From Nitrospirota bacterium (GTDB lineage: Bacteria > Nitrospirota > UBA9217): a stretch of DNA of 64,000 nt. The position numbers and the translations under genes are program-made. Where the stretch lies: positions 1,824,001 to 1,888,000 of the forward strand of contig CAWFSF010000006.1 of assembly GCA_963818475.1 (NCBI GenBank), written 5' to 3'. Positions 1 to 64,000 of the stretch are shown in pieces. The stretch's first letter is position 1, and every line of letters begins with the position of its first letter. Below the pieces are notes generated by a model. It saw only the letters and a list, made by a program, of their open reading frames with translations, searched no databases and was not told the origin of the DNA.

Positions 1-690
1 GCCGATGATCGCCGCCGGCCGGCCGCTCAAGCCCTTCACGTACCGCGCATGGAGATAAGCGCCGTAATAGAACCACATCAGCGTGGCCCAAAGCTCCCGC
101 GACGTCCAGAGCCAGTAGGTGCCGTAGGCAACGAAGAACCAGACGCTGCCGACGACCAGTGCTACAGAGAGCAGGATCCAGCCATGGACCGCCCCGCGGT
201 ACTGAAGGGACTCGTGCTCGTTCCTCCCCGAAAGGAGGTACAGCAGACCGATGCAGGCGGAGATGCCGAATAGCGCATAGCTCGTGAAATAGAAAAAAAT
301 ATGCAGGAAGAACCACGGCGTCATCAGGAAGGGGGAAATGGTATTGATCGGTTCATAAAAGAACGCGACCAGCAGCGTCGTGGCTATCAGCGGCAGGGCA
401 AGGTCTCGCAACCGCTGCATATCTTTCCGTCGGGAAAAATACCAGTAGATGAGCGCCATGGCAAAGGCGAAAAAAGAGATATTGTCGTGCTTTTCAGTGA
501 GCGGAATTGTTCCGATCGTCAGCCCCCGTTGGACCAGGCTTGCGACGTGAGCGATGACGCCAGCCACGAACAACCCCTGCCCCAGACGCCCCTCCATGAG
601 ACCCATGATGTAGAAGGCCGCGGGGATAAGCAGCAGCACGATCGTGATTATGGATTGTGTTTCCTCTCCGAGCGGAAGCGAACAGAACAT
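1..690 (-). CDS. ccsA: Cytochrome c biogenesis protein CcsA/ResC-like (system II heme lyase), variant WWD motif; 3' end runs off the window
   Basis: Manual translation from ATG at 690 (not in the ORF track, no stop in the window): several TM helices, PWFFLHIFF, GSVWFFVAYGTYWLWTSRELWATLMWFYYGAYLHARY (canonical WGxxWxWDPKE...YLH). Confidence 0.85.
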   Translation of the reverse strand, partial: MFCSLPLGEETQSIITIVLLLIPAAFYIMGLMEGRLGQGLFVAGVIAHVASLVQRGLTIGTIPLTEKHDNISFFAFAMALIYWYFSRRKDMQRLRDLALPLIATTLLVAFFYEPINTISPFLMTPWFFLHIFFYFTSYALFGISACIGLLYLLSGRNEHESLQYRGAVHGWILLSVALVVGSVWFFVAYGTYWLWTSRELWATLMWFYYGAYLHARYVKGLSGRPAAIIG

Positions 691-723
691 GCAATTCCTT
701 TTCAGTCCGGGTGTGAGTCTGGA

Positions 724-1110
724 TCAGTCGTCAAGCAGTCCGCGCTGCCGCATGTCGCGCAGCAGCCCTGCCCAGAGCCAGACGCCGGCGATCATCATCC
801 CTGCGGCAATGACATACTTGGCGATCAGCCCCGCCTCATGATGAAGCTGAACAGCGTTGGCCCATTCAAAGCTTCGGAATGTCAGAACCCGGGGTATGGC
901 GCTGACAATGATCCAGGCAACGGAGAACCAAAGCAGACGGATCGTGTTCTTCGCCAGCTTCCGGACATACCCCAGAGTTGCACCATCGCTCCCCGCTTCC
1001 ACCCTTCCGAGCACCAGCCGCATGGCGATGGCGGTGGCGAGCAGCATGGACGTCGCCACATCATGAAAATAATTGTTCATCAGGATGAATACTGCAAAGG
1101 AAGGACTCAT
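724..1110 (-). CDS. Small His-containing integral membrane protein, hypothetical
   Basis: About 128 aa ORF with 3-4 hydrophobic segments (NNYFHDVATSMLLA...), co-oriented between the radical SAM gene and ccsA. Confidence 0.75.
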   Translation of the reverse strand: MSPSFAVFILMNNYFHDVATSMLLATAIAMRLVLGRVEAGSDGATLGYVRKLAKNTIRLLWFSVAWIIVSAIPRVLTFRSFEWANAVQLHHEAGLIAKYVIAAGMMIAGVWLWAGLLRDMRQRGLLDD

Positions 1111-1177
1111 GCACACTCCAAATAACTCATTGTGGTAAAAACAGCAGAAGCTGAACTCCTGCCGGGGAGAAGTCTTT

Positions 1178-1228
1178 ACTCCTGACTCCGCTGACTCCTG
1201 ACTCCTGACTTCTTACTTTTTACTTCTT
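1178..1228. repeat. Degenerate heptamer tandem array (ACTCCTG)n
   Basis: actcctg-actccgctg-actcctg-actcctg-acttctt-acttttt-acttctt, directly after and overlapping the radical SAM stop codon. Confidence 0.75.
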
Positions 1229-2569
1229 GCTTCCCGCTATTTCACCCGTGCGTTTCATCTCTTCCCGCTCGCGGGCGAACTGTTTGAACGCCCTGCCCTG
1301 CGGGAACTGGACCATCCAGGATGTGAAATGGCTCATGGGAAAACCTTTCCATGATATCTGCCTGATGCGGTCCAGGATCTTCGGCACCGTGAACAGGTCG
1401 GACCTGAGCTGGACGATCGCATCCTCCCGCTCGAAAGGCGTCATCGTGGGATGTTCGTAGGTCGCGTGGTTCCCGTCAAAACTGTCCCAGTCCAGGCCGG
1501 GCAGAAGATGGGGTTTGTAAAGATCGTACAGGTCCGTGCCCGGGAAGGGCGTGGTCATCACGGGATGGGCCGAGACCTTGAGTTCGTCGCAGAGTTTGCT
1601 GATGCCGTCGAAATCCCCGCGGACGTCCTGCCTGCCGCCGACCATGATGAAGAGCATCACTTCGATGCCGTGGTCCCGTATCTTCTTTATGGCGTCACGG
1701 CGCTCACGGCCCTGTTTGTTCACAGCCTTGTATTCCTTGAGGCTCTCGATATTGTTCGATTCCCAACCCACGAGCACGGCCGTGAGACCGGCTTTGCGGG
1801 CATTGTCCAGCAGTTCGTGCGACCGGGGATGCTGCACCGAGGTGAGGTCTCCGGAACCGAACCACCATTTTCCCCTTATGTTCCTGCTCATCTCCCGATA
1901 GAGCTCGATGGAGCGGTCAACGTTCACCCCCCAGATGTTGTCGTCGATGCCCCAGAACAGATGCCGTTTGCTGGCGGCAACCTCCTCGACAACATCTTTG
2001 ATCGGACGCATGCGGACCTTGCCGCCGAAGAACTTGTGCACGGAACAGAAGGAGCAGCTGAAGGGACAGCCGCGCGACGTCTGAAAATATCCATAGACGT
2101 ACTTCGTGTTCCAGAGGTTGGTGACCGGACGGGGCATACTGACGAGGTCGTGGAACGTGCCGTTATACACTGGCTGCAACCGGTTTTTCTCGGCGTCCTC
2201 CAGCAGGCCTTTCCAGATATGCTCTGATTCGCCGAGGACAACGGCATCGGCATGCGCACCGGCCTCCTGAGGAAGAGCGGTCACATGCATTCCGCCGAGG
2301 ATGACCTTCTTCCCCATCTCGCGCAGGCGGTCTGCCGTGCGATAGACCCAGGGTGCCTGCGGCGTAAGCACCGTGAAACCGATCAGGTCGGCATCAGCTC
2401 TGGCGGGGTCGAAGGACTCCTTGTTCGCATCGATCAGCTGGACCTCGACATCCGGCCTGACCTGGCGGGTAAGGCCGGTCATGTACTCGAGAACGGGGGG
2501 TGCAATGGGGAGGCCTTTTGACTTCTGGCCCTTTTCGCCAAAAGGCGGGGAAATGAGCAGTAATTTCAT
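1220..2569 (-). CDS. Cobalamin-binding radical SAM protein (class B methyltransferase-like)
   Basis: N-terminal B12-binding domain (VILGGMHVT...VVLGESE) followed by SRGCPFSCSFC (CxxxCxxC); 449 aa. Confidence 0.92.
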   Translation of the reverse strand: MKLLLISPPFGEKGQKSKGLPIAPPVLEYMTGLTRQVRPDVEVQLIDANKESFDPARADADLIGFTVLTPQAPWVYRTADRLREMGKKVILGGMHVTALPQEAGAHADAVVLGESEHIWKGLLEDAEKNRLQPVYNGTFHDLVSMPRPVTNLWNTKYVYGYFQTSRGCPFSCSFCSVHKFFGGKVRMRPIKDVVEEVAASKRHLFWGIDDNIWGVNVDRSIELYREMSRNIRGKWWFGSGDLTSVQHPRSHELLDNARKAGLTAVLVGWESNNIESLKEYKAVNKQGRERRDAIKKIRDHGIEVMLFIMVGGRQDVRGDFDGISKLCDELKVSAHPVMTTPFPGTDLYDLYKPHLLPGLDWDSFDGNHATYEHPTMTPFEREDAIVQLRSDLFTVPKILDRIRQISWKGFPMSHFTSWMVQFPQGRAFKQFAREREEMKRTGEIAGSKK

Positions 2570-2680
2570 CGCAATGCAGAAGATTAACTATGTGACAGGA
2601 GGCGCAGAATCAAATGGGAAGCGATCACGGGCCGTTCTTTATTCCCATTCTGAAAACCTTGCGATCCTGTCAAATGAAAA

Positions 2681-3121
2681 TCAAAGCTCCTCACAAAATG
2701 TTTTTATTTTTTCGAGCACGCCGTCAGCTTCCTTCTGGTTCAGCTTTTCCACGACACTGCTCTTTGAGACCGTGCTCATGATCTTTCCCGGGATCTCGTA
2801 CGTGATCTCGACGGCAAGGTCCGTGCCGCCGTTCGCCGGTGTGAACGAGTAGCTCTCCTGGATGGGAAAGCTTCCCTCCATTTTCATGCCGAACTTGCTG
2901 TTTTTGACATTCTCCGTAACATGACCCTTACCGCTGAATGTTATACCGAGCATCCGGTATTCCCAGACGAACGTCGTCCCTGGTTCAACATTTGGGGACG
3001 AGAGGTCCCTGACATCGGTCAGGCTCGTCACATACCGGGTCCAGTTGCCAGGGCTGGTCACGAACTGAAAGACCTTCTCAACGGGAGAATTAATGGACAC
3101 CTTCTTTACGATATTCGCCAT
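2681..3121 (-). CDS. SRPBCC/START (polyketide cyclase-like) family protein
   Basis: VSINSPVEKVFQFVTSPGNW pattern, 146 aa, AAGGAGG RBS. Confidence 0.85.
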   Translation of the reverse strand: MANIVKKVSINSPVEKVFQFVTSPGNWTRYVTSLTDVRDLSSPNVEPGTTFVWEYRMLGITFSGKGHVTENVKNSKFGMKMEGSFPIQESYSFTPANGGTDLAVEITYEIPGKIMSTVSKSSVVEKLNQKEADGVLEKIKTFCEEL

Positions 3122-3159
3122 TGCCGTATCCTCCTTGTGCGGTTCTATTGATAGATGAA

Positions 3160-3188
3160 ATTATAGTATAAACACTACGAGATTACAA
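3160..3188 (-). promoter_or_regulatory. Putative sigma70 promoter of the SRPBCC gene
   Basis: TTGTAA-17 bp-TATAAT on the minus strand. Confidence 0.55.
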
Positions 3189-3225
3189 CAGGTTGTTTCG
3201 GACCGCAATACGAAAGGCTGCACAA

Positions 3226-3852
3226 TCAGCCTTTTTTCTGCAGCATGGTCTTCACGCGTTTCAGACGGTAGAACGATTCCCGTTCCCGCTCGCCGATATA
3301 CTGGTTGATGGTCCTGATCTGAAGGCGCAGGGTGGGCACGACCATCTCCTCAAGGACCTTGATCCTTCTCGTGGTCCGCAGGATCTCCTGGCTGAGCCGC
3401 TTTAATTTGCTCTCGTACTTCGCGATCTCCAGCATTGATTCCAGCAGCTTTTCAAAGAGCGTAACCCCGGCCGCAAGGTGAGGCGTCACCGAAAGTTCGT
3501 CGTAGCCGCGCTTGTCCGCATCGCGCACCGGTGCATCATGGTAGGCAATATCCTTGTACCGGAGGCCCCAGATGCTTTTTTCCGCCACATCGATCCCGAA
3601 TTCACGCTCTGTCGCAACCACGATCGATTCTACCGCATCCTTGCCCTCATGACCCAGGGCAAGCGCCCGTTTGAGCAGCGCCTTGCCATAGGTCGTCCTG
3701 ATCTCCTCCCGGGACCGCAGGAACGGCAGCGTCGTGGCCAGGAATTCCTTTATCAGCGCTTGTTTGCGCGCCTTCAGGATACTGATGCTGTTGAGGACCG
3801 ACCGGGACTTTTCTTTCAACAGCAGCAGATTCGTTCTGGTAGGATGGATCAT
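3226..3852 (-). CDS. atpD: V/A-type ATP synthase subunit D
   Basis: PTRTNLLLLK N-terminus, TTRRIKVLE, ERERESFYRLK. Confidence 0.95.
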   Translation of the reverse strand: MIHPTRTNLLLLKEKSRSVLNSISILKARKQALIKEFLATTLPFLRSREEIRTTYGKALLKRALALGHEGKDAVESIVVATEREFGIDVAEKSIWGLRYKDIAYHDAPVRDADKRGYDELSVTPHLAAGVTLFEKLLESMLEIAKYESKLKRLSQEILRTTRRIKVLEEMVVPTLRLQIRTINQYIGERERESFYRLKRVKTMLQKKG

Positions 3853-3862
3853 ATCGCTCCGC

Positions 3863-3980
3863 GATAATTGGAAATTGGAGATTTTAAATTTAAAAATGTA
3901 AATTGTTTAAAATAGAAACTATGCCCGCAGGGCATACCGCCAATTTTAAATTTCCAATTTTCACTTTCCAATTTTCAATC
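3863..3980. repeat. Inverted heptamer-array element with a central hairpin
   Basis: Left arm (AAATTGG-like)n, right arm (CAATTTT/CAATTTC)n, central TATGCCC-GCA-GGGCATA at 3920-3936. Confidence 0.8.
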
Positions 3981-3989
3981 GGTATTTCT

Positions 3990-5318
3990 TTACGTAACCG
4001 CCAGCGAGAACTGCTTCATCAGGCGCAGACCCACATCGAGCGTCTCGTGCACCGTACGCCTGGTTGTCCCCTGGCCCACAAATTCGTGCTCAAAAACATC
4101 TGCGAAATCGAGCATCAGGATATCTGCTTTGGTCATGCCATCCCTGCCGACAATGGCCTCGAGCCGCCGCAGATCCCTGCCCTTGGCATAGTATTTATAC
4201 AGATTGTTCGACACTTTCCGGTGGTCCGCTCGGGTATGCCCTTCGCCGATGCCCTTCTGCATGAGTCGGGAAAGGCTTGGCAGCACGTCCATGGGCGGAA
4301 AGATCCCCTTCTGATGCAGTTCCCGGCTCAGCACGATCTGTCCCTCGGTGATGTACCCCGTCAGGTCCGGGATGGGGTGGGTGATGTCGTCCTCGGGCAT
4401 GGTCACCACCGGCAGCATGGTGACCGACCCCTCAAGCCCGTAAATCCGGCCCGCCCGCTCGTAGAGCGACGCGAGATCGGAATACATGTAGCCCGGGTAG
4501 CCGCGCCTGCCGGGCAGTTCTTCGCGCGCCGTCGATATTTCACGCAGGGCGTCGCAGTAGTTGGTCATGTCGGTGATGATGACGAGGACGTCCATGCCCT
4601 TGTCGAAGGCAAGGTACTCCGCAACGGTCAGCGCGAAGCGGGGCGCCAGAAGCCGCTCCATGACCGGTTCATCGGCCATGTTCACAAAGGCCACGAATCC
4701 CGACTGCATCTCCTGCAGCACGTTCAGGTAGAAGGAATATTCGTGAAACGTCAGTCCCAGCGCCGCAAAGACCACGATGAACTTCTGCTCCGCCTTGGCA
4801 AGCCGGGCATTCCGCAGGATGCCGCCGACCACCTCCTTGGAAGGCAGGCCTGCTGCGGAGAAGATCGGCAGTTTCTGGCCGCGCACCAGCGTGTTCAGTC
4901 CGTCGATGGGTGAGAAACCGGTCTCGATGAAGTCTTCCGGCCGGGCCCGGGCAGAAGGATTCATAGGCGAACCCGTGATCGGCTTCCAGAGCTCCGGGAT
5001 ATAGAGGGGCATGCCGTCCTTGGGTTCGAAGGAGCCGTTGCAGATCCTGCCGATGATATCCGGTGACAGCGGCACGCGCTTGATAGCATCGGTAAAGACC
5101 ACGCTCGTACGGTCTACATCTAGGCCCTGGGTGGATCCGTAAACCTCGACCAGGGTCGTGTCGCCGTCTATTTCGAGCACCTCGGCCTCCATCCGTCTGC
5201 CGTCAGGAGCGATGACGTTCACGACCTCGCCGATCCGCACGTTCTGAACGTTCTGCACAAAGAGCAGCGGGCCCGCAATGGTCGTTGTGGTACGATAGAT
5301 GTGTTCGGAAAGTCGCAT
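3990..5318 (-). CDS. atpB: V/A-type ATP synthase subunit B
   Basis: IAGPLLFV, RGQKLPIFS, DMTNYCDALREIS, PGRRGYPGYMYSDLA, DDITHPIPDLTGYITEGQI; start placed at MRLSEH (ATG 5318). Confidence 0.97.
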   Translation of the reverse strand: MRLSEHIYRTTTTIAGPLLFVQNVQNVRIGEVVNVIAPDGRRMEAEVLEIDGDTTLVEVYGSTQGLDVDRTSVVFTDAIKRVPLSPDIIGRICNGSFEPKDGMPLYIPELWKPITGSPMNPSARARPEDFIETGFSPIDGLNTLVRGQKLPIFSAAGLPSKEVVGGILRNARLAKAEQKFIVVFAALGLTFHEYSFYLNVLQEMQSGFVAFVNMADEPVMERLLAPRFALTVAEYLAFDKGMDVLVIITDMTNYCDALREISTAREELPGRRGYPGYMYSDLASLYERAGRIYGLEGSVTMLPVVTMPEDDITHPIPDLTGYITEGQIVLSRELHQKGIFPPMDVLPSLSRLMQKGIGEGHTRADHRKVSNNLYKYYAKGRDLRRLEAIVGRDGMTKADILMLDFADVFEHEFVGQGTTRRTVHETLDVGLRLMKQFSLAVT

Positions 5319-5374
5319 GACAATCTCCCTGATGCTCGATGCAGAATCCAGGAGCCTCTTAACTATAAACAGCC

Positions 5375-5518
5375 TTTGACATACATAACATCGGATAAAA
5401 TCCCGATAACTGCGGATTGTTTCGGACAGAGATCTCACCCTCTTGATGATAGAAGTATCTTTTTGTTTTATTGCTTTATCCGCTTTTATCCGTGTTAATC
5501 CGCTTCTTCAGTGTCCAA
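5375..5518. repeat. Inverted roughly 10-bp-period array element (CGGATAA core), between atpB and atpA
   Basis: Left tttgacat...cggataaaat-cccgataact-gcggatt; right ttatccgc-ttttatccgt-gttaatccgc-ttcttcagtgtccaa. Confidence 0.75.
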
Positions 5519-5559
5519 GATGTTTTCTGGACTTATGAGCTTACCAACTTTATTCTGTA

Positions 5560-7184
5560 TCAGCCAACCGTTTTCATCGCGTCTTCCAGCCCCACTCCCT
5601 GTTTCAGCAAGGCTGCTGCGGATTCGTGGAGGTCCAGAAGCCGCTTGATGATCGCCAGCGTCTTTTCGGGCGGCGAGAAAGCGTCGTCGCTGTATGCGTT
5701 CTGCTGCAGGAACTCGGTGCGGATCATTTCGGCAATCCGCATCAGCAGGCGGTCCGCATCCTGCAGCCCTTCAGCCCCCACGATCTCAGAGACCTCGCGG
5801 AGCGACTCTTCCTCCTGCAGGATCTGGCGGCATCGCGCGAGCAGACGCGTCCCACTCCGAAGAGACCTTTTTTTTGTAATGCGTTGCCACGTCTCCGGCA
5901 TAGAGCGAGTAGCTCTGGAACCAGTTGATCGCCGGATAATGCCTGCGGTGCGCCAGGGAGGTGTCGAGCATCAGAAATGCGCCGGTCGTGCGCAGACAGG
6001 CCTGGGTCACCGGCTCGGTGAAATCTCCGCCCGGCGGTGAGACTGAAAGGATCATGCTGAGCGAGCCGATCCTGTTGTTCAGGGTCTCGACCACGCCGGA
6101 CCGCTCGAAGAACGCGGACAGCCGCGACGCAAGATACGTGGGATAGCCCTCTTCGCCGGGCATCTCTTCCAACGAGGCTGAAATTTCGCGCAGCGCCTCG
6201 GCCCATCGGGAAAGGCTGTCGGCAAGGAACAGCACATGGTAGCCCATATCGCGGTAGTACTCCGCCATGGTGACGGCGGTATAGATCGACGCCTCGCGCG
6301 CAGCCACGGGCATGTTCGACGTATTGACCACGAGCACCGTGCGGTCCCGGAGCGGCCTGCCGCTCCAGGGGTCGCGCAGCTCCCCGAACTCGGCGATCAT
6401 GTCCGCCATTTCGTTGCCGCGCTCGCCGCAGCCGACATAGACAACGATATCCACGTCAGCGAACTTGGCCACCGACTGCTCGAGGATCGTCTTGCCCGTG
6501 CCGAATCCGCCGGGGAAGATGGCGGTCCCGCCGCGCGCCAGGGGGAACAGAAAATCGATGCTGCGCTGGCCGGTCACGAGCGGCTCAGCAGGCGCGAACT
6601 TTCTCTTGTAGGGCCGCGCGAAACGCACTGGCCACTCATGGCAGCCCGGTATGTCCCGGCCGGACTCGAACTGCCCCAGCGGTTCGTCGAGGCTGATGTC
6701 TCCTTCGGTAAGCCTGGCGATCTTTTCACGGTCCCCCGAACCGCCGAGGATAAAGTGTTTGAATGCACCTTCCTGGACCGAGCCGATGATGGCGCCGGGC
6801 GTGATCAGTTCTCCCGGTTTCATCATCGGCGTGAACTGCCACCGCTTCATGTAATCCAGGGCGTACATTTCCTTGCCGCCGGTGATAAAGGGCCCCATTT
6901 CCTTTCTGAGCCGTTCGAGCGGGCGCTGGAGCCCGTCGAACATGCCCGACGAGAAGCCCGGGCCCCAGGCGCACCGTAAGCGGCATACCAACGCCCTTCA
7001 CCGGTTCTCCGACACCCAGGCCGCGCGTGTCCTCATAGACCTGGATCACGGCCCGTTCGCGTTCGAGACGAACGACCTCGCCCGTCAGCATGGCGTGGCC
7101 GACGTAGACGCGCTCGTACAGGGTAAGCCCCTTCAGGTCGGTCGTAACGGTAGGTCCTGATATTCCCTGGATTTTTCCACTCAT
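5560..7184 (-). CDS. atpA: V/A-type ATP synthase subunit A (two apparent frameshifts, ~6965 and ~5880)
   Basis: MSGKIQGISGP start; Walker A PGGFGTGKT, YVGCGERGNEM, NTSNMPVAAREAS, MPGEEGYP, PPGGDFTEPVT, FLQQNAY across three ORF pieces. Confidence 0.95.
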
Positions 7185-7224
7185 TGAGAGACCCCGTTGT
7201 TGTACTGATAATCTTAAACAAACC

Positions 7225-7364
7225 TTTTGACACGGATCAGATCTGATAAACATCGGATAAAATCGGATTTTCTCTTGCGGGAAAAGATTCACCTTTCTGA
7301 TGAGAATCTCACTTTTGATGTATCCGCCCTTATCATACGTTAATCCGATTCTTCCGTGTCCAAA
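7225..7364. repeat. Inverted roughly 10-bp-period array element, homologous to 5375-5518
   Basis: Left ttttgacacggatcag...cggataaaatcggat; right tatccgcc...taatccgattcttccgtgtccaaa; same outer ends as the element after atpA. Confidence 0.78.
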
Positions 7365-7398
7365 TGATTCGGTCACAACAATCTGTTCCCGGCCCCAG

Positions 7399-7737
7399 TC
7401 AGAGCTTCAACCGCACATGGTATCCAATGGCCCGCCTGATGAGGCGTGATGTGTAATCCTCTACATCCTCAGGCGGTTTTTCCGGCGCAGGCAGTACGAG
7501 CAGTATCCCGTGCCATCCTTGTTCCAGTTCCTGCACCCGTTCATACGACATCCCCTGCCCGTTCTGTGCCCGGCTCATCAGCCGTTCATCGATGATCACC
7601 AGGCCGACATCCGGATCGGTCATGCTCCTCTGCAGCGTTTCCTCGGCATCATCCGCCTCGACCGCAGCCTGGGGAAGACCGGTCAGGCTGAATCCGTAGG
7701 ACGCATCAGGAGGCGTTATGAACGATATCTTTTTCAT
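7399..7737 (-). CDS. atpF: V/A-type ATP synthase subunit F
   Basis: GFSLTG, VGLVIIDE, LIRRAIG; 112 aa; operon position. Confidence 0.9.
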   Translation of the reverse strand: MKKISFITPPDASYGFSLTGLPQAAVEADDAEETLQRSMTDPDVGLVIIDERLMSRAQNGQGMSYERVQELEQGWHGILLVLPAPEKPPEDVEDYTSRLIRRAIGYHVRLKL

Positions 7738-7756
7738 GGCCTATCAAAACCGATCT

Positions 7757-8722
7757 TCAGCTGACCAGCTCGTTCTCGATCACGTCCCGTTCCGCGTTTT
7801 TTCCGTAGAACAGGATGCTCAGATTCATCGCCTCCATGGAACAGCGCCAGAGGTAGTCCAGGATCGTTCCAACGCCAAGGGGATCACTTCCCTCCTGTTT
7901 GAGATACTGTGTCGTCGCCCTGTACAGGGCGTGCTCCACCTGGGAGGGGTCCTGCAGCTCTATCTTCACACCGGCATACTGCCTGATAAGCACGCCAGCG
8001 GCCAGAAGGTCCCTCCGCTGCTGGATCTGGACAAGCTGCTCCACCGGCAGACTGCCGAAGGCTATAAAATCGGGTGTGCTCACGGACTCCTGCAGCACGG
8101 AAACGGCAAGTCGTATAAGATTGCGGGCATCGATCATACGAACCATGAATGTTTTGATGAGCGGATGCAGTTTTTGCTGTGCCGCGTATTCGAGGAGAAG
8201 GTTGGTCAATCGACGCTCAACGCCCCGCAGCCCTTCTTCGGCAAAGTATTGCGGCAGGTCGGCAAAGGCCGGAGATAGTCTGCTGAAAATGCGACTGACC
8301 TCGTCAATGGCCGTCGAACTGTCTGTTGACGACAGGCAGGCCTTGCGTAGTTCGTTCGAGAGCAGACTTTCGGTAAAAAGCTCCTCCAGGCGCGCCGACT
8401 TCCTGTCCTTCATCCGCCGGAGGCAGATGCATATCGTTCTGAGCTCGGCATACAGGAAGAAGAGGCCGAATAGTTCCCTGAGGCGTCCGTTCATTTGCCC
8501 GTATACCCAGCGATATTCTTTCATCAACCGACGCCAGACCGCATCCGGAGAGGCTTCGACAACACCCCCGCGGGAGCGCGATGACAGGAGCGCCTCCAGC
8601 GGTGCAGCATCAAAGAGCAGGGTCTTCCAGTCCCTGATCAGTCCGGCCCTCCTGCCCCTGATCCTGGACAGCAGGTACACCGCTGGATAACCCCGGTCTT
8701 CAAGATCGAGTAGAAGTTCCAT
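7757..8722 (-). CDS. atpC: V/A-type ATP synthase subunit C (V0D/AC39 family)
   Basis: Y..SRIRG N-terminus, IDARNL, ILDYLWRCSMEAMNL; operon position; start MELLLD after GAGG. Confidence 0.88.
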   Translation of the reverse strand: MELLLDLEDRGYPAVYLLSRIRGRRAGLIRDWKTLLFDAAPLEALLSSRSRGGVVEASPDAVWRRLMKEYRWVYGQMNGRLRELFGLFFLYAELRTICICLRRMKDRKSARLEELFTESLLSNELRKACLSSTDSSTAIDEVSRIFSRLSPAFADLPQYFAEEGLRGVERRLTNLLLEYAAQQKLHPLIKTFMVRMIDARNLIRLAVSVLQESVSTPDFIAFGSLPVEQLVQIQQRRDLLAAGVLIRQYAGVKIELQDPSQVEHALYRATTQYLKQEGSDPLGVGTILDYLWRCSMEAMNLSILFYGKNAERDVIENELVS

Positions 8723-9278
8723 TGGCTGGCCTCTTTGATCAGCTCCGGGAGCATGGCTTCCCATGCGCGCTCCAGCCGTTTCTCGCAGGTATTGACGACC
8801 GTCACCAGACCGTCGTCACTGGTCACCTCCAGCCCGCCGGAGATCGTTTCCGACGCGGTTATCTTCGCGTTGGGGAAGTAATTTCCGTGCGCGTTCGACA
8901 TCGTCGGGGTTGCACCTTCACGCTTGCCCAGGTGAACCGCGGGAGTTCCTGCACCATGGCCTGAAAAGCCGCGTCGTATTCACCTTCTCTCAACATGCGG
9001 AGCCGGGATCCGGCTATCGCATAGAGAAGATCGGCAAGTTTTCGGTCCGCGGCAAGGCGCAGTCCCCGCTCTTTACTGCGCGTTTCCAGCAGGGCCTGCG
9101 ATCGGATCAAAGCCACTTTGGCCGCCATGATACGACCTGCCTCCTCTTTCGCCTGATCGATCTTCTGTGCGCAGGCTGCCCTGGCAGTATCAGCCTCTGC
9201 GCTCGCCTCCGACCAGACGGCATCCACCCGCTCGCTCGCGGCCGATCGCAGCGACTCGATCAGTTCCTTGCATCCCAT
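8638..9278 (-). CDS. atpE: V/A-type ATP synthase subunit E (frameshift ~8905; 3' end uncertain)
   Basis: Helical N-terminus MGCKELIESL, then ISGGLEVTS...VVNTCEKRLER in a second frame. Confidence 0.85.
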
Positions 9279-9279
9279 G

Positions 9280-9504
9280 TTACTTCACCGTAAAGAGGAT
9301 CATGGTCGCCACCACGAATCCCAGGATCACCATGGTCTCGGGAATGGCGACCAGGATCACGATGGTGCCGGTCAATTCCGGCTTTTCCGCCAGCGTGCCC
9401 GCGCCGGCCGCCCCGATCCGTGACTGCGCCCAGGCCGTTGCGATCGCGGGTACGCTGATGGCCAGGGCTGCACAAAATGCGATCAATACTTTTTCGTAGT
9501 TCAT
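9280..9504 (-). CDS. atpK: V/A-type ATP synthase proteolipid subunit K/c (single hairpin, 74 aa)
   Basis: AWAQSRIGAAGAG...AIPETMVILG with the catalytic Glu. Confidence 0.95.
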   Translation of the reverse strand: MNYEKVLIAFCAALAISVPAIATAWAQSRIGAAGAGTLAEKPELTGTIVILVAIPETMVILGFVVATMILFTVK

Positions 9505-9541
9505 AGGACCTCCTTTTATTTAATCCGGACAAGCCGGAACC

Positions 9542-9650
9542 ATTTTGCCACGAAGACACAAAGGCACGAAGAAATCCTCAATGATTGTACCGTCTATTTA
9601 ATCTGCAAACCTAAAGATTCCTTTGTGTCTTCGTGCCTTCGTGGCAGAAT
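9542..9650. repeat. Inverted 9-bp-period array element (CACGAAGRC), between atpK and atpI
   Basis: 35-bp arms at 9542-9576 and 9616-9650 match at 29/35 as inverted repeats; all differences are transitions. Confidence 0.88.
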
Positions 9651-9684
9651 TATGTTTTTCATTTTGCCTAGATTTTTTCAGCGC

Positions 9685-11565
9685 TTAAACCTTCTTTAAC
9701 GGAGCGAACTTCCTTCCTCCGTGTTCAATGAACTTGCTGAAGAACTCCACATAGTGGAGCCTCAGGGAGTGTATGGTGGGAGAAAAAACGCCCAGAATGA
9801 TGTTCAGCAAATGGATCAGTCCGGCCACGACGACCCCCGTGACCACGTCGCCGGTCACGCCGGCCAGATTGTTCGCAACAAAGGCGAGCAGCACGGAGGT
9901 GAGCCCGATCGCCGCGATGCGGACATAGGATATGATGTTGCCGATGCTTTTGAGAAGTTCCAGCGGCGCCAGCAGACCGCCGGCAAAAAAAAGGAACGGC
10001 GTGAGGAACAGGATCACCAGAACGACGGGACGAGCCAGCAACGCGGGGAAATAGCCGAACAACGACGCGATGATCACCATTAGGCTGATGATAATGACAA
10101 CGCTCAGCGCCTTGTACGCCGCTTCTTTCATGATTTTATGCTTGAATGCATTGATGGCGCCCAGGATCAGGCCAAGGATGATATGGGCGACGCCCACGGC
10201 AACGGAGAATGCGAGCATCGGCACAATAGCCGTGCGACGCTCCATGCAGAGCGGCTCGATATGAAAGAGCCGTTCAGGAAGATCGCCGAAGAATTCACCG
10301 AAGAGTATCCCGAAAAAGGCCGAATAGGCCGAGGCGATCAACAGGATCTTCGCGCCGTCCCTGACCGGTCCTTTTTGACGGTTCTTTTTGAGCAGGATGA
10401 GTGACGTGATGCCGAGCACCAGGGCATATCCTGCGTCACCCAGGATCATGCCGAAAAATATGGGGAAGAATATCGCGATGAACGGCGTAGGATCGTAGGA
10501 CGTGTAGGCCGGCAGCGGCAGCAGGCTCGTGAACAGTTCAAAGGGCTTGAAGTAGGAGGGGTTCTTCAGGACGATCGGCACCTGGTCGAGCTCCTCTTCA
10601 TGCATTTCTTTTTCCTCGATCATGACCCTGGCGCCGAAATCATCGCGCAGCCGTTGTTTGAGCCGCGGAAGGTCTTCCGACTGCATCCATCCGTGAATAA
10701 AAAAGCACATGCGGGTTTCGAAAGCGAAGGCCGTTGTGTTGAGCAGCGAAAGACGGTCGTCGATCCATTCCTGCACGCGCTGGTAGATCGGGACCCATCG
10801 CCGGGTAAAACTTGCCAGTTCCGCATCGATCGCCCGGATCTCGAGCAGCACCTGGTCTGCCCGCTTTTTCACAAAGGACACCTTCTCCGGGAACGTCAAT
10901 TTGGCGAAGGATTCAGGGAACGTGAGCTCGGGAACGTGTTCATCGCTCAGGGATTTTTTTACCTTTTCGGAAACGCTCTTTTCCACGGTGATGAGACCCA
11001 CCAGGGTGCCGTCCTCCGCCGGCTCGGTCTGCAGTTCGTATTTCCAGTCCGTTATTCTCGACAGGGCCGCGCGCAGGTGTTCGACCATCTCGGGTTCGCG
11101 GATCGTCAGTCCGATGAAATCAAGGTCAGGCGTTTCCGTGGTGGTCTCGACGAGTGACGCAAGTGCGTTGAGAAAGATCGAGTACCGGCCAAGCTCGGCC
11201 CCTTCCTTGGCCAGAATTTCGCGCCGTTTGGACAGGTCAGTTGCACTTTCCCGGTGCCGGTCGATGGTCTTGGAAACCGTATCGAGAATGGAGACCGGTT
11301 CGATATAGCTTTTTCTTACGGCAAGGGCGGGCAGCTCAGCAAAGAGCAGTTCGATCTTCTGGCGCAGTTCCTCGAGGAACATGCGCTCAAAAACGGTCTT
11401 CTCATCCAGCATGAAAGAGCGAACGTCCTTTTCCCATTCTTTTTCGATGTACCCCACGGTGGCCGGTTCGATCTGAAATATGCCCATTTCCCGCAGCAGG
11501 GACAGAACCTGCTGCAGCAGAGGCTTTTCGCCGACGATCTCGATCTTGGACATCCTGACTATCAT
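9685..11565 (-). CDS. atpI: V/A-type ATP synthase subunit I (a)
   Basis: DPTPF..FFGMILGDAGY, GEFFG, ISYVRIAAIG, HSLRLHYVEFFSKF. Confidence 0.96.
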   Translation of the reverse strand: MIVRMSKIEIVGEKPLLQQVLSLLREMGIFQIEPATVGYIEKEWEKDVRSFMLDEKTVFERMFLEELRQKIELLFAELPALAVRKSYIEPVSILDTVSKTIDRHRESATDLSKRREILAKEGAELGRYSIFLNALASLVETTTETPDLDFIGLTIREPEMVEHLRAALSRITDWKYELQTEPAEDGTLVGLITVEKSVSEKVKKSLSDEHVPELTFPESFAKLTFPEKVSFVKKRADQVLLEIRAIDAELASFTRRWVPIYQRVQEWIDDRLSLLNTTAFAFETRMCFFIHGWMQSEDLPRLKQRLRDDFGARVMIEEKEMHEEELDQVPIVLKNPSYFKPFELFTSLLPLPAYTSYDPTPFIAIFFPIFFGMILGDAGYALVLGITSLILLKKNRQKGPVRDGAKILLIASAYSAFFGILFGEFFGDLPERLFHIEPLCMERRTAIVPMLAFSVAVGVAHIILGLILGAINAFKHKIMKEAAYKALSVVIIISLMVIIASLFGYFPALLARPVVLVILFLTPFLFFAGGLLAPLELLKSIGNIISYVRIAAIGLTSVLLAFVANNLAGVTGDVVTGVVVAGLIHLLNIILGVFSPTIHSLRLHYVEFFSKFIEHGGRKFAPLKKV

Positions 11566-11568
11566 GCG

Positions 11569-11883
11569 TCATCCCGGGAGTATGGTACGGATATGCTTCT
11601 CCACAATCGCCTGCAACACTGCTCTGTCCAGATGGTCCATATGTTCAACGAGCGTTGCCGCAGCCCTCACGCTCGATGCAGTGCTCTCCTCTGCTTCTTT
11701 CCTCGCCCGGTCCTCTGCCGCTGCGAGCATGTCCTTGATCCGATCCTCTTCCTTAAGGACCTCGTCTTCGCAAACCTTTTTCACCTTTTCAAGCCAGTCG
11801 CGCGCCTTTGCCTGTTCGATTTCAAGGCACTTCTGGATCTCCCGCTCTACCTCGATGACCTCGCTCAAAACATTGTTGTCCAT
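11569..11883 (-). CDS. V/A-type ATP synthase subunit G/H (peripheral stalk)
   Basis: 104 aa charged coiled coil, first gene of the operon. Confidence 0.8.
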   Translation of the reverse strand: MDNNVLSEVIEVEREIQKCLEIEQAKARDWLEKVKKVCEDEVLKEEDRIKDMLAAAEDRARKEAEESTASSVRAAATLVEHMDHLDRAVLQAIVEKHIRTILPG

Positions 11884-11898
11884 ACTTCAATTGTAGCA
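11884..11898 (-). promoter_or_regulatory. Extended -10 promoter directly before the start codon (possible leaderless mRNA)
   Basis: TG-C-TACAAT, 6 nt, then ATG (11883); no SD sequence. Confidence 0.5.
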
Positions 11899-12059
11899 AA
11901 AAAAAACAGCTACATTTAGAGGGACAGTATGCAACATTCCGCTACAGTGCATTTTTTTAGCCCATTATCCGACATAAGACAGAAAAAACGAGCATGCGCA
12001 TCACAGCACTTGCATTAACCACTGCCTGCGGTAAAATGCATCAACAGAGGAGGTGCAAG

Positions 12060-12647
12060 ATGATACGGTATAGCGGAGTGAACCACCTTGCAATGGCTAC
12101 GGGCAACATGGATGGCACCATTCGCTTTTGGCGGGACCTGCTCGGCATGCGTATGGTCGCTGGCTTGGGGCAACCCGGGTATCGGCACTACTTTTTCGAG
12201 GTATCGGACCGCGACATGATCGCCTTCTTTGAATGGCCGGGTATTCTTCCGGTGCCGGAAAAGGAGCATGGCCGTCCGGTTGCTGGACCGTTCTTGTTCG
12301 ATCATGTTTCCTTCGGCGTGGAGAGCGAAGACGGTCTTTGGGCACTGAAGGACAGGATCTCTGCCGCCGGGATATGGGTGTCGGAAGTGATCGACCACGG
12401 GTTCATACATTCCATCTATTCCTTTGATCCCAACGGCATCCCGATCGAGTTCAGCGTGCCGGTCAAGAACATCGATCCGCGCAGCAAGCCGTTCATGGCC
12501 GACCGGGCGCCGGTGAAAACAGCACTCGAAGGGGTTGAACCGCGATATGAAGCATGGCCGGCTGTCGCACGACCGACACCAAAAGAGGAGCGCACCGTTT
12601 ACCCCGGAGCCGGCAGTGAGCTGTTTCACGGAAAGAAAAAGGAATGA
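12060..12647 (+). CDS. VOC (glyoxalase/bleomycin resistance) family protein
   Basis: GVNHLAM, FDHVSFGV, SIYSFDPNGIPIEF; GAGGAGG RBS before ATG 12060. Confidence 0.92.
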   Translation: MIRYSGVNHLAMATGNMDGTIRFWRDLLGMRMVAGLGQPGYRHYFFEVSDRDMIAFFEWPGILPVPEKEHGRPVAGPFLFDHVSFGVESEDGLWALKDRISAAGIWVSEVIDHGFIHSIYSFDPNGIPIEFSVPVKNIDPRSKPFMADRAPVKTALEGVEPRYEAWPAVARPTPKEERTVYPGAGSELFHGKKKE

Positions 12648-12846
12648 TGATAATGACCGCAACTAAGAACACATGAGGAGGAAAAACCTGGTACGAATAA
12701 TGGTCCGGCATGATCTGCGTCCCTGCAATGGTTGCATTGGATGTAATCTCTTGACTAACACCTGCCCAACCTCAACAATTCCATCGAGTTGCCGTCATCC
12801 CCATTGTTTTTTTCACCACGATCATCACATTTACACTGAGCCAGCC

Positions 12847-12880
12847 TTGACAAGCACCAGTTCTTTGATACACTTGAGCC
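12847..12880 (+). promoter_or_regulatory. sigma70 promoter of the cytochrome operon (possible leaderless mRNA)
   Basis: TTGACA-16 bp-TACACT with a TG extension; ATG 6 nt after the -10; no SD sequence. Confidence 0.55.
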
Positions 12881-13852
12881 ATGAACCTACCCCTTCTGAT
12901 CAGCATCATCGCATGCCTGCTTTTCTCTTCTCACGCTTTTGCAACGGACGACTGTTATTCCTGCCATGGGAAAAAGGGCGGCCGAACCTATGTGAGCAAA
13001 GATGCCTTCGAGCAGTCGGTCCACGGCTGGATGGCCTGCGATAAATGCCACCTCGGCATCTCGCCCTACCCCCATGGGATCGTATCCAAAGTCAATTGCG
13101 GCATCTGCCATTTTCTCGGCAGGGAAGGCGCTCCCAAAGAGCAGGCCGCGGAGTATAAACTGAGCGTCCATGGACGTGCGGCCGGCAAGGGAATTGCCCT
13201 GGCTCCGACCTGCCAGACCTGCCATGGTTCTCATGCGATCTACCGATCCACAGACCCCCGGTCAACGACCGGCAGGGAGAAGATCCCGTCCCTCTGCGGC
13301 CAATGCCATGCGGCCGAGCTCGGCACGTATGAAAAAAGCATCCATGGCATCGCTCCTCCTCAAAGAACAATATGAACAGCGCTCCGACCTGTTTCGACTG
13401 CCATATGGAGCACCGCATTCCGGGCGCCTCGGAACCGAAGTGGAAACTGTCGCTGATCGACAAATGCGGCACCTGCCATCCCGAAGAGATGAACACGTAT
13501 CAGAAGACCTATCACGGCAAAGTGACCCGTCTCGGTTATACGACCATCGCCATGTGCTGGGACTGCCACGGTTCGCATGGCATCCTTCCGCAGAATGACC
13601 CTGCATTCCACGCTGTCGTCAAAGAATCTGGTCGCCACCTGTGCAAAGTGCCACCCCGGCGCCACAGAAAGCTTTACCAAATTCTATGCCCATGCGGAGG
13701 AGACGAACCGGGCAAAGTATCCGGTCCTTTACTACACCTTCGTGTTCATGACCCTGCTGCTCATCGGGGTCTTCGCCTTCTTTCTGACCCACACGTTCCT
13801 GTGGGCGTACCGCGCGTTAAAAGAGCGGATACAGAAAAAAGGAGGGATGTAA
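12881..13852 (+). CDS. Multiheme (9 CxxCH) cytochrome c with signal peptide and C-terminal TM anchor (frameshifts ~13360 and ~13605)
   Basis: CYSCH, CDKCH, CGICH, CQTCH, CGQCH, CFDCH, CGTCH, CWDCH, CAKCH across three frames; terminal hydrophobic helix containing His. Confidence 0.9.
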
Positions 13853-13854
13853 AC

Positions 13855-14672
13855 ATGGCACTGGTCAAACGGTTCAACGCCTATCACCGGATCCTGCATG
13901 TCGCCATGGCCGTCAGCTTCATCGGCCTCGTCGCATCCGGCATGCCGATCAAGTATGCCCAGGCGCCCTGGGCCGCGTGGCTGACGAAGCTTCTCGGGGG
14001 ATACGCAGGGAGCGGCCCTGATCCATCGCATCTGCGCGGTCATCACCTTCGGCTATTTCGCGGCGCATATCGGCTATGTCCTGTACGACATCGTTATCGT
14101 CAGAAAGTTCAAGTTCAACCCCCTCGGGCCCTGAATCCATGGTCCCCTGGCTCAAGGACCTCGAGGACATCATCGAGCAACTTCAAGTGGTTCCTCGGCC
14201 TGGGTCCCCGCCCGCAGCTGGACCAGTGGACCTACTGGGAAAAGTTCGATTACTGGGCCGTCTTCTGGGGCGTGGGCATGATCGGCGTCTCCGGACTGTT
14301 CCTGTGGTTCCCCGTGTTCTTCGGCCAGTTCTTACCCGGCTGGGCCTTTAACATCGCGACCGTCATTCATAGTGACGAAGCGCTCCTGGCGGCCGGATTC
14401 ATCTTCACGATCCACTATTTCAACACCCATATGCGGCCGGAAAAGTTCCCCATGGATCCGGTCATCTTTACCGGAAACCTGACGCTCGAGGAGCTGAAGC
14501 ACGAACGGCCCCTCGAATACGAGCGCCTCGTAGCCGAGAACAAGCTTGGCCAATACGCGACCGAGGCCCAGGCGCCCTGGATCACCGATGCAGGCATCAT
14601 CTTCGGTTTCCTGACGGTTCTGATCGGATTTGTCTACTGGTCCTGATCATTCTCGGACAGTTCGTGTATTAA
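13855..14672 (+). CDS. Cytochrome b subunit, FdnI/HydC-like (CbcL membrane-domain type; frameshifted)
   Basis: RFNAYHRILH, LIHRICA (alternate frame), YWEKFDYWAVFWG, IHSDEALLA, IHYFNTH; own GGAGGG RBS. Confidence 0.88.
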
Positions 14673-14675
14673 CTC

Positions 14676-15385
14676 ATGTCCTTACAACAGAGAGACCTCT
14701 TCATAAAAAACATCTTTTCGACGGTCGCGCCTCACGTCGATTTCCTGAGCACCGGTTTCAGCTTCGGCTTCGACCATTACTGGCGAAACAGAGCGGTCAG
14801 GCGCGCCGGGATCGCGGAGGGCGAACGGGTGCTCGATGTCTGCACCGGCACCGGGGAACTGGCGTTCCTGCTTGCCGACAAGGTCGGCGAGAACGGCCTG
14901 GTCACCGGCGCCGATTTCTGCAGCGAGATGCTGGACCGGGCGCGTAAGAAATCCTCGGACCGTCACACGAATCTTTCCTTCATCCTATCCGACACCAAGG
15001 CCCTGGCCTTCCCCGACAACATCTTTGATCTGGTCACGGTCTCCTTCGGCATGAGGAACATCCCCGACACGACCATTGCGCTGCAAGAGATCAAACGGGT
15101 GCTGAAGCCGGGCGGCAGGTTCATCTGCCTTGAGCTGACACGGCCGCACCTGGCCTGGTTCCGCAGCCTCTACGAATGGTATGTCTTCTGGATCATGCCG
15201 TTCATCGCGAAAACTGGTCGTCAAGACAGCCGCCCCCTATCTGTATCTGCCGCGGTCCATCAACGCCTTCTATCCCCCGGACGAGTTCAGGCAGATCATC
15301 GCCGAAAGCGGCTTTACCAGACGTGACCGTCGATTCCCTGACCATGGGGATCGCGACGATCTACGGGGCGGTAAAACGTGGATAA
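14676..15385 (+). CDS. ubiE: UbiE/MenG-family quinone C-methyltransferase (frameshifted near the C-terminus)
   Basis: IFSTVAP..D, VLDVCTGTG, FDLVTVSFGMRN, RVLKPGGRFICLE, YLYLPRSI..F, LTMGIATI. Confidence 0.88.
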
Positions 15386-16022
15386 CGTCGGTATTTTCTG
15401 CGACAAAGGACAACGCATTTTCTGCATGACTATTCACGGCGCTGCATCGAGCGCCTGTACGGGCCACTCGCTGTTCCCGGTCCCTTTTCCTTTTCTCTCC
15501 GCCTATCTGGAAGCAAACATCAAAAAGGAAGCGGACAAGGACCGCTTGATCATCGAACATGCGGCGGAAGCCCTTGCCGCGGGGAAAGAACCGGGCGATG
15601 TGGACATCGAGGATATCTTCGAGCGAACAAAAACCGTCGACAAGGCCTTCGTCCGCCGTCTTCTGATCCCCTCATTCTCGATCCAGGTGCGCTACGAGGA
15701 CATTGCCGACATCAGGAAAAAACGGATCGCTCGGCTGTCAACAACGGCCGGCGAGATGCTGCAGGCACTGGGAAGGATCATCATCGTTCTCTGAAGTGGT
15801 CCGGAACACCTACACGCGAATCGCAGTTCCGCGGAGTCATCCTGGACATCCTTCACCTGTACAACCAGGAGACCAGGATGCTTGACCGATTCCATCAAGT
15901 TCTTCTCGCCCTTCAACCGGGCGATCAGCCTGTTTGCCGAGAACATGTTCGACACCATGGAGGCCGTCGCAGCAAGCATGGTCGACGAGTATGCCGAGAA
16001 ACTGTTCCGGGGAGAATGTCGC
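15378..16022 (+). CDS. Hypothetical protein (frameshifted; as assembled it runs in frame into the radical SAM gene)
   Basis: Coding-like helical sequence across ORFs 15378-15794 and 15882 onward; overlaps the ubiE stop. Confidence 0.65.
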
Positions 16023-17802
16023 ATGCACAGAACGGACCTGATCCTGCTCCACCCGCCCAGCGTCTTCAAATTCCGCGAACTGCCGCTCTTTTTCGGCCCG
16101 GTGAGCGATGTCGTGCCGTCGTCGTCCATTTTCGAGATCTACCCCATCGGGTTCCTGACCATGTCGCAGTACCTGCACACGCACGGCCTGTCGGTCCGGA
16201 TCGTCAACCTGGCGCTCAAGATGCTGCGGACCGCCACTTCGATCCGGAACCGTTCATCAAGCCAAACTGAGGCCGATCGCCTTCGGCATCGACCTCCACT
16301 GGCTCCCCCACGTGGACGGCAGCCTGAGCCTTGCCGAGCTCTGTCAAAAAGCACCATCCCGACATCCCGGTCATCCTGGGCGGCCTGAGCGCGACCTATT
16401 ATCACGAAGAGATCATGCGCGACTATCCCTTTGTGGACTTCGTCCTGTGCGGCGACTCCACGGAAGAGCCCGCTGCGTCAGCTCATGGAAGCGATCAAGG
16501 CGGGCCACGGGTACGAGCAGGTCCCGAACCTCGTCTGGCGCGACGCCGGCGGCACTGCGGTCGTGAACGAGCGGTCCTTCCAGCCCGAGACCATGGACTA
16601 CATCGATTTCGACTATCCCCATCTCATGAAGATGGTGCTCAAGTATCTCGACCCCACGGGCTATATCCCCTTCAAGTACTGGCTCAGTTACCCCGTGACC
16701 GCGGTCTTCACCTGCCGAGGCTGCAACCACAACTGCGGCACCTGCGGGGGCTCGCTCTCGGCGTTCAACAAGGTCTGCTTGCGCTCCAAGGCCTGCTTCC
16801 GCTCGCCCGAGCTCGTGGCCGATGACATCAAACGAATGTCGGAATACACCGGAGCGCCGGTCATCGTGCTGGGAGACCTGCTGATGGCCGGCAGGAATTA
16901 TGCCGACCGGTTCCTGGATGCCATGAAGAAGCACCACGTCCGGAACGAGGTCTGCATCGAGTTCTTCACCCCGCCTCCAGCCGATTTCCTTGCAAAAGGC
17001 GGCTGATTCCATCAGGACCTTCAACGTGGAGATGTCGCCGGAGTCCCACGACATCAACGTGCAGAAAGATCTTCGGGAAGAATTACGAGAACAACGCGCT
17101 GGAGGACATGATCGAAACGCTCATCAGCGTCGGGTGCAAGCGGATCGACCTGTTCTTCATGGTGGGGCTTCCGAACCAGACCTATGATTCGGTCATGGAT
17201 ACGGTGAAGTACTGCGGTTCGCTCATGGACCGGTTCGGCAGCAACGGCGACACCGGCAAGATACTGCCGCTCATCGCCCCGCTCGCGCCGTTCATCGATC
17301 CGGGCAGCATGATCTTCGAGGACCCGGAAAAGTACGGGTACACGTTCTTCTATAAGACCCTTACGGAACACCGCAAGGCCATGCTCATGCCGAGCTGGAA
17401 GTTTGCGTTGAATTACGAGACGAAATGGATGAACCGCGATGAGATCGTGAGGGCGACCTATGACGGGGCGCTGGGGCTGCTCAACGCTAAAGGAACAGTA
17501 CGGCGCCATCGAGCCAGAAGACCGCGGCAAAGGTCAGGAACCATCTTGAACGCGCGGTGGCCTTAAATGCGAAGATCAAGGACCTGTCGAGCATCGACGA
17601 TTCGCTGCGGGAGGAGATCTTCAGCCTGAATACGCTGGACCTGGTCTGCGACAAGCACGAACTTGACTGGCCGATCAAAGGCTGGAAGCTCAATGTGTTC
17701 AAGCTGGCAAAGCTGCTGCTTCAGAATTCGAATAACGGCAATGGTTCTTTTCAACAGACAAAGGCTGTCCCGGCTTTATCGAATGAAAAGGAGAGCCGAT
17801 GA
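16023..17802 (+). CDS. B12-binding radical SAM protein, resembling the Ta0216/TIGR04190 family (several frameshifts)
   Basis: DLILLHPPSV...FGPVSDVVPSSSIFEIYPIGF, IDLHWLPH, ILGGLSATYY, RGCNHNCGTCGG, SPESHD, LFFMVGLP, APFIDPGS; family assignment from recalled motifs. Confidence 0.85.
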
Positions 17803-17867
17803 GCCATCTGGCAGTTCATAGCAGTAACTAAAAATCAAACTCCACTGACAACGTTATTTCGCCTCGC

Positions 17868-18242
17868 TTACCCTTCACGTAATATGAGACCACGCTTTAT
17901 CTTGTCTAAACGTGCCTTGGCAGCTGGATCTGTGTTGAAGAACGCTTCAAGCTGGTTGCATGCATATTCGGTGCAATACGCGCAGTTTTCCAGCTTCTTT
18001 TCCCGCGCGCACTTCCTCATAGGGCAGTTCTTGCATCCTGAGAATAATCTACCACTTTCTATCCGGCAACCATCGCAGTCAGTGATTTCTTCCAACGTGT
18101 AATTTATCCCATACGCTTCCTTGCACAGCTTCACAATCTCGGACCTCATTCTTGTTTTTTCTTCTTTGTTCCCCTGCCTCGTTGCCAGGTAGATCGGACA
18201 TGTTCGACAGATTAAACCGCAGTAAGCGACCATCTCGGCCAT
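17868..18242 (-). CDS. DUF3795-like cysteine-rich protein
   Basis: YCGLICRTCP...CDGC...CKNCPMRKCA...NCAYC...C pattern. Confidence 0.8.
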   Translation of the reverse strand: MAEMVAYCGLICRTCPIYLATRQGNKEEKTRMRSEIVKLCKEAYGINYTLEEITDCDGCRIESGRLFSGCKNCPMRKCAREKKLENCAYCTEYACNQLEAFFNTDPAAKARLDKIKRGLILREG

Positions 18243-18529
18243 GGCTTTTTCGTTTCCTCTCATATGGCTTGCAAACCGTTGCATAATAATCACTTCAATA
18301 TCAATATAGATCAACAGAGCAAAATATCATCTCTTTTTTTCTTTCGGATCAATAAAAATGACTACATGATAAGTAAGTAGCATTTCATCGATCTCAACCT
18401 TTACTATTGAGCGGTCAGGACCTACTATAGTATTTCGATATTCTTGTCATTAATTGACATTCCAACGCGACGGAGCTAGCTTTTCAGTACAGCGCGCTGG
18501 ACAACCTAAATTAAAAGGAGGTTTCTGTC

Positions 18530-19084
18530 ATGAAAAAGGTTACACATGCAGCATTTATTCTTGCAGTCGTCGCGGTCACAATGGTCTTCGTGACCGGCCT
18601 TGCGACAGCCGCATCAACAGCATCACCGAAGGACGTTGGGGAACTAAATGCCGAGATCACCATGCTCAACTCCAACGCGAGCCTGCCTCAGGGTGACAAA
18701 ATAATCACGAAGCAACTGATGGATACGTTCAAGGTCGGCAGCGACAGGGTCACCAGCCTGATCGGAGCCAGTACCCTGATGGGAAGCAACAAAGCACAGT
18801 ACGGAGACGCGGCAGCGATCCTGGCCTTCGCCAGCGAGATGCCCGGAGGAGTCACCGCGGAGAATATCACCAAGGTCTCGAGCATGCGGCAGCAAACGCG
18901 GGATTGGGCGCAGCTGGCACAGAACCTGAACGTGGATGTTGGAAAGGTGGCAAGCAAACTGAGCAGCCTCGAGAACGACAGTCATAAGAGCATCAAACAG
19001 GCTCTTGCCGATTCGTTTTCTGGGAGCGCGGCAGGCGGTATGAGCGGAGGATCGGAAAGCGGTGCTGGAGGCAGCAAGTATTGA
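18530..19084 (+). CDS. Exported hypothetical protein with Gly/Ser-rich tail
   Basis: AAGGAGG RBS, Sec-type signal peptide, 184 aa. Confidence 0.8.
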   Translation: MKKVTHAAFILAVVAVTMVFVTGLATAASTASPKDVGELNAEITMLNSNASLPQGDKIITKQLMDTFKVGSDRVTSLIGASTLMGSNKAQYGDAAAILAFASEMPGGVTAENITKVSSMRQQTRDWAQLAQNLNVDVGKVASKLSSLENDSHKSIKQALADSFSGSAAGGMSGGSESGAGGSKY

Positions 19085-19108
19085 TTTTTCAGATCATTGA
19101 CCCTGAGC

Positions 19109-19144
19109 AAAAGGCAGTCGGTCTCGTGCCGGCTGCCTTTATTG
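19109..19144 (+). terminator. Intrinsic terminator (possibly bidirectional)
   Basis: AAAGGCAGTCGG...CCGGCTGCCTTT followed by ATTGTT. Confidence 0.6.
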
Positions 19145-19372
19145 TTCCGACCCTGCGTCACAGCTTGGCCCCTCAGGTCAGTAAGATGCCCCAGCTTTTT
19201 TTGCCAGACAACAACGGCTGCGATGCTTTTACGCCGAAATTATTCAATATCGGATCATGTCGTTCGTTGCAGAATCCCCAGGTCGGGAATAAACGCCTGC
19301 GATTAAAGGCTTCCCGCCCATAGCGAAGAATTGAGGTCATATGACCAGCCCGATCCTGTAAATCTGCATATT

Positions 19373-20902
19373 TTAAATCCTTCTCTCGTATTCGCAGAAG
19401 GGGCACCGCCAGGCGTTCTCCGTCTGGTACCACTGCATTTTCTTACGGCAGACCGGGCAAGCCTTTTTTTTGGTCGAGGGCTGCTTATTGGACGATGATG
19501 ATTTCTTTTTTGATTCCTCGTTTTCGTTCGACGACAGGGATGTCAAAGAGTCGGCAAGGGGCGAAAATGGATCGAAAATCGGCGCCGAAGCTGGACCGGG
19601 CTTGGGTGCGTCCGTATGTTCTTTTTTTTCTTCGATTTTACCCTGGACTTCATTCTTTTTTAATTCTTCGTATGCGCAGGAATAACACTGCCACATTTCC
19701 TCATTACTGAGGAAGTCCATTCGCCCACCGCACATAGGGCATTTTTTCTGCCATTCCGTATCCTTCGGCGCAGAAGACTCACGGATTTCGATTTTCTGCT
19801 CGCCGACTTCTTTTTTCTCGCTGGGAATATCCCATTCAATAGAATTCCTATGCGGAGTGGGCTTCGGTGCGTTCGTCTGTTCACCTTTTTCTTCGTATGC
19901 ACAGGAATAACACTGCCACATTTTCTCATTAATGAGGAAGTCCATTCGCCCACCGCACATAGGGCATTTTTTCTGCCATTCCGTATCCTTCGGCGCAGAA
20001 GAATCAGGGACTTCGATTTTCTGCTCGCCGCTTTCCTTTTTCTCGATGGGAATATCCCATTCAATAGAATCCCTATGCGGAGTGGGCTTCGGTGCGTTCG
20101 TATGTTCACTTTTTTCTTCGATTTTACCCTGAACTTCATCCTCTTTTAATTCTTCGTATGCACAGGAATAACACATCCACATTTTCCCATCAATGAGGAA
20201 GTCCATTCGCCCACCGCACATAGGGCATTTTTTCTGCCATTCCGTATCCTTCGGCGCAGAAGACTCACGGATTTCGATTTTCTGCTCGCCGACTTCCTTT
20301 TTCTCGCTGGGAGTATCCCTGTGCGGGACTGGCTGAGCGGCCGCGCTTTCAGCAGCAAATTCCTCGACCTTTTTTTTGATATAGGTTATCTCCGCCCCGA
20401 TATCCGTAAAGAGTTCCCTCATGGCCTTCTCGACGAGTTCCATTTCCTTTTCACGTGTCGCCATGCCATTGAGGAGCCCTTTTTCTTCGCTTTCAAGCCA
20501 TACTATTCTTTCACGTAGTTTCGCTATCTCGCCTCTCATCTCCTGCGATTTGGTTTCCATGACCTTACGTTCGTCATGCCAGCCGGGGAGAGCAGGCATT
20601 AAGCCCTTCTCGAGTATTTTAAGCTCATCAAGCTGATTGTTGACTGCCGCAATGATCTCTTGCCGGCTTAGTTTCGAAGTCGTCGACAACGCCTTGATAG
20701 CGGCATTATAACGCTGTTTCTCCTCAGGAATGACTTCCCGGAACGATTCCTCGAGTCCACGGAATTTTCCGAATATTGTATCCTCGCCCTCAATTACTTT
20801 TTTTATTTCATCGCGTAGACGATGGATTTTGGATGATAGTTCTTCGTCTCCCTTCGATTTTCCAAAGAGATCGGCAACTATCCGGGAAAGGATTTCGTTC
20901 AT
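19373..20902 (-). CDS. Coiled-coil protein with four zinc-ribbon domains
   Basis: N-terminal coiled coil; three CPMC-x14-CYSC units and a terminal CPVC...CPFC; 509 aa, intact. Confidence 0.85.
   Translation of the reverse strand: MNEILSRIVADLFGKSKGDEELSSKIHRLRDEIKKVIEGEDTIFGKFRGLEESFREVIPEEKQRYNAAIKALSTTSKLSRQEIIAAVNNQLDELKILEKGLMPALPGWHDERKVMETKSQEMRGEIAKLRERIVWLESEEKGLLNGMATREKEMELVEKAMRELFTDIGAEITYIKKKVEEFAAESAAAQPVPHRDTPSEKKEVGEQKIEIRESSAPKDTEWQKKCPMCGGRMDFLIDGKMWMCYSCAYEELKEDEVQGKIEEKSEHTNAPKPTPHRDSIEWDIPIEKKESGEQKIEVPDSSAPKDTEWQKKCPMCGGRMDFLINEKMWQCYSCAYEEKGEQTNAPKPTPHRNSIEWDIPSEKKEVGEQKIEIRESSAPKDTEWQKKCPMCGGRMDFLSNEEMWQCYSCAYEELKKNEVQGKIEEKKEHTDAPKPGPASAPIFDPFSPLADSLTSLSSNENEESKKKSSSSNKQPSTKKKACPVCRKKMQWYQTENAWRCPFCEYERRI
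19666..20330. repeat. Three near-identical intragenic repeats (periods 225 and 261 bp)
   Basis: Copies start at 19666, 19891 and 20152 (cttcgtatgc...ggaagtccattcgcccaccgcacatagggcattttttctgccattccgtatccttcggcgcagaaga). Confidence 0.92.
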
Positions 20903-21113
20903 GTTTTTTCCTCAGTGCCCATTCATTTCCTCGCTTTAAAGTTCTGATAGCACATATTTCCAGATGATTTTATCCATCATTGAATATATTCAAAAACCGA
21001 TGTCAACAATGTCGAATGTGAGGGTCTACCACAGATACAGAATGTAGCCTGATGTGTTTTAAATAAATAAATACGACTACACTGAGTTCAGAAAGTTATC
21101 ATTGGCCCAGACC

Positions 21114-22151
21114 CTAGCCAGCGAAATGACTATATCCCGTCGGCTTTAGGACCGCCCGCTCGCCATTATCATTTAAAAACATCTTATTTCCAGCAATGAT
21201 CGTGCCGATCTGCGTAGATACTATTTTGAGAGAAAGGAACTTCTTGAGTTTTGAAGGCGGGAGAGTGAACAGAAGCTCATAATCCTCGCCTCCTGAGAGG
21301 GCGTAATGAAGCGGAATGGCATTTAGATGATAGGCTGCATTGCGCATATCTTCTGAAAAAGGTATCTGATCGGCACGGATCTCCGCACCTACCCTGCTCT
21401 CTTCGCAAATATGCCCGAGATCGGATGACAACCCATCGCTGATATCTATCATAGCTGTGGCGCAGCCGGAGAGAGCGATTTTCCTTCCCGATTCGATGCG
21501 CGGCACGGGTTGTAGGTGCCTCTTTATAAGCCGCGCAATTTCGGATTGAGAATTTCGGATTGCGGATTTATACCCTTTACCCTTGGACCCTGGATCCCGA
21601 ACCCTGGCCCCTGCCTTCAAAAGCTCCATCCCCGCGGCCGAATCCCCCAGCGTTCCGGTGACGAAAATAAGGTCTCCCGGGCGCGCCCCTGTCCTGGTAA
21701 GCATTTTCTTCTTTTCGACCTCTCCCAGGGCAGTGACGCTTATCACAAGGCCCTTTTCAGAGCCGCAGGTATCCCCGCCTACGAGGTCAACGCGGTATTT
21801 GCGGCAGAGGGCATTAAAGCCTTTATAGAACTCTTTGATCTGCTCCACGGAGATGCCTGCTGGGATGCCGAGCGCCGTGAGGCAGAAGCGGGGAACGCCT
21901 CCCATGGCGGCAATATCGCTCAGGTTCACGGCAGCGGATTTCCAGCCAAGAGAATAAAAATCTGTATAGGACAGGTCGAAATGCACGCCTTCGAGCAGCA
22001 TGTCGGTCGTGGTGAGCAGCTTTTTGGAAGGTGAGAGTGAAAGCGCGGCAGCATCGTCTCCGATGCCGATCAGCGTTGCAGGTGATCTGCCTTTGGATTG
22101 TTCTTTGATCTTCTTTATCAGGCCGAATTCGCCGAGGTCCGATATTTTCAT
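21114..22151 (-). CDS. thiL: Thiamine-monophosphate kinase
   Basis: GEFGLI, GIGDDAA, AVNLSDIAAMGG, VGGDT, IDISDGL, GGEDYEL. Confidence 0.96.
   Translation of the reverse strand: MKISDLGEFGLIKKIKEQSKGRSPATLIGIGDDAAALSLSPSKKLLTTTDMLLEGVHFDLSYTDFYSLGWKSAAVNLSDIAAMGGVPRFCLTALGIPAGISVEQIKEFYKGFNALCRKYRVDLVGGDTCGSEKGLVISVTALGEVEKKKMLTRTGARPGDLIFVTGTLGDSAAGMELLKAGARVRDPGSKGKGYKSAIRNSQSEIARLIKRHLQPVPRIESGRKIALSGCATAMIDISDGLSSDLGHICEESRVGAEIRADQIPFSEDMRNAAYHLNAIPLHYALSGGEDYELLFTLPPSKLKKFLSLKIVSTQIGTIIAGNKMFLNDNGERAVLKPTGYSHFAG
21537..21615. repeat. Heptamer arrays in frame inside thiL
   Basis: atttcgg-attgaga-atttcgg-attgcgg followed by taccctt-taccctt-ggaccct-ggatccc-gaaccct-ggcccct. Confidence 0.75.
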
Positions 22152-22274
22152 CGTTTAATTCGCAAAGATGCGTCTTTTTTAAACTCGAAAGAGTTGTATC
22201 TGTCTTTATCCGCGTTCAACACATATTATCCGCGGCAAATGCTCTTTTCAGGATAAACCGATTTGCCTTCCTAA

Positions 22275-22302
22275 CAAAAACCCCGCACCGAAGTGCGGGG
22301 CG
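22275..22302 (-). terminator. Intrinsic terminator downstream of lon
   Basis: Minus strand CCCCGCAC-TTCG-GTGCGGGG followed by TTTTTGTT. Confidence 0.75.
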
Positions 22303-22323
22303 TCGAATAGTGTTACTCCTGAT

Positions 22324-22348
22324 GGGCGGGTTTCAGACCCGCCCCTAC
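22324..22348 (-). repeat. GTAG-type REP-like palindrome
   Basis: GTAG-GGGCGGGT-CTGAA-ACCCGCCC; second copy at 28200-28228. Confidence 0.75.
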
Positions 22349-22361
22349 CTGATTCTTACGC

Positions 22362-24810
<2,449 letters not shown>

Positions 24811-24874
24811 GCCAGCCTCCTTGCGTCATGTATAATGACAATGTCCGGCCCCTCGCGCTCGTACGGGCGAGGGG

Positions 24875-25744
24875 TCACAGCTTTAACTTCTGCAGATACT
24901 GCCTGAACTCCGGGCCGAAATCCTTGTTCTTCAGCCCGAACTCCACCGTTGCCTTCAAAAAACCGAGTTTGTCGCCTGCGTCGTACCGGGTGCCCTCGAC
25001 CTCGTACGCGTAGATCGGTTGGTCCTCCATGAGCAGCCGGAGCCCGTCCGTCAACTGGATCTCGCCACCCTTGCCCGGTTTGGTCTGTTCAAGAGCGCGG
25101 AAGATTCCCGGAGAAAGGATATAGCGTCCGATGATAGCCAGGTTGGAAGGCGCCTTGTCAGGTGACGGCTTTTCGACCAGGTCCTTGACGAGGTAAACCC
25201 CGTTCTCGATCTTTTTTGCATCAATAATGCCGTAATGCTGCGTCTGGGACCGGGGAACCTTCTGGATGGCAAGGATCGTCGATGGGTACCGTTTGTAGAC
25301 CCCCATCATCTGTTTGAGTGCGGGAACCTCCGCATCGATGATATCATCGCCGAGCAGCACGGCAAAGGGTTCGTTGCCGACCACCAGCTTGGCCGTCAGC
25401 ACGGCATGTCCGAGACCGAGCGCCTTTTTCTGGCGGATATAGCAGAAGGTCACCAGGTTCGCGATGCGCTGGATCTCGGAAAGTAGTTTGTGCTTGCCCT
25501 TTGCCTTGAGATCTTCTTCGAGCTCGAAAGCCACGTCGAAGTGGTCCTCGATCGCGCGCTTCCCCCTGCCCGTGACCAGCACGATCTCCTCGATGCCGGA
25601 GGCAACGGCTTCCTCCACCACATACTGGATGAGCGGCTTGTCAACGAGCGCCAGCATTTCCTTGGGCGACGCCTTGGTTGCCGGCAGGAAGCGGGTACCC
25701 AGTCCGGCAGCGGGAAAAACCGCCTTCACGATGCCTGTGGTCAT
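24875..25744 (-). CDS. galU: UTP-glucose-1-phosphate uridylyltransferase
   Basis: KAVFPAAGLGTRFLPATKASPKEML, LGLGHAV, VEKP, GEIQLTD. Confidence 0.97.
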   Translation of the reverse strand: MTTGIVKAVFPAAGLGTRFLPATKASPKEMLALVDKPLIQYVVEEAVASGIEEIVLVTGRGKRAIEDHFDVAFELEEDLKAKGKHKLLSEIQRIANLVTFCYIRQKKALGLGHAVLTAKLVVGNEPFAVLLGDDIIDAEVPALKQMMGVYKRYPSTILAIQKVPRSQTQHYGIIDAKKIENGVYLVKDLVEKPSPDKAPSNLAIIGRYILSPGIFRALEQTKPGKGGEIQLTDGLRLLMEDQPIYAYEVEGTRYDAGDKLGFLKATVEFGLKNKDFGPEFRQYLQKLKL

Positions 25745-25804
25745 TCGTCACCTCTCCCTGGAACAATGAAATCAATCACTTGAGCACAGCGGGAACAGAT
25801 GTGC

Positions 25805-25833
25805 ATTCTATGAGACAATGCCCGAAAAGTCAA
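25805..25833 (-). promoter_or_regulatory. Putative sigma70 promoter of galU
   Basis: TTGACT-17 bp-TAGAAT. Confidence 0.6.
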
Positions 25834-25854
25834 GAACTAGAACCGAAACTGAGA

Positions 25855-27280
25855 CTACTTGGGGATCGGCACGCTCCCGATCAGATATTTCAGGTCCTCG
25901 TCATCGAACCGCAGCCCGACGCCGACAAAGGGCGCGGACCGCTTGGAGTTCAGGAAGTTGTCGATCCCGCCGTTCACGAACAGGGTATTGCCGAGCATAT
26001 AGCTCGCCGTTGCCTTCATATGAGCATTGATATTCTCCGACTCCCTGCTGTTAAAGTTCCAGGCGTCTACGCTCACTTTCATTTTGTCGCTGAACAGGAA
26101 GTAATCGCCGCCGATGCCGCCTGTGGACTCGATCAATCCAACGCGGAGCGCGGCATCGCCCCAGCGCTTGGCGAACATGAGGCTGAATTTGAAACGGTCC
26201 TCATAGGTCTCGGTCGTGACCGAACTGCCCGGCGTGGTGGTCATGGTGGTGCGTGCGTATTTGCCGTAGGGATCGTTGGTCATCTCGAAGATATAGTATT
26301 TATCCTTTTTGGGCTTGAGCTCAAGAGTAAAATAGCTTTTTGACTTCGGGAACATATATTCGGTGCGGAAGCCGACCACGGTCTGCATACGCTCGATCCG
26401 GGACGTATAGTCGCTGATCCCCTTGGCCGCGCTGTCGATATTGTTATACATGCTGTCGTCGCTGATCAGCTTGCCCAGCGTTCCCTCGCCGCGGTCCACC
26501 TTCCGGGCGACGCTCTCGATCGAGGCCAGGGCAAGCTCGGCGTTCCGCGATGCTTCCCGGATGTTCTCCATGCTTACTTTCAGGTTGTCCCGGTTCTCGC
26601 CCACGACGGCATTGAGGCTGTCGGCAAGTTCATTCAGCCGCATGACGAGTTCGCTCCCGTCGCCTTGAAGCGTGATGGAAAATTCCTTGATGTTCGCCAT
26701 GGTTTCGCGCAGATCGTGCAGGATGTCCTCCATGGACCGGGCACCTGCCTCGGTACCCAGGACCTGGCGCAACGACCCGGTCACCTCCTTGATGTCGCCC
26801 GCTATGCCGCTTAGCTGGTTAATGAGCTTATCCACGTCGCTGGGCGATACGGTCGCCTGGATCGTCTCTTCGGGCTGATAATAGCCGGGCTTCCCTGCCG
26901 CATCGGGCATGCTGCCCTCGGGACCGTCCGTCTCTCCGCTCCGGCGGAACAAGATCCACGAATTTATCCCCCAGGAGCCCCATGGTCTTGATCGTGGCCT
27001 CTGATCCGCGTTTTATCTGGATGTCCGGATCGATCCGCAAGATGACTTTGGCGCGGCTGTCGGAGAGTACCACGCGCTCGACCGTGCCGATCTTGACCCC
27101 GGCCATGCGAACGGCCGATTTTTCGTCAAGGCCTGCCACCGAGTCAAAGAGCGCCGAAAGCGTATACCCTTTTGCCTCGCCGAACTCGTACTTTCCTACC
27201 ATAAAGGTCATGATGAGGAGGGTGATCGATCCTACAATGACCAGCAACCCCACCTTTGCCTCTGCACTCAGATTAGCCAT
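25855..27280 (-). CDS. mlaD: MCE/MlaD protein with long helical region and C-terminal beta-rich domain (frameshift ~26940)
   Basis: TM anchor, FDSVAGL...VRMAGVKIG.V, GLLGDKFV; heptad region with GEGTLGKL; alternating-aromatic beta strands at the C-terminus. Confidence 0.88.
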
Positions 27281-27295
27281 GAAAACTCCCTGTTT

Positions 27296-27387
27296 ATTTC
27301 GGATTGCGGATTTCGGATTGCGGATTAAACTTCAAAAACGTTGAAGACCCAGACTTGTCTTTATTCCGCATTCCGCAATCCGCAATT
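27296..27387. repeat. Inverted heptamer-array element between mlaF and mlaD
   Basis: (ATTTCGG ATTGCGG)x2 ... ATTCCGC ATTCCGC AATCCGC AATT. Confidence 0.85.
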
Positions 27388-27392
27388 GAAAA

Positions 27393-28139
27393 TTAGTCCG
27401 CCGTTATCGGCCCTACCGCGCTCCCGGTAATGAACTGGTGCACGATGGGGTGCGAGGTCTGCCTGATCTCGTCGGGCGTTCCGATCTCGAGGATCTCGCC
27501 TTTATAGAGCATGGCGATGCGGTCCGAGATCTTGTACGCGCTGTGCATATCATGCGTGATCGCAACCGAGGTCACGCCGAGTTTTTTCCGCAGGTCGATG
27601 ATCAGGTCGTTGATGGCGTCGGCTGAAATGGGGTCCAGTCCCGTGGTCGGTTCATCATACAGGATAATGGACGGGTTGATGGCTATGGCCCGGGCCAGCC
27701 CGACCCTTTTTTTCATGCCGCCCGACAGCTCCGCGGGCATCTTGTCCTCAATGCCCTTGAGCCCCACGAGCGCGAGTTTTTCCGTCGCCATGGCGCGGAT
27801 CTCCCGGTCCGACATCTTGGTGTGCTGTTTCAGCGCAAAACCCACGTTCTCCCATACGCTCAGCGAATCGAAGAGCGCCGCCATCTGGAAGAGCATGCCG
27901 AACTTCTTGCGCACCTCGTTCAGGCCGTGCTGATCAAGGTTGTTCAGCTCCTGTCCGTCGATGATCACCCGGCCCTGGTCCGGGAACAGCAATCCGATGA
28001 TGTGCTTCAGCAGCACGCTTTTGCCGCTGCCGCTGCCGCCGATCACCGTCATGCTTTCGCCCTTCTCGACGGTGAGATTGACCCCGCGGAGCACGCGCTG
28101 CTCGCCAAATCCCTTATGGAGGTTGATGATCTCGATCAT
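27393..28139 (-). CDS. mlaF: MlaF/Mkl ABC transporter ATP-binding protein
   Basis: GGSGSGKS, LFQMAALFDSL, LSGGMKKR, YDEPTTGLDP. Confidence 0.93.
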   Translation of the reverse strand: MIEIINLHKGFGEQRVLRGVNLTVEKGESMTVIGGSGSGKSVLLKHIIGLLFPDQGRVIIDGQELNNLDQHGLNEVRKKFGMLFQMAALFDSLSVWENVGFALKQHTKMSDREIRAMATEKLALVGLKGIEDKMPAELSGGMKKRVGLARAIAINPSIILYDEPTTGLDPISADAINDLIIDLRKKLGVTSVAITHDMHSAYKISDRIAMLYKGEILEIGTPDEIRQTSHPIVHQFITGSAVGPITAD

Positions 28140-28176
28140 AATTATCAAAAAAAGTCAGAATTCAATCTCCGGTTTC

Positions 28177-28258
28177 AGACTCCTGACTCCCGCTCTTCTG
28201 TACGGGCGGGTTTCAAACCCGCCCCTACCTGCCCCGGGCCCCTGACTCCCGGCCTCTT
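28177..28258. repeat. GACTCCY heptamer array interrupted by a GTAG-type REP (28200-28228)
   Basis: gactcct-gactccc ... gtacgggcgggtttcaaacccgcccctac ... ggcccct-gactccc-ggcctct. Confidence 0.7.
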
Positions 28259-28265
28259 GTACTTA

Positions 28266-29036
28266 TTACCACAACAGCGCAGACAGGAAATAATCCAGAA
28301 TAAGAATCAGCATGCACGACACCACCACGGCCCCGGTCGTCGCCTTGCCCACTCCTTCCGCCCCGCCCTCGGTATTGAATCCTTTGTAGCAGCCGATGAG
28401 ACCCACCACCGCGCCGAACACCAGCGCCTTGATCAGCCCGTACCATATGTCGGAGACCTCGGTATTGTCGATGCTCTGGTTCACATAGGTGACCGGGTTC
28501 GTGCCGAGCACCTTGACTCCCACGAAGTAACCGCCGGAAATGCCGATGAGCATACCCATCACCGTGAGAAAGAACATCATGATCGTGCTCGCAACGAACC
28601 GCGGGACCACCAGATACTTCATGGGGCTCGTGGCCAGGGTCTCCATGGCGTCGATCTGCTCGGTCACTTTCATGGTCCCCAGCTCCGCCGCCATGGACGC
28701 GCCGGCCCTGCCCGCAACCATGAGCCCCGTCAGAACGGGACCCAGCTCGCGCGTCATGGACAGCGAAACAACGGTGCCGATGAGCGATTCCGCCCCGAAG
28801 CGCTTGAACCCCGTGTAGCTCTGAAGCGCCAGCACCATGCCCGTGGAAAGGGCAGTGGTCAGAACGACCGGAATGGAATTCACGCCGATCAGCTCCATCT
28901 GCTTCAACAGGTTCCTCACATAAAAGGGGCCGCTCATGGTCGCGCGAAGGGTCTGGCCCAGGAACATGAGGACCCTGCCGATCTCGGTCACCACGTCGGA
29001 CGTTCTGCTGCCCAGCATCTCAAGCAAGCGGATCAT
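28266..29036 (-). CDS. mlaE: MlaE ABC transporter permease
   Basis: RELGPVLT, AELGTMKVTEQIDA, GAEGVGKATT. Confidence 0.95.
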   Translation of the reverse strand: MIRLLEMLGSRTSDVVTEIGRVLMFLGQTLRATMSGPFYVRNLLKQMELIGVNSIPVVLTTALSTGMVLALQSYTGFKRFGAESLIGTVVSLSMTRELGPVLTGLMVAGRAGASMAAELGTMKVTEQIDAMETLATSPMKYLVVPRFVASTIMMFFLTVMGMLIGISGGYFVGVKVLGTNPVTYVNQSIDNTEVSDIWYGLIKALVFGAVVGLIGCYKGFNTEGGAEGVGKATTGAVVVSCMLILILDYFLSALLW

Positions 29037-29120
29037 GAATGAGGCCACCTTTACATATCGCGCATTCGGTTTACACCGGGCCATCAGAAAGCAGCCCGAA
29101 CTTTTTGTTGCTGACTTGTC

Positions 29121-30271
29121 TTATACGGAGACCCGCGGCACCCTGGCGCTGATCCCGCACAGCACCTCGTAGGGGATCGTCCCGGTCTTTGCCGCAAGGT
29201 CGGCGGCAGTGATCTTCTCGCTGCCCGAGGAGCCGATAAGCACTACCTCGTCGCCTTCACGGACGCCGGGGACATCGGTGACGTCGAGCATGGTCATGTC
29301 CATGCAGACCCGTCCCGCTACGGGCACCCGGACTCCCCGGACGAGCGCCTCGCCGCAGTTCGAAAGGCTGCGGCTGAAGCCGTCGGCATAGCCGATCGGG
29401 ATCGTGGCGATCAGGCTCTCGCGCCCGGTCACAAAGGTCCTGCCATAGCTGACCGGCGTGCCTGCAGGGAGTTGTTTCAGCAAAAAGATCTTCGTCGCGA
29501 GCGACAGGACCGGCTGCAGATCGGCGCCCGATGCAGTTCCTTCCACCGGGTCGTAACCGTACAGCATGAGCCCGGGCCTGACCATCGTGAACAGCGCCCG
29601 CTGATAATCAAGGATCGCTGCGCTGTTGGCTGCATGGCGGAGCGGAATGGAGATCCCCCGGTCAGCGAGGGCCCCCAGGAGCGTCTCGAACCGGTCCATC
29701 TGTTGGGCGGCGAACGCCTTGTCCCTGAGATCGGCATCCGCGAAGTGCGTCATCAGGCCCTCGACCACGATACCCTCGAGCGCCATGAGTTCCTGGATCA
29801 GGTCCGGAGCGGCCTCCGGTGAAACACCGGTCCTGCCCATGCCGGTATCGATCTTCACATGCACGGCAATGCGCAGGGAGCGCTTTCGCGCTGCATCGGC
29901 CAGGGCGCGCGCGACCCTGCGTTCGAGAGCGCAGGCGTCAAACGCCATGCCGCGACCGCGTCGGCCTGCTCGGGGAATACCGGGCCCATGACCAGGACCG
30001 GAGCATCGATCCCGGCCTCGCGCAGTTCTCTTCCCTCTTCGACCAGGGCGACGCCGAGCATGTGCGCTCCGCATCCCAGCAAATGCCGCGCTACGGGAAT
30101 TAGTCCGTGTCCGTACGCACGCGCCTTCACCACGGCAAGCACCTTGCGCCCGCCGGCACGGCGCGTCACCTCTTCGAAGTTATGCGTGAGCGCACTGAGC
30201 GATATACGCGCCACCGTCGGCCGATCTGCGCCGGCTCCCGCAGGCAACCCGGGAACCGAATGCAGCCGCAT
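29121..30271 (-). CDS. alr: Alanine racemase (frameshift ~29935)
   Basis: AVVKARAYGHG, HVKIDTGMGR, THFA, HAANSA, VRPG, GYADG, GRVCMD, TIPYE. Confidence 0.95.
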
Positions 30272-30468
30272 CAGTGGATGGTGCTCTCATTGATCTCCTC
30301 AAAGGCGCTGGATGCAGGCAGTATCTCTATCTTATCGAAAGACTGGGAACAGTCGAGGCAGTCCCAGTGATGAATGGTCCAGTATTCATAGTCCAGTTCG
30401 AGGCCATAGTCGTCTTCCTGGAAGAGGTTCGTTCCGCCGCAGTAAGGGCACATGATCGGTTCCGCCAT
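30271..30468 (-). CDS. Small acidic zinc-ribbon protein
   Basis: GGAGGA RBS; CPYC...CLDC; stop overlaps the alr start (TGATG). Confidence 0.7.
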   Translation of the reverse strand: MAEPIMCPYCGGTNLFQEDDYGLELDYEYWTIHHWDCLDCSQSFDKIEILPASSAFEEINESTIH

Positions 30469-30643
30469 CATTCCTCCGACATCCACGCACAGGATGCTGC
30501 AAAGCTGATACGGCAACGGGAGACTCGCCGTTGCCTTATGAGGACCGCAGCAGCATGAAAAATAAGCCGTTTTTCAGCATATTTGCTGAGTAACTGTATC
30601 ACAGCAAAGTTCATTTTGCAAAATAAATTTCGGCGGGGAGTGG

Positions 30644-31744
30644 TCAGGAACGGAGGATCTCCCGGAGGGCTTTCAAGAGACGCCGATTCTGCCACCAAGT
30701 CCGAACAGCGATCCTGATATAACGGTTATCGAGGCCGGGAAAGGAGGAACAGTCCCGGACCAGCAGGCCCCGCCTGCCGAGCCTGTCCGTGAGCAGCTGC
30801 GAATCGATCCCGGTGAGCTTGAGAAGAATATAATTTGCCGAGCTCGGAAAGGGTTCAACTTCTCCGATGAGGCGCAGGCTGGAGAGGAGACGGTCGCGTT
30901 CCCTGGCGATGTAACGGCGGGTCTTTGTTGCATAGCCCCAGTCGGTCAACGCTGCAATGGCCGCCCGCTCGGACGGGTAGTCTATGGTCCAGGGTTCCTG
31001 ACCACGGCGGAGCCGCCGGGCGGTCCCGGCCTCAGCGATCGCATAGCCGACCCGCAGACCGGGCATGCCATAGAACTTGGTAAACGCGCGGAGCACGATC
31101 AGGTTGGACGACTGCACCGCGTCCTTGGCCATGGAATGGTCATCCACAAAATCCATGAAAGCTTCGTCCACCACAAGACGCACGCCGTTCTCGCACGACA
31201 ATTTAAGGATCTCAAGCATTTCGGTTTTCGTGGTGAGCGCGCCGGTGGGATTATTGGGGTTGCAGAGAAAAACCATATCCACGCCCTTGAGCGCGAAGGA
31301 GAGGTCGAGGGGATCAACACGATAACCGTTCTGTTCCTGCAGCAGCAACGGTACGACTTCGCCACCGGCAGCCTCGACCGCTGAAGCATATTCAGAAAAG
31401 GTCGGCATCGGGATCAGGACCTTTTTCGGCTTGAACACGCGCGGGATAAGGTGGATCAGCGCGTTCGATCCGTTCCCGCAGACGACCTGTTCTGACTTGA
31501 TGCCGTAATAGCGGGCGATCGCGGCCCGGAGGTCGGACATGTCCGGATCGGGATAGCGGTCAATGCGGTCGATCGCCTTCCGGGCCGCACGCCTGGCCGC
31601 AGGCGACGGCCCCAGCGGGTTGATGCTGGAACTGAAATCGACAACGGTCTTTTCCGCTATGCCGTAGCGCTGAACCGCCTCGCGGATGTTCCCGCCATGG
31701 GTCCTCGGATTTTGCTGTTTCTGTGCTCCCTGCATCATTCCCAT
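30644..31744 (-). CDS. cobD: L-threonine-O-3-phosphate decarboxylase (CobD/CobC; HisC-like PLP enzyme)
   Basis: HGGN, DFSSSINPLG, GNGS, CNPNNPTG, VDEAFMDF, FTKFYGMPGLRVGY. Confidence 0.85.
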   Translation of the reverse strand: MGMMQGAQKQQNPRTHGGNIREAVQRYGIAEKTVVDFSSSINPLGPSPAARRAARKAIDRIDRYPDPDMSDLRAAIARYYGIKSEQVVCGNGSNALIHLIPRVFKPKKVLIPMPTFSEYASAVEAAGGEVVPLLLQEQNGYRVDPLDLSFALKGVDMVFLCNPNNPTGALTTKTEMLEILKLSCENGVRLVVDEAFMDFVDDHSMAKDAVQSSNLIVLRAFTKFYGMPGLRVGYAIAEAGTARRLRRGQEPWTIDYPSERAAIAALTDWGYATKTRRYIARERDRLLSSLRLIGEVEPFPSSANYILLKLTGIDSQLLTDRLGRRGLLVRDCSSFPGLDNRYIRIAVRTWWQNRRLLKALREILRS

Positions 31745-31828
31745 TACATCACATTCCCTGTTCTGCAATGCCAGCTCCATTTCAATTTCGGATTTCGAAT
31801 GGAACCGTCGAGCATGATTACCGTACTG

Positions 31829-33585
31829 CTACAGCTCCGCCGCAAGATCCGGGAAACGCTCCTCCATGAACCGTACGGCGGTCTGCCGGGACCGTTCCGC
31901 TGTCGGTTGGGCGATCACCAGCGCATGCCAGCTCAAGTGCGTCCTGCATGCGCACCGATCTGATCACTTTTTTTACCCAGGGAATCGATGCCACGTTCAT
32001 GCTGAGCACGGTGAAGCCCATGCCGATCAGGATCGCCGCATAGAGCGGGTCTCCTGCCATCTCCCCGCACATGGCCAGGGGGATGTTCGCCTCGCGGGCC
32101 GCGTCGGACACCTTCTGGAGCAGGCGCAGAACGGCCGGGTCGAGCGGCTCGTACATATAGGCAACGTGCTCGTTCTGACGGTCGATGGCCAGCGTATACT
32201 GGATCAGGTCGTTGGTGCCGACGCTGAAGAAATCGACCTCGGCAGCGAGCAGATCGGCGATCAGCGCCGCAGAGGGGATCTCGATCATCACGCCGATCGG
32301 CATGTTCTCGTTAAAAGCCTTGCCCTCCGCACGCAGCTCCGCTTTCACGTCTGCGAGAATGGCCTTGGTCGCATACAGTTCGGGAAGGCCGGAGATCATG
32401 GGGTACAGGATCTTTATATTCCCGTGGGCCGACGCCCGGAGGATGCCTTTGAGCTGGACCCTGAAAATGTCCTGTTTCTTGAGGCTGAACCGGATCGCCC
32501 GCAGTCCCAGGGCGGGGTTCGATTCTTGTTCAAAACCCGTGGAGATCGCTATCTTGTCACCGCCGAGATCGAAGGTGCGGACCACGACCTCCTGGGGAAG
32601 CGGCGCGTTCCGCAACCTGACGATAAGCCACATAGTGCTCTTCTTCCGTCGGCAGTGTCGAACGGTTCATGAACAGAAACTCGGTCCGGTACAGGCCGAT
32701 GCCGTGGCCGCCGTGGTCTGCAACGGATGCGACCTCCTCGGGCAGTTCAATGTTCCCCTCAAGCAGCACGACCTGGCCATCGAGGGTCTCAGCCGGCAGG
32801 TCCTTGATGCTCTCAAGCTCCTGCTCGAAGTATTTATAGCGCCGTTGTTTCTTAAGATAGTCGAGGAAGGTTTCTTCGTCGGGATCAATGATGACCACGC
32901 CGTGGATGCCGTCCAGGATCACGACATCGCCGGTCTTGACCGCCGCCGTGATGTTCTCGAGACCCACGGCAGCAGGGATCCCCATGGAACGTGCAAGGAT
33001 CGCCGTGTGCGAGGTCCGGCTCCCGGCATCGGTAGCGAACCCCAGGATCTTGTCCTTGCGCATCATGAGGGTGTCCGAAGGGGCCAGATCATGCGCAATG
33101 ATCACGGCCTCACCCTTGATATCGGCCAGACTCTCCTGCTTGTGGCCCACAAGGTTCCGCAGGATGCGCTCGCCGACCTGCTCCACATCGTGTTTGCGCT
33201 CGCGCAGATACTCATCCTCGATCGTATCGAACTTGAGGCTGATCGCCTCGATCGTCTCTTTCAGCGCCCCTTCGGCATTCAGACGGGTTTCCTTGATGCG
33301 CTTGACCGTGCCGTCAACGAGCATCTTGTCCTCGAGCAGCATGATATGCGTGTCGAGGATATAGAGATGGGACTTTCCTATCCCCTTGGTAAGACGCTTT
33401 TTCAGGTCCTCAAGCTGGCTTTTCGAAAGCTCCACCGCCCGCTTGAAGCGCGCCACCTCATCCTTGACGCTGACTTCCTCGATCCGCTGCCCGGCCACCA
33501 CCACTTTGCGCCGATCGAGAAGATATGCGCGCCCGATCACAATGCCCGGTGAGGCCATGATGCCTCTGAACACTTTCTCGTGCAT
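31829..33585 (-). CDS. ptsI: PTS enzyme I (frameshifts ~32605 and near the C-terminus)
   Basis: SHTAILAR, GIGLYRTEF, RTFDLGGDK, NPALGLRAIR, GTNDLIQY, CGEMAG. Confidence 0.96.
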
Positions 33586-33639
33586 TACCGATTTCCTGTC
33601 TTCCCGGCCCGACGGTTCCCTTTTTCATTTTCTGCGCCT

Positions 33640-33909
33640 TTATTCCTTTTCGCCGAACTTGTCCTTAAACAGCTGTTCGAGCCCCAAGAGCGCCCGCTCT
33701 TCATCGTCACCGTGCACTTCAACGACGACGCTGCTTCCTTTTCCGGCAGCAAGCATCATGATCCCCATGATGCTTTTCCCGTCAACGTCGAGGCCATCCT
33801 TGGTCAACGTTATTTTGGAAGCATAAGCGCTTGCCGATTTTACGATCTGGGCAGCGGCACGCGCATGCAGGCCGAGCCTGTTCTCGATCATCAATTCCTT
33901 CTTTTTCAT
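33640..33909 (-). CDS. ptsH: HPr phosphocarrier protein
   Basis: GLHARAA (His15), KSIMG (Ser46). Confidence 0.96.
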   Translation of the reverse strand: MKKKELMIENRLGLHARAAAQIVKSASAYASKITLTKDGLDVDGKSIMGIMMLAAGKGSSVVVEVHGDDEERALLGLEQLFKDKFGEKE

Positions 33910-34694
33910 CAAACCACTCCTGCATATGCAAGGGCAAGGCAGAACACGGCCAGGCCGAGCATGAGTTTTATGGGAGAGCCGCCTCTCCGCAGAACAGCAA
34001 CGAGGACCAGGGTGCTTGTCAGCGCAGCAACGGCGACAACCGGTCCGGGCAGCGGCAGGTTGGCGCCGAACTCCGGCCGCCAGCCGGAGGCAGTGGCGAG
34101 GACCCCTCCCAGGACCGCAAGGGAGATCGCTTTGAACAGCCGTGTCATCCTCGTAAAACGGTACCGTTCCATCAGTGCCATGGCGTCGCCGCTGCTGTGA
34201 TATCCTCTGAACAACACGCTCAGCCTGAGCCCCACGTGCCAGAGGTTATAGAGCACCAGGAAAAGGATCGGCGCCCACCAGATCCCGACCATGACCAGTG
34301 CCACGGCGATCACGGCTGCCAGCGGCTTCAGCGCACCCCAGAAAAAACTGTCTCCCAGCGCTCCCAGCGGCGCCATCAATGCGGCTTTCAGCCCGGCGGT
34401 ATCGCTGGCCGCTGAAGCACGCCCCGCCGCCCGCTCCTCTTCCAGCCTCACGACCGCGCCGAGAATGAACGCCGCGAGATAGGGCTGGGTGTTGAAATAC
34501 TCCATGTGCAGCCGCAGCCTCGCCTCGAACTCTGCGCGGTCAGGATAGAGCTTCTTCAGAACCGGCGCCAGGGAGTAGGAAAAACCGAGCGCCTGCATCC
34601 CGTCGTAGCTCCATGACGCCTGGATCAGCAACGACCGCCAGAATACCGTGAGCAGATCGCCGGTCCCGATGGAACGCTTATAGTCGATGTTCAC
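33909..34694 (-). CDS. manZ: Mannose-family PTS IID component
   Basis: QASWSYDGMQ, YFNTQP, PLGALGDSFFW. Confidence 0.9.
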   Translation of the reverse strand: MNIDYKRSIGTGDLLTVFWRSLLIQASWSYDGMQALGFSYSLAPVLKKLYPDRAEFEARLRLHMEYFNTQPYLAAFILGAVVRLEEERAAGRASAASDTAGLKAALMAPLGALGDSFFWGALKPLAAVIAVALVMVGIWWAPILFLVLYNLWHVGLRLSVLFRGYHSSGDAMALMERYRFTRMTRLFKAISLAVLGGVLATASGWRPEFGANLPLPGPVVAVAALTSTLVLVAVLRRGGSPIKLMLGLAVFCLALAYAGVV

Positions 34695-35451
34695 GGTATC
34701 GCACTCCCAGCCAGCCCGACACTGCCGTCAGCAGCGTGATAATCAGCGAATGAATATGAAGCACCAGCGTTGCCAAACCTGCCGTAATAAAGCCCATGAG
34801 CAAAAAAGGGTCCAGGGAACTGATCGACAGCCGGCGCACGACAAGAGCAGCGCCGAGCAGCGGAAGGAGCTTCAGGAACAGTTCCATGGCGATCTGAACC
34901 GTGGCAGGCGTCCGCATAAAAAGGGCTGCCGCAACAAGTCCTGCCGGCAGGAGCAGAACATAGAGAAGCACTGATTTCAGAAAGAATGTGCAGAGCCCCG
35001 TCAGGTGCGCCCGGGAAAGGCTGCGCGCGGCGTCGGCGCCGGCATGCGCCGCATCAACAAGCCGGGAATTCCAGCTCCGCACGTAGGCATCAGCCATCAT
35101 GGTGAACGGCACCGTACCCACGCTCAGAAGAATACTGAATCCGATGATCGAACGGGGCGCCCCGCCGGGGCACGTCAGGGCCGCTACTGCCGTCGCTGTT
35201 ACGGCGCTGACCGTCGCATCAGCCGGTACAAAGCTGCCGACCGGCATATCGAGCACCCATATGAGCTCAAGCATGGCGCCGATGATCAGCCCGGCGGCGG
35301 CATCCCCAAGGAGCCACCCGGCGAGCGGCGCGGCAACAATAGGCTGCGAGATCATGAACTGCCCTGCTGCGGTCCTGTCGAGGCCGATAAGACCGCCGAC
35401 AAGGGCAACGCCGGTTATGGCAAGCACCATATGAAGATCGAACATCGCCAT
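34678..35451 (-). CDS. manY: Mannose-family PTS IIC component
   Basis: LD...QFMISQPIV, GAMLELIW, VGSFVP.D. Confidence 0.88.
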   Translation of the reverse strand: MAMFDLHMVLAITGVALVGGLIGLDRTAAGQFMISQPIVAAPLAGWLLGDAAAGLIIGAMLELIWVLDMPVGSFVPADATVSAVTATAVAALTCPGGAPRSIIGFSILLSVGTVPFTMMADAYVRSWNSRLVDAAHAGADAARSLSRAHLTGLCTFFLKSVLLYVLLLPAGLVAAALFMRTPATVQIAMELFLKLLPLLGAALVVRRLSISSLDPFLLMGFITAGLATLVLHIHSLIITLLTAVSGWLGVRYREHRL

Positions 35452-35504
35452 CCTTATCAAGAAACGGTCAAAGCGCCTGCCCCATCATGCTATAAAAGAC
35501 GGTT

Positions 35505-35635
35505 AGCCGCATAAAGCACATAAATCACATAGACAAAACAATAAGTGGAAACGATTAAAGTTGTCACCAAATCGGTAAAGGATTCCAAAAACACCTACGT
35601 TTGATTTTTTTGAGCATTCTGTGCATTTTGTGGCT
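35505..35635. repeat. Inverted 9-bp-period array element between PTS IIB and IIC
   Basis: agccgcataaagcacataaatcacata ... tgagcattctgtgcattttgtggct. Confidence 0.72.
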
Positions 35636-35680
35636 CAACTGCTCGATCTAAGATTATTCCTTCGTCAGTTATCCCATCCT

Positions 35681-36166
35681 TCAGCTCAGGCTGCCGGCCT
35701 CGAACACCTTGGCGAGCTGCAGCGGTTTTTCGTTCGGCACTGACTGGATGCAGACCGTGATGCCGCGGGCCATGATAGCCCGGAGAGACGCGATATCGGC
35801 ATCGTCCACGGAAAGGACATCCCGGAGCCTGCGCTTCCCGGGAACATAGTGCATCCCTCCCAGATTGATCGTCTGGCACAGCAGGCCGTACTTAAGCGCC
35901 TGCAGAACATCCGTCGGATTAGAGAACAGCAGGATCGCCCGCTCGTTTTTTCCCGCAGCACGTATCTGGCTGCAGATTTCTTCGACGCCGCCGATCGTGA
36001 CCGTGAGCCCCTGCGGCACGGCAATCTCCATGATTGAGCGTTGAAGCGCATTGGCCGCTACGCGGTCGTCGGCAACGAGGATCCGGGTCGCCTTCAGGTA
36101 GTGAACCCACCCTTCTACGACCTGGCCGTGGATCAGACGATCGTCTATGCGGACGAAGAGCACCAT
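35681..36166 (-). CDS. Mannose/sorbose-family PTS IIB component
   Basis: RIDDRLIHGQV, INLGGM. Confidence 0.93.
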   Translation of the reverse strand: MVLFVRIDDRLIHGQVVEGWVHYLKATRILVADDRVAANALQRSIMEIAVPQGLTVTIGGVEEICSQIRAAGKNERAILLFSNPTDVLQALKYGLLCQTINLGGMHYVPGKRRLRDVLSVDDADIASLRAIMARGITVCIQSVPNEKPLQLAKVFEAGSLS

Positions 36167-36172
36167 GACCTG

Positions 36173-36574
36173 CTACTTTTTCCCCTTCAGCATCTGGCTC
36201 GCGATCACCACGCTTTTCTGCGCCGCCTCCTGAACGAGCCTGGCCAGCTCGGCCAGCGGTTTTTCGTCGCGGTGATTGGCGAACTTGATCATCATCGAAA
36301 GATTGACCCCGGTAACCACCTCGACCGTGTCGCCCAGGAATGCCAGGGCGATATTGGAAGGCGTGCCGCCGAACATATCGGTAAAGAGCATGACGCCTTT
36401 TTTCCCGTCAACTTTTTTGATCGCGCCCTCGATCTCCGCCCGGAGCATTTCGGGCGCACTGTCCTGCTTCACACTGACCGTTGCCACTGCCCCAATTTTC
36501 CCCACGATCATTTCAGCGGCCTTCACCAGCTCTACGCCCATATCCTCATGACATACCACCACCAGTCCGACCAT
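36173..36574 (-). CDS. Mannose-family PTS IIA component
   Basis: VVVCHE, TDMFGGTPSN, TGVNLSM. Confidence 0.93.
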   Translation of the reverse strand: MVGLVVVCHEDMGVELVKAAEMIVGKIGAVATVSVKQDSAPEMLRAEIEGAIKKVDGKKGVMLFTDMFGGTPSNIALAFLGDTVEVVTGVNLSMMIKFANHRDEKPLAELARLVQEAAQKSVVIASQMLKGKK

Positions 36575-36627
36575 GTTCACCTCTCCTTTCAACCGCGGTG
36601 CTCAATAGCGACGCCGCGATCGATCAA

Positions 36628-37491
36628 CTATGCGCCGATATCGCGATGTTTCACGGTGACATCGTATCCTTGCTGCCGGAGCTGTTCCGCCACCAGCAGC
36701 GACAGGGTGACGGAACGGTGTCTGCCGCCGGTACAGCCGAACCCGATCGTAAGATAGCTTTTCCCTTCGCTTTTATAGCGCGGCAACAGATACGTGAGGA
36801 ACCCCAGGAGCCGGGAGAGAAACTCCTCGGAACCCGGCTGCTCCATAACATAGGCCCGCACCCCCGCATCCTCGCCCGTATGGGGCCGCAGTTCGGGAAT
36901 AAAATGGGGATTGGGAAGAAAGCGCAGGTCAAACATCAGGTCGAGGTCAAAGGGAACCCCGAACTTGTACCCGAAGGTGACGATGGTGATCACCATCGGA
37001 CGGCCGGCAGTGCCCTCGGCATACAGCCGCTCAACGGCCTGCCGCAGGTCATGGACCGTATAGTCCGAAGTGTCGATGACACGGTCGGCAAGCTTCCTGA
37101 CCTCGCCCAGTTCCGACCGCTCCCTCCTGATGCCGTCGATGAGCGGCGTAACGCCCCGCGCCAGTGGATGAGGCCGCCGCGTCTCGCTGAAGCGACGCAC
37201 CAGCGTCTGGTTCGAAGCATCCAGGAACAGCATTTCTATGGCACGGCCGCCTGCACGCAGTTCCGCGAACAGCGCCGGGAACCTGCTGGGGAAATCCTTT
37301 TCCCTGACATCAATGCCGATGGCGGACAGGTAGGCATCCTCCGTGCTCCGGGAAAAATCGGCGAATGCCGTCAGCAAGGACAGGGGAAGGTTGTCGACAC
37401 AATAATATCCCATGTCCTCGAACGCCTTCAATGCGGCGCTTCGCCCCGAACCGGAGAGACCCGTCACCACGACCATGCGCATCTGCGTCAT
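36628..37491 (-). CDS. rapZ: RNase adapter RapZ/YvcJ
   Basis: GLSGSGRS, CVDNLP, RRFSETRRPHPL, FGYKFG, GCTGGRHRSV. Confidence 0.95.
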   Translation of the reverse strand: MTQMRMVVVTGLSGSGRSAALKAFEDMGYYCVDNLPLSLLTAFADFSRSTEDAYLSAIGIDVREKDFPSRFPALFAELRAGGRAIEMLFLDASNQTLVRRFSETRRPHPLARGVTPLIDGIRRERSELGEVRKLADRVIDTSDYTVHDLRQAVERLYAEGTAGRPMVITIVTFGYKFGVPFDLDLMFDLRFLPNPHFIPELRPHTGEDAGVRAYVMEQPGSEEFLSRLLGFLTYLLPRYKSEGKSYLTIGFGCTGGRHRSVTLSLLVAEQLRQQGYDVTVKHRDIGA

Positions 37492-38372
37492 CCCGCCAGC
37501 CTCTTTTTCAATGCTCTGTCAAGCTCACGCGCCGTGAATATACCGCGGTTCTTCAGCATCTGGTTCCGTGCGGCCACTTCAATAAGCGTAGCCATGTTCC
37601 TGCCGGGTTTGACCGGCAGCTTCAGGTAGGGAACATTCAAACCAAGGATCCGGTACCGGCGTTCGCGCAGGCCCACAAGGCTGTAGTGATGCCCCTCTTT
37701 CCACTCTTCCAGCTCCACCACCAGCCCGACCCGGCAGGACGGCACGGTGGCCGACTCGCCGTAGAGCGCCCGGACATTGATGATGCCCAGACCCCTGATC
37801 TGCAGCAGGTCCTCGCCCATCTCCGGCGCCCTGCCCTCAATCGTACCATCGACCCGGTCAAGGAGCACCAGGTCATCTGCAGCGAGCTTATGCCCCCGCA
37901 GGACAAGATCGAGGGCCGCTTCGCTCTTGCCGATGGCGCTTTCGCCGATGAGCAGGGTACCGAGACCGAAGATCTGGACCAGGACGCCGTGAAGGCTCAC
38001 ACGCTGCATCAGTTTGCGGGAAAGGAGGTGGGCCAGCTTTTGCAGGTCTCTGCTCATGAACACCGGGACACCGGCATGTTCGGCGCCGGCCAGAAGCTCC
38101 GGGCAGGAAGCGCCTCCGGTCAGCACGATGCCAGCCGGTCGCTGCCGCATCAGGGTCCGGACAAGCCGCGTCCGTTCGAGCTTCGGCAGTGAACACAGGA
38201 AGGCGGACTGACTCGGAGGAAGGTGAAGAAGGCTCGACGCCATCCCCTTCACGGTCGAGATCGAAGAGAGTACGGGACTGAGGACCTGCGGAGACGTTAC
38301 TTCCCGGTCGAGCCCGCAGCTCCCAGCGAGCACTTTTGACCGTCCCACCAGGTTTTTAACCGTGATCGTCAT
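37488..38372 (-). CDS. hprK: HPr kinase/phosphorylase
   Basis: HGVLV, GESAIGKSE, ADD, IRGLGII, PVKPGRN. Confidence 0.93.
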   Translation of the reverse strand: MTITVKNLVGRSKVLAGSCGLDREVTSPQVLSPVLSSISTVKGMASSLLHLPPSQSAFLCSLPKLERTRLVRTLMRQRPAGIVLTGGASCPELLAGAEHAGVPVFMSRDLQKLAHLLSRKLMQRVSLHGVLVQIFGLGTLLIGESAIGKSEAALDLVLRGHKLAADDLVLLDRVDGTIEGRAPEMGEDLLQIRGLGIINVRALYGESATVPSCRVGLVVELEEWKEGHHYSLVGLRERRYRILGLNVPYLKLPVKPGRNMATLIEVAARNQMLKNRGIFTARELDRALKKRLAG

Positions 38373-38839
38373 TTTTGCGGGTACTTGCTGTCCTCTTCAA
38401 GGATCAGTTGATGCAGCTCCCGGCCGTCGGCGGTACGCAGCTTCTCACGCAAGGCCGGATTCTTGAGAATACGTGATATGCGAGCCAGCATTTTCAGATG
38501 CTCTCCCGGACTGTTGTCCGGCGTGATCAGCAGAAAGAAAAGGTATGCTGGCTTGTCATCCAGCGACTGATAGTCAACACCCCGGTGCGACCTTCCGAAA
38601 GCAACGACAATACCATCCATATCATGCAGTTTGCCGTGCGGGATGGCCACGCCATCGCCGATTCCCGTGCTGCCCATCGATTCGCGTTCCATAAGCACGC
38701 GCGCCAGTTCGTCGGCATCACGTACCTTGCCGGTGGCGGACACCTGAGCTGCAAATTCACGGATCACCCCAGCCTTGTCAATGGCCTTGATGTCCGCGAT
38801 TATCAGGTCTCCTCGCAGAAGATCCTTCAGTGTGGCCAT
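38369..38839 (-). CDS. ptsN: PTS IIA(Ntr)
   Basis: RESMGSTGIGDGVAIPHGK. Confidence 0.93.
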   Translation of the reverse strand: MATLKDLLRGDLIIADIKAIDKAGVIREFAAQVSATGKVRDADELARVLMERESMGSTGIGDGVAIPHGKLHDMDGIVVAFGRSHRGVDYQSLDDKPAYLFFLLITPDNSPGEHLKMLARISRILKNPALREKLRTADGRELHQLILEEDSKYPQK

Positions 38840-38847
38840 CGTTTCCT

Positions 38848-39369
38848 CTACACAGCAGGTTCGATAAGCCCCACGTTGCCGTCCTTGCGACGGTAGATAA
38901 CGGTAATATGTCCGCTCGCTGCATTGGAGAACACAAAGAACTCCTTATCGAGCAGGTCCATCTGCATCACCGCTTCTTCAGCGTGCATGGGTTTCAGGTC
39001 GAACCGCTTCGTCTTGATGATCTGGGGGATCCGATCGTCGGGATGTGCAGCCTCAACAGGTTCCGTCTTGGTCTGATGCTTATGGTCGACCAGTTTTTCC
39101 TTGTATTTCCGGATCCGCTTCTCGAGCTTCTCGATAAGCAGGTCGATCGAGGAATACATTTCCTCGGTTTCTTCGTGGGCCTGAACCAGCAATCCATCGG
39201 TCTTGAGCATTGCTTCGGCAATGTGATGCACCTTTTTTACGACCGACAGCGTGACCGTAACCTGAATGTTCTTCGGCAAATATTTCTCGAGTTTACCGAA
39301 CTTGTCGACCGCATACTGTTTGAGCGCATCCGTAACGTCCATGTGTCTTCCAATAACCGTAATCTGCAT
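38848..39369 (-). CDS. hpf: Ribosome hibernation promoting factor (long HPF)
   Basis: MQITVIGRH, MYSSID, KPMHAEEAVMQM, YRRKDG. Confidence 0.93.
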   Translation of the reverse strand: MQITVIGRHMDVTDALKQYAVDKFGKLEKYLPKNIQVTVTLSVVKKVHHIAEAMLKTDGLLVQAHEETEEMYSSIDLLIEKLEKRIRKYKEKLVDHKHQTKTEPVEAAHPDDRIPQIIKTKRFDLKPMHAEEAVMQMDLLDKEFFVFSNAASGHITVIYRRKDGNVGLIEPAV

Positions 39370-39422
39370 ATGCTCCTCCTTCAAAAGGTGTGTGATCACA
39401 CCGGTAGTCTCTGGTACTGTTG

Positions 39423-40886
39423 TCAGCTGAGCCGCTTCCGCACACTGGTTGGCGGAATCCGGAGCTCTTCACGATATTTAGCCACGGTTCGTCGTGCGAT
39501 ATCGATGCCGCGGGCTTTCAGGACATCGACGATCTGCTGGTCCTTCAGCGGCGCAGCCGGATCCTCTTCCTTGACCATCTTCTGAATAACATCCTTGACC
39601 GTCAGGGACGAGACCTCTGCACCGGTGCCGTCTGCAAAGCCGGTGGTAAAGAAGAATTTCATCGGGAAGATGCCCTGCGGCGTATGCATATGTTTGCTGG
39701 TCGTCACCCGGCTGATCGTGGACTCATGCATGGCAATGTCCTCCGCCACGTCTTTGAGCACCATGGGCTTCAACTGCGAGATTCCCTGATCAAGGAACTC
39801 CAGCTGGAACTTCACGATGCTTTCCGCAACCTTATAGATGGTCTTGTTCCGCTGCTCCATACCCTTGATGAGCCATTGGGCCGACCGCATCCGGTCCTCG
39901 ATATACTCTTTGGTCACTTTGTCGACGCTCTCCTTGCGGCTCAAAAGCTTCCGATAGTACGGATTGATCCTGACCCGCGGCAGCCCTTCGTCGTTCAGCT
40001 GGATCACATAGTGGTCTTCGATCTTGAACACATAGACATCGGGTACAACGTAATGGGTATCGGCTGCGACATAGGGCCGCCCTGGTTTCGGATCCAGATC
40101 ATGAATGATGATCTGGGCTGCCTCCATCACATCCTGGGTCGTGATGTTGAGCACCTTCGCAATATTCTGATAACGCCGCTTCTCAAGGTCTTCCAGGTGG
40201 CCCTGAACGATCTTTTCGACGATCGTCCCCTGCAGATCAAGCTGCTGGATCTGGATCAGCAGGCACTCCTGGAGCGTCCGGGCCGCTATCCCCAGCGGGT
40301 CGAAGCTCTGAATGAGTTCCAGTGCATGCGCCAGGTCGACCGGTGAAACCCCGGACTGCTGGGCCAGTTCTTCGAGCGGAGAGCGGAGGTAACCGTCGTC
40401 GTCGAGATTGCCGATGATCCACTCACCGCCCTTGATCAGCGAAGGTTCAGAGGTCGAGAGTCGAAGCTGCCATATCAGGTGATCGCTTAATGACGGGAGG
40501 CGGGTGAGCGTCTGATCGTAGGACGGCAGTTCCTTGTCATCAGCCTCGGCATTGCCGTAGTCGCGGCCGTCGCTCATTTCATTCAAATACTCGTCCCACT
40601 GAGGGCCGAGTTCGAGATCGCTCTTCAGTTCGCCGGTCACTTCAGGCTCGGGCGCGCTGTCCGGCAGCTTTTCCTGCGTCCCCTCCGGAGCTGCGTCGCC
40701 TTCTGTTTCACCGGCCTCGTCCGCAGCTTCCGGCGGCAGCTCCTCGAGGACCGGATTCTCCATGAGCTCCTGAGACACCGATTGCTGCAACTCGAGCCGG
40801 GACAACTGCAACAGCTTGATGGCCTGCTGCAGCTGCGGCGTCATGATGAGTTTTTGGGAAAGTTTTAGTTCAAGCCGTGCTTCCAT
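39423..40886 (-). CDS. rpoN: RNA polymerase sigma-54 factor
   Basis: MTPQLQQAIKLLQL, HESTISR, ARRTVAKYRE (RpoN box). Confidence 0.98.
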   Translation of the reverse strand: MEARLELKLSQKLIMTPQLQQAIKLLQLSRLELQQSVSQELMENPVLEELPPEAADEAGETEGDAAPEGTQEKLPDSAPEPEVTGELKSDLELGPQWDEYLNEMSDGRDYGNAEADDKELPSYDQTLTRLPSLSDHLIWQLRLSTSEPSLIKGGEWIIGNLDDDGYLRSPLEELAQQSGVSPVDLAHALELIQSFDPLGIAARTLQECLLIQIQQLDLQGTIVEKIVQGHLEDLEKRRYQNIAKVLNITTQDVMEAAQIIIHDLDPKPGRPYVAADTHYVVPDVYVFKIEDHYVIQLNDEGLPRVRINPYYRKLLSRKESVDKVTKEYIEDRMRSAQWLIKGMEQRNKTIYKVAESIVKFQLEFLDQGISQLKPMVLKDVAEDIAMHESTISRVTTSKHMHTPQGIFPMKFFFTTGFADGTGAEVSSLTVKDVIQKMVKEEDPAAPLKDQQIVDVLKARGIDIARRTVAKYREELRIPPTSVRKRLS

Positions 40887-41096
40887 AGTTCAGATGCGAG
40901 ATCCGCACGCTCTCCCTTTCAACAAGAGTAACTAAAATACAATCCTTCTCAACCTGAGCAGCGGCCATCAACTTTCTTTACACTGAACGGCGCCTGTTCA
41001 GTCTGGAGAATCCAGATATTCCAAGGGATTAGATCAGCTGTTGATCCGCTATCTTTCAGGGTTAGCGTCCTGCTTGTGCCGGGAGCGTGCCAGATC

Positions 41097-41825
41097 CTAC
41101 AGTTTGAACGCTTCGCCCAGGTAGAACTGACGCACCCGCGGGCTTGCCATGATCTCGTCTGCGGTCCCTGCTTCAATGATCTTTCCGTCGTTGATGATAT
41201 AAGCACGGTCGGTAATGGCGAGCGTTTCACGGACATTATGATCGGTGATCAGAATACCAATCCCCTTGCTTTTCAACAGCGAGATGATCCCCTGGATATC
41301 CTGGACCGCCAGCGGATCGATGCCGGCAAAGGGCTCATCCAGCAGAATGAACTTCGGATCCAGGGTGAGCGCCCGGGCTATTTCCACCCGTCGCCGTTCT
41401 CCGCCGGAAAGCGTGTATGCCTTGCTGTCTGCCAGATGCGTAACTCCCAGTTCGTTCATCAGGCGGTCTCGGCGCTCATTCCGCTCCATCGCCGACAGGC
41501 CCAGCGTCTCGAGCACGGCGGTAAGGTTCTCGGCCACCGTCAGTTTTCTGAACACCGATGGTTCCTGGGGCAGGTACCCGATTCCCTTCCGTGCGCGCTG
41601 GTACATCGGCATCTGCGTGATGTCGGTTCCGTCCAGCACGACCCGGCCCTGGTCCGGCCTGACCAGGCCCACGACCATGTAGAAAGTCGTAGTCTTGCCT
41701 GCTCCATTCGGCCCGAGCAGACCCACGACCTCACCGTATCGCACCTGGAGGCTGACGCCTCTGACGATCTTCCTTCCCCGGTAGTCCTTCTCTAGTTTTT
41801 TCGCCTCGAGTGCCTGCATGATCAT
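41097..41825 (-). CDS. lptB: LPS export ABC ATPase
   Basis: [43 protein letters not shown]. Confidence 0.96.
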
Positions 41826-41834
41826 TTCGACGGG

Positions 41835-42332
41835 CTACCGGCCCCGCTTTTTCTCCGGTTGTTTCTCCTGGTAGAACAGGACGTTGCCGCCCTCTACAAT
41901 GCTGCGATCATCACGCATGAACAGGGTTATCCGCTCCCCGCCCAGCTGATTGTCATTTTCGATGATGCGCGCATCGCCGGTCAGCACGATCTTTTCCTCT
42001 TTGCTGTAATACAGCGCCCGGTTGGCAAACGCGGTCCGCCCTTCCTTGCGCACGATCACATTGCCCAAGGCCTCGATCTCCCTGATGCCCCGGGTCCCGG
42101 AGTCATAGAAAACGGTTACCGTATCCGAGTTGAGCGTCATGGTCTCTTTTTTGAGGGTCACTTCTCCGGAAAAGATGACGCGTTCTCCAAGCTTGTCGGC
42201 TTTCATGTGGGCCGAGGTGACCACGATCGGCTCTCGTTTAAGCTCAAGCTTGCGCGCTTCATCAGGCGCAGCGGCCGTCAGCATCATCGCAGCAGCGACA
42301 AGCAGGCTACTCCTGAAGCACTGCTTTAACAT
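41835..42332 (-). CDS. lptA: LPS transport periplasmic protein
   Basis: Signal peptide; beta-jellyroll pattern (IEALGNV, IVLTGDA, GERIT); directly upstream of lptB. Confidence 0.85.
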   Translation of the reverse strand: MLKQCFRSSLLVAAAMMLTAAAPDEARKLELKREPIVVTSAHMKADKLGERVIFSGEVTLKKETMTLNSDTVTVFYDSGTRGIREIEALGNVIVRKEGRTAFANRALYYSKEEKIVLTGDARIIENDNQLGGERITLFMRDDRSIVEGGNVLFYQEKQPEKKRGR

Positions 42333-42879
42333 GCTGGTCCACCTCGATCGTAAGCATATCGGCGTTTCCCGAGAGCCCCTGCCCTTCGAGATACAGCTCG
42401 CTGCCGAGCAATTTAAAAGGGTCCGCTGTCCGCAGAATCCGCTCGCCGGCACGCCAGAACAGCGAATTGGTCGTCAGGAGATATCCCTCGCTGGTCACGA
42501 TCCTGACCTCGCGGATGCCGCGTCGGATGGAAGCATCTCCCGTGACCGTATCCAGCGTAGCGACTTCTCCCAGGAGCCGTGCTTCACGGCTGTCCGGGGC
42601 GACAAAGGTGATCTCGACATTCTTTAACTGCGCTTCCTTGCTTTCGTAGAGATCGGCGCTGCCGGCGATCATGCGCCACGAGACCCTGCCGTTCTCCGTC
42701 TCGACAAACCTGAAACCTTCCATGCTCATGAGCAGGCGATTGCCCGCTGGAGGCTGAAACAGCGCGGGCATGACACGGTCTGTACCGCGCAACAGTACAT
42801 AGGCGCTGTAAAGTGCCACAATGAGGACGAGGATGCTCCCCAGCGCTATAATGATACCCCTGTCTACGTTTATGTTCAT
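42307..42879 (-). CDS. lptC: LPS export protein LptC
   Basis: N-terminal TM; ETENGRVSW, LTTNSLFW, EGQG; lptC-A-B gene order. Confidence 0.82.
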   Translation of the reverse strand: MNINVDRGIIIALGSILVLIVALYSAYVLLRGTDRVMPALFQPPAGNRLLMSMEGFRFVETENGRVSWRMIAGSADLYESKEAQLKNVEITFVAPDSREARLLGEVATLDTVTGDASIRRGIREVRIVTSEGYLLTTNSLFWRAGERILRTADPFKLLGSELYLEGQGLSGNADMLTIEVDQHVKAVLQE

Positions 42880-42891
42880 GACGGTTAAAAG

Positions 42892-42922
42892 GCATATGGC
42901 GGCTTCTTTTGCCGCCATATGC
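42892..42922 (-). terminator. Perfect 12-bp hairpin upstream of lptC (terminator or 5' structure)
   Basis: GCATATGGCGGC-7 nt-GCCGCCATATGC followed by CTTTT on the minus strand. Confidence 0.5.
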
Positions 42923-43002
42923 ATAATTTATACCATAGGATGCTTTTGAAGTAAAGACTAAATAGTTTATGGGTTGGAAGAAATATGCGCTGCAACTCGA
43001 GG

Positions 43003-44266
43003 TCAGTCCTTGATCCGCTCCCTGAGGGACGTCAATTCACGCATTTGCTCCTCAACAAGCTTCTCGAGGCGAACAGTGGACGACCGGTCGCGCACTACCG
43101 ATTGGATAAAGCGCTTTCCCATCAAAACAAGCTCCACAACGCTCATTTCAACCGGTACGACCGATCCATCGGACTTTTTAAGGTCCCCCTGCAGGACCGT
43201 ATGGTTGTTTTGCACGGCCTCGGCAAGTATCTGTTGCGCAGCATCCGGCATGACAAGGAGCTCGAACAGGTTCTTGTGAACAAGGTCATACTTCCCCAGT
43301 CCGGTCAACTGTACGGCCTGATCGTTGGCAAAGAGAACATCGCCGTTCTCGGCAAGCACGAATATGGATTCGGCTGCATGCTCCACCAGGGTCCGGTAGC
43401 GCTCTTCGGACGAGCGGAGCTCCTCGATCTTTTCCGCGACCCACTGCTCCAGCTCCATGTTCATCTTGCGGAGCTCCGTCTGCAAGTCCTCGTTCTGGAC
43501 TGTCGTCGAAATGATGCCCGCAAGGGTGGTGAAAAAGTTGATTTCCTCATCGGTGAAATTCTTTGCCTTGCTGTAGAACACCTCGATCGCCCCGACAAGG
43601 GCGCCGTTCGAGTAGACGTAGAGCGGCAGACAGTACACCGAGGTGAATTCGGAAAGCATCAGCTCGGGAAGTTCGCGGAACCGCGGGTCTTTATTGAAAT
43701 CCTTCAGCATGACCGGTTCGAGCCGCCTGCCGACCCAGCCTTCGATCCCCTGGCCGAGCGGGATGCGTGTTTTCCCGACCGCCTCGCTGCGGAAACCGTT
43801 CGTTGCCGCAAGCACCAGCTCGTCCTTTTTCTTGTCATACAGAAAAACAAGACAGACTGTCGGCATCCATGGCCCTGGCCGTGATATCGGCCACGTCTTT
43901 CAGACGGTCCGGGAACAGGCGCGGCGAGTTGGCAGCGTAATTCACATCGTAGATGCCGAGGAACTTGATGAACAGGTCGTCCTTCATATCGAGCAGTTCT
44001 TCCTGCTTAAGGTGCAGCTCGAGATTGGCGTCTTCGAGGCGCCGGAAGTAGGGGACGATCGTTCTCCGGTAAAAACCGTAGGCCAGAAGCACGATGAGCG
44101 GCACGCAGAACAAGGAGATGAGCATCTCCCCCTGTTCGCCGCGCGCGATGAACATGCCGGCGGCTCCGCCGGCGCAGGCTGCGGCAAGCGCCAGGGCAAT
44201 AAGAACGATCAGGACCCCCTTCCGGTTGACGTCCGTCGGGCCCTGCTCTAAATCGGTATGCTGCAT
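43003..44266 (-). CDS. Membrane-anchored GAF + PAS sensor protein without output domain (frameshift ~43860)
   Basis: Two TM helices; GAF (LVLAATNG, GQGIEGWV, DPRF, CLPL); SEERYRTLVE PAS (KSDGSVVPVEMS); ends in a short coiled coil. Confidence 0.8.
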
Positions 44267-44311
44267 GGTTCATCCCTCCTGTGGGCGAACTGCGTCAGCC
44301 CTCTGTCCGTA

Positions 44312-45142
44312 TCAGCCCTTGATGAGCCTGACAAGGTCGTGCACGGCATGGTCCATGGATTCCGGAATAGCTACGTCCAGTCCCCGCTCCCGGAGCTTCA
44401 TAAACAGCTCGGTGAGCAGCGGGGGGTCGATATTGGAGGCCTTCAGCGCCTCGGCCTGCGAGAAGATCTCAGCAGGAGTGCCTGCCGTGAGCACCCCCTT
44501 GCCGCGGGCCAGCACATAGACCCGGTCGGCGAATGCGGCCACCAGGTTAAGGTCGTGCGTGGACATGATGATGGTCATTCCTTCGCGGTGCCGTTCATTC
44601 AAAAGCGTCACCAGCTCGCCCCGGGAACGGGAATCAAGTCCCTCGAAGGGTTCATCCAGGATCAGCAGCTCCGGCTGCATGACCAGGGCGCCGGCAAGCG
44701 CTACTTTCCGTTTTTCGCCGCCTGACAGATAATGGCAGATCTTGTCGCCCAGCCGGCTGATCCCCAGTTCGGCCATGACCCGCTCCACCATCTGAGCGGT
44801 CCGTTCTTTATCATAGCCATAGTTGCGGGGCGTAAAGGCGATGTCGTCCCATACCGTCGGAGACAGGATCTGATCATCGACGTTCTGGAGCAGCACACCG
44901 ATGCGCTCGCGGACCGTATTATACTTGAGGGCCGGGTTGATGTTGAAGACCGACACGCTTCCTTCATTCGGTGCGAGCAGGCCCAGGATATGGAACAGCA
45001 ACGTGGTCTTGCCGGATCCGTTCCCGCCCAGGATCACCACGCGTTCGCCCCGGTTCACGACAAAGTCCAGGCCGCAGATATGGATCTCCGTGGTGTCGGG
45101 ATAAATATGTTTCAGACAGCTTACTTTTACGAGGGTTTCCAT
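44312..45142 (-). CDS. cbiO: ECF transporter ATPase (Co/Ni)
   Basis: GGNGSGKTT, QNVDDQI.SPTV..DIAF, LSGGEKRK, LDEP. Confidence 0.9.
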   Translation of the reverse strand: METLVKVSCLKHIYPDTTEIHICGLDFVVNRGERVVILGGNGSGKTTLLFHILGLLAPNEGSVSVFNINPALKYNTVRERIGVLLQNVDDQILSPTVWDDIAFTPRNYGYDKERTAQMVERVMAELGISRLGDKICHYLSGGEKRKVALAGALVMQPELLILDEPFEGLDSRSRGELVTLLNERHREGMTIIMSTHDLNLVAAFADRVYVLARGKGVLTAGTPAEIFSQAEALKASNIDPPLLTELFMKLRERGLDVAIPESMDHAVHDLVRLIKG

Positions 45143-45221
45143 ACCATCCTTCATTCCCTGCAAGACGGAACAGGGCAATTGAGCACCGGCACCGGTGCAA
45201 AAGCGAACGTCTCCGTCACGC

Positions 45222-45926
45222 CTAGCGCCAGATGAGTACGAGCATCAGAACTATGATGCCGGTCCCGAGCGGCAGCCAGTCGTCACGGCGGAACCTGCCG
45301 GCGCCGGCCCGGGCCATGCTGCCATGATACCCGCGCACCGCCATGACGGCATAGAGACGGGACGCGCGCTCCACGGCCTTGACGAGCAGCATGGCGATGC
45401 CCTTCGAGATGTTTGTGCCGTTCTTATAAATGCTGCCCGGCGAGAAACCGCCGCGAAGCCTGATGGACACCGCAAAGTTGTCCATCATGTCGAGCAGAAT
45501 AAAGAGCGTCCGGTAGGTCATGAACAGCCCCGCGGACAGCAGCTCCGGAAGCACCGTGCTCAACAGGCCGAAGATCTTCGGATAGGGCGTGCTCACGATA
45601 AGGGTGAGCATGGCCAGCGCCGGCGTGATCGCCTTGAGGATCAGCAGCGCGTAGGCCTGGCTCCCGCCCCGCAGGCTCAGGCCGTAGAGAAGCGCAAATA
45701 CGGCGGAATAGAGCGAGAGCGCTACGACCCTGAGCCAGGGAAGGCGGGACGAGGCCACCAGAAGCAGCAGCACGACATACCCTGCCGCAAGGGGATAGGG
45801 ATTGCGCGTCATGACCGACGCTGTCACGACCAGCAGCAGGAAGATGACCTTGGAAAGCACCGAGGCCCGGTGAAGCGGCCCGGTGCCGCTGGCTGCCCAA
45901 TAATCGATCCGTGCAACATCTATCAT
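45222..45926 (-). CDS. cbiQ: ECF transporter T component
   Basis: TM helices; MTYRTLF, RLRGG, AMxxRG-like motif. Confidence 0.85.
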   Translation of the reverse strand: MIDVARIDYWAASGTGPLHRASVLSKVIFLLLVVTASVMTRNPYPLAAGYVVLLLLVASSRLPWLRVVALSLYSAVFALLYGLSLRGGSQAYALLILKAITPALAMLTLIVSTPYPKIFGLLSTVLPELLSAGLFMTYRTLFILLDMMDNFAVSIRLRGGFSPGSIYKNGTNISKGIAMLLVKAVERASRLYAVMAVRGYHGSMARAGAGRFRRDDWLPLGTGIIVLMLVLIWR

Positions 45927-45936
45927 GACGGGAACC

Positions 45937-46642
45937 TCATGGCCCGGGGGACCTCTGCGCGTCATGCAGCCCGTGTTTCAGCAGTTCCGGCTTGACCTGT
46001 GCGACAAACTTCACGACGGCTCCGGTGATCGCAGCTTCGATGAGCCATCCGATCGATCCGAGGGAAAGCACAACGATCGCAAAGGTTGTAATGGTGGGCT
46101 CTGGAGCAGCAGTCTGAGCATGGATCCCTTCTTCATGACCATGAAGCACGGCATCCACGTCAATATGCGACACCGACACCATGCCGATCAGAAGCAACGT
46201 CGTCGTGAGCAGCGTCAAGCACCGTAACGATGGCGGCCCTCCAGAACACGGGCAGACGCCGCCCCATAAGGGAGAACAAGGTGTGCCCCAGTACTGCTTC
46301 CGCGCCGAGCAGCAGCGTGTTCAGTCCGACGACCGTGATCCCTCCGTGCCCCATCAGCGCCAGAATAAGGTTCGTAATGAAGGCGGCCACAAAACCGAGC
46401 GCCGGGCCGAGGAGGATGCCCGCTACCACCGAGAGGTTGATATGATATGCGATCGGGAGGATCTCCAGGCTCATGGCAACGAGCATGACCGCCGAGACAG
46501 CACCCAGCAGGGGGATCTTCTTCTTCGCGTCCATGGACCGGAGACTGGCCAGACTGATCGACAGGGCAAGAGCCATGAGGAATAAACCGGAGAGCCAGAG
46601 CCAGACAGGAAGGATCCCGTCCGGAATATGCATATGCGTCAT
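45937..46642 (-). CDS. cbiM: Cobalt/nickel ECF S component CbiM/NikM (frameshift ~46220)
   Basis: MHIPDG N-terminus, YHINL...GILLGP, GHGGITVVGLN, EAAITG. Confidence 0.9.
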
Positions 46643-46676
46643 AGGGTGCTGCCCTTCCCTGCCGCCTCGCGTGCGG

Positions 46677-47072
46677 TCATTGGTCGTGTCCGCCGTTCTT
46701 GTGCGCTCCCTTGATGAAGACGACGCGGCCGTCTCCGCCGATAAAGATATTCAGCACCCAGCTGATGATGCTGATGAGGAGCGCGCCCAGGAACGCCGCC
46801 CGAAACGACTCGATGATGAAACCGGGGACGACATCCGAAACGAGCTTCAGAAGGGCTGCATTGATAACGAGCGTGAACAGACCGAGCGTCAGCAGGTTGA
46901 TCGGCAGCGTCAGGATGAGCACGACGGGCCTGATCACGGCATTGACAATGCCGAGAATACCAGCGGCAAGAATGCCCATTGCAAGGCTCTGTATCCTGAT
47001 CCCGTCTATGATTTTCGTGGCTGTTACCAGTGCGAGAAGATTAATTGACCAGCGTACTAAAAAACCGAGCAT
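46677..47072 (-). CDS. 4-TM membrane protein, YvlD/phage holin superfamily IV type
   Basis: NAVIRPV...LTLPINLLTLGLFTLVINA. Confidence 0.88.
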   Translation of the reverse strand: MLGFLVRWSINLLALVTATKIIDGIRIQSLAMGILAAGILGIVNAVIRPVVLILTLPINLLTLGLFTLVINAALLKLVSDVVPGFIIESFRAAFLGALLISIISWVLNIFIGGDGRVVFIKGAHKNGGHDQ

Positions 47073-47174
47073 AGCACCTCCGACAATAAAAAAATTCTAA
47101 CATACTTATGATGCATTTGCAACCACGGAGTCTTCGGCGCGGCGACACAAACATTGGACTTTCTGCCCCACGCG

Positions 47175-47203
47175 TTGAAAACAGCCGGTCGCCATGCTAC
47201 TAT
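47175..47203 (+). promoter_or_regulatory. Putative sigma70 promoter of ald
   Basis: TTGAAA-17 bp-TACTAT with a TG extension. Confidence 0.5.
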
Positions 47204-47246
47204 TTTATCAATAGTGTTGATTCGGTATTTCCGGAAGGAGCTGCGC

Positions 47247-48345
47247 ATGCAGATCGGTGTCCCTCGTGAGATCAAGACAGAAGAGTTCCGTGTCGGCATC
47301 ACGCCCTTCGGGGTGCAGGAACTGACCCGGGACGGCCAGGCGGTCCTCATCGAGAAAGACGCGGGCGCCGGAAGCGGCTTTTCCGATGAGGAATATGCCC
47401 GGGCCGGAGCAGTGATCGTCGACCGGGAGCAGCTCTTTAAAAAAAGCCGAATTGATCATCAAAGTAAAGGAGCCGCTCCCGCAGGAGTATGATCTCCTCC
47501 AGAAGGGGCAGGCCCTGTTCACCTATCTTCATCTTGCCCCTAATCCCCGGCTAACCGACGTGCTCCTGTCAAAGAAGATAACCGGCATCGGGTATGAGAC
47601 CCTGACCCGCGACGGAGTCCTTCCGCTCCTCGCGCCGATGAGTGAGATCGCCGGACGGATGGCGCCGCTCATGGGCGCCTATTATCTGCAGAAGTTCAAA
47701 GGCGGTTCCGGCATTCTCGCGACCGGAGCAAGCGGTGTACGGCCTGCCAGGATCGTGATCCTCGGCGCAGGCGTGGTCGGCACGAACGCGGCCCGGGTGG
47801 CAAGCGGCCTCGGCATGGAAACCATGATCATGAACAAAGGCACGGAAAGGCTCCAGAAGGTCGATGAGCTTTTCATGGGAAGGGTGGAAACCATGCCCGC
47901 CACGGGCCAGGCCATAGCCGAAGAGATCAAGACGGCCGACATCATCGTCGGCGCCATACTCGTACCGGGCGGAAGGACGCCGATCCTTATATCGCGTCAG
48001 ATGCTCGGGAGCATGAAAAAAGGTTCGGTCATTGTGGACGTGTCCGTGGACCAGGGCGGCTGCATAGAGACCTCGCGCCCCACGACGCATGACGATCCCG
48101 TGTACGAGCTCGACGGCATCCTCCATTACTGCGTTGCCAACATGCCCGGCGCCTATCCCCGGACTTCAACGCTGGCGCTCACCAATGCCACGCTTCCCTA
48201 TATTAAATTGCTCGCAGAAAAAGGGATCGAGAGATCTATGGAGGAAGACAGCATCCGGAGCGCACTGAACACCTATCAGGGAAAGATCGTGAACAAAGCA
48301 TTGGAGGAAGCGATGAGGATTACGAAGGAAGGTGGACGCACTTAA
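47247..48345 (+). CDS. ald: Alanine dehydrogenase (frameshift at the A-run ~47440)
   Basis: IGVPREIK, KVKEP, FTYLHLA, PMSEIAGR, GAGVVG, DVSVDQGGC, YCVANMPGA. Confidence 0.95.
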
Positions 48346-48404
48346 GGGCTCTCAAAATAATGAGAGCAAGCACCGTTATCAGCCGCGCTACATGAAAAGA
48401 TCAG

Positions 48405-48438
48405 GCCTCGCTATCTCTTCCTTTCAGAGATGCGGGGC
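48405..48438. terminator. Hairpin between convergent ald and the lipoprotein gene
   Basis: gcctcgc-t-atctct ... agagat-gcggggc. Confidence 0.45.
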
Positions 48439-48466
48439 ATAAGCTGGAATACATGCACATTAGCAT

Positions 48467-49385
48467 CTAAGGACCCGTCACGGTCACGCTTGTGCTTCCC
48501 GTGACACTAGTTATCGGGTCAGTGGCAATAACGTACACCTGCCCGATGTCTCCTCCTGCAGTTGCAACACCTTTACTAACAAGCACGCTCCCCGTTGGTG
48601 ACGAATACCAGTTCACATTCGACGTAATGTCCATCTGTGTATTACCCAGGAAAGTACCGATTGCTGAGAACGTCTGGCTTGAGAAAACCTGCATGCTAGG
48701 AGCTTGCGACGTCACCGAAATAGACGTCAAAGCAGTAGGAGTGATCTTAATGGCTGTCGTAAAGGATATACTGGTCGTGCTGGTTGGGCTGGTGAAAAAC
48801 GTATCGGTTGCGGTAATGTTTACAGTGGTAATTGTGGTTGTCACGCCGGTAGTAACGAAACCTCGCGAAACCGTTGCAATCGAGGAATCTGATGAAGTCC
48901 AGGTCAGCGTTGGAGATGACATCAGACTTTGCGAGCCTGTTGCCTTCGGACCATAAAGCTATTGCAGCAAATTGATAACTTGTCCCTTCAGCCATAACCG
49001 GATTTTCCGGAGTTATGGTAATGGTACTGGGCGTAACAATGGTGAGCAGGGAAGAACTGGTAAAATTATTGTACGGCTCGACCGCGGTGATCGTGGTTAT
49101 GCCAGCAGACAAGACTGTAACATAACCTGCGGTGCCAGCTGTCATGCCAACCGTTGCAACGGTGGGATTCGATGAGCTCCAGATCACTTCTGACGTATAG
49201 TTCAATATTAACCCATCGGAAAAGGTACCGGTAGCGGTGAATTGAGTCCCGCTCGCATAGACAGGATCGGTGGGCGTTACGGTGATCGATACGAGTTTTG
49301 CGCTATTAGAAGAGCAGCTCATGAAGCCCAGCGCGGCCATGACAAGCGCCACCACCATTACGATACCAGCTTTAAAACTCTTCAT
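48467..49385 (-). CDS. Lipoprotein with three bacterial Ig-like (Big_2) domains (frameshift ~48940)
   Basis: Lipobox-like LGFMSC; repeated SITVTP...QFTATGTF...WSSSNPTVATV; Thr/Ser-rich. Confidence 0.82.
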
Positions 49386-49462
49386 GCACTTCTCTCCTTA
49401 CGGATCGTTTCTCGAATGACCGCGCAAAAGGTCTCCGGGCGGACATGATCAAATCGGGGCTT

Positions 49463-49491
49463 ATAATACAACTTGAAACCTTCACTGTCAA
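49463..49491 (-). promoter_or_regulatory. Putative sigma70 promoter of the Ig-like lipoprotein gene
   Basis: TTGACA-17 bp-TATTAT. Confidence 0.6.
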
Positions 49492-49522
49492 ACGCTAATA
49501 TTCCGTACTCCATACCTCTCGC

Positions 49523-50041
49523 CTATGGCTTGACCTGCCCGACAAACCTCCCCTGATAGGTGGCATGACCGTCGCATTTTTCAAATATAAACTGGCAGAT
49601 CCTGGTACCGGGATATAACGCTAATGGTCCATGCCCTAAATTCACTATTTCCAGAGCCTGATGATTCGAGATGCCCGGATGCATAAAGCCGGCGGTAACG
49701 TGAACAGCCAGCCCGAAACGGGCAAACCTGCTGCGTCCTTCAAGCCGGCCTGAGATATTGTCGGCAAGCGTGATCTTCTCCTTCGTGATCCCCAGGATCA
49801 TTTCACCCGGCTTTATAACGATATACCCGCCGTCCTTCACATGAACGTCCCGGGTGATATCCTGGAAATGAGAATCGTTTTTTATGTGATAGATCTTCGA
49901 CTGTTTTTTAAAGATCCTGAAATCATTGCCGAGCGTAAGATCGATGGAACCCGGTCCGATCTGCGAGCTGTCAAGCGGCTCGATCGCGATCGATCCATTT
50001 TTCAAAGCTTTTTCTATTTCTTTCCCGATCAACACGCTCAT
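49523..50041 (-). CDS. dcd: dCTP deaminase
   Basis: GSIDLTLG, EGRSRFARFGL.VH.TAG, LEIVN, ICQFIF. Confidence 0.92.
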   Translation of the reverse strand: MSVLIGKEIEKALKNGSIAIEPLDSSQIGPGSIDLTLGNDFRIFKKQSKIYHIKNDSHFQDITRDVHVKDGGYIVIKPGEMILGITKEKITLADNISGRLEGRSRFARFGLAVHVTAGFMHPGISNHQALEIVNLGHGPLALYPGTRICQFIFEKCDGHATYQGRFVGQVKP

Positions 50042-50085
50042 CGTTCACCAGCCTCTCGATTGATTAAAAGTGCAAGCTTCTCGTG

Positions 50086-51666
50086 CTACTCCAGCAACAG
50101 CTGATTGTCCCTGGAGCGGGACTCTCCGATACTCGATACCGTGATCGCCGGCTTGCCGAGCACCGGGCACTTTGGCCTCGCAGATGCCGCAGCCGATGCA
50201 CAGTTCGAGGTCAACATGCGGCTGCTGCAGGGTAAGGACCCTCCCCTGCCGGTCACGCACCTGCACCTTCTCGAACCAGACCGCTTTCTTTGGCGTTGGG
50301 CAGACCTCCTCGCACATGATGCACGGCCGCGCATGCGCCCAGGGCAGGCACCTGTTCTTGTCGATCATGGCCAGGCCCAGTTTGACCTTGACCTTTTCTT
50401 CGAGCGCCAGCTTCCTGATGGCGCCCGTGGGGCAGACCTGGCCGCAGAGCGTGCAGCGGTATTCGCAGTACCCGATGCGCGGCACGAGCATGGGAGACCA
50501 GATGCCCTCGGCCCCTGCCTCAAGCAAGGTGGGCTGCAGTCCGTTCGTGGTGCAGACCTTCATGCACTCACCGCACTTGACGCAGCGTTTGAGAAATTCT
50601 TTTTCTGCAAGAGAACCCGGGGGGCGGATCAGAGCGGGATCCTGGGCATTGGTCCTGGCAAGCGGCGTGATGCGCAGGAACGGCACAACAGCGATGCCGC
50701 TGAACACTGACGCGATGATCCTTCTTCTGCCGAGGTCCATGGCTGCCGTTGCTTTTTTACTGCGGAAACCGAAACGTACCGCGTTCTGGGGGCAGACATC
50801 GTCGCAGTTCCAGCAGTAAAGGCACTCGGTGTCCTTCCACTTTTCCTTCTGATGAGGCGCTGCATTCCCCTGGCACTCCCGGTTGCAGGCCCCGCACTCC
50901 GTACACTCCTCGCTCACCGAACGCCGGAGCAGAGAGAATCCGGGAAAGGAGACCGAGGAATGCGCCGAGCGGGCAGAGGTATTTGCACCAGAACCGCTTT
51001 TCGATGAGGTTCAGACCGAGCACGACAAAGAAGAGCGCGCCGATGAAGACGTTCTGTTCGTAAAAAGACTGCTCAAAGGAGAGCACGGTCTTTTTCAGGA
51101 AGGTGAATATCGGCTCTGTTGCCGCTGCTGCGCCGAGCGGATTTACCGTGTACATCGTATCGAAGACCGCACCGCACGCCATAGTTGAACAGCGGATAGA
51201 TGCTTATGGAAAAAGAGCGGATCAGGAGCGAGAGCGGGTCCATGATGCCTGCGGGCTGCAGCGTGAAGACCGCTGATGCGAGGATGCCGGTCAGAATATA
51301 ATATTTGACCCGGTACCAGTCCCTGCCCTGGTGAGGCGCCGCCTGTTTTCTCAGCGAACCCACCAGGTTGTTCAGCGTGCCGAGAGGACAGGCCCATCCG
51401 CAGAAGACCCTGCCGAACACCATGGTGAGCACGATCGTTATGATCGACAGCAGGAATGCTTTTGCAGCAGCGTGGGCGGAAAGCAGCGTGGTCACAAAGA
51501 TGAGCGGGTCAAAATCAAGGAACAAACGCACCGGGTAGCCAAGCTCATCGTTCCCCTTTGATTCGGTCTGGATGAACAGGAAGAGGAACAGGAGGAGGAA
51601 TAGGCCTTGCGTCAGTCTTCGAATGTTTTGCATAGTGGGAAGGTTCGTCTTTATCTCGGTCGTCAT
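50086..51666 (-). CDS. Membrane polyferredoxin, NapH/MauN-type TM domain fused to a NapG/MauM-type domain (several frameshifts)
   Basis: GRVFCGWACPLG, RFWCKYLCPLG, multiple CxxCxxCxxxCP, RPPG, CIGCGICE. Confidence 0.87.
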
Positions 51667-51688
51667 GAAATACCCACGAAATCCCCGG

Positions 51689-52591
51689 CTAAACGTTGAT
51701 TTTCACTATCCGCATCTTATTCAAGTCCATCTGTCCCAATCCAAGCTTGTGGCCTAAAGTCACATAGCCCAGATCGCTCCCCTTCATGCCGAAGAGCGTG
51801 GCGCCATAGGAGTCAATGGCCACCGGATCGATGCCTGCGACCACGGTATCGAGCTTTTTGACGTCTTCCAGGCTTCCGCCCTGCGGCCCGTTCGCCGTAA
51901 TGATGCGCACCGCGTCGAGGATCGTGAGCGTGGGTTTGATCTTCATCGAAAGGTCCACGAGGCTCTCATCCAGTTTCTGATGGATCTGGCGCCGCGAACC
52001 GCCCATGACGCCCATCCAGTTCTTCATGGACAGCGTAAGCTTCGCAAGCCCGTGGTGTTTCGCGATCGGAATGTTGATCACCTTGTCGGCTTCAAAGATA
52101 TCGGTGTACAGCGGCCAGGACTTGAGCGCCCGGCCATTGAGTGTCATGTCCTTGAACTTGCGGTCGTCCATATACGCCGCTTCCGCTCCCAGCGCGCTGA
52201 CCGCAGGCGCGATCCCGCTTTGCACATAACACCGCCGGGGATCGTTCACCGGCCGGTCGAAGACCTTTACTTTTTTTGCGCCTGCCTCGAAGCACAGCCT
52301 GACCACGGCAGCGACGACCTCCGGATTCGTATTGGCCGCCTGCTCCGGTGTCCGGTCCCAGCCGATGTTCGGCTTGATCACGACGATATCGCCGCGACTG
52401 ATGAACCGTTTAATGCCGCCAAGAGCGTCGACGGCAGCGGTGACGATCGTCGCCGGAGATGCGCCGTGCGCCACAACGAGGTCGGGCCGCATTGCCGACT
52501 CCGCCGCTTCGGCAAGGGATGCAAACCCTTCGGGCAGCGAAAGCCCTGCGCCGGTCAAAGCCGCAAGTTTCAGGAATTTTCTCCTCTCCAC
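51689..52591 (-). CDS. DUF362 domain protein with Tat signal
   Basis: ERRKFLK twin-arginine signal; VVIKPNIGW, TNPEVV, INIPIAKHH, TLSMKNWMG, DPVAID. Confidence 0.88.
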   Translation of the reverse strand: MERRKFLKLAALTGAGLSLPEGFASLAEAAESAMRPDLVVAHGASPATIVTAAVDALGGIKRFISRGDIVVIKPNIGWDRTPEQAANTNPEVVAAVVRLCFEAGAKKVKVFDRPVNDPRRCYVQSGIAPAVSALGAEAAYMDDRKFKDMTLNGRALKSWPLYTDIFEADKVINIPIAKHHGLAKLTLSMKNWMGVMGGSRRQIHQKLDESLVDLSMKIKPTLTILDAVRIITANGPQGGSLEDVKKLDTVVAGIDPVAIDSYGATLFGMKGSDLGYVTLGHKLGLGQMDLNKMRIVKINV

Positions 52592-52594
52592 AGG

Positions 52595-54007
52595 TCACCT
52601 CACCTTTCCCCTCGCGAGCGACGCGAAGATGCCGCCGAAGCAAAGGGCGGCGAACAGGGTAAATGCTGTTCTCAAACCGGCCAGGAATTGCGGATAATAT
52701 TCCGGAGTAATGCGCGCACTGCCGATATGGATCGCGAAAATGACCGTCGCAATGCCCATGCTCAGCATCTGGCCCGTAAGCCGCATGGTGCCGAGCGTTG
52801 CCGACCCCACGCCGTAGAAACGCCGGTCAATGGAACTCATGACCGCATTCGTGTTGGGGGACGAGAACAGGGCAAAGCCGAAGCCTATCAGCATGAGGAC
52901 GCCGACAATGAATCCGACAGGGGTCGCGGGCGAGAGGAACCTGAACAGGAACAGCCCTGCGGCGGAAAGCCCCATGCCAAGCGAAGCAACGATCCGTGGT
53001 TCAATTCTATCAGAAAGGCGGCCCGCAAGCGGCGAGAAAGCCGCCATAACAATGGGCTGCGCCACGAGGATGAAGCCGGCGTGCTGGGGGGTAAATCCTT
53101 TGATGTACTGCAGGTACAGGCTCAGCAGAAAGGTGACGGCAAAGGTAGCGCTGTAATTGATCAGCGCCGCGAGATTCGAGAACCCGAAGGTCGCGTTATG
53201 CAGGAACAGGTCCATATTGAGGAGCGGGCTGGCCGTGGACCGTTCCCAGAGGGCAAATCCTCCGATCCCGATGATCCCGGCGAGAACGAGTCCCCCACCG
53301 TGCAGCGCAGGCAGGAGTGACAGGCCGTACATGAGCGAAACAAGCGACAATCCATAGATGACGGACCCGGCAAGATCGAATCGTTCGCCGCGCGCATCGG
53401 CCCATTCCCCCTTGAGCCTCGTTGCAACGAAGTAGATCACCAGCACCCCCACCGGCACGTTCGCCAGAAAGATGCTCCGCCAGCCGAACTGCTGGGTAAG
53501 GAACCCGCCCAGAAAGGGGCCGAGCGAAAGGCCGGTATAGACCGCGGCGACATTGATCCCCAGTACCCGGCCCCGTTCCGATGCCGGGTACACCGATATC
53601 ACGATCGCCATCCCCGTGCCGAAGATCATGGCGCTGCCGAATCCCTGTACTGCCCGCAGCATGATGAGCGCGGCTGTCGACGGGGAAAAGGCCAGCAGCA
53701 AGGCGGCCAGGGTATAGATCCCGATGCCGAGGGTGAACATCTTCTTCCTGCCATGGATGTCTGCCAGCCTGCCGAAGGGCAGGAGAAACAGCGCTGTCGA
53801 CAGCAAGTAGGAGGTTGCGACCCAGCTCATGGCCACGGCGCTCATGCGGAAGTCCCGGGCGATCGCGGGAATGGCAATATTGATGGAGGAGACCATGAAG
53901 GGGGTCAGGAAGGAAGCAAGAACAGCGATCAGGAGTGCCGCTCGTTTGACAGAATCGCTCCCCATCGCAGGCGCTGCGGCTTGGCTTGAGGGCATGGTCT
54001 CCGGCAT
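52595..54007 (-). CDS. MFS transporter (DHA2-like, 14 TM)
   Basis: GRLADIHGRK, RAVQG, GPFLGG, GWRSIF. Confidence 0.92.
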   Translation of the reverse strand: MPETMPSSQAAAPAMGSDSVKRAALLIAVLASFLTPFMVSSINIAIPAIARDFRMSAVAMSWVATSYLLSTALFLLPFGRLADIHGRKKMFTLGIGIYTLAALLLAFSPSTAALIMLRAVQGFGSAMIFGTGMAIVISVYPASERGRVLGINVAAVYTGLSLGPFLGGFLTQQFGWRSIFLANVPVGVLVIYFVATRLKGEWADARGERFDLAGSVIYGLSLVSLMYGLSLLPALHGGGLVLAGIIGIGGFALWERSTASPLLNMDLFLHNATFGFSNLAALINYSATFAVTFLLSLYLQYIKGFTPQHAGFILVAQPIVMAAFSPLAGRLSDRIEPRIVASLGMGLSAAGLFLFRFLSPATPVGFIVGVLMLIGFGFALFSSPNTNAVMSSIDRRFYGVGSATLGTMRLTGQMLSMGIATVIFAIHIGSARITPEYYPQFLAGLRTAFTLFAALCFGGIFASLARGKVR

Positions 54008-54014
54008 AACAGGC

Positions 54015-54233
54015 TTACCTGAACTTCCCGATGAGGTAGAGGATAAGACTGATAATGACGCTGATGATGATGCCAGTGGCCAGCGGGAAATAAAAGGTGA
54101 AGTGCTCTTTCCTGATCACGATGTCGCCGGGAAGTTTGCCCGGAAACGGCGTCTTTTGAATGACCAGCATTACCAGACCTGCGATGATGAGAAGGACACC
54201 GAGAATGATGATGGTTTTTGCAAGATCACCCAT
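54015..54233 (-). CDS. DUF2905 family small membrane protein
   Basis: GKLPGDI...FYFPLAT; AAGGAG RBS. Confidence 0.85.
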   Translation of the reverse strand: MGDLAKTIIILGVLLIIAGLVMLVIQKTPFPGKLPGDIVIRKEHFTFYFPLATGIIISVIISLILYLIGKFR

Positions 54234-54307
54234 GGTACAACGCTCCTTGATGCCGGATCAAGGCAAGGTGAATAAATATCGTCAAGCTTGCTGAACTCGC
54301 AATAAAT

Positions 54308-54428
54308 CGTCATACCCGTCCCCGCTTCCGCGGGGATAAACTTGCCCCCGTGAAAACGGGGGGCGGGTATCAAGGGCACTAAGGAACAGTTAGAAAAACA
54401 CTGGATTCCCGTTTCCGCGGAAATGATG
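54308..54428. repeat. CGTC-type composite palindromic repeat (REP-like)
   Basis: cgtcatacccg-[ccccgcttccgcgggg]-[cccccgtgaaaacgggggg]-cgggtatc ... ctggattcccgtttccgcggaaatga. Confidence 0.7.
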
Positions 54429-54466
54429 AAAGACGATTGCTACAGGCTTTTTACGGGACCGCTGGC

Positions 54467-55309
54467 TTACTCCGCGAAAAAATCGAGCATTTTGCCGACC
54501 GTGGCGCGCATTTCCCGGCGTGAAACGATCATGTCGATCATCCCGTGCTCCTGGAGGAACTCCGCCCGCTGGAAACCGGGAGGAAGCTGCTGTTTGATCG
54601 TCTGCTCGATCACGCGCGGCCCGGCAAAACCGATAAGGCTCTTGGGCTCCGCGAGGATGATGTCGCCCAGCATGGCAAAGCTCGCGGTGACGCCGCCGAA
54701 GGTCGGGTCCGTCAGGATCGAGATGAACGGAAGGCCGGCCTGACCCAGGCGTGCAACGGCAGCCGACGTCTTTGCCATCTGCATGAGCGAGAGGATCCCC
54801 TCCTGCATGCGGGCCCCGCCCGATGAGGCTACCGAAACAAAGGGGGTCTTGTTCTCGATGGCCCGTTCCACGGTCCGCGCGATCTTCTCCCCCACGACCG
54901 ACCCCATGCTGCCGCCCATGAAATTGAAGTCCATGATCACCAGGGACACGGGCCTGCCGCCGATCTTCGCCTCGCCGGAAATGATCGCGTCCTTAAGCCC
55001 GGTCTTCTTGCGGCTTGCCTTGAGCTTGTCCTTGTAGTCCTTGAACCCGAGAAAATCCCTGGGTGACAGCCCGTCCTCGACCTCCAGGAAACTGCCCTCG
55101 TCCACGAGGTAGGGCAGCCGCTCCGAGGCAGAGATGCGGAAATGGTAGTCGCACTTGGGGCAGACCTTGAAGTTCTTGTCCACCTCCTTGCGGTAGATGA
55201 TCTCTTTGCAATTGTCGCATTTGACCCAGAGCCCCTCGGGGATCTTTACTTTTTTTGCCGGAGCTTCCGGTGCCGCGCTCTCGGATCGTTCTTTTTTAAA
55301 CCAAGCCAT
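54467..55309 (-). CDS. accD: Acetyl-CoA carboxylase carboxyltransferase beta subunit
   Basis: WVKCDNC...CPKC, GGSMGSVVGEK, SGGARMQEG, IGFAGPRVI. Confidence 0.97.
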   Translation of the reverse strand: MAWFKKERSESAAPEAPAKKVKIPEGLWVKCDNCKEIIYRKEVDKNFKVCPKCDYHFRISASERLPYLVDEGSFLEVEDGLSPRDFLGFKDYKDKLKASRKKTGLKDAIISGEAKIGGRPVSLVIMDFNFMGGSMGSVVGEKIARTVERAIENKTPFVSVASSGGARMQEGILSLMQMAKTSAAVARLGQAGLPFISILTDPTFGGVTASFAMLGDIILAEPKSLIGFAGPRVIEQTIKQQLPPGFQRAEFLQEHGMIDMIVSRREMRATVGKMLDFFAE

Positions 55310-55324
55310 ATAACTCCTTTACGA

Positions 55325-55455
55325 CAAGCACCAAATATCAAGCATCAAATCACAAATAAATCCGAATTTTCAAGAACCAAAATTCAAAACGTTTCGAACA
55401 TTCTAGTTTGGACATTGGAGCTTATTTGGTAATTGTAATTTGAACTTTGGAATTT
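55325..55455. repeat. Inverted heptamer-array element (CAAATAN type), between PDE and accD
   Basis: caagcac-caaatat-caagcat-caaatca-caaataa ... ttggtaa-ttgtaat-ttgaact-ttggaat. Confidence 0.8.
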
Positions 55456-56223
55456 CAAAAGTTGTACGTTTTCCCTTCCTGCAACACCTTCACATTCTTC
55501 CTGCCAAGCGCCCGGAGTTCGCTGATCACTTTTTTCTTGTGCACCGGTTTGATATGGTAGATGTAGATCGGCACCGTGCTCTTGACTTTGGCCTTGGTGA
55601 GGTCGGCATGGAGCTGCGCCGGGGTGAAATGGCCGCTCAAGCCGGCGATCATGTCCATACTGTTCGGGAACGATGTGTCCACGATGATCGCCTTGAGATT
55701 TTTTGCTTTCGACGCCACCTTCCAGAGATCTTCGTTGGGACCGGTATCGGCGCTGTAAATGATCGTTGACCTGGCGTCGCTCACCATGAACCCCACGGCA
55801 GGCACCGGATGAGTTCATCGGGATGGCCAGAACCTTGAGCCCTGCCACGGCGATCGGCACACCGGCAGAAAAGGGTTTGTAAGCCAGCACCGGGTTCTTC
55901 GCCGTCGGGATCTTGGTGAAATCCGGCCAGATCAGGTCGTTCATCAGGTGCTTTTTGATGGCATCGATCACCTTGGGGATCGCCCGGATATTGACCGGCT
56001 GCTTGATGCGGCCGATGATGTTGTCCGCAAGGAACAGAAGCGACTTGATATGATCAAGATGGGTATGGCTGATAAAGATGTCGGTGATCCTGCTCTGCGC
56101 CTGGATGCTCAATGCCGCGGTTATGGTGCCGGCATCCAGCATGACGACGTCGTTCACCAGAAATCCCGGTGGATTGTGCCCTATCGCTTCTGAACCGGAG
56201 CAGCCCAGTATTTTTACCTTCAT
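55455..56223 (-). CDS. Class II (metallo-beta-lactamase fold) 3',5'-cyclic nucleotide phosphodiesterase (frameshift ~55810)
   Basis: LGCSG, LDAGT, SHTHLDH, NDLIWPDFT, ADTGP, SFPN, GHFTP, YHIKP. Confidence 0.87.
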
Positions 56224-56241
56224 TCACCCTCCTTGGAACGG

Positions 56242-56372
56242 CAAATTACAAATCTCAAAATGACAAATTCCAAATAACAACCAATGACCAAATTGCAATA
56301 ACCAAACAGTTTGGAGCTTAGCATTTGGTTATTGGAATCCATTTGATTATTGGTATTTGTGTTGGTGCTTGT
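56242..56372. repeat. Inverted heptamer-array element (CAAATNN type), between cyclase and PDE
   Basis: caaatta-caaatct-...-caaattc-caaataa...caaattg-caataac ... atttggt-tattgga...tgattat-tggtatt. Confidence 0.8.
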
Positions 56373-58272
56373 TATTCTTTCAACCCCACCAGGTCATACA
56401 CGACCACCGGGAACTGTTTCCCCTTGACGGTCACGGACCCCAGTTCGTTCGCAACCACGATATCCTTCACCTTTTCATAGGTATATTCCGATATGATGAT
56501 ATGATTATTATACTGTCTTGTCAAGCCTTCCAGCCGCGCGCCGAGGTTCACATTGTCGCCGATGACCGTGTAATCCATCTTCTTGCCTGCTGCGCCCATG
56601 TTCCCGACCACCATCTCTCCGGTGTTGATCCCGATGCCGATATCGATGACATACCTGCCCTCGGCCGCCCACTTTGCCTGCAGCTTCTTCAATTTTTCGA
56701 TCATGGCAAGGGCGCATCGGCATGCACGCTCGGCATGGTCGGGCTGGCCGATGGGAGCCCCCCAGAGGACCATGATGGCGTCTCCGACGAACTTATCGAG
56801 GGTCCCCTCGTGTTCGAAGACGATGTCGGTCATGGCGCCCAGATACTCGTTCAACAGCGAGACCACTTCCTCGGGCTGATGCTTTTCGGAAAAGGACGTG
56901 AAGCCGCGGATATCGGAAAAGAGCACCGTGATCTCCTTGCGGTCGCCTCCCAGCTTGGCCTTGCTCGGGTCTCTGATGAGTTCGTCCACAATGCGCTTCG
57001 AAACGTAGCTGGAGAACATCTTCCGGATGTCCCGTGCACGCCGCTCTTCGGTGAAGAAGCGGTAGGCGGTCTGGCTGGTGTAACCGAAGAACAGCGCCGA
57101 GGCGGGATAGACCAGGTTGAACCATATCCCTTTTCCCACGAAGAGATAGTACACAACGCCGGCATAGGACGCAAAGAGCAGCGAGGAACAGGGCGGCGCC
57201 GGCCTTGGCCCCGAGCCGCGGGATCGCGATGCCGAGGATGATGGCGAACAGAAAGACCAGCGGAACGTCCATGATCGCCGTGCGGTAGATAAAATCCTCA
57301 TGCAGGATATTGTCCACGACGCTTGCATGCTTTTCGATTCCCGCCATGTTGGGAGAAAAGGGCGTGACGCGGAGGTCGTAAATGCCGATGGCCGTTGCGC
57401 CGATCAGCACGACCTTGTCCTTGAGCTTCTCTGCCGGCACCAGGCCGTCAAGGATGTCCGCAACGGAATACTGGGGGAACGTGTTGTTCGGACCCCGGTA
57501 GTTGATGAGCATGCGGCCGAACTCATCGATCGGGATACGGGTGCGGTCCGAGCTGGACCGCGCCGCTGAAGTCGAGTGCCGCCTGTTCGGGGCCCAGCTC
57601 CCGGTACAACCGCGCGGCCTGCAGCCCGATGGGCGGATAGTAGTCCCCCTGGTACTCGATGGCCAGCGACTCCCACCGGAGCGTGCCGTCTCGATCAGGG
57701 ACCATGTTGATGTGCGCAAGATTTTTCGCGAACGCAGAGAACCGCAGCAGCGGCGGCAGGACCATCCTGGCATGGAACGGGCTGAGTGGTTCTCCCGTGT
57801 TCCTGAGCACGGCGAAGGCGGACGGCGTCATGAAGTCAAGCTTTTTGTCGGTGAAGCCCGATTCCTTGTAGCCCGTTTCGGAAAAATCGAATACCACGGG
57901 CAGGACCACGCGGCCGCTCTGCATGATCGCCTGCTGGAACAGATCATCGGAGGCGACATTTTCCGACTCCGCAAAGAACACGTCGAACACGATGACCCGG
58001 GCGCCGAGTTCGGTCAGGCGGTCGACGACACGGGCCCAGACCGAGCGGGACCAGGGGAACCGGCCGAGCTTATTAATGCTCTTTTCATCGATAGCGGCGA
58101 TGACCGTCTCCGGGCCCGGTGTGATGGCGCCCCGGACATTGAACCGGAAATCGAGCGTCTTCTCCTCAAGCATATCCATGAATCCTACGTTCATGACGTG
58201 CATGATCGAAAGTACGAGCGCCACGATGAGCGCTATGGTGAGCCCCGCCTTTTTCCCTGCCGACTGCTTCAT
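56372..58272 (-). CDS. CHASE2-domain class III adenylate cyclase (frameshifts ~57540 and ~57185)
   Basis: IAAIDEKS...GRFPWSR, FDVFF, DRDGTLR, GATAIGIYD, 3 TM; LFSDIRGFT, DKFVGDA, YTVIGDNVNLGARLEG. Confidence 0.92.
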
Positions 58273-58314
58273 GTTCTCCCCCTGAGCGCGCTCCTCCCGC
58301 CCGGTGTCGAGACG

Positions 58315-58950
58315 CTAGGCCATTTCCCCGAAGATCTCCCGCATTTCGAGGTACCGGACCAGTTTGTCAACCTGCTCCTGGTTCATGATATGGACCTTGT
58401 CCTCGCTGAGGTGCACGATCCGGACGCTGGCCAGTTTCTCCAGGATCGTCCTCGCCTGGGCGGCCTCGATGCCGGCCACGCCGGCAAGGTCATCGACGGT
58501 CATGGTAAACTCCCCGCTCTTCTTGTTGTCGCGCACATGCTTCGCCAGGATGCTCACAAGCCTGCTCGTATTGTCCTTGATCATCAGGGATTCCATCTGG
58601 TCGTTGGTCTCGCGCAGCCGGTCGGCAAGCCGTTTGATGAAGCGGACCGCGATCTCGGCGTTGCCCCGGATCAACGCATCGAAGGTCTTGCGGTCGATCA
58701 TGAGCATCTCGCACTCTTCGATGGTCTCGGCCGAAGCAGAGCGGGGCTTGTCGTTCAGGATGGCCATCTCGCCGAAGAACTCGCCCTTTTCGAGCGTCGC
58801 CAGGGTCTTTTCCACGCCGCGGATCCGCTTGCTGATCTTCACCCTGCCGGACTGCAGGATGTACATTTCCTCGCCCCGGTCGCCTTCGTTGAAGAGCACC
58901 GTGCCGGGCGGGATTTTTTTGCCGAATCTGGGAACCTGGACATCGCTCAT
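58315..58950 (-). CDS. Crp/Fnr-family cyclic nucleotide-binding protein
   Basis: LFNEGD, GEFFGEMA, PRSASA; C-terminal winged-HTH-like region. Confidence 0.88.
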   Translation of the reverse strand: MSDVQVPRFGKKIPPGTVLFNEGDRGEEMYILQSGRVKISKRIRGVEKTLATLEKGEFFGEMAILNDKPRSASAETIEECEMLMIDRKTFDALIRGNAEIAVRFIKRLADRLRETNDQMESLMIKDNTSRLVSILAKHVRDNKKSGEFTMTVDDLAGVAGIEAAQARTILEKLASVRIVHLSEDKVHIMNQEQVDKLVRYLEMREIFGEMA

Positions 58951-59050
58951 ACGAACCCCCTTGGTAATTGGTCAATGGTCCCATTGACTGAATAGAACCA
59001 GTGTGTCAGCCGCTCGTTGCCGTAGCGCGGCGTCCTGCCGGCAGGTTTCG

Positions 59051-60791
<1,741 letters not shown>

Positions 60792-60802
<11 letters not shown>

Positions 60803-61605
60803 GTCCCGCCAGAACCCCTTGTTTGAGCGCCTTGACGAAGGCTGCGGACTTTTCAATAAGGTCTGCAGAGCTGCCGTTCTCTTCGATCACCTTCACCAGA
60901 GCACTGCCGACGATGACGCCGTCGGCGCCCCACTGCGCAACCTGCGCTGCCTGGTCCGGCGTTGAAATGCCGAATCCTACGGCAACAGGCTTGTCCGTCA
61001 TGGTCTTGATCCTTTGGAGCGACTCCTGGATCGACTGCTGCAAGCCGGTCCGCGCTCCCGTTACGCCGGTGAGAGAAACATAGTAAACGAATCCCTGTGA
61101 TAATTTGGTGACCAGTTTGATACGCTCGTCCGTGCTCGTCGGAGCGAGCAGGAAGATCATGTCCAATCCAGCCTTCTTCGAAAGCGCGACCAGGGTCCCC
61201 GCTTCCTCAGGAGGAAGATCGGGAAGGATGATGCCGTCCAGGCCTGCGGCCACTGCAGTCGTGGACAAAGCGCTCCTCGCCGTAATGAAAAATGAGGTTG
61301 TAGTAGGTCATGAGAATGAGCGGTATCCTGCTCTCGGTGCGTACATCCGCCACCAGGCCCAGGACATCGGCTATGCTCGTGTTGTTCCTGAGCGACCTGA
61401 TGGCCGCCTTCTGGATCGTCGGACCGTCTGCCAGAGGATCGGAAAAAGGAGCGCCGAGTTCAATGATGTCCGCGCCAGTCTTCTCCAGCGCAAGGACGAG
61501 TTTCTTCGTTGCGGACATATCCGGGTCCCCTGCCATAAGGTAGGGGATGAGCGCTGTCTCGTTCTTTTTCTTAAGCCGGTTAAAAGTATTCTTGATCCTA
61601 GACAT
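60792..61605 (-). CDS. trpA: Tryptophan synthase alpha chain (frameshift ~61260)
   Basis: ELGAPFSDPLADGPTIQ, LMTYYN, PDLPPEE, YVSLTGVTG, VGFGIS, DGVIVGSA. Confidence 0.96.
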
Positions 61606-61632
61606 AAGGTTTTTCCAGATCCTCTTAGTTTA

Positions 61633-61665
61633 TTCCGCAATCCGAAATCCGCAATCCGAAATGCG
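61633..61665. repeat. Heptamer array (CCGCAAT CCGAAAT)x2 between trpB and trpA
   Basis: Exact reverse complement of the 14-bp unit at 27296 and inside thiL. Confidence 0.82.
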
Positions 61666-61668
61666 ATG

Positions 61669-62860
61669 CTACAGTTCCACGCCCTTGATCTTCGCCACCT
61701 GCATCACGTCCTTGTCGCCGCGGCCGGAGAGGTTGCAGATGATGATCTTGTCCTTGCCGAGCGTGGGCGCCAGTTTAAGGCAATAGGCAACGGCATGGGC
61801 GCTTTCGAGGGCAGGGATGATGCCTTCCAGGCGCGACAGGAGGTCGAAGGCCTCCATGGCTTCTTCATCGATGGCATAGGTATATTCGATGCGTCCTGAA
61901 TCACGGTAGAACGCGTGCTCCGGCCCGACAGCGGCGTAATCAAGCCCCGCGGAAACAGAGTGCGTCAGTTCGATCTGGCCGTGTTCGTCCTGCAGCACGA
62001 AGGTCTTGGTGCCCTGCAGTACGCCGAGGGAACCGCCGGCGAACCGCGCCGCATGTTTGCCGCGCTCGATGCCGAGGCCGCCGGCCTCGACGCCGTACAT
62101 CTTTACCGTCAGCATCTTCAAGGAACTCGTAGAACAGGCCGATGGCGTTCGAACCGCCGCCCACGCAGGCGACCAGGGCGTCCGGCAGCCGGTTCTCAAG
62201 CTTCATGATCTGTTTCTTTGCCTCGCGCCCGATCACGGACTGGAAGTCCCGCACCATCATGGGGAAGGGGTGGGGACCGAAGGCCGTGCCGAGCACGTAA
62301 TGCGTGTTCGCAACGTTCGTGATCCAGTCGCGCATGGCCTCGTTGATGGCGTCCTTCAGCGTCTTGCTGCCGAGATCGACAGGCCGCACGATCGTTCCGA
62401 GCAGCTTCATGCGGAACACGTTCAGCGACTGGCGCGCCACGTCGTCGGTGCCCATGTACACTTCGCAATCGAGGCCGAACATGGCGGCTGCCGTGGCCGT
62501 GGCAACGCCGTGCTGTCCCGCGCCGGTCTCGGCGATCACGCGGGTCTTGCCCATGCGCTTGGCAAGCAGCACCTGGGCCAGGGAGTTGTTGATCTTGTGC
62601 GCGCCGGTGTGGCAGAGGTCTTCGCGCTTGAGATAGATCTTCGCGCCGCCAAGATGGTCGCTCAGCCGTTTGGCATAATAGAGGGGCGTGGCCCGGCCGA
62701 TGAATTCCCGGGAGTAATAATCGAGCTCGGCCTGGAACTCCTTGTCCTTCTTCGCCGCAAGGTAGGCGGCCTCCAGTTCGGCCAGCGCCGGCATCAGCGT
62801 CTCGGGAGCGAACTTCCCGCCGTAGATGCCGAAATGTCCCTTTTTATCCGGAATGCTCAT
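61669..62860 (-). CDS. trpB: Tryptophan synthase beta chain (frameshift ~62110)
   Basis: [54 protein letters not shown]. Confidence 0.97.
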
Positions 62861-63477
62861 GGCCGCGATGCCCTCCGGACCTCGGTTATGAATTTCTTGA
62901 GCTTGGCGTGGTCCTTGAGTCCCTTTTCCCGCTCAACGCCGCCGGCAACATCGACCCCATAGGGCTGGACGAGCTTCACCGCCTCGGCCACGTTCTCCGG
63001 CGTAAGCCCCCCTGCCAGGACCACCCTGCCCAGGGTCTTTGCCACGACCGCCAGGTGCCAGTCGAAGGTCGTGCCGGTGCCTCCCCGCACGCCCTCACGG
63101 TAACTGTCGAGCAGAAGTGCGCCCACATGGTAGTGCGCCATGTGCTTGAGGCTGTCCTTGTCCTTGACCTGGAACGCCTTGATCACGCGGGTCGCAAAGC
63201 GGTCGCAGAACTCCGGCCGCTCATCGCCATGGAACTGCAGGACCTTGATGCCGGTCGTGAACTGGATGTCCCTGATCTTTTCCTCGCGCTCGTTCACGAA
63301 GACGGCGACCGGCGTGATAAAAGGAGGCAGCTGGTGAATGATCTCGGCCGCCTTCTCGGGATCCACGTAGCGGGGGCTTTTCTTGTAAAAAATGAACCCC
63401 AGCGCATCCGCGCCGTCCTCGGCAGCCGCCATTGCATCATCCAGATTCGTTATTCCGCAGATCTTGATCTTGATCAT
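62857..63477 (-). CDS. trpF: Phosphoribosylanthranilate isomerase
   Basis: [37 protein letters not shown]. Confidence 0.96.
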
Positions 63478-64000
63478 AATTTTACCTCAAGCACGAAATC
63501 CGAAATCGTAAACTCTAAATAATCACAAAACTCACATAACCAATGTTTTGAATTTCGACATTCAATAGTGTTCAGGATTTCGCTATTAGAATTTAGCGCT
63601 TTCCCTAATAGTTCCTTCACTTTTTTTCCGATATCCTTTTCCCGCATCAGGCTCTCGCCGACCAGGATGGCGTCCACGCCCGCCTTCTGAAGCATCACCA
63701 CATCGTCCCGCGTCCTGATCCCGCTTTCGCTCACCACCACGCGGTCATCGGGAATGTCTTTCAGCAGGTCCAGGGTCGTCTGCAGGGTCACCTCGAAGGT
63801 CATGAGGTTCCGGTTGTTGATGCCCACGAGCATGGCCCCGGCCAGCAAAGACTTGTCCAATTCTTTGTAGGTATGCGACTCCACGAGCACGTCGAGTCCC
63901 AGTCCCGCTGCGATGCCGAGGTAGTCCTGCATCTGGCCCCGCTCCAGGCAGGCCGCGATCAGCAGGATGGCATCGGCCCCGAACGCGCGCGCTTCATGGA
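63474..64000 (-). CDS. trpC: Indole-3-glycerol phosphate synthase, 3' part (5' end outside the window)
   Basis: GADAILLI, LVESH, GINNRNL, VSESGI, LVGESLM. Confidence 0.93.
   Translation of the reverse strand, partial: HEARAFGADAILLIAACLERGQMQDYLGIAAGLGLDVLVESHTYKELDKSLLAGAMLVGINNRNLMTFEVTLQTTLDLLKDIPDDRVVVSESGIRTRDDVVMLQKAGVDAILVGESLMREKDIGKKVKELLGKALNSNSEILNTIECRNSKHWLCEFCDYLEFTISDFVLEVKL
63488..63600. repeat. Inverted heptamer-array element between the trpC core and trpF
   Basis: aagcacg-aaatccg-aaatcgt-aaactct-aaataat ... gaatttcg...ggatttcg-ctattag-aatttag. Confidence 0.72.

Follow-up and report, generated by a model that had tools for sequence, protein, structure and literature searches.

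Introduction

Proteins of the S23p/IVP family form pentamers and are known from ORF-bearing intervening sequences (IVSs) of 23S rRNA. In the Coxiella IVS, RNase III cuts a 28-bp terminal stem, the ATG of S23p is preceded by tandem heptamers, and S23p is a homopentamer (PMC4990558). This IVS serves as a precedent for the heptamer cassettes studied here, whose full-length 'master' copies carry an S23p gene.

We analysed a 64-kb window from an uncultured Nitrospirota MAG (G000). Its inverted tandem-repeat elements quite likely belong, as members lacking a gene, to two superfamilies of small cassettes between genes, and comprise paired hairpins, solo arms and remnants in decay. In class 1, each arm consists of 4-4.5 tandem heptamers and the master carries a four-helix-bundle S23p/IVP gene (PF05635/TIGR02436). 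In class 2, each arm holds exactly three 8-10-nt repeats and the master carries a GxxExxY gene, i.e., a PD-(D/E)XK nuclease. Both of these small protein families are known from rRNA intervening sequences.

Methods

Orthologous junctions were compared between G000 and five congeners (G001-G005). Gene calls are crude since they stem from a purpose-made caller, and several genes are split in the assembly. For folding, the MFE of each element's mRNA strand was compared with 200 dinucleotide shuffles. In the genome-wide pairing test, an inverted partner was accepted within 400 nt and the reversed sequence served as control.

Results

Elements of the window

Tandem Repeats Finder (TRF, score of at least 30) reports period arrays at 10/13 main sites of the window (1178, 3866/3940, 5475, 7233, 9620, 21538/21579, 27296/27365, 35510/35614, 56243, 61634). 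At 28177, 55325 and 63488 no array reaches this score and the degenerate repeats are visible by eye only; the 'remnant' sites 31783, 58961 and 22205 are likewise without such an array (0/3). The longest inverted repeats (at most 200 nt apart) are 9542-9576/9616-9650 (35 nt, 83%), 3863-3898/3941-3976 (36 nt, 81%) and 27296-27329/27360-27393 (34 nt, 82%); the pair 5376/5475 is also among those listed.

Folding far beyond that of dinucleotide shuffles, a comparison suggested in the initial annotation, is observed for 7/10 paired elements. None of the 200 shuffles reaches the MFE of 9542 (z -8.7), 27296 (-4.6), 3863 (-3.9), 28160 (-3.9, mostly due to a GC hairpin), 7225 (-3.3) and 63488 (-3.3), and 2/200 match that of 55325 (z -2.5). 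No excess is seen for the degenerate elements 5375 (z -1.2), 56242 (-1.0) and 35505 (-0.1), nor for 21537 (-0.7).

All elements are given on the minus strand (-). At the V-ATPase B/D junction, a paired heptamer hairpin of the AATTGGA family (3863..3979; TRF arrays 3866-3905 and 3940-3979), whose spacer contains a small GC stem-loop, is found 10 nt after the preceding stop and 10 nt before the following start; the same junction shows four other fillings across G001 and G003-G005. The A/B junction holds a GxxExxY-type element without gene (5375..5520), a pair with three CGGAT-type 10-mers per arm (TRF period 10 at 5475-5505; inverted arms 5376-5399 and 5475-5498). Between the F gene, which ends in a stop at 7399-7401, and the A gene, which starts at 7184, lies 7225..7362, also paired with three 10-mers per arm (TRF array 7233-7268), which is held by G000, G001, G003 and G005, the G004 site being empty (31 nt). 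Between the I and c subunits, 9542..9650 pairs three CACGAAGR 8-mers per arm with an outer inverted extension, i.e., its period is 8 and not 9 as initially assigned. G000, G001 and G004 all carry the element, each time with a different spacer; G003 carries other sequence, and in G005 the site is empty and the two flanking genes overlap.

The mlaF/mlaD junction is filled by a paired heptamer hairpin whose arms are [ATTKCGG]x4 (27296..27386; TRF arrays 27296-27326 and 27365-27386), with a stop 6 nt upstream and the following start 15 nt downstream. It is present in G000-G004 (with an unrelated spacer in G002); G005 has just 17 nt at this empty site, and one soil-metagenome contig also bridges an empty junction. 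At the mlaE/mlaF junction, short ACTCCTG-type repeats surround the GC-rich hairpin (28160..28262, identified by eye without a TRF row; stop 3 nt upstream, start 11 nt downstream). CAGGAGT...ACTCCTG pairs are found there in G002 and G004 and 41 nt in G003; G005 is empty. Between PTS IIB and IIC, a 9-mer pair of CACATAAAG-type with a long spacer is located (35505..35640; TRF arrays 35510-35531 and 35614-35632). Its unit family is found elsewhere in the genome too, and no master gene for it was found there.

The junction of a class-II phosphodiesterase-like gene and accD shows a degenerate heptamer pair that begins with its C/A-rich arm (55325..55450, by eye); the array here differs between all of G000-G004, and G005 is empty (6 nt). 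The adjacent junction of adenylate cyclase and phosphodiesterase-like genes contains a degenerate CAAATNN-type heptamer pair (56242..56370; TRF array 56242-56280; stop 1 nt upstream, start 18 nt downstream), present in G000 and G002-G004 and replaced by short other sequence in G001 and G005. Upstream of trpA, a solo arm, [AUUKCGG]x4 on the mRNA (61633..61668; TRF 61634-61666), directly follows the trpB stop (61669-61671; distance 0) and is retained in G001 and G003.

The initially annotated placement between genes holds for most sites, with three exceptions. First, 21537..21613, a chimeric pair of arrays that are not complementary, lies in frame within a ThiL-like (AIRS) ORF (21114-22151), which stays open through the element. 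On the mRNA, a CAGGGTN-type array is directly followed by a CCGMAAU array (TRF 21538-21568 and 21579-21613), and the AIRS_C match places 170 residues on 153 profile positions. The region aligns without large gap in G002-G005, with the array at the matching place in G004. Second, 1178..1233 is a direct heptamer array without clear inverted partner (AAGAAGU/CAGGAGU-type on the mRNA strand; TRF period 7 at 1178-1210 and 1208-1233; z -2.5, MFE reached by 4/200 shuffles) that includes the stop codon of a radical-SAM/B12 gene (1220-1222; distance -14); G001 has a related array at the equivalent position. Third, between trpC and trpF, a degenerate heptamer pair (63488..63600, by eye) is read through by the trpC frame, which encodes 152 residues with the IGPS domain ending at residue 108; the next start follows 10 nt downstream.

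Among the remnant sites, 31783..31800 (z -1.4) shows two units of the ATTKCGG family and 22205..22240 (z -1.9) what is left of a single arm with CGGAT-type 10-mers, both identified by eye. The third, 58961..58990, is a short palindrome, conserved in all six congeners, beside the start of the cNMP-binding gene. Next to it, three different full elements occur in other species: a 10-mer element in G001 and G002, a heptamer pair in G003 and a CGCAAAG element in G004; G000 and G005 are short at this site.

Genome-wide cassette family

The whole genome contains 205 inverted pairs with a median spacer of 47 nt and a median total length of 99 nt. An inverted partner was found for 131/391 arrays of period 7 (control: 5), 128/239 of period 8 (4), 37/192 of period 9 (3) and 20/73 of period 10 (0), and for none of the 151 arrays of period 6 (0). 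Together with the TRF arrays of the window, this excess over the reversed sequence confirms that the elements are real. Both the handedness and the number of repeats in an arm are fixed: 87/131 ATTKCGG arrays measure 29-32 nt, 116/128 paired 8-mer arrays comprise exactly 3.0 repeats, and none of the 28 units seen at least twice occurs in both chiralities.

Master genes

A profile search identified 5 PF05635 loci above cut-off and about 11 TIGR04256 loci in the genome. Arrays are located within 600 nt of 5/5 IVP and 7/11 GxxExxY genes, and on both sides of 4/5 and 5/11, respectively (random segments: 0.9%). Inverted arrays of the kinds seen in the window bracket all five PF05635 genes and the majority of GxxExxY genes. 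Heptamers touch IVP genes and 8-10-mers GxxExxY genes, except for one IVP gene flanked by 8-mer arms. The alternative suggestion that the elements are non-autonomous remnants of a mobile system, with longer copies around four-helix-bundle or GxxExxY genes, is the one that the data support. Within the 64-kb window itself, the same search found neither S23p nor GxxExxY genes, as initially stated; the accompanying statement that no transposase is present has to be qualified given an ORF with an IS1595 zinc-ribbon (19373-20902).

Window elements and master genes share their arm units. ATTKCGG (27296/61633) flanks the PF05635 gene C6:1993680-1993967, AATTGGA (3863) the PF05635 gene G000:C6:1705765-1706049, CACGAAGR (9542) the GxxExxY gene C6:314332-314682, and the CGGAT-type 10-mer (5375/7225) the GxxExxY gene G000:C1:79213-79548, the latter match being judged by eye. 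As a tendency, the genome contains about one master gene per arm family alongside numerous copies without a gene. In G003, an ortholog of the ATTKCGG master (91% identity) occupies the same locus and has identical arm units; none was found in G001, G002, G004 and G005 (65-92% completeness), and all four contain many arrays.

The master proteins appear to be functional: dN/dS values of IVP are 0.14 and 0.09, and six intact GxxExxY genes retain the D...ExK motif. The predicted GxxExxY structure (pLDDT 92) matches only PD-(D/E)XK nucleases, and these weakly; IVP matches PDB 2rld, which comprises 5 chains.

Arms and proteins co-vary. IVP homologs at 62-66% identity have AGTGCGG or AATGCGG arms, and those at 33-45% unrelated heptamers. 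Copies of the G009-type arm are scattered through G009, G011 and G013 (13 to at least 22 matches), compared to only 0-4 matches in the genus studied here; the ATTKCGG arm shows the opposite distribution. Across at least 10 phyla, inverted arms surround 69/73 homologs, with period 7 in 68/69, all of NNTKCGG-type. From this co-variation we infer that the master protein may bind its repeats. Linkage of arm and protein within one element could equally give rise to this co-variation.

Orientation and stop codon anchoring

A long ORF ends -3 to +10 nt upstream of 61/131 arrays when read as ATTKCGG, compared to 5/131 on the opposite strand. Solo arms on the mRNA are ATTKCGG sense in 38 and antisense in 3 cases (p = 1e-8), with 61633 being one of the sense cases. 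The stop-adjacent fraction is 30% for other heptamers, 14% for random intergenic positions and 7-8% for 8-10-mers. Stop anchoring is also observed for 44/73 cassettes across at least 10 phyla, in many of which the first repeat unit incorporates the stop codon; 42/69 are co-oriented with the upstream host gene vs. 1 only-antisense. The heptamer class is in mRNA sense and its 5' arm begins at or a few bases (0-8 nt) after the stop codon of the upstream gene. Solo arms and the anchoring to stops are both strongly strand-specific, and an RNA-level or transcription-linked constraint, which the initial annotation had missed, does exist. Folding shows no strand bias (sense better in 82, antisense in 72, of 156 elements; p = 0.26), and no RNA-specific selection is therefore seen on the hairpin itself.

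Turnover among congeners

Presence/absence polymorphism at orthologous junctions, for which the initial annotation suggested a comparison, is seen among the five congeners and in the metagenome contig: cassettes come and go, or give way to others. Empty sites are found in G005 at 27281, 28149, 9505 and 55310 and in G004 at 7200, and some junctions carry unrelated arrays in other congeners. Sites that are present, absent or differently filled in this way are not fixed operon regulators. The initial idea of processing sites that tune subunit stoichiometry as a host adaptation is not supported given the empty junctions in G005 and G004, the unrelated arrays elsewhere and the empty mlaF/mlaD junction of the metagenome contig. 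We rather regard the elements as probably tolerated or semi-domesticated passengers of operon junctions that were not made to regulate particular operons.

Sequence identities between orthologous copies indicate that arms are kept while spacers drift, i.e., 0.84 (right arm) vs. 0.35 (spacer) for 7225, 0.85/0.93 vs. 0.44 for 9542 and 0.95/0.88 vs. 0.68 for 27296; 56242 shows no arm excess (0.73/0.64 vs. 0.79). Only 42/187 spacers resemble another spacer and only 29/178 have a second genomic copy; for the 9542 spacer, a related one is located at C1:108739-108775 (89% over 37 nt). A master interior is matched by 16/178 spacers vs. 5 for shuffles, and in the heptamer class just 4/61 spacers have a second copy. 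A simple copy model thus does not fit the spacers, and the heptamer class is accounted for neither by MITE-like copying nor by internal deletion of the resident master. Target-site duplications are absent, with values equal to those of the control for k = 4-8; the end estimates are rough for the 8-10-mer class. A link to RAYT or RT, including enclosed HUH/RAYT ORFs as initially considered, is dismissed with arrays on both sides of 0/11 Y1_Tnp and 0/6 RVT_1 loci.

Discussion

For the passenger cassettes, we propose that the master protein would recognise its own tandem repeats in trans and thereby maintain or spread gene-less copies. Within operon mRNA, paired arms would form a stem of about 25-30 bp, and a ribosome that terminates at the neighbouring stop would melt its base.

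The genome encodes RNase III, and cleavage of the operon hairpins is plausible by analogy: the enzyme probably cuts the stem in operon mRNA as it does the IVS stem in 23S rRNA. In its logic, a master with gene-less copies resembles the REPIN-RAYT system, although the proteins are different.

Results

Repeat elements in the window

First, we checked the repeat arrays that the initial annotation had listed for the window. Tandem Repeats Finder (TRF, score 30) recovers 10 of the 13 main sites as arrays. For the elements at 28177, 55325 and 63488 no TRF array is reported, while degenerate repeats are visible there by eye. Three putative remnants (22205, 31783, 58961) provide no TRF array at score 30, and the element at 9542, listed with period 9, shows a period of 8. 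The described inverted architecture is recovered, i.e., the window's longest inverted repeats within 200 nt are exactly these elements, with arms of 34-36 nt (81-83%) for the longest pairs. When folded on the mRNA strand and compared to 200 dinucleotide shuffles, six paired elements beat all shuffles (z from -3.3 to -8.7) and one beats 198/200, while the elements at 5375, 21537, 35505 and 56242 show no excess. Rfam provides no window match at gathering threshold.

The assumed housekeeping-operon setting is backed by Pfam, which identifies V-ATPase I/c/C/F/A/B/D, mlaE/F/D, PTS, an accD-phosphodiesterase-cyclase cluster and trpC/F/B/A. All window elements are located in or between protein-coding genes. 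The elements do lie between genes for most sites but not at 1178, 21537 and 63488. The 1178 array includes the stop of the gene preceding it, and the trpC frame extends 44 residues past its domain, across the 63488 element. At 21537-21613, two different heptamer arrays stand back to back and in frame within a ThiL-like ORF, an arrangement kept in the congeners G002-G005. Genome-wide, 24/71 solo ATTKCGG arrays (arrays without inverted partner) are inside our crude gene calls, such that further intragenic cases are possible.

The window contains no match to PF05635 (TIGR02436), the S23p four-helix-bundle family, as had been stated. The absence of a transposase, also stated, does not hold, since ORF 19373-20902 bears an IS1595-type transposase zinc-ribbon. 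Within this ORF, a 225-bp unit is repeated twice with 94% identity (repeat 19664-20120).

Four housekeeping genes of the window are each found in two overlapping frames, namely V-ATPase A (5786-7376), Lon (22362-24810), PTS enzyme I (31818-33585) and trpB (61669-62860). Each split reflects an indel of the assembly or else a true frameshift, where indel errors are likely. In both cases, exact ORF ends in this assembly are to be treated cautiously. A GC-rich hairpin of ~25 nt is found at 22320-22350 and 28198-28228 and at ~8 loci genome-wide; a copy is also present in the V-ATPase B/D junction of the congener G003, where the source genome has an AATTGGA element. In two metagenome runs, the bin 27204-27470 shows a summed contig depth of 304 and 2360 compared to about 13-60 nearby, and loose contig ends beside it carry many different flanks. 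By this, the ATTKCGG arm appears widespread in DNA from soil and wetlands. Two sequencing runs presumed to be RNA show reads on the repeated arm alone, again with many differing flanks, and no conclusion is drawn from them.

Genome-wide pairing and class rules

Next, we counted within the whole source assembly (4.66 Mb in 7 contigs, several split housekeeping genes; the window is C6:1824001-1888000) all arrays whose inverted partner lies no more than 400 nt away. As a control, we used the reversed sequence. For period 7, 131 of 391 arrays are paired (control 5). Similar results are obtained for period 8 (128/239, control 4), period 9 (37/192, control 3) and period 10 (20/73, control 0), while none of the 151 period-6 arrays has a partner (control 0). 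Merging results in 205 inverted pairs, for which spacer and total length have medians of 47 and 99 nt, respectively. Co-oriented gaps hold 160 of them, convergent gaps 28 and divergent gaps 8, with 9 within gene calls; the genome provides 2770, 426 and 428 such gaps, respectively (3624 in total). Gene calls are from a crude in-house caller, and 196/205 pairs fall outside of them.

Two classes are distinguished, i.e., a heptamer class with units such as ATTKCGG and AATTGGA and an 8-10-mer class with units such as CACGAAGR and CGGAT. Among 131 ATTKCGG arrays, 87 measure 29-32 nt (4-4.5 units), and the copy number is exactly 3.0 for 116/128 paired 8-mer arrays. Handedness is fixed: none of the 28 units seen at least twice occurs in both chiralities, and 81/82 8-mer pairs carry the purine-rich arm at the 5' side. 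Single-linkage clustering of arm units merged all heptamers into one family, hence counts are given without per-family copy numbers. In some 8-9-mer elements, the long spacer contains other, nested short palindromic repeat families (C2:425534-425792, C2:433959-434167, C2:448849-449091 and C6:1719523-1719949 on the source contigs).

Gene-bearing copies

The initial annotation had offered as its alternative reading that the elements are non-autonomous remnants of a mobile system, and had asked whether longer copies enclose a four-helix-bundle or GxxExxY gene. Both gene types are indeed found bracketed by arrays, and we refer to such copies as masters. The source genome carries 5 PF05635 genes and about 11 GxxExxY loci. 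All 5 S23p genes are bracketed by inverted arrays, which are heptamers for four and 8-mers for one. One of them has the ATTKCGG array of 27296/61633 as its arms, another one the AATTGGA array of 3863. GxxExxY arms consist of three 8-10-nt repeats each. They include the CACGAAGR arms of 9542, and some are CGGAT-type 10-mers resembling 5375/7225.

We quantified the association by arrays within 600 nt on both sides, which are found for 4/5 S23p and 5/11 GxxExxY loci compared to 0.9% of random segments. The HUH/RAYT partner that had been suggested shows no such link: 0/11 Y1_Tnp loci (PF01797) have arrays on both sides, and 2/11 have any array within 600 nt. Adding the 6 reverse transcriptase loci (0/6), neither a transposase of known family nor a reverse transcriptase is linked by this measure.

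S23p ("IVS protein") and GxxExxY genes are very common small genes, and neither has a known function. The S23p protein of the source genome matches PDB 2rld, a five-chain entry, and S23p genes are under purifying selection (dN/dS 0.14 and 0.09). GxxExxY (PF13366) has been assigned to the PD-(D/E)XK nucleases as a family of unknown function (PMC3424549). Profile matches are strong (PF13366 E = 9e-38; TIGR04256 4e-40), and the catalytic D...ExK is kept, with D74, E84 and K86 invariant in 6/6 intact copies. The confident structure model has weak fold matches, all of which are PD-(D/E)XK nucleases (Cas4, Hjc, lambda exonuclease; E 0.03-0.2). GxxExxY genes broken by an internal stop, frameshift or truncation are still located between arms at C5:308147-308479, C6:988591-988934, C1:224360-224709, C2:711913-712050 and C2:152874-153038. 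That is, masters decay in place.

The source genome holds one ATTKCGG-armed S23p gene (C6:1993638-1993994). Its G003 ortholog (91% identity) shares locus and arms; no such master was found in the incomplete MAGs G001, G002, G004 and G005. Homologs at 62-66% identity in genomes of other genera have AGTGCGG or AATGCGG arms, and flanking genes are in common within the homolog pairs G013/G009 and G006/G011. For more distant homologs, arms are unrelated heptamers. The arm type of G009 is dispersed in G009, G011 and G013 and has only 0-4 matches in the source genus, while ATTKCGG shows the opposite pattern.

A wider search for loci, based on an alignment of the 6 closest S23p proteins, provided 80 homologs of this master at 56-90% identity from at least 10 phyla. 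Inverted arms are present in 69 of the 73 homologs with enough flank, 68/69 have period 7, and units are all of NNTKCGG type. S23p proteins 56-66% identical to the master occur in at least 10 phyla including Chloroflexota, Planctomycetota, Acidobacteriota and Verrucomicrobiota, and their arm units are near-identical (loci L064-L142). Judged from sequence comparison, near-identical arms across phyla point to a wide horizontal spread of the entire cassette.

Turnover and arm constraint

Subsequently, we compared orthologous junctions of the five congeners G001-G005, which are incomplete MAGs with synteny kept at 79-95% identity. The empty-versus-filled check suggested by the initial annotation reveals presence/absence polymorphism: G005 is without element at 4 of the junctions examined and G004 at one. 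The mlaF/mlaD junction (27296) is filled in G000-G004 (G000 being the source genome), with an unrelated spacer in G002, and measures 17 nt in G005. The empty site is also found in a soil-metagenome contig (~94% identity). At mlaE/mlaF, G002 and G004 carry CAGGAGT...ACTCCTG pairs, G003 has 41 nt and G005 is empty. The CACGAAGR element of V-ATPase I/c is present with three different spacers in G000, G001 and G004; G003 has another sequence and G005 is empty with overlapping genes. V-ATPase F/A is filled in four genomes and empty in G004, the accD junction shows five different fillings and is empty in G005, V-ATPase B/D shows five different fillings, and at 58951 three different full elements are found in other species. 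Since junctions are empty or differently filled, the elements come and go at permissive junctions and are not conserved operon parts.

We also computed mean pairwise identities for the parts of individual elements. For 27296 (four species), the arms reach 0.95/0.88 compared to 0.68 for the spacer and 0.64/0.50 for neighbouring intergenic sequence. Respective values are 0.85/0.93, 0.44 and 0.75/0.45 for 9542 and 0.62/0.84, 0.35 and 0.59/0.55 for 7225. The degenerate 56242 copy shows no excess arm conservation (arms 0.73/0.64, spacer 0.79), and copies of this type suggest that arm families without a master may decay.

Spacers are mostly unique, i.e., 42/187 resemble another spacer. A second genomic copy exists for 29/178 spacers, namely 25/116 of the 8-10-mer class and 4/61 of the heptamers. 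Two spacer origins were considered and rejected. As relics of a resident master's interior, 16/178 match compared to 5 for shuffles, with a self-overlap as top match. As captured genomic fragments, the 29/178 with another copy are nearly all sibling elements. For target-site duplications, observed values at the estimated ends match the control in every class (k = 4-8), with rough end positions for the 8-10-mer class. By eye, two filled/empty junctions allow a 5-8-bp duplication.

Placement at stop codons

The heptamer class follows a strict placement rule, i.e., it lies in mRNA sense and begins at the stop codon. When read as ATTKCGG, 61/131 arrays follow a long ORF whose end is -3 to +10 nt upstream (mode 1-5 nt), compared to only 5 when the same 131 arrays are read on the other strand. 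Solo ATTKCGG arrays (n=71) show the same strand bias: within co-oriented gaps, 38 are sense on the mRNA and 3 are complement (p = 1e-8). Other heptamers are stop-adjacent in 30% of cases, with purine-rich orientation in 69 vs. 6, compared to 14% for random intergenic positions and 7-8% for 8-10-mers. Within the window, six paired heptamer elements begin 1-10 nt past the stop, and 10-18 nt separate their end from the following start.

The rule also manifests across phyla. Of the 73 cassettes, 44 begin -5 to +6 nt from the host stop, and in many the stop codon runs directly into the first repeat unit. Co-orientation with the upstream host gene is observed for 42/69, while one is antisense only. 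Predicted folds of the sense strand are no better than those of the antisense strand, which counts against an RNA-only reading.

Discussion

We favor a reading in which the elements are gene-less relatives of cassettes that carry S23p or GxxExxY genes. The master protein would recognise its own tandem repeats and thereby maintain or spread the gene-less copies. By analogy with the Coxiella IVS (23S rRNA intervening sequence), the stems may be substrates of RNase III, whose gene is present in the source genome. Placement at the stop codon could let terminating ribosomes open the stem.

For the heptamer class, one may go further and consider a trans-acting RNA system that is more than selfish DNA. 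Here, a pentameric S23p ring would bind the 4-5 heptamers after stop codons (about 130 sites in the source genome) with one repeat per subunit and act on post-termination events. Possible targets would be ribosome release or re-initiation, hairpin opening or RNase III access. The TRAP protein offers a likeness, since it also uses one repeat per subunit, on triplets instead of the heptamers proposed for S23p. We regard this extension as doubtful. If true, it would provide a function for the long-mysterious IVS protein and a new kind of self-propagating regulon common to many phyla. The positional rule turns protein-repeat recognition and translation-termination events into testable hypotheses, beyond a vague "selfish repeat".

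The main idea of the initial annotation was that the host selects the hairpins for mRNA processing or stability, with cuts by RNase III or a similar enzyme setting the relative output of operon genes. In favor of it, the elements fit exactly between stop and next ribosome-binding site, with 0-10 nt to the preceding stop and 10-18 nt to the following start for six heptamer elements of the window. Most stems are strong, RNase III is described to cut IVS stems of this design (PMC4990558), and strand- and stop-codon-specific heptamer arms indicate that selection acts on the RNA or on translation. Nevertheless, a host-selected role is unlikely given the absence of elements at 4 of the examined junctions in G005 and one in G004, with unrelated arrays at other junctions depending on the species. 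Furthermore, the same arms are placed beside unrelated genes at 131 sites, several window copies are decayed, and sense folding offers no advantage over antisense.

Alternatively, the paired arrays could be bound by a global regulator of the host or by one of its nucleoid proteins (such as IHF or HU), as was proposed for Geobacter metallireducens, and would then organise the chromosome or regulate transcription. There, paired inverted arrays with variable inter-site distance are reported (24 8-mer, 21 9-mer and 8 heptamer (MTYCTGA) pairs, one of them between proBA; PMC2700814), and both the conservation of arms over spacers and the fixed copy number per arm in our data fit a protein-binding site. 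Our arrays, however, bracket S23p/GxxExxY genes far above chance and co-vary with these proteins. Pairs are depleted at promoter locations, i.e., divergent gaps make up 428/3624 gaps but hold only 8 of the 196 classifiable pairs. Identical junctions are empty or otherwise filled in congeners, and that solo arms follow the transcription direction (38 vs. 3) is unexpected for a symmetric double-stranded DNA site. We therefore rate regulator sites as quite improbable.

We consider it very unlikely that the elements are ordinary MITEs belonging to a conventional insertion sequence, or REPINs that a RAYT/HUH transposase mobilises, with S23p/GxxExxY as mere cargo. Terminal inverted repeats combined with presence/absence polymorphism would fit, as would the 25/116 8-10-mer-class spacers with a second copy, the short duplication that two filled/empty comparisons allow by eye and the 11 Y1_Tnp loci of the genome. 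But none of these Y1_Tnp nor of the 6 reverse transcriptase loci has arrays on both sides, duplications at the estimated ends equal the control, heptamer spacers are unique (4/61 shared), and across phyla, the arms vary together with the small proteins they enclose. Finally, a local origin by microsatellite-like replication slippage with incidental pairing, compatible with different heptamers at one junction in different species and with the varying heptamer number reported among Coxiella strains (PMC4990558), is already disfavored and barely credible given one unit that recurs at 131 sites in arrays whose length peaks sharply at 29-32 nt, exactly three copies in 116/128 paired 8-mer arrays, fixed handedness, inverted partners ~25-fold above control and 0/151 paired period-6 arrays.

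Practical consequences follow. An element means a longer intergenic gap and in some cases, as for trpC, an extended or replaced C-terminus; it can even sit in frame within a gene (ThiL-like). Annotators and operon-prediction tools should expect such elements.

Comparison with known systems

A full-text search of the non-subscription literature revealed no paper that links gene-less arrays to S23p/GxxExxY genes or reports the stop-codon rule. Nevertheless, several known systems share parts of the design. MITEs are similarly short, non-coding, bounded by inverted repeats, multi-copy and polymorphic in presence, and some 8-10-mer interiors are shared as expected for MITEs. Here, in contrast, interiors are mostly unique and no transposase of known family is linked.

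Intergenic heptamer direct repeats are also known from the cyanobacterial STRR. TAACTGA heptamers are described as intergenic direct repeats in Beggiatoaceae, cyanobacteria and Bacteroidetes (PMC4679880). As in our data, tandem heptamers are found at many intergenic sites near coding-region boundaries; their distribution over distant phyla suggests horizontal spread, and a post-transcriptional role was proposed (PMC4679880). They differ in being mostly direct repeats upstream of start codons, for which the relevant passages of that report identify no linked protein gene (PMC4679880), while we find inverted pairs or solo arms just past stops that are tied to two protein families.

Classes 1-3 of G. 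metallireducens come closer, since they consist of two opposite-strand sites with 3-5 tandem 7-9-nt repeats each at variable distance and occur between operon genes, e.g., proBA (PMC2700814). Their class 3 unit MTYCTGA (PMC2700814) matches the ACTCCTG/CTTCTGA arrays at 1178, 28177 and in congeners. The difference is in the interpretation: IHF/HU binding was proposed, and the main-text passages draw no link to S23p/GxxExxY (PMC2700814).

The 23S IVSs, some of which bear an ORF in Leptospira, Xanthomonas and Brucella (as cited in PMC4990558), are described as selfish elements of unknown origin (PMC4990558). In Coxiella burnetii, the helix-45 IVS has a 28-bp terminal stem that is cut by RNase III and heptamers (GACAGAT) upstream of the S23p start (PMC4990558). 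Following this description, both systems flank a small S23p/PF05635 gene with complementary ends that pair into a long stem (here the 5 masters outside the window), have tandem heptamers in the end region (the 5' end for the IVS, TRF period-7 arrays here), encode a pentameric four-helix-bundle protein (here by match to 2rld) and reside within a highly transcribed unit. The IVS host, however, is rRNA helix 25 or 45 instead of protein-coding operon junctions. The single 23S gene of the source genome (C1:46444-49445, minus strand) measures 3002 nt compared to a 2925-position model; being only 77 nt longer, it is too short to accommodate an IVS with an ORF. Just upstream of it, heptamer arrays are found at C1:49569-49628 and C1:49729-49757, one of them an inverted pair. 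In further contrast to the IVS, most copies here are gene-less, the heptamer class has its fixed place next to stop codons, and a second, nuclease-bearing class of the same design exists. That is, the IVS-like design operates at large scale outside of rRNA, with ~200 hairpins and many solo arms at essential-operon junctions.

Finally, REPIN-RAYT systems, as far as covered by the consulted parts of the respective reports (PMC3116915, PMC3337134, bioRxiv 10.1101/2021.07.10.451892), share the dispersed, extragenic inverted doublets around a spacer (here 205 pairs). They may also share about one flanked master per family with its cognate repeat, and long vertical inheritance within a lineage (here masters syntenic in G000/G003, G013/G009 and G006/G011). 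They differ in that the master here is not a Y1/HUH transposase, arms are tandem 7-10-nt units instead of single palindromes, and the heptamer class is strand- and stop-codon-specific. The organisation appears to be a master plus satellites as in REPIN-RAYT, but built on two unrelated proteins.

Follow-up and report, generated by a model that had tools for sequence, protein, structure and literature searches.

Results

The stretch of DNA analysed here, which we call the window, comprises 64,000 nt from a Nitrospirota bacterium (GCA_963818475.1, CAWFSF010000006.1:1824001-1888000). Between positions 12881 and 17802, its plus strand carries, in order, genes for a nonaheme cytochrome c, an FdnI/HydC-type cytochrome b, a UbiE/MenG methyltransferase, a 218-aa helical protein and a TIGR04190 radical SAM (rSAM) protein. 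Gene content and order are as given by the initial annotation, and Pfam and NCBIfam matches on the ORF fragments of the window identify the two cytochromes, UbiE/MenG and the rSAM protein. The tight packing that it described (gaps of at most 3 nt, or overlaps) is seen in the intact same-genus orthologue locus (L024), where the genes are separated by 2 nt and 2 nt and then overlap by 8 nt and 25 nt. All 10 relative loci compared show the five genes in this order, and their ORFs are intact save for a few breaks in one genome assembled from long reads (G003), and the cluster is missing from 12 of the 24 genomes of the same family. We take the source locus to represent, in this genome, a five-gene arrangement that a single family of anaerobic Nitrospirota has conserved.

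A sigma-70-like promoter match (TTGACA-16-TACACT with TG before the second hexamer, 12847-12874, plus strand), which is a consensus match only, ends 7 nt upstream of the first ATG (12881); six such sites were observed in 6 kb and 3.3 were expected. Upstream of the cluster there was no good sigma-54 site (27 matches in the window as a whole vs 30.4 expected), and no terminator-like site was found downstream of 17802. An ORF resembling an IS-type transposase follows 1.6 kb downstream of the cluster.

None of the five cluster genes has an intact ORF in the window, as the mention of "corrected genes" in the initial annotation had implied. Compared with three same-genus relatives, the region from 13350 to 17510 holds 23 window-only insertions (24 nt) and two window-only deletions. 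No window-only indels occur in the aligned upstream part (from 12800), and three upstream genes (9685-12647) have intact ORFs, each a single match to the relatives' proteins. In 12 of the 23 insertions the added base is identical to the allele that a relative carries in the neighbouring alignment column (background 0.12, binomial p 3e-6), a count that the aligner's gap placement may inflate, and just one insertion (T at 16990, next to another T) could have lengthened a homopolymer. Short-read contigs of four environmental runs do not have the additional bases at 13349, 13367, 13605, 14007/14011, 14126, 14177, 15208 and 17485; no single run contained more than 6% of the sampled sequence words. 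Elsewhere in the window, the gene for the V/A-ATPase A subunit is likewise broken into three frames, and the estimated contamination of the genome is 6.2%.

The cytochrome c gene (12881-13849, plus strand) changes frame near 13350, 13365 and 13605, and the cytochrome c of a same-genus relative (L029) aligns to it in three frame pieces (12881-13348, 13348-13602 and 13607-13849). ORF 12881-13375 contains five CXXCH motifs, the beginning of ORF 13372-14646 three and ORF 13577-13852 one. Following the frames thus yields the nine that were originally proposed, as many as in the intact orthologue, which also has a signal peptide and a C-terminal membrane anchor. The window fragments match PF14522 and PF14537 (multihaem cytochrome c; Pfam). 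The cytochrome b gene (PF01292; 13855-14673, plus strand, the end being placed by alignment with L024 and L025) has insertions at 14006, 14126 and 14175 and a deletion at 14634; its product is 271 aa long in relatives. On PF01292 the orthologue scores 38.8 bits (cut-off 30.1) and the frameshifted window ORF just 20.7, and the best NCBIfam match of the orthologue, formate dehydrogenase gamma, stays under its cut-off at 39.5 bits. Orthologous cytochrome b (at least 69% identity) was found only in the 13 rSAM-bearing genomes and, as fragments, in G020; it shows no similarity (BLASTP E 0.07) to the PF01292 protein that delta-type loci carry beside the rSAM.

The third gene (14676-15385, plus strand, insertions at 15208 and 15321) belongs to TIGR01934, with 184.2 bits for the window fragment 14676-15326 and 235 for the orthologue (cut-off 158.35); on the NF001244 equivalog the orthologue reaches 229.8 bits vs a cut-off of 216. 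MpqE was rejected as an identity for this protein (NF052510, 175.6 bits for the window fragment and 221.0 for the orthologue vs a cut-off of 335), and the 27 family-f1 genomes searched gave no MpqE match at E <=1e-80. Compared with other MenG/UbiE genes, this one is distinguished by its flanking genes, the two cytochromes on one side and the rSAM pair on the other. It encodes the sole MenG/UbiE over cut-off in the source genome, which has two PF02621 MqnA/MqnD matches and the futalosine pathway, and it keeps its syntenic position, near a glyoxalase-like gene and the V-ATPase, in relatives without the rSAM. For these two reasons we regard it as the housekeeping last step of menaquinone synthesis and set aside the suggestion that it acts as an extra quinone-tailoring enzyme.

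Gene 4 (15378-16041, plus strand, with seven insertions and an end placed by alignment) encodes an all-helical, lineage-restricted protein of about 215 aa that matches no known family. It co-occurs exactly with the rSAM, both being present in 13 of 41 genomes and neither in the other 28; judged by gene content, the two are an obligate pair.

The rSAM gene (16017-17802, plus strand), which here falls into five or more frame pieces, encodes a B12-binding rSAM protein of TIGR04190 (B12_SAM_Ta0216), about 600 aa long in relatives. With scores of 83.5, 59.6, 174.5 and 157.3 bits, the four main pieces together account for model positions 1-67, 103-319 and 357-482, so that, being in pieces, the window gene alone falls under the cut-off. 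The intact L024 orthologue secures the proposed family assignment with 639.4 bits vs the curated cut-off of 500, which 11 of 41 relatives exceed, and it also matches PF02310 (B12-binding, 48.2 bits, cut-off 32.1) and PF04055 (radical SAM, 42.3 bits, cut-off 29.5). The CX3CX2C motif sits in window ORF 16431-17006, and C235, C239 and C242 are near-invariant across 50 family members. A full-text literature search returned no paper naming TIGR04190 or Ta0216, in line with the earlier remark that no function is assigned to this family.

No PDB chain matched the rSAM at sequence level (E <=0.01). In Foldseek searches with an AlphaFold model (pLDDT 93.2), the top matches were TsrM (E 2.7e-17), TokK, MgmA, OxsB and CysS, with E-values to about 1e-13 and TM about 0.5; identity to class-B enzymes in the structural alignments is 12-16%. 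Like TsrM, TokK, CysS and MgmA, the modelled protein begins with a B12-binding Rossmann domain and continues into a radical SAM barrel, and we predict that it is a radical SAM enzyme of class B (cobalamin plus 4Fe-4S). The reaction of TsrM, the best match, is methylation of an aromatic sp2 carbon. Class-B enzymes also catalyse other reactions; OxsB and AprD4, which do not methylate, are among the fold matches, slightly below the methylases in score. An assignment to the class C enzymes of the MenK/MqnK type was rejected, given the B12-binding domain and no HemN-like family among 13 NCBIfam matches; HemN (1olt) matches the model just at E 3.9e-5 and TM 0.26.

TIGR04190 occurs in Nitrospirota, Thermodesulfobacteriota, Chloroflexota, Planctomycetota and Actinomycetota, and in Thermoplasma as judged from the family name. 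It comprises at least 393 clusters at 50% identity. A sample of 79 loci was searched for markers within 8 kb, and 72 loci were placed in a tree; owing to close kinship within clades, the 79 loci amount to few independent events. Fusions of the rSAM to UbiE make up eight clusters, seven at 90% identity (P0212 and P0360-P0365, 771-858 aa) plus P0247 (893 aa), drawn from NCBI, ENA, JGI and Logan assemblies; as all of them form one clade, a single fusion event is implied. UbiE adjoins the rSAM in 17/79 loci. In a clade of Planctomycetota, Lentisphaerota, Aerophobetes and Bipolaricaulota, MenA (137.7 bits on TIGR00751, cut-off 102.15) is found in 7/79 and a polyprenyl synthase in 6/79 loci, and a Zixibacteria locus within the Fdh/SelA clade (L098) also has MenA. 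In the tree, links to quinone genes appear in three to four of the five major clades, and four of five non-Nitrospirota genomes with TIGR04190 have a MenG over cut-off elsewhere. Other long proteins from the same search carry a related UbiE domain fused to a polyprenyl synthase or to a chorismate-binding domain; such partners tie this type of UbiE to quinones.

The linkage to quinone genes anticipated at the outset is therefore upheld by the fusions, the MenA/polyprenyl synthase clade and the adjacent UbiE genes, but it is not universal. Most of the sample has no quinone gene within 8 kb, and 11/72 tree loci carry none of the markers. SelA lies nearby in 21/79 and SelB in 4/79 loci, over several phyla, FdhB or FdhE in 15/79, and MoxR/DUF58 in about 10/79, with the rSAM gene between MoxR and DUF58 in 9 or 10 Anaerolineae loci. 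Even within Nitrospirota, three loci (L045, L052, L063) combine cytochromes and rSAM without UbiE and two (L040, L057) have UbiE, the gene 4 protein and rSAM without cytochromes, which leaves the partner of the rSAM ambiguous.

Discussion

A PF01292-type cytochrome b next to a multihaem cytochrome c is the domain combination by which CbcL/CbcBA-type quinol oxidases are recognised. CbcL and CbcBA are inner-membrane bc-type menaquinol oxidases of Geobacter sulfurreducens for low-potential acceptors. In the passages drawn on here, CbcL is one protein in which a membrane domain of dihaem b type continues into a c-type domain with nine haems in the periplasm (PMC9129911), and CbcBA pairs a dihaem b protein with a seven-haem c protein anchored by a C-terminal helix, in an operon outlined there with a response regulator and hypothetical proteins and without ubiE or an rSAM gene (bioRxiv 10.1101/2021.04.15.440034). 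The source pair likewise combines a b-type cytochrome with an anchored multihaem c, and from this domain make-up we infer an arrangement resembling a split CbcL or CbcBA. Unlike CbcL, it is encoded by two genes, c then b, rather than as one fused protein; unlike the cbcBA operon, its cluster carries ubiE and an rSAM gene, and, set against both Geobacter systems, no sigma-54 site was found upstream of it.

We suggest that the periplasmic anchored nonaheme cytochrome c and the dihaem-type cytochrome b would act together as a menaquinol:cytochrome c oxidoreductase. UbiE, whose family membership is observed, would turn futalosine-derived demethylmenaquinone into menaquinone, and the gene 4 protein and the rSAM may further modify menaquinone or a late precursor in a cobalamin-dependent step. 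This reaction is probably a C-methylation, which would lower the potential of the quinone to suit the adjacent low-potential quinol oxidase. From sequence, such a tailoring step coupled to a CbcL-like quinol oxidase is plausible. The modified-quinone operon of the initial annotation is thus retained in part, through the linkage of the B12-rSAM to quinone genes in separate clades, with UbiE no longer counted as a tailoring enzyme. We put the probability of the reading as a whole, a tailoring cluster with a quinol oxidase and artefactual frameshifts, at about 45%.

The frameshifts could instead be real and the whole operon a decaying pseudogene cluster in the source organism. Some 25 indels in 4.2 kb next to intact upstream genes, the transposase-like ORF downstream and the absence of the cluster from half of the family, which shows that loss does happen, would fit decay. 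Yet the usual indel bias in bacteria is toward deletion, the opposite of 23 insertions against two deletions. Large deletions are absent, and within each frame piece amino-acid identity to relatives is about 87-94%. At half of the insertions a polymorphic site is repeated with its other allele, a pattern suggestive of mixed strains having been merged into one consensus; an essential ATPase gene of the same window is frameshifted too, and G003, a same-genus genome in nine contigs, shows its own, different indels. We therefore consider decay very improbable, and consensus errors from a mixed-strain long-read assembly the most likely source of the frameshifts in all five genes.

Two other roles for the rSAM have to be weighed. 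It could serve the cytochrome module with its helical partner, by modifying a haem, a cofactor or a residue or by aiding assembly, with UbiE present by synteny alone. The confinement of the orthologous cytochrome b to rSAM genomes (G020 fragments aside) fits this role, as do the Nitrospirota loci that keep both cytochromes and rSAM without UbiE, the different PF01292 protein encoded immediately upstream of the rSAM gene in Desulfuromonadales-type loci (L054, L058), an Actinomycetota locus with the rSAM followed by cytochrome b and multihaem c (L106), and the persistence of UbiE in its neighbourhood in rSAM-less relatives. It is hard to reconcile, however, with the eight fusion clusters, with the MenA/polyprenyl synthase adjacency in loci that have no cytochromes nearby, with the two Nitrospirota loci in which only the cytochromes are missing, and with most members of the Syntrophia and Anaerolineae clades, which lack a cytochrome neighbour; we judge it unlikely. 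Somewhat less doubtful is a substrate unrelated to quinones or cytochromes, such as another isoprenoid lipid, a cofactor or a selenium-linked process, with the quinone neighbours a lineage-specific coincidence. The selenium and formate dehydrogenase genes and the MoxR/DUF58 loci point that way, as does a relative of a UshA-like (seleno)protein directly upstream in the Syntrophia-type clade (NF041198, 199 bits, under the cut-off of 275). In the MenA clade, moreover, another rSAM is present (Radical_SAM and DUF3463 domains, closest families TIGR03961 and HpnH), which together with the polyprenyl synthase could equally serve a non-quinone prenyl lipid. Coincidence would nonetheless have to account for UbiE fusion, UbiE adjacency and a MenA over its equivalog cut-off in separate clades, and for the related UbiE type being fused elsewhere to polyprenyl synthase or chorismate-binding domains.

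If menaquinone tailoring is the right reading, MenK, MqnK and MenK2, which are HemN-like class C radical SAM enzymes without cobalamin, would be functional analogues, in that an rSAM adds a menaquinone ring methyl and lowers the potential. That the known ring C-methylases MenK and MqnK belong to class C and not class B (works cited in PMC8065906) counts against the tailoring reading. As far as the passages concerned go, B12-rSAM proteins are also encoded beside a UbiE-family quinone methyltransferase for LFE_2124 of Leptospirillum, in an mpqA-mpqC-rSAM-mpqE cluster (Elling et al., preprint 10.1101/2024.07.27.605408), and for Synechocystis Slr0320, for which the authors speculate on quinone methylation (PMC8065906); the source locus resembles both in this arrangement. 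One genome of our set (G031) has MpqE (373 bits vs the cut-off of 335) followed directly by a B12-rSAM, which scores 438 bits on the Slr0320-like NF045585 and just 27.5 on TIGR04190 and so belongs to a different family.

Taken further, TIGR04190 could be a broadly distributed group of cobalamin-dependent enzymes that tailor menaquinone and have so far gone unrecognised; they would most likely be ring C-methylases independent of MenK/MqnK. We offer this generalization tentatively and hold it to be less than likely. Thermoplasma makes a methylated menaquinone, thermoplasmaquinone, and Ta0216, the founding member of the family, could be the enzyme responsible. If the proposal is true, methylmenaquinone would be made in a way that does not involve the class C enzymes MenK/MqnK; in Nitrospirota, the enzyme would have a helical protein as its dedicated partner, and its product would feed a CbcL-like low-potential quinol oxidase.

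Results

Gene content of the cluster

Five genes follow one another on the plus strand at 12881-17802. When the ORF pieces of the window were scanned against Pfam and NCBIfam, the multihaem cytochrome c piece matched PF14522 and PF14537, the cytochrome b piece PF01292, and the UbiE/MenG piece TIGR01934 (184.2 bits, against a cut-off of 158.35), while one cluster piece matched no family in either collection. TIGR04190, the family of the B12 radical SAM protein (rSAM), was matched by four window pieces (83.5, 59.6, 174.5, and 157.3 bits), which a search of the whole source genome (4.66 Mb, 7 contigs, 91% complete, 6.2% contamination) found spread over three frames. The window corresponds to G000:C6:1824001-1888000 of that genome, and none of the five genes is an intact ORF in it. 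Judged by families, order, and spacing in intact relatives, the initial annotation described the gene content correctly, but the local copy of the genes is corrupted, most likely through assembly error.

The same five-ORF order was found in all ten relative loci that were fetched, encoding a cytochrome c of ~321 aa, a cytochrome b of 271 aa, a UbiE of ~235 aa, a helical protein of ~215 aa, and an rSAM of ~600 aa. In L024, an orthologue from the same genus on a contig of Nitrospirae bacterium GWC2_56_14, successive genes are separated by 2 nt and 2 nt and then overlap by 8 nt and 25 nt. The L024 cytochrome c has nine CXXCH motifs and hydrophobic segments at its N-terminus and C-terminus, the cytochrome b passes PF01292 (38.8 against a cut-off of 30.1), and the rSAM scores 639.4 bits for TIGR04190 and carries PF02310 and PF04055. 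The UbiE scores 235 bits for TIGR01934 and 229.8 for the NF001244 equivalog (cut-off 216); its assignment as MpqE was ruled out (221 bits, cut-off 335).

A V/A-type ATPase operon (subunits I, C/AC39, A, and B) lies upstream of the cluster at 3990-11883 on the minus strand, and a 449-aa ORF with PF02310 and PF04055, a further B12-binding radical SAM gene, at 1220-2569 (minus). About 5 kb before the window start, at G000:C6:1818200-1819015 of the source genome, a 510-aa open frame matches TIGR04190 weakly (69 bits). Convergent on the end of the rSAM gene is a gene for a 148-aa cysteine-rich DUF3795 protein (17868-18314, minus). Shortly after the end of the cluster, the low-GC stretch (0.42-0.48) at 18000-21000 resembles a mobile element; an ORF of 509 aa at 19373-20902 (minus) has a transposase zinc-ribbon (IS1595) and matches Cas12f/TnpB weakly, and a 16-mer is repeated at 19678 and 19903, 225 nt apart. 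Matches in a sigma-54 promoter scan of the window were no commoner than chance.

Frameshifts in the window

Aligned with three relatives from the same genus (nucleotide identity 84-89%), the segment 12800-17900 shows 23 insertions confined to the window, 22 of one base and one of two, together with two window-only deletions, all within 13350-17510; the aligned upstream part from 12800 has no such indels. Three upstream genes (9685-12647) are intact ORFs, each forming one single match to the relatives' proteins. Extension of a run of the same base is possible for a single insertion, the T at 16990 beside a T, and all other inserted bases differ from both neighbours. In 15 of the 23 cases the insertion lies next to a column at which the relatives differ (36.5% expected, p 0.005). 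In 12 of 23, a count possibly inflated by the aligner's gap placement, the inserted base equals the allele of a relative at the adjacent column, so that the window holds both alleles in tandem; random junctions do so in 12% of cases (binomial p 3e-6).

The damage extends beyond the cluster: the V/A-ATPase A-subunit gene at 7205-5563 (minus) is split over three frames (7205-6945, 6979-5852, and 5835-5563), which shows indel errors there as well. Frames of at least 250 aa cover 0.45 of the cluster region, against a genome median of 0.71, and 5.8% of the 5-kb windows of the genome have a long-frame coverage of 0.30 or less; this measure is not decisive and says little on whether the errors are local.

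No public sequencing run contained more than 6% of the stretch's sampled words. Four environmental runs, compared at a likeness of at least 85%, represent relatives at ~85-95% identity. In X6, two contigs of 1314 and 3836 nt jointly cover 12803-17786, and among the rows listed this run is without the extra base of the window at 13349, 13367, 13605, 14011, 15208, and 17485. The same applies, among the rows listed, to X8 at 14007, 14126, and 14177, to X9 at 13605 and 14011, and to X1 at 14007 and 17485. These runs support only the statement that there are relatives without the extra bases.

Decay of the genes would be the other explanation of the frameshifts. Given the excess of insertions, the duplicated polymorphic sites, the preserved identity within pieces, and the damage to an essential gene, the frameshifts are most likely consensus errors from mixed-strain assembly, and the evidence does not point to decay. 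Metagenome-derived long-read genomes can hold local bursts of single-base insertions that resemble pseudogenes, and caution is warranted in reading them.

Co-occurrence in Nitrospirota

TIGR04190 was detected at E 1e-30 or better in 13 of 41 related genomes, 11 of them over the cut-off; without counting the source genome, it was present in 12 of 24 same-family genomes and in none of the 16 that belong to other families of the phylum. The helical protein is encoded in the identical 13 genomes, always directly 5' of the rSAM gene, and in none of the other 28. An orthologous cytochrome b (at least 69% identity) is likewise restricted to this set, apart from two contig-end fragments in one other genome (G020), with paralogues in other genomes reaching at most 51% identity.

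UbiE orthologues accompany the rSAM in 13 of 13 genomes, and five rSAM-free genomes of the same family also have one (57-59% identity), near the same glyoxalase-like gene and V-ATPase operon; in two rSAM-free genomes UbiE adjoins a reductase of the geranylgeranyl reductase family. In two loci of rSAM-free relatives (L117 584-6176 and L118 5872-10896), UbiE lies within a conserved gene set comprising a BchE-like B12-rSAM (TIGR02026, ~405 bits, below cut-off), a second B12-rSAM, a relative of LuxE-like acyl-protein ligases, and a small membrane protein. Seven same-family genomes (G002, G007, G008, G011, G013, G020, and G023) had no UbiE/MenG at E 1e-25 or better, two of them being 97-100% complete; these organisms may be without menaquinone or use another methyltransferase.

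The source genome has one UbiE over the cut-off, the cluster's own, and two MqnA/MqnD-type genes, and no MenA-type gene was found in it. Given this sole UbiE, the MqnA/MqnD genes, and the synteny in rSAM-free relatives, we conclude that the cluster UbiE is the housekeeping MenG of an organism that uses the futalosine pathway rather than an extra tailoring enzyme. The cytochrome pair and the pair formed by the helical protein and the rSAM are accessory modules on either side of UbiE. A new pathway to the menaquinone head group, suggested by clusters of MenA, polyprenyl synthase, and two rSAMs in other organisms, was set aside for the source genome because MqnA/MqnD are present.

Predicted structures

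The rSAM model (pLDDT 93.2, pTM 0.92) has its best PDB matches among cobalamin rSAM enzymes, namely TsrM (E 2.7e-17), TokK, MgmA, OxsB, CysS, and AprD4, with HemN matching at just 3.9e-5; by sequence, no PDB chain matched at E 0.01 or better. The helical protein is modelled as soluble and all-helical (pLDDT 86.8). Its fold had no Foldseek match at E 0.001 or better, a best VIA-align Z of 6.2, within the helical-bundle background, and no usable ESM Atlas match, and its sequence matched nothing in Pfam or NCBIfam. A word-based search of 5.8 billion proteins found 88 relatives, all named ones from Nitrospirota or Thermodesulfovibrionales. Complex prediction with the rSAM scored 0.00, which counts neither for nor against binding.

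The TIGR04190 family at large

When all 1.84 billion representatives were scanned, 393 TIGR04190-type clusters at 50% identity were recovered (E 1e-30 or better). Two long representatives, P0212 (from an Actinomycetota genome and named TIGR04190 by NCBI) and P0247, carry a C-terminal UbiE domain, and two more are fused to TatC or PGA_cap. When the UbiE part of P0212 was used as a query among long proteins, seven 90% clusters of B12, rSAM, and UbiE proteins (771-858 aa) were recovered from NCBI, ENA, JGI, and Logan, along with UbiE fused to a polyprenyl synthase or a chorismate-binding domain.

With a profile built from a 10-sequence alignment, we collected 79 family loci (47-100% identity) from the best 80 of 591 confirmed matches and counted neighbours within ~8 kb in all six frames with HMMs of the neighbour families. 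Among these 79 loci, the rSAM has nearby UbiE in 17, the helical protein in 18, the cluster-type cytochromes c and b in 17 and 15, MenA in 7 (assigned by TIGR00751, 137.7 bits against a cut-off of 102.15), polyprenyl synthase in 6, and a Radical_SAM plus DUF3463 protein in 8. Other neighbours in the same 79 were SelA (21), SelB (4), FdhB (15), FdhE (15), MoxR (9), DUF58 (8), and a different PF01292 protein (7). The ATPase subunit I gene found upstream of the cluster is also a neighbour of the rSAM in 15 of the 79, Geobacter-type loci included.

A quick maximum-likelihood tree of the rSAM, covering 72 of the 79 loci and eight fusion proteins (seven loci without a plus-strand ORF of at least 450 aa in the clustering were left out), resolved five groups: the fusion clade with the Actinomycetota locus L106, where the rSAM is followed by cytochrome b and multihaem c; an Anaerolineae clade with the gene between MoxR and DUF58; a MenA/polyprenyl synthase clade of Planctomycetota, Lentisphaerota, Aerophobetes, and Bipolaricaulota; a Syntrophia-type Fdh/SelA clade that holds one Zixibacteria locus with MenA; and a Nitrospirota and Desulfuromonadales clade. 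The family is thus linked to menaquinone genes of three different kinds, distributed over three to four clades, and two large clades show no quinone neighbour. Of five genomes of the non-Nitrospirota clades, four encode a MenG above the cut-off at another place in the genome and none has MqnA/MqnD.

Several of these clades have further company. The Syntrophia-type loci (L069-L081, L089, L095, and others) have the TIGR04190 gene in the midst of a selenocysteine-containing formate dehydrogenase set (FdhA split at the Sec codon, FdhB, and FdhE), a relative of a UshA-like (seleno)protein, and selA followed by genes for a pseudouridine synthase, a Cu-oxidase_4 protein, and DUF167; SelB adjoins the locus in L083, L086, L087, and L092. 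MoxR and DUF58 genes usually form one operon, and in Anaerolineae/Chloroflexota (L082, L090, L093, L099, L104, L108, L110, and L113) the rSAM gene is inserted between the MoxR AAA+ ATPase and DUF58 genes. In the MenA clade (L085, L086, L091, L097, L109, and L114) the Radical_SAM plus DUF3463 protein precedes the rSAM; it is nearest to TIGR03961 (136 bits, below cut-off), a family whose name derives from a Picrophilus protein, so two families named after Thermoplasmatales proteins travel together in bacteria.

Discussion

The proposal that the cluster is a quinone-tailoring operon stands in part: TIGR04190 is linked to menaquinone genes in several clades, but the link does not extend to every part of the family. 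Of the readings considered, a functional connection of TIGR04190 with menaquinone metabolism has the best support, and we put the probability that the enzyme acts on menaquinone or a precursor at about 60%. That its reaction is ring C-methylation is a more tentative suggestion, which we regard as doubtful. It is also conceivable, if rather improbable, that the rSAM and the helical protein serve the cytochrome module. Within the Nitrospirota clade, three loci (L045, L052, and L063) lack UbiE but combine the cytochromes with the rSAM, two (L040 and L057) have UbiE, the helical protein, and the rSAM without the cytochromes, and in two (L051 and L053) UbiE immediately adjoins the rSAM; the composition of the cluster is flexible there.

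A full-text literature search found no paper naming TIGR04190 or Ta0216, and among the papers listed that mention methylmenaquinone, radical SAM, and cobalamin together, none describes a class-B menaquinone methylase in its title or abstract. The available portions of Elling et al. (10.1101/2024.07.27.605408) assign the futalosine pathway to anaerobic Nitrospirota, report menaquinone in Thermodesulfovibrio islandicus, and describe a gene cluster in Leptospirillum in which mpqA and mpqC occur with the gene for a cobalamin-binding rSAM methyltransferase and with mpqE. One Nitrospirota genome (G031), a methyl-plastoquinone maker by NCBIfam criteria, encodes MpqE followed directly by a Slr0320-like B12 rSAM (L120 5995-8261; NF045585, 438 bits, below the cut-off of 775). 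This rSAM is of the Slr0320 type, in contrast to the TIGR04190 protein of the cluster, and the pairing represents a second, unrelated B12-rSAM family alongside a UbiE-type quinone methyltransferase. Quinone methylation appears as speculation in the accessible part of a paper on Slr0320 (PMC8065906).

Geobacter CbcL combines a dihaem b domain with a nine-haem c domain, according to excerpts of PMC9129911. The Geobacter cbcBA operon was considered as a possible counterpart with ubiE and rSAM genes and rejected, no such genes being described in the sections available of 10.1101/2021.04.15.440034; a literature search found no paper on CbcBA together with a radical SAM.

The energy that anaerobes can conserve close to the thermodynamic limit is set by the redox potential of menaquinone, and methylated menaquinones are the known means of lowering this potential. 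If TIGR04190 proteins do provide a second route to modified menaquinones, one that depends on cobalamin, a function could be assigned to thousands of "hypothetical" enzymes, and the company that the gene keeps with quinol-oxidising cytochromes and formate dehydrogenases would be explained. The availability of cobalamin would then be tied to the tuning of respiratory chains in sediments and groundwater.
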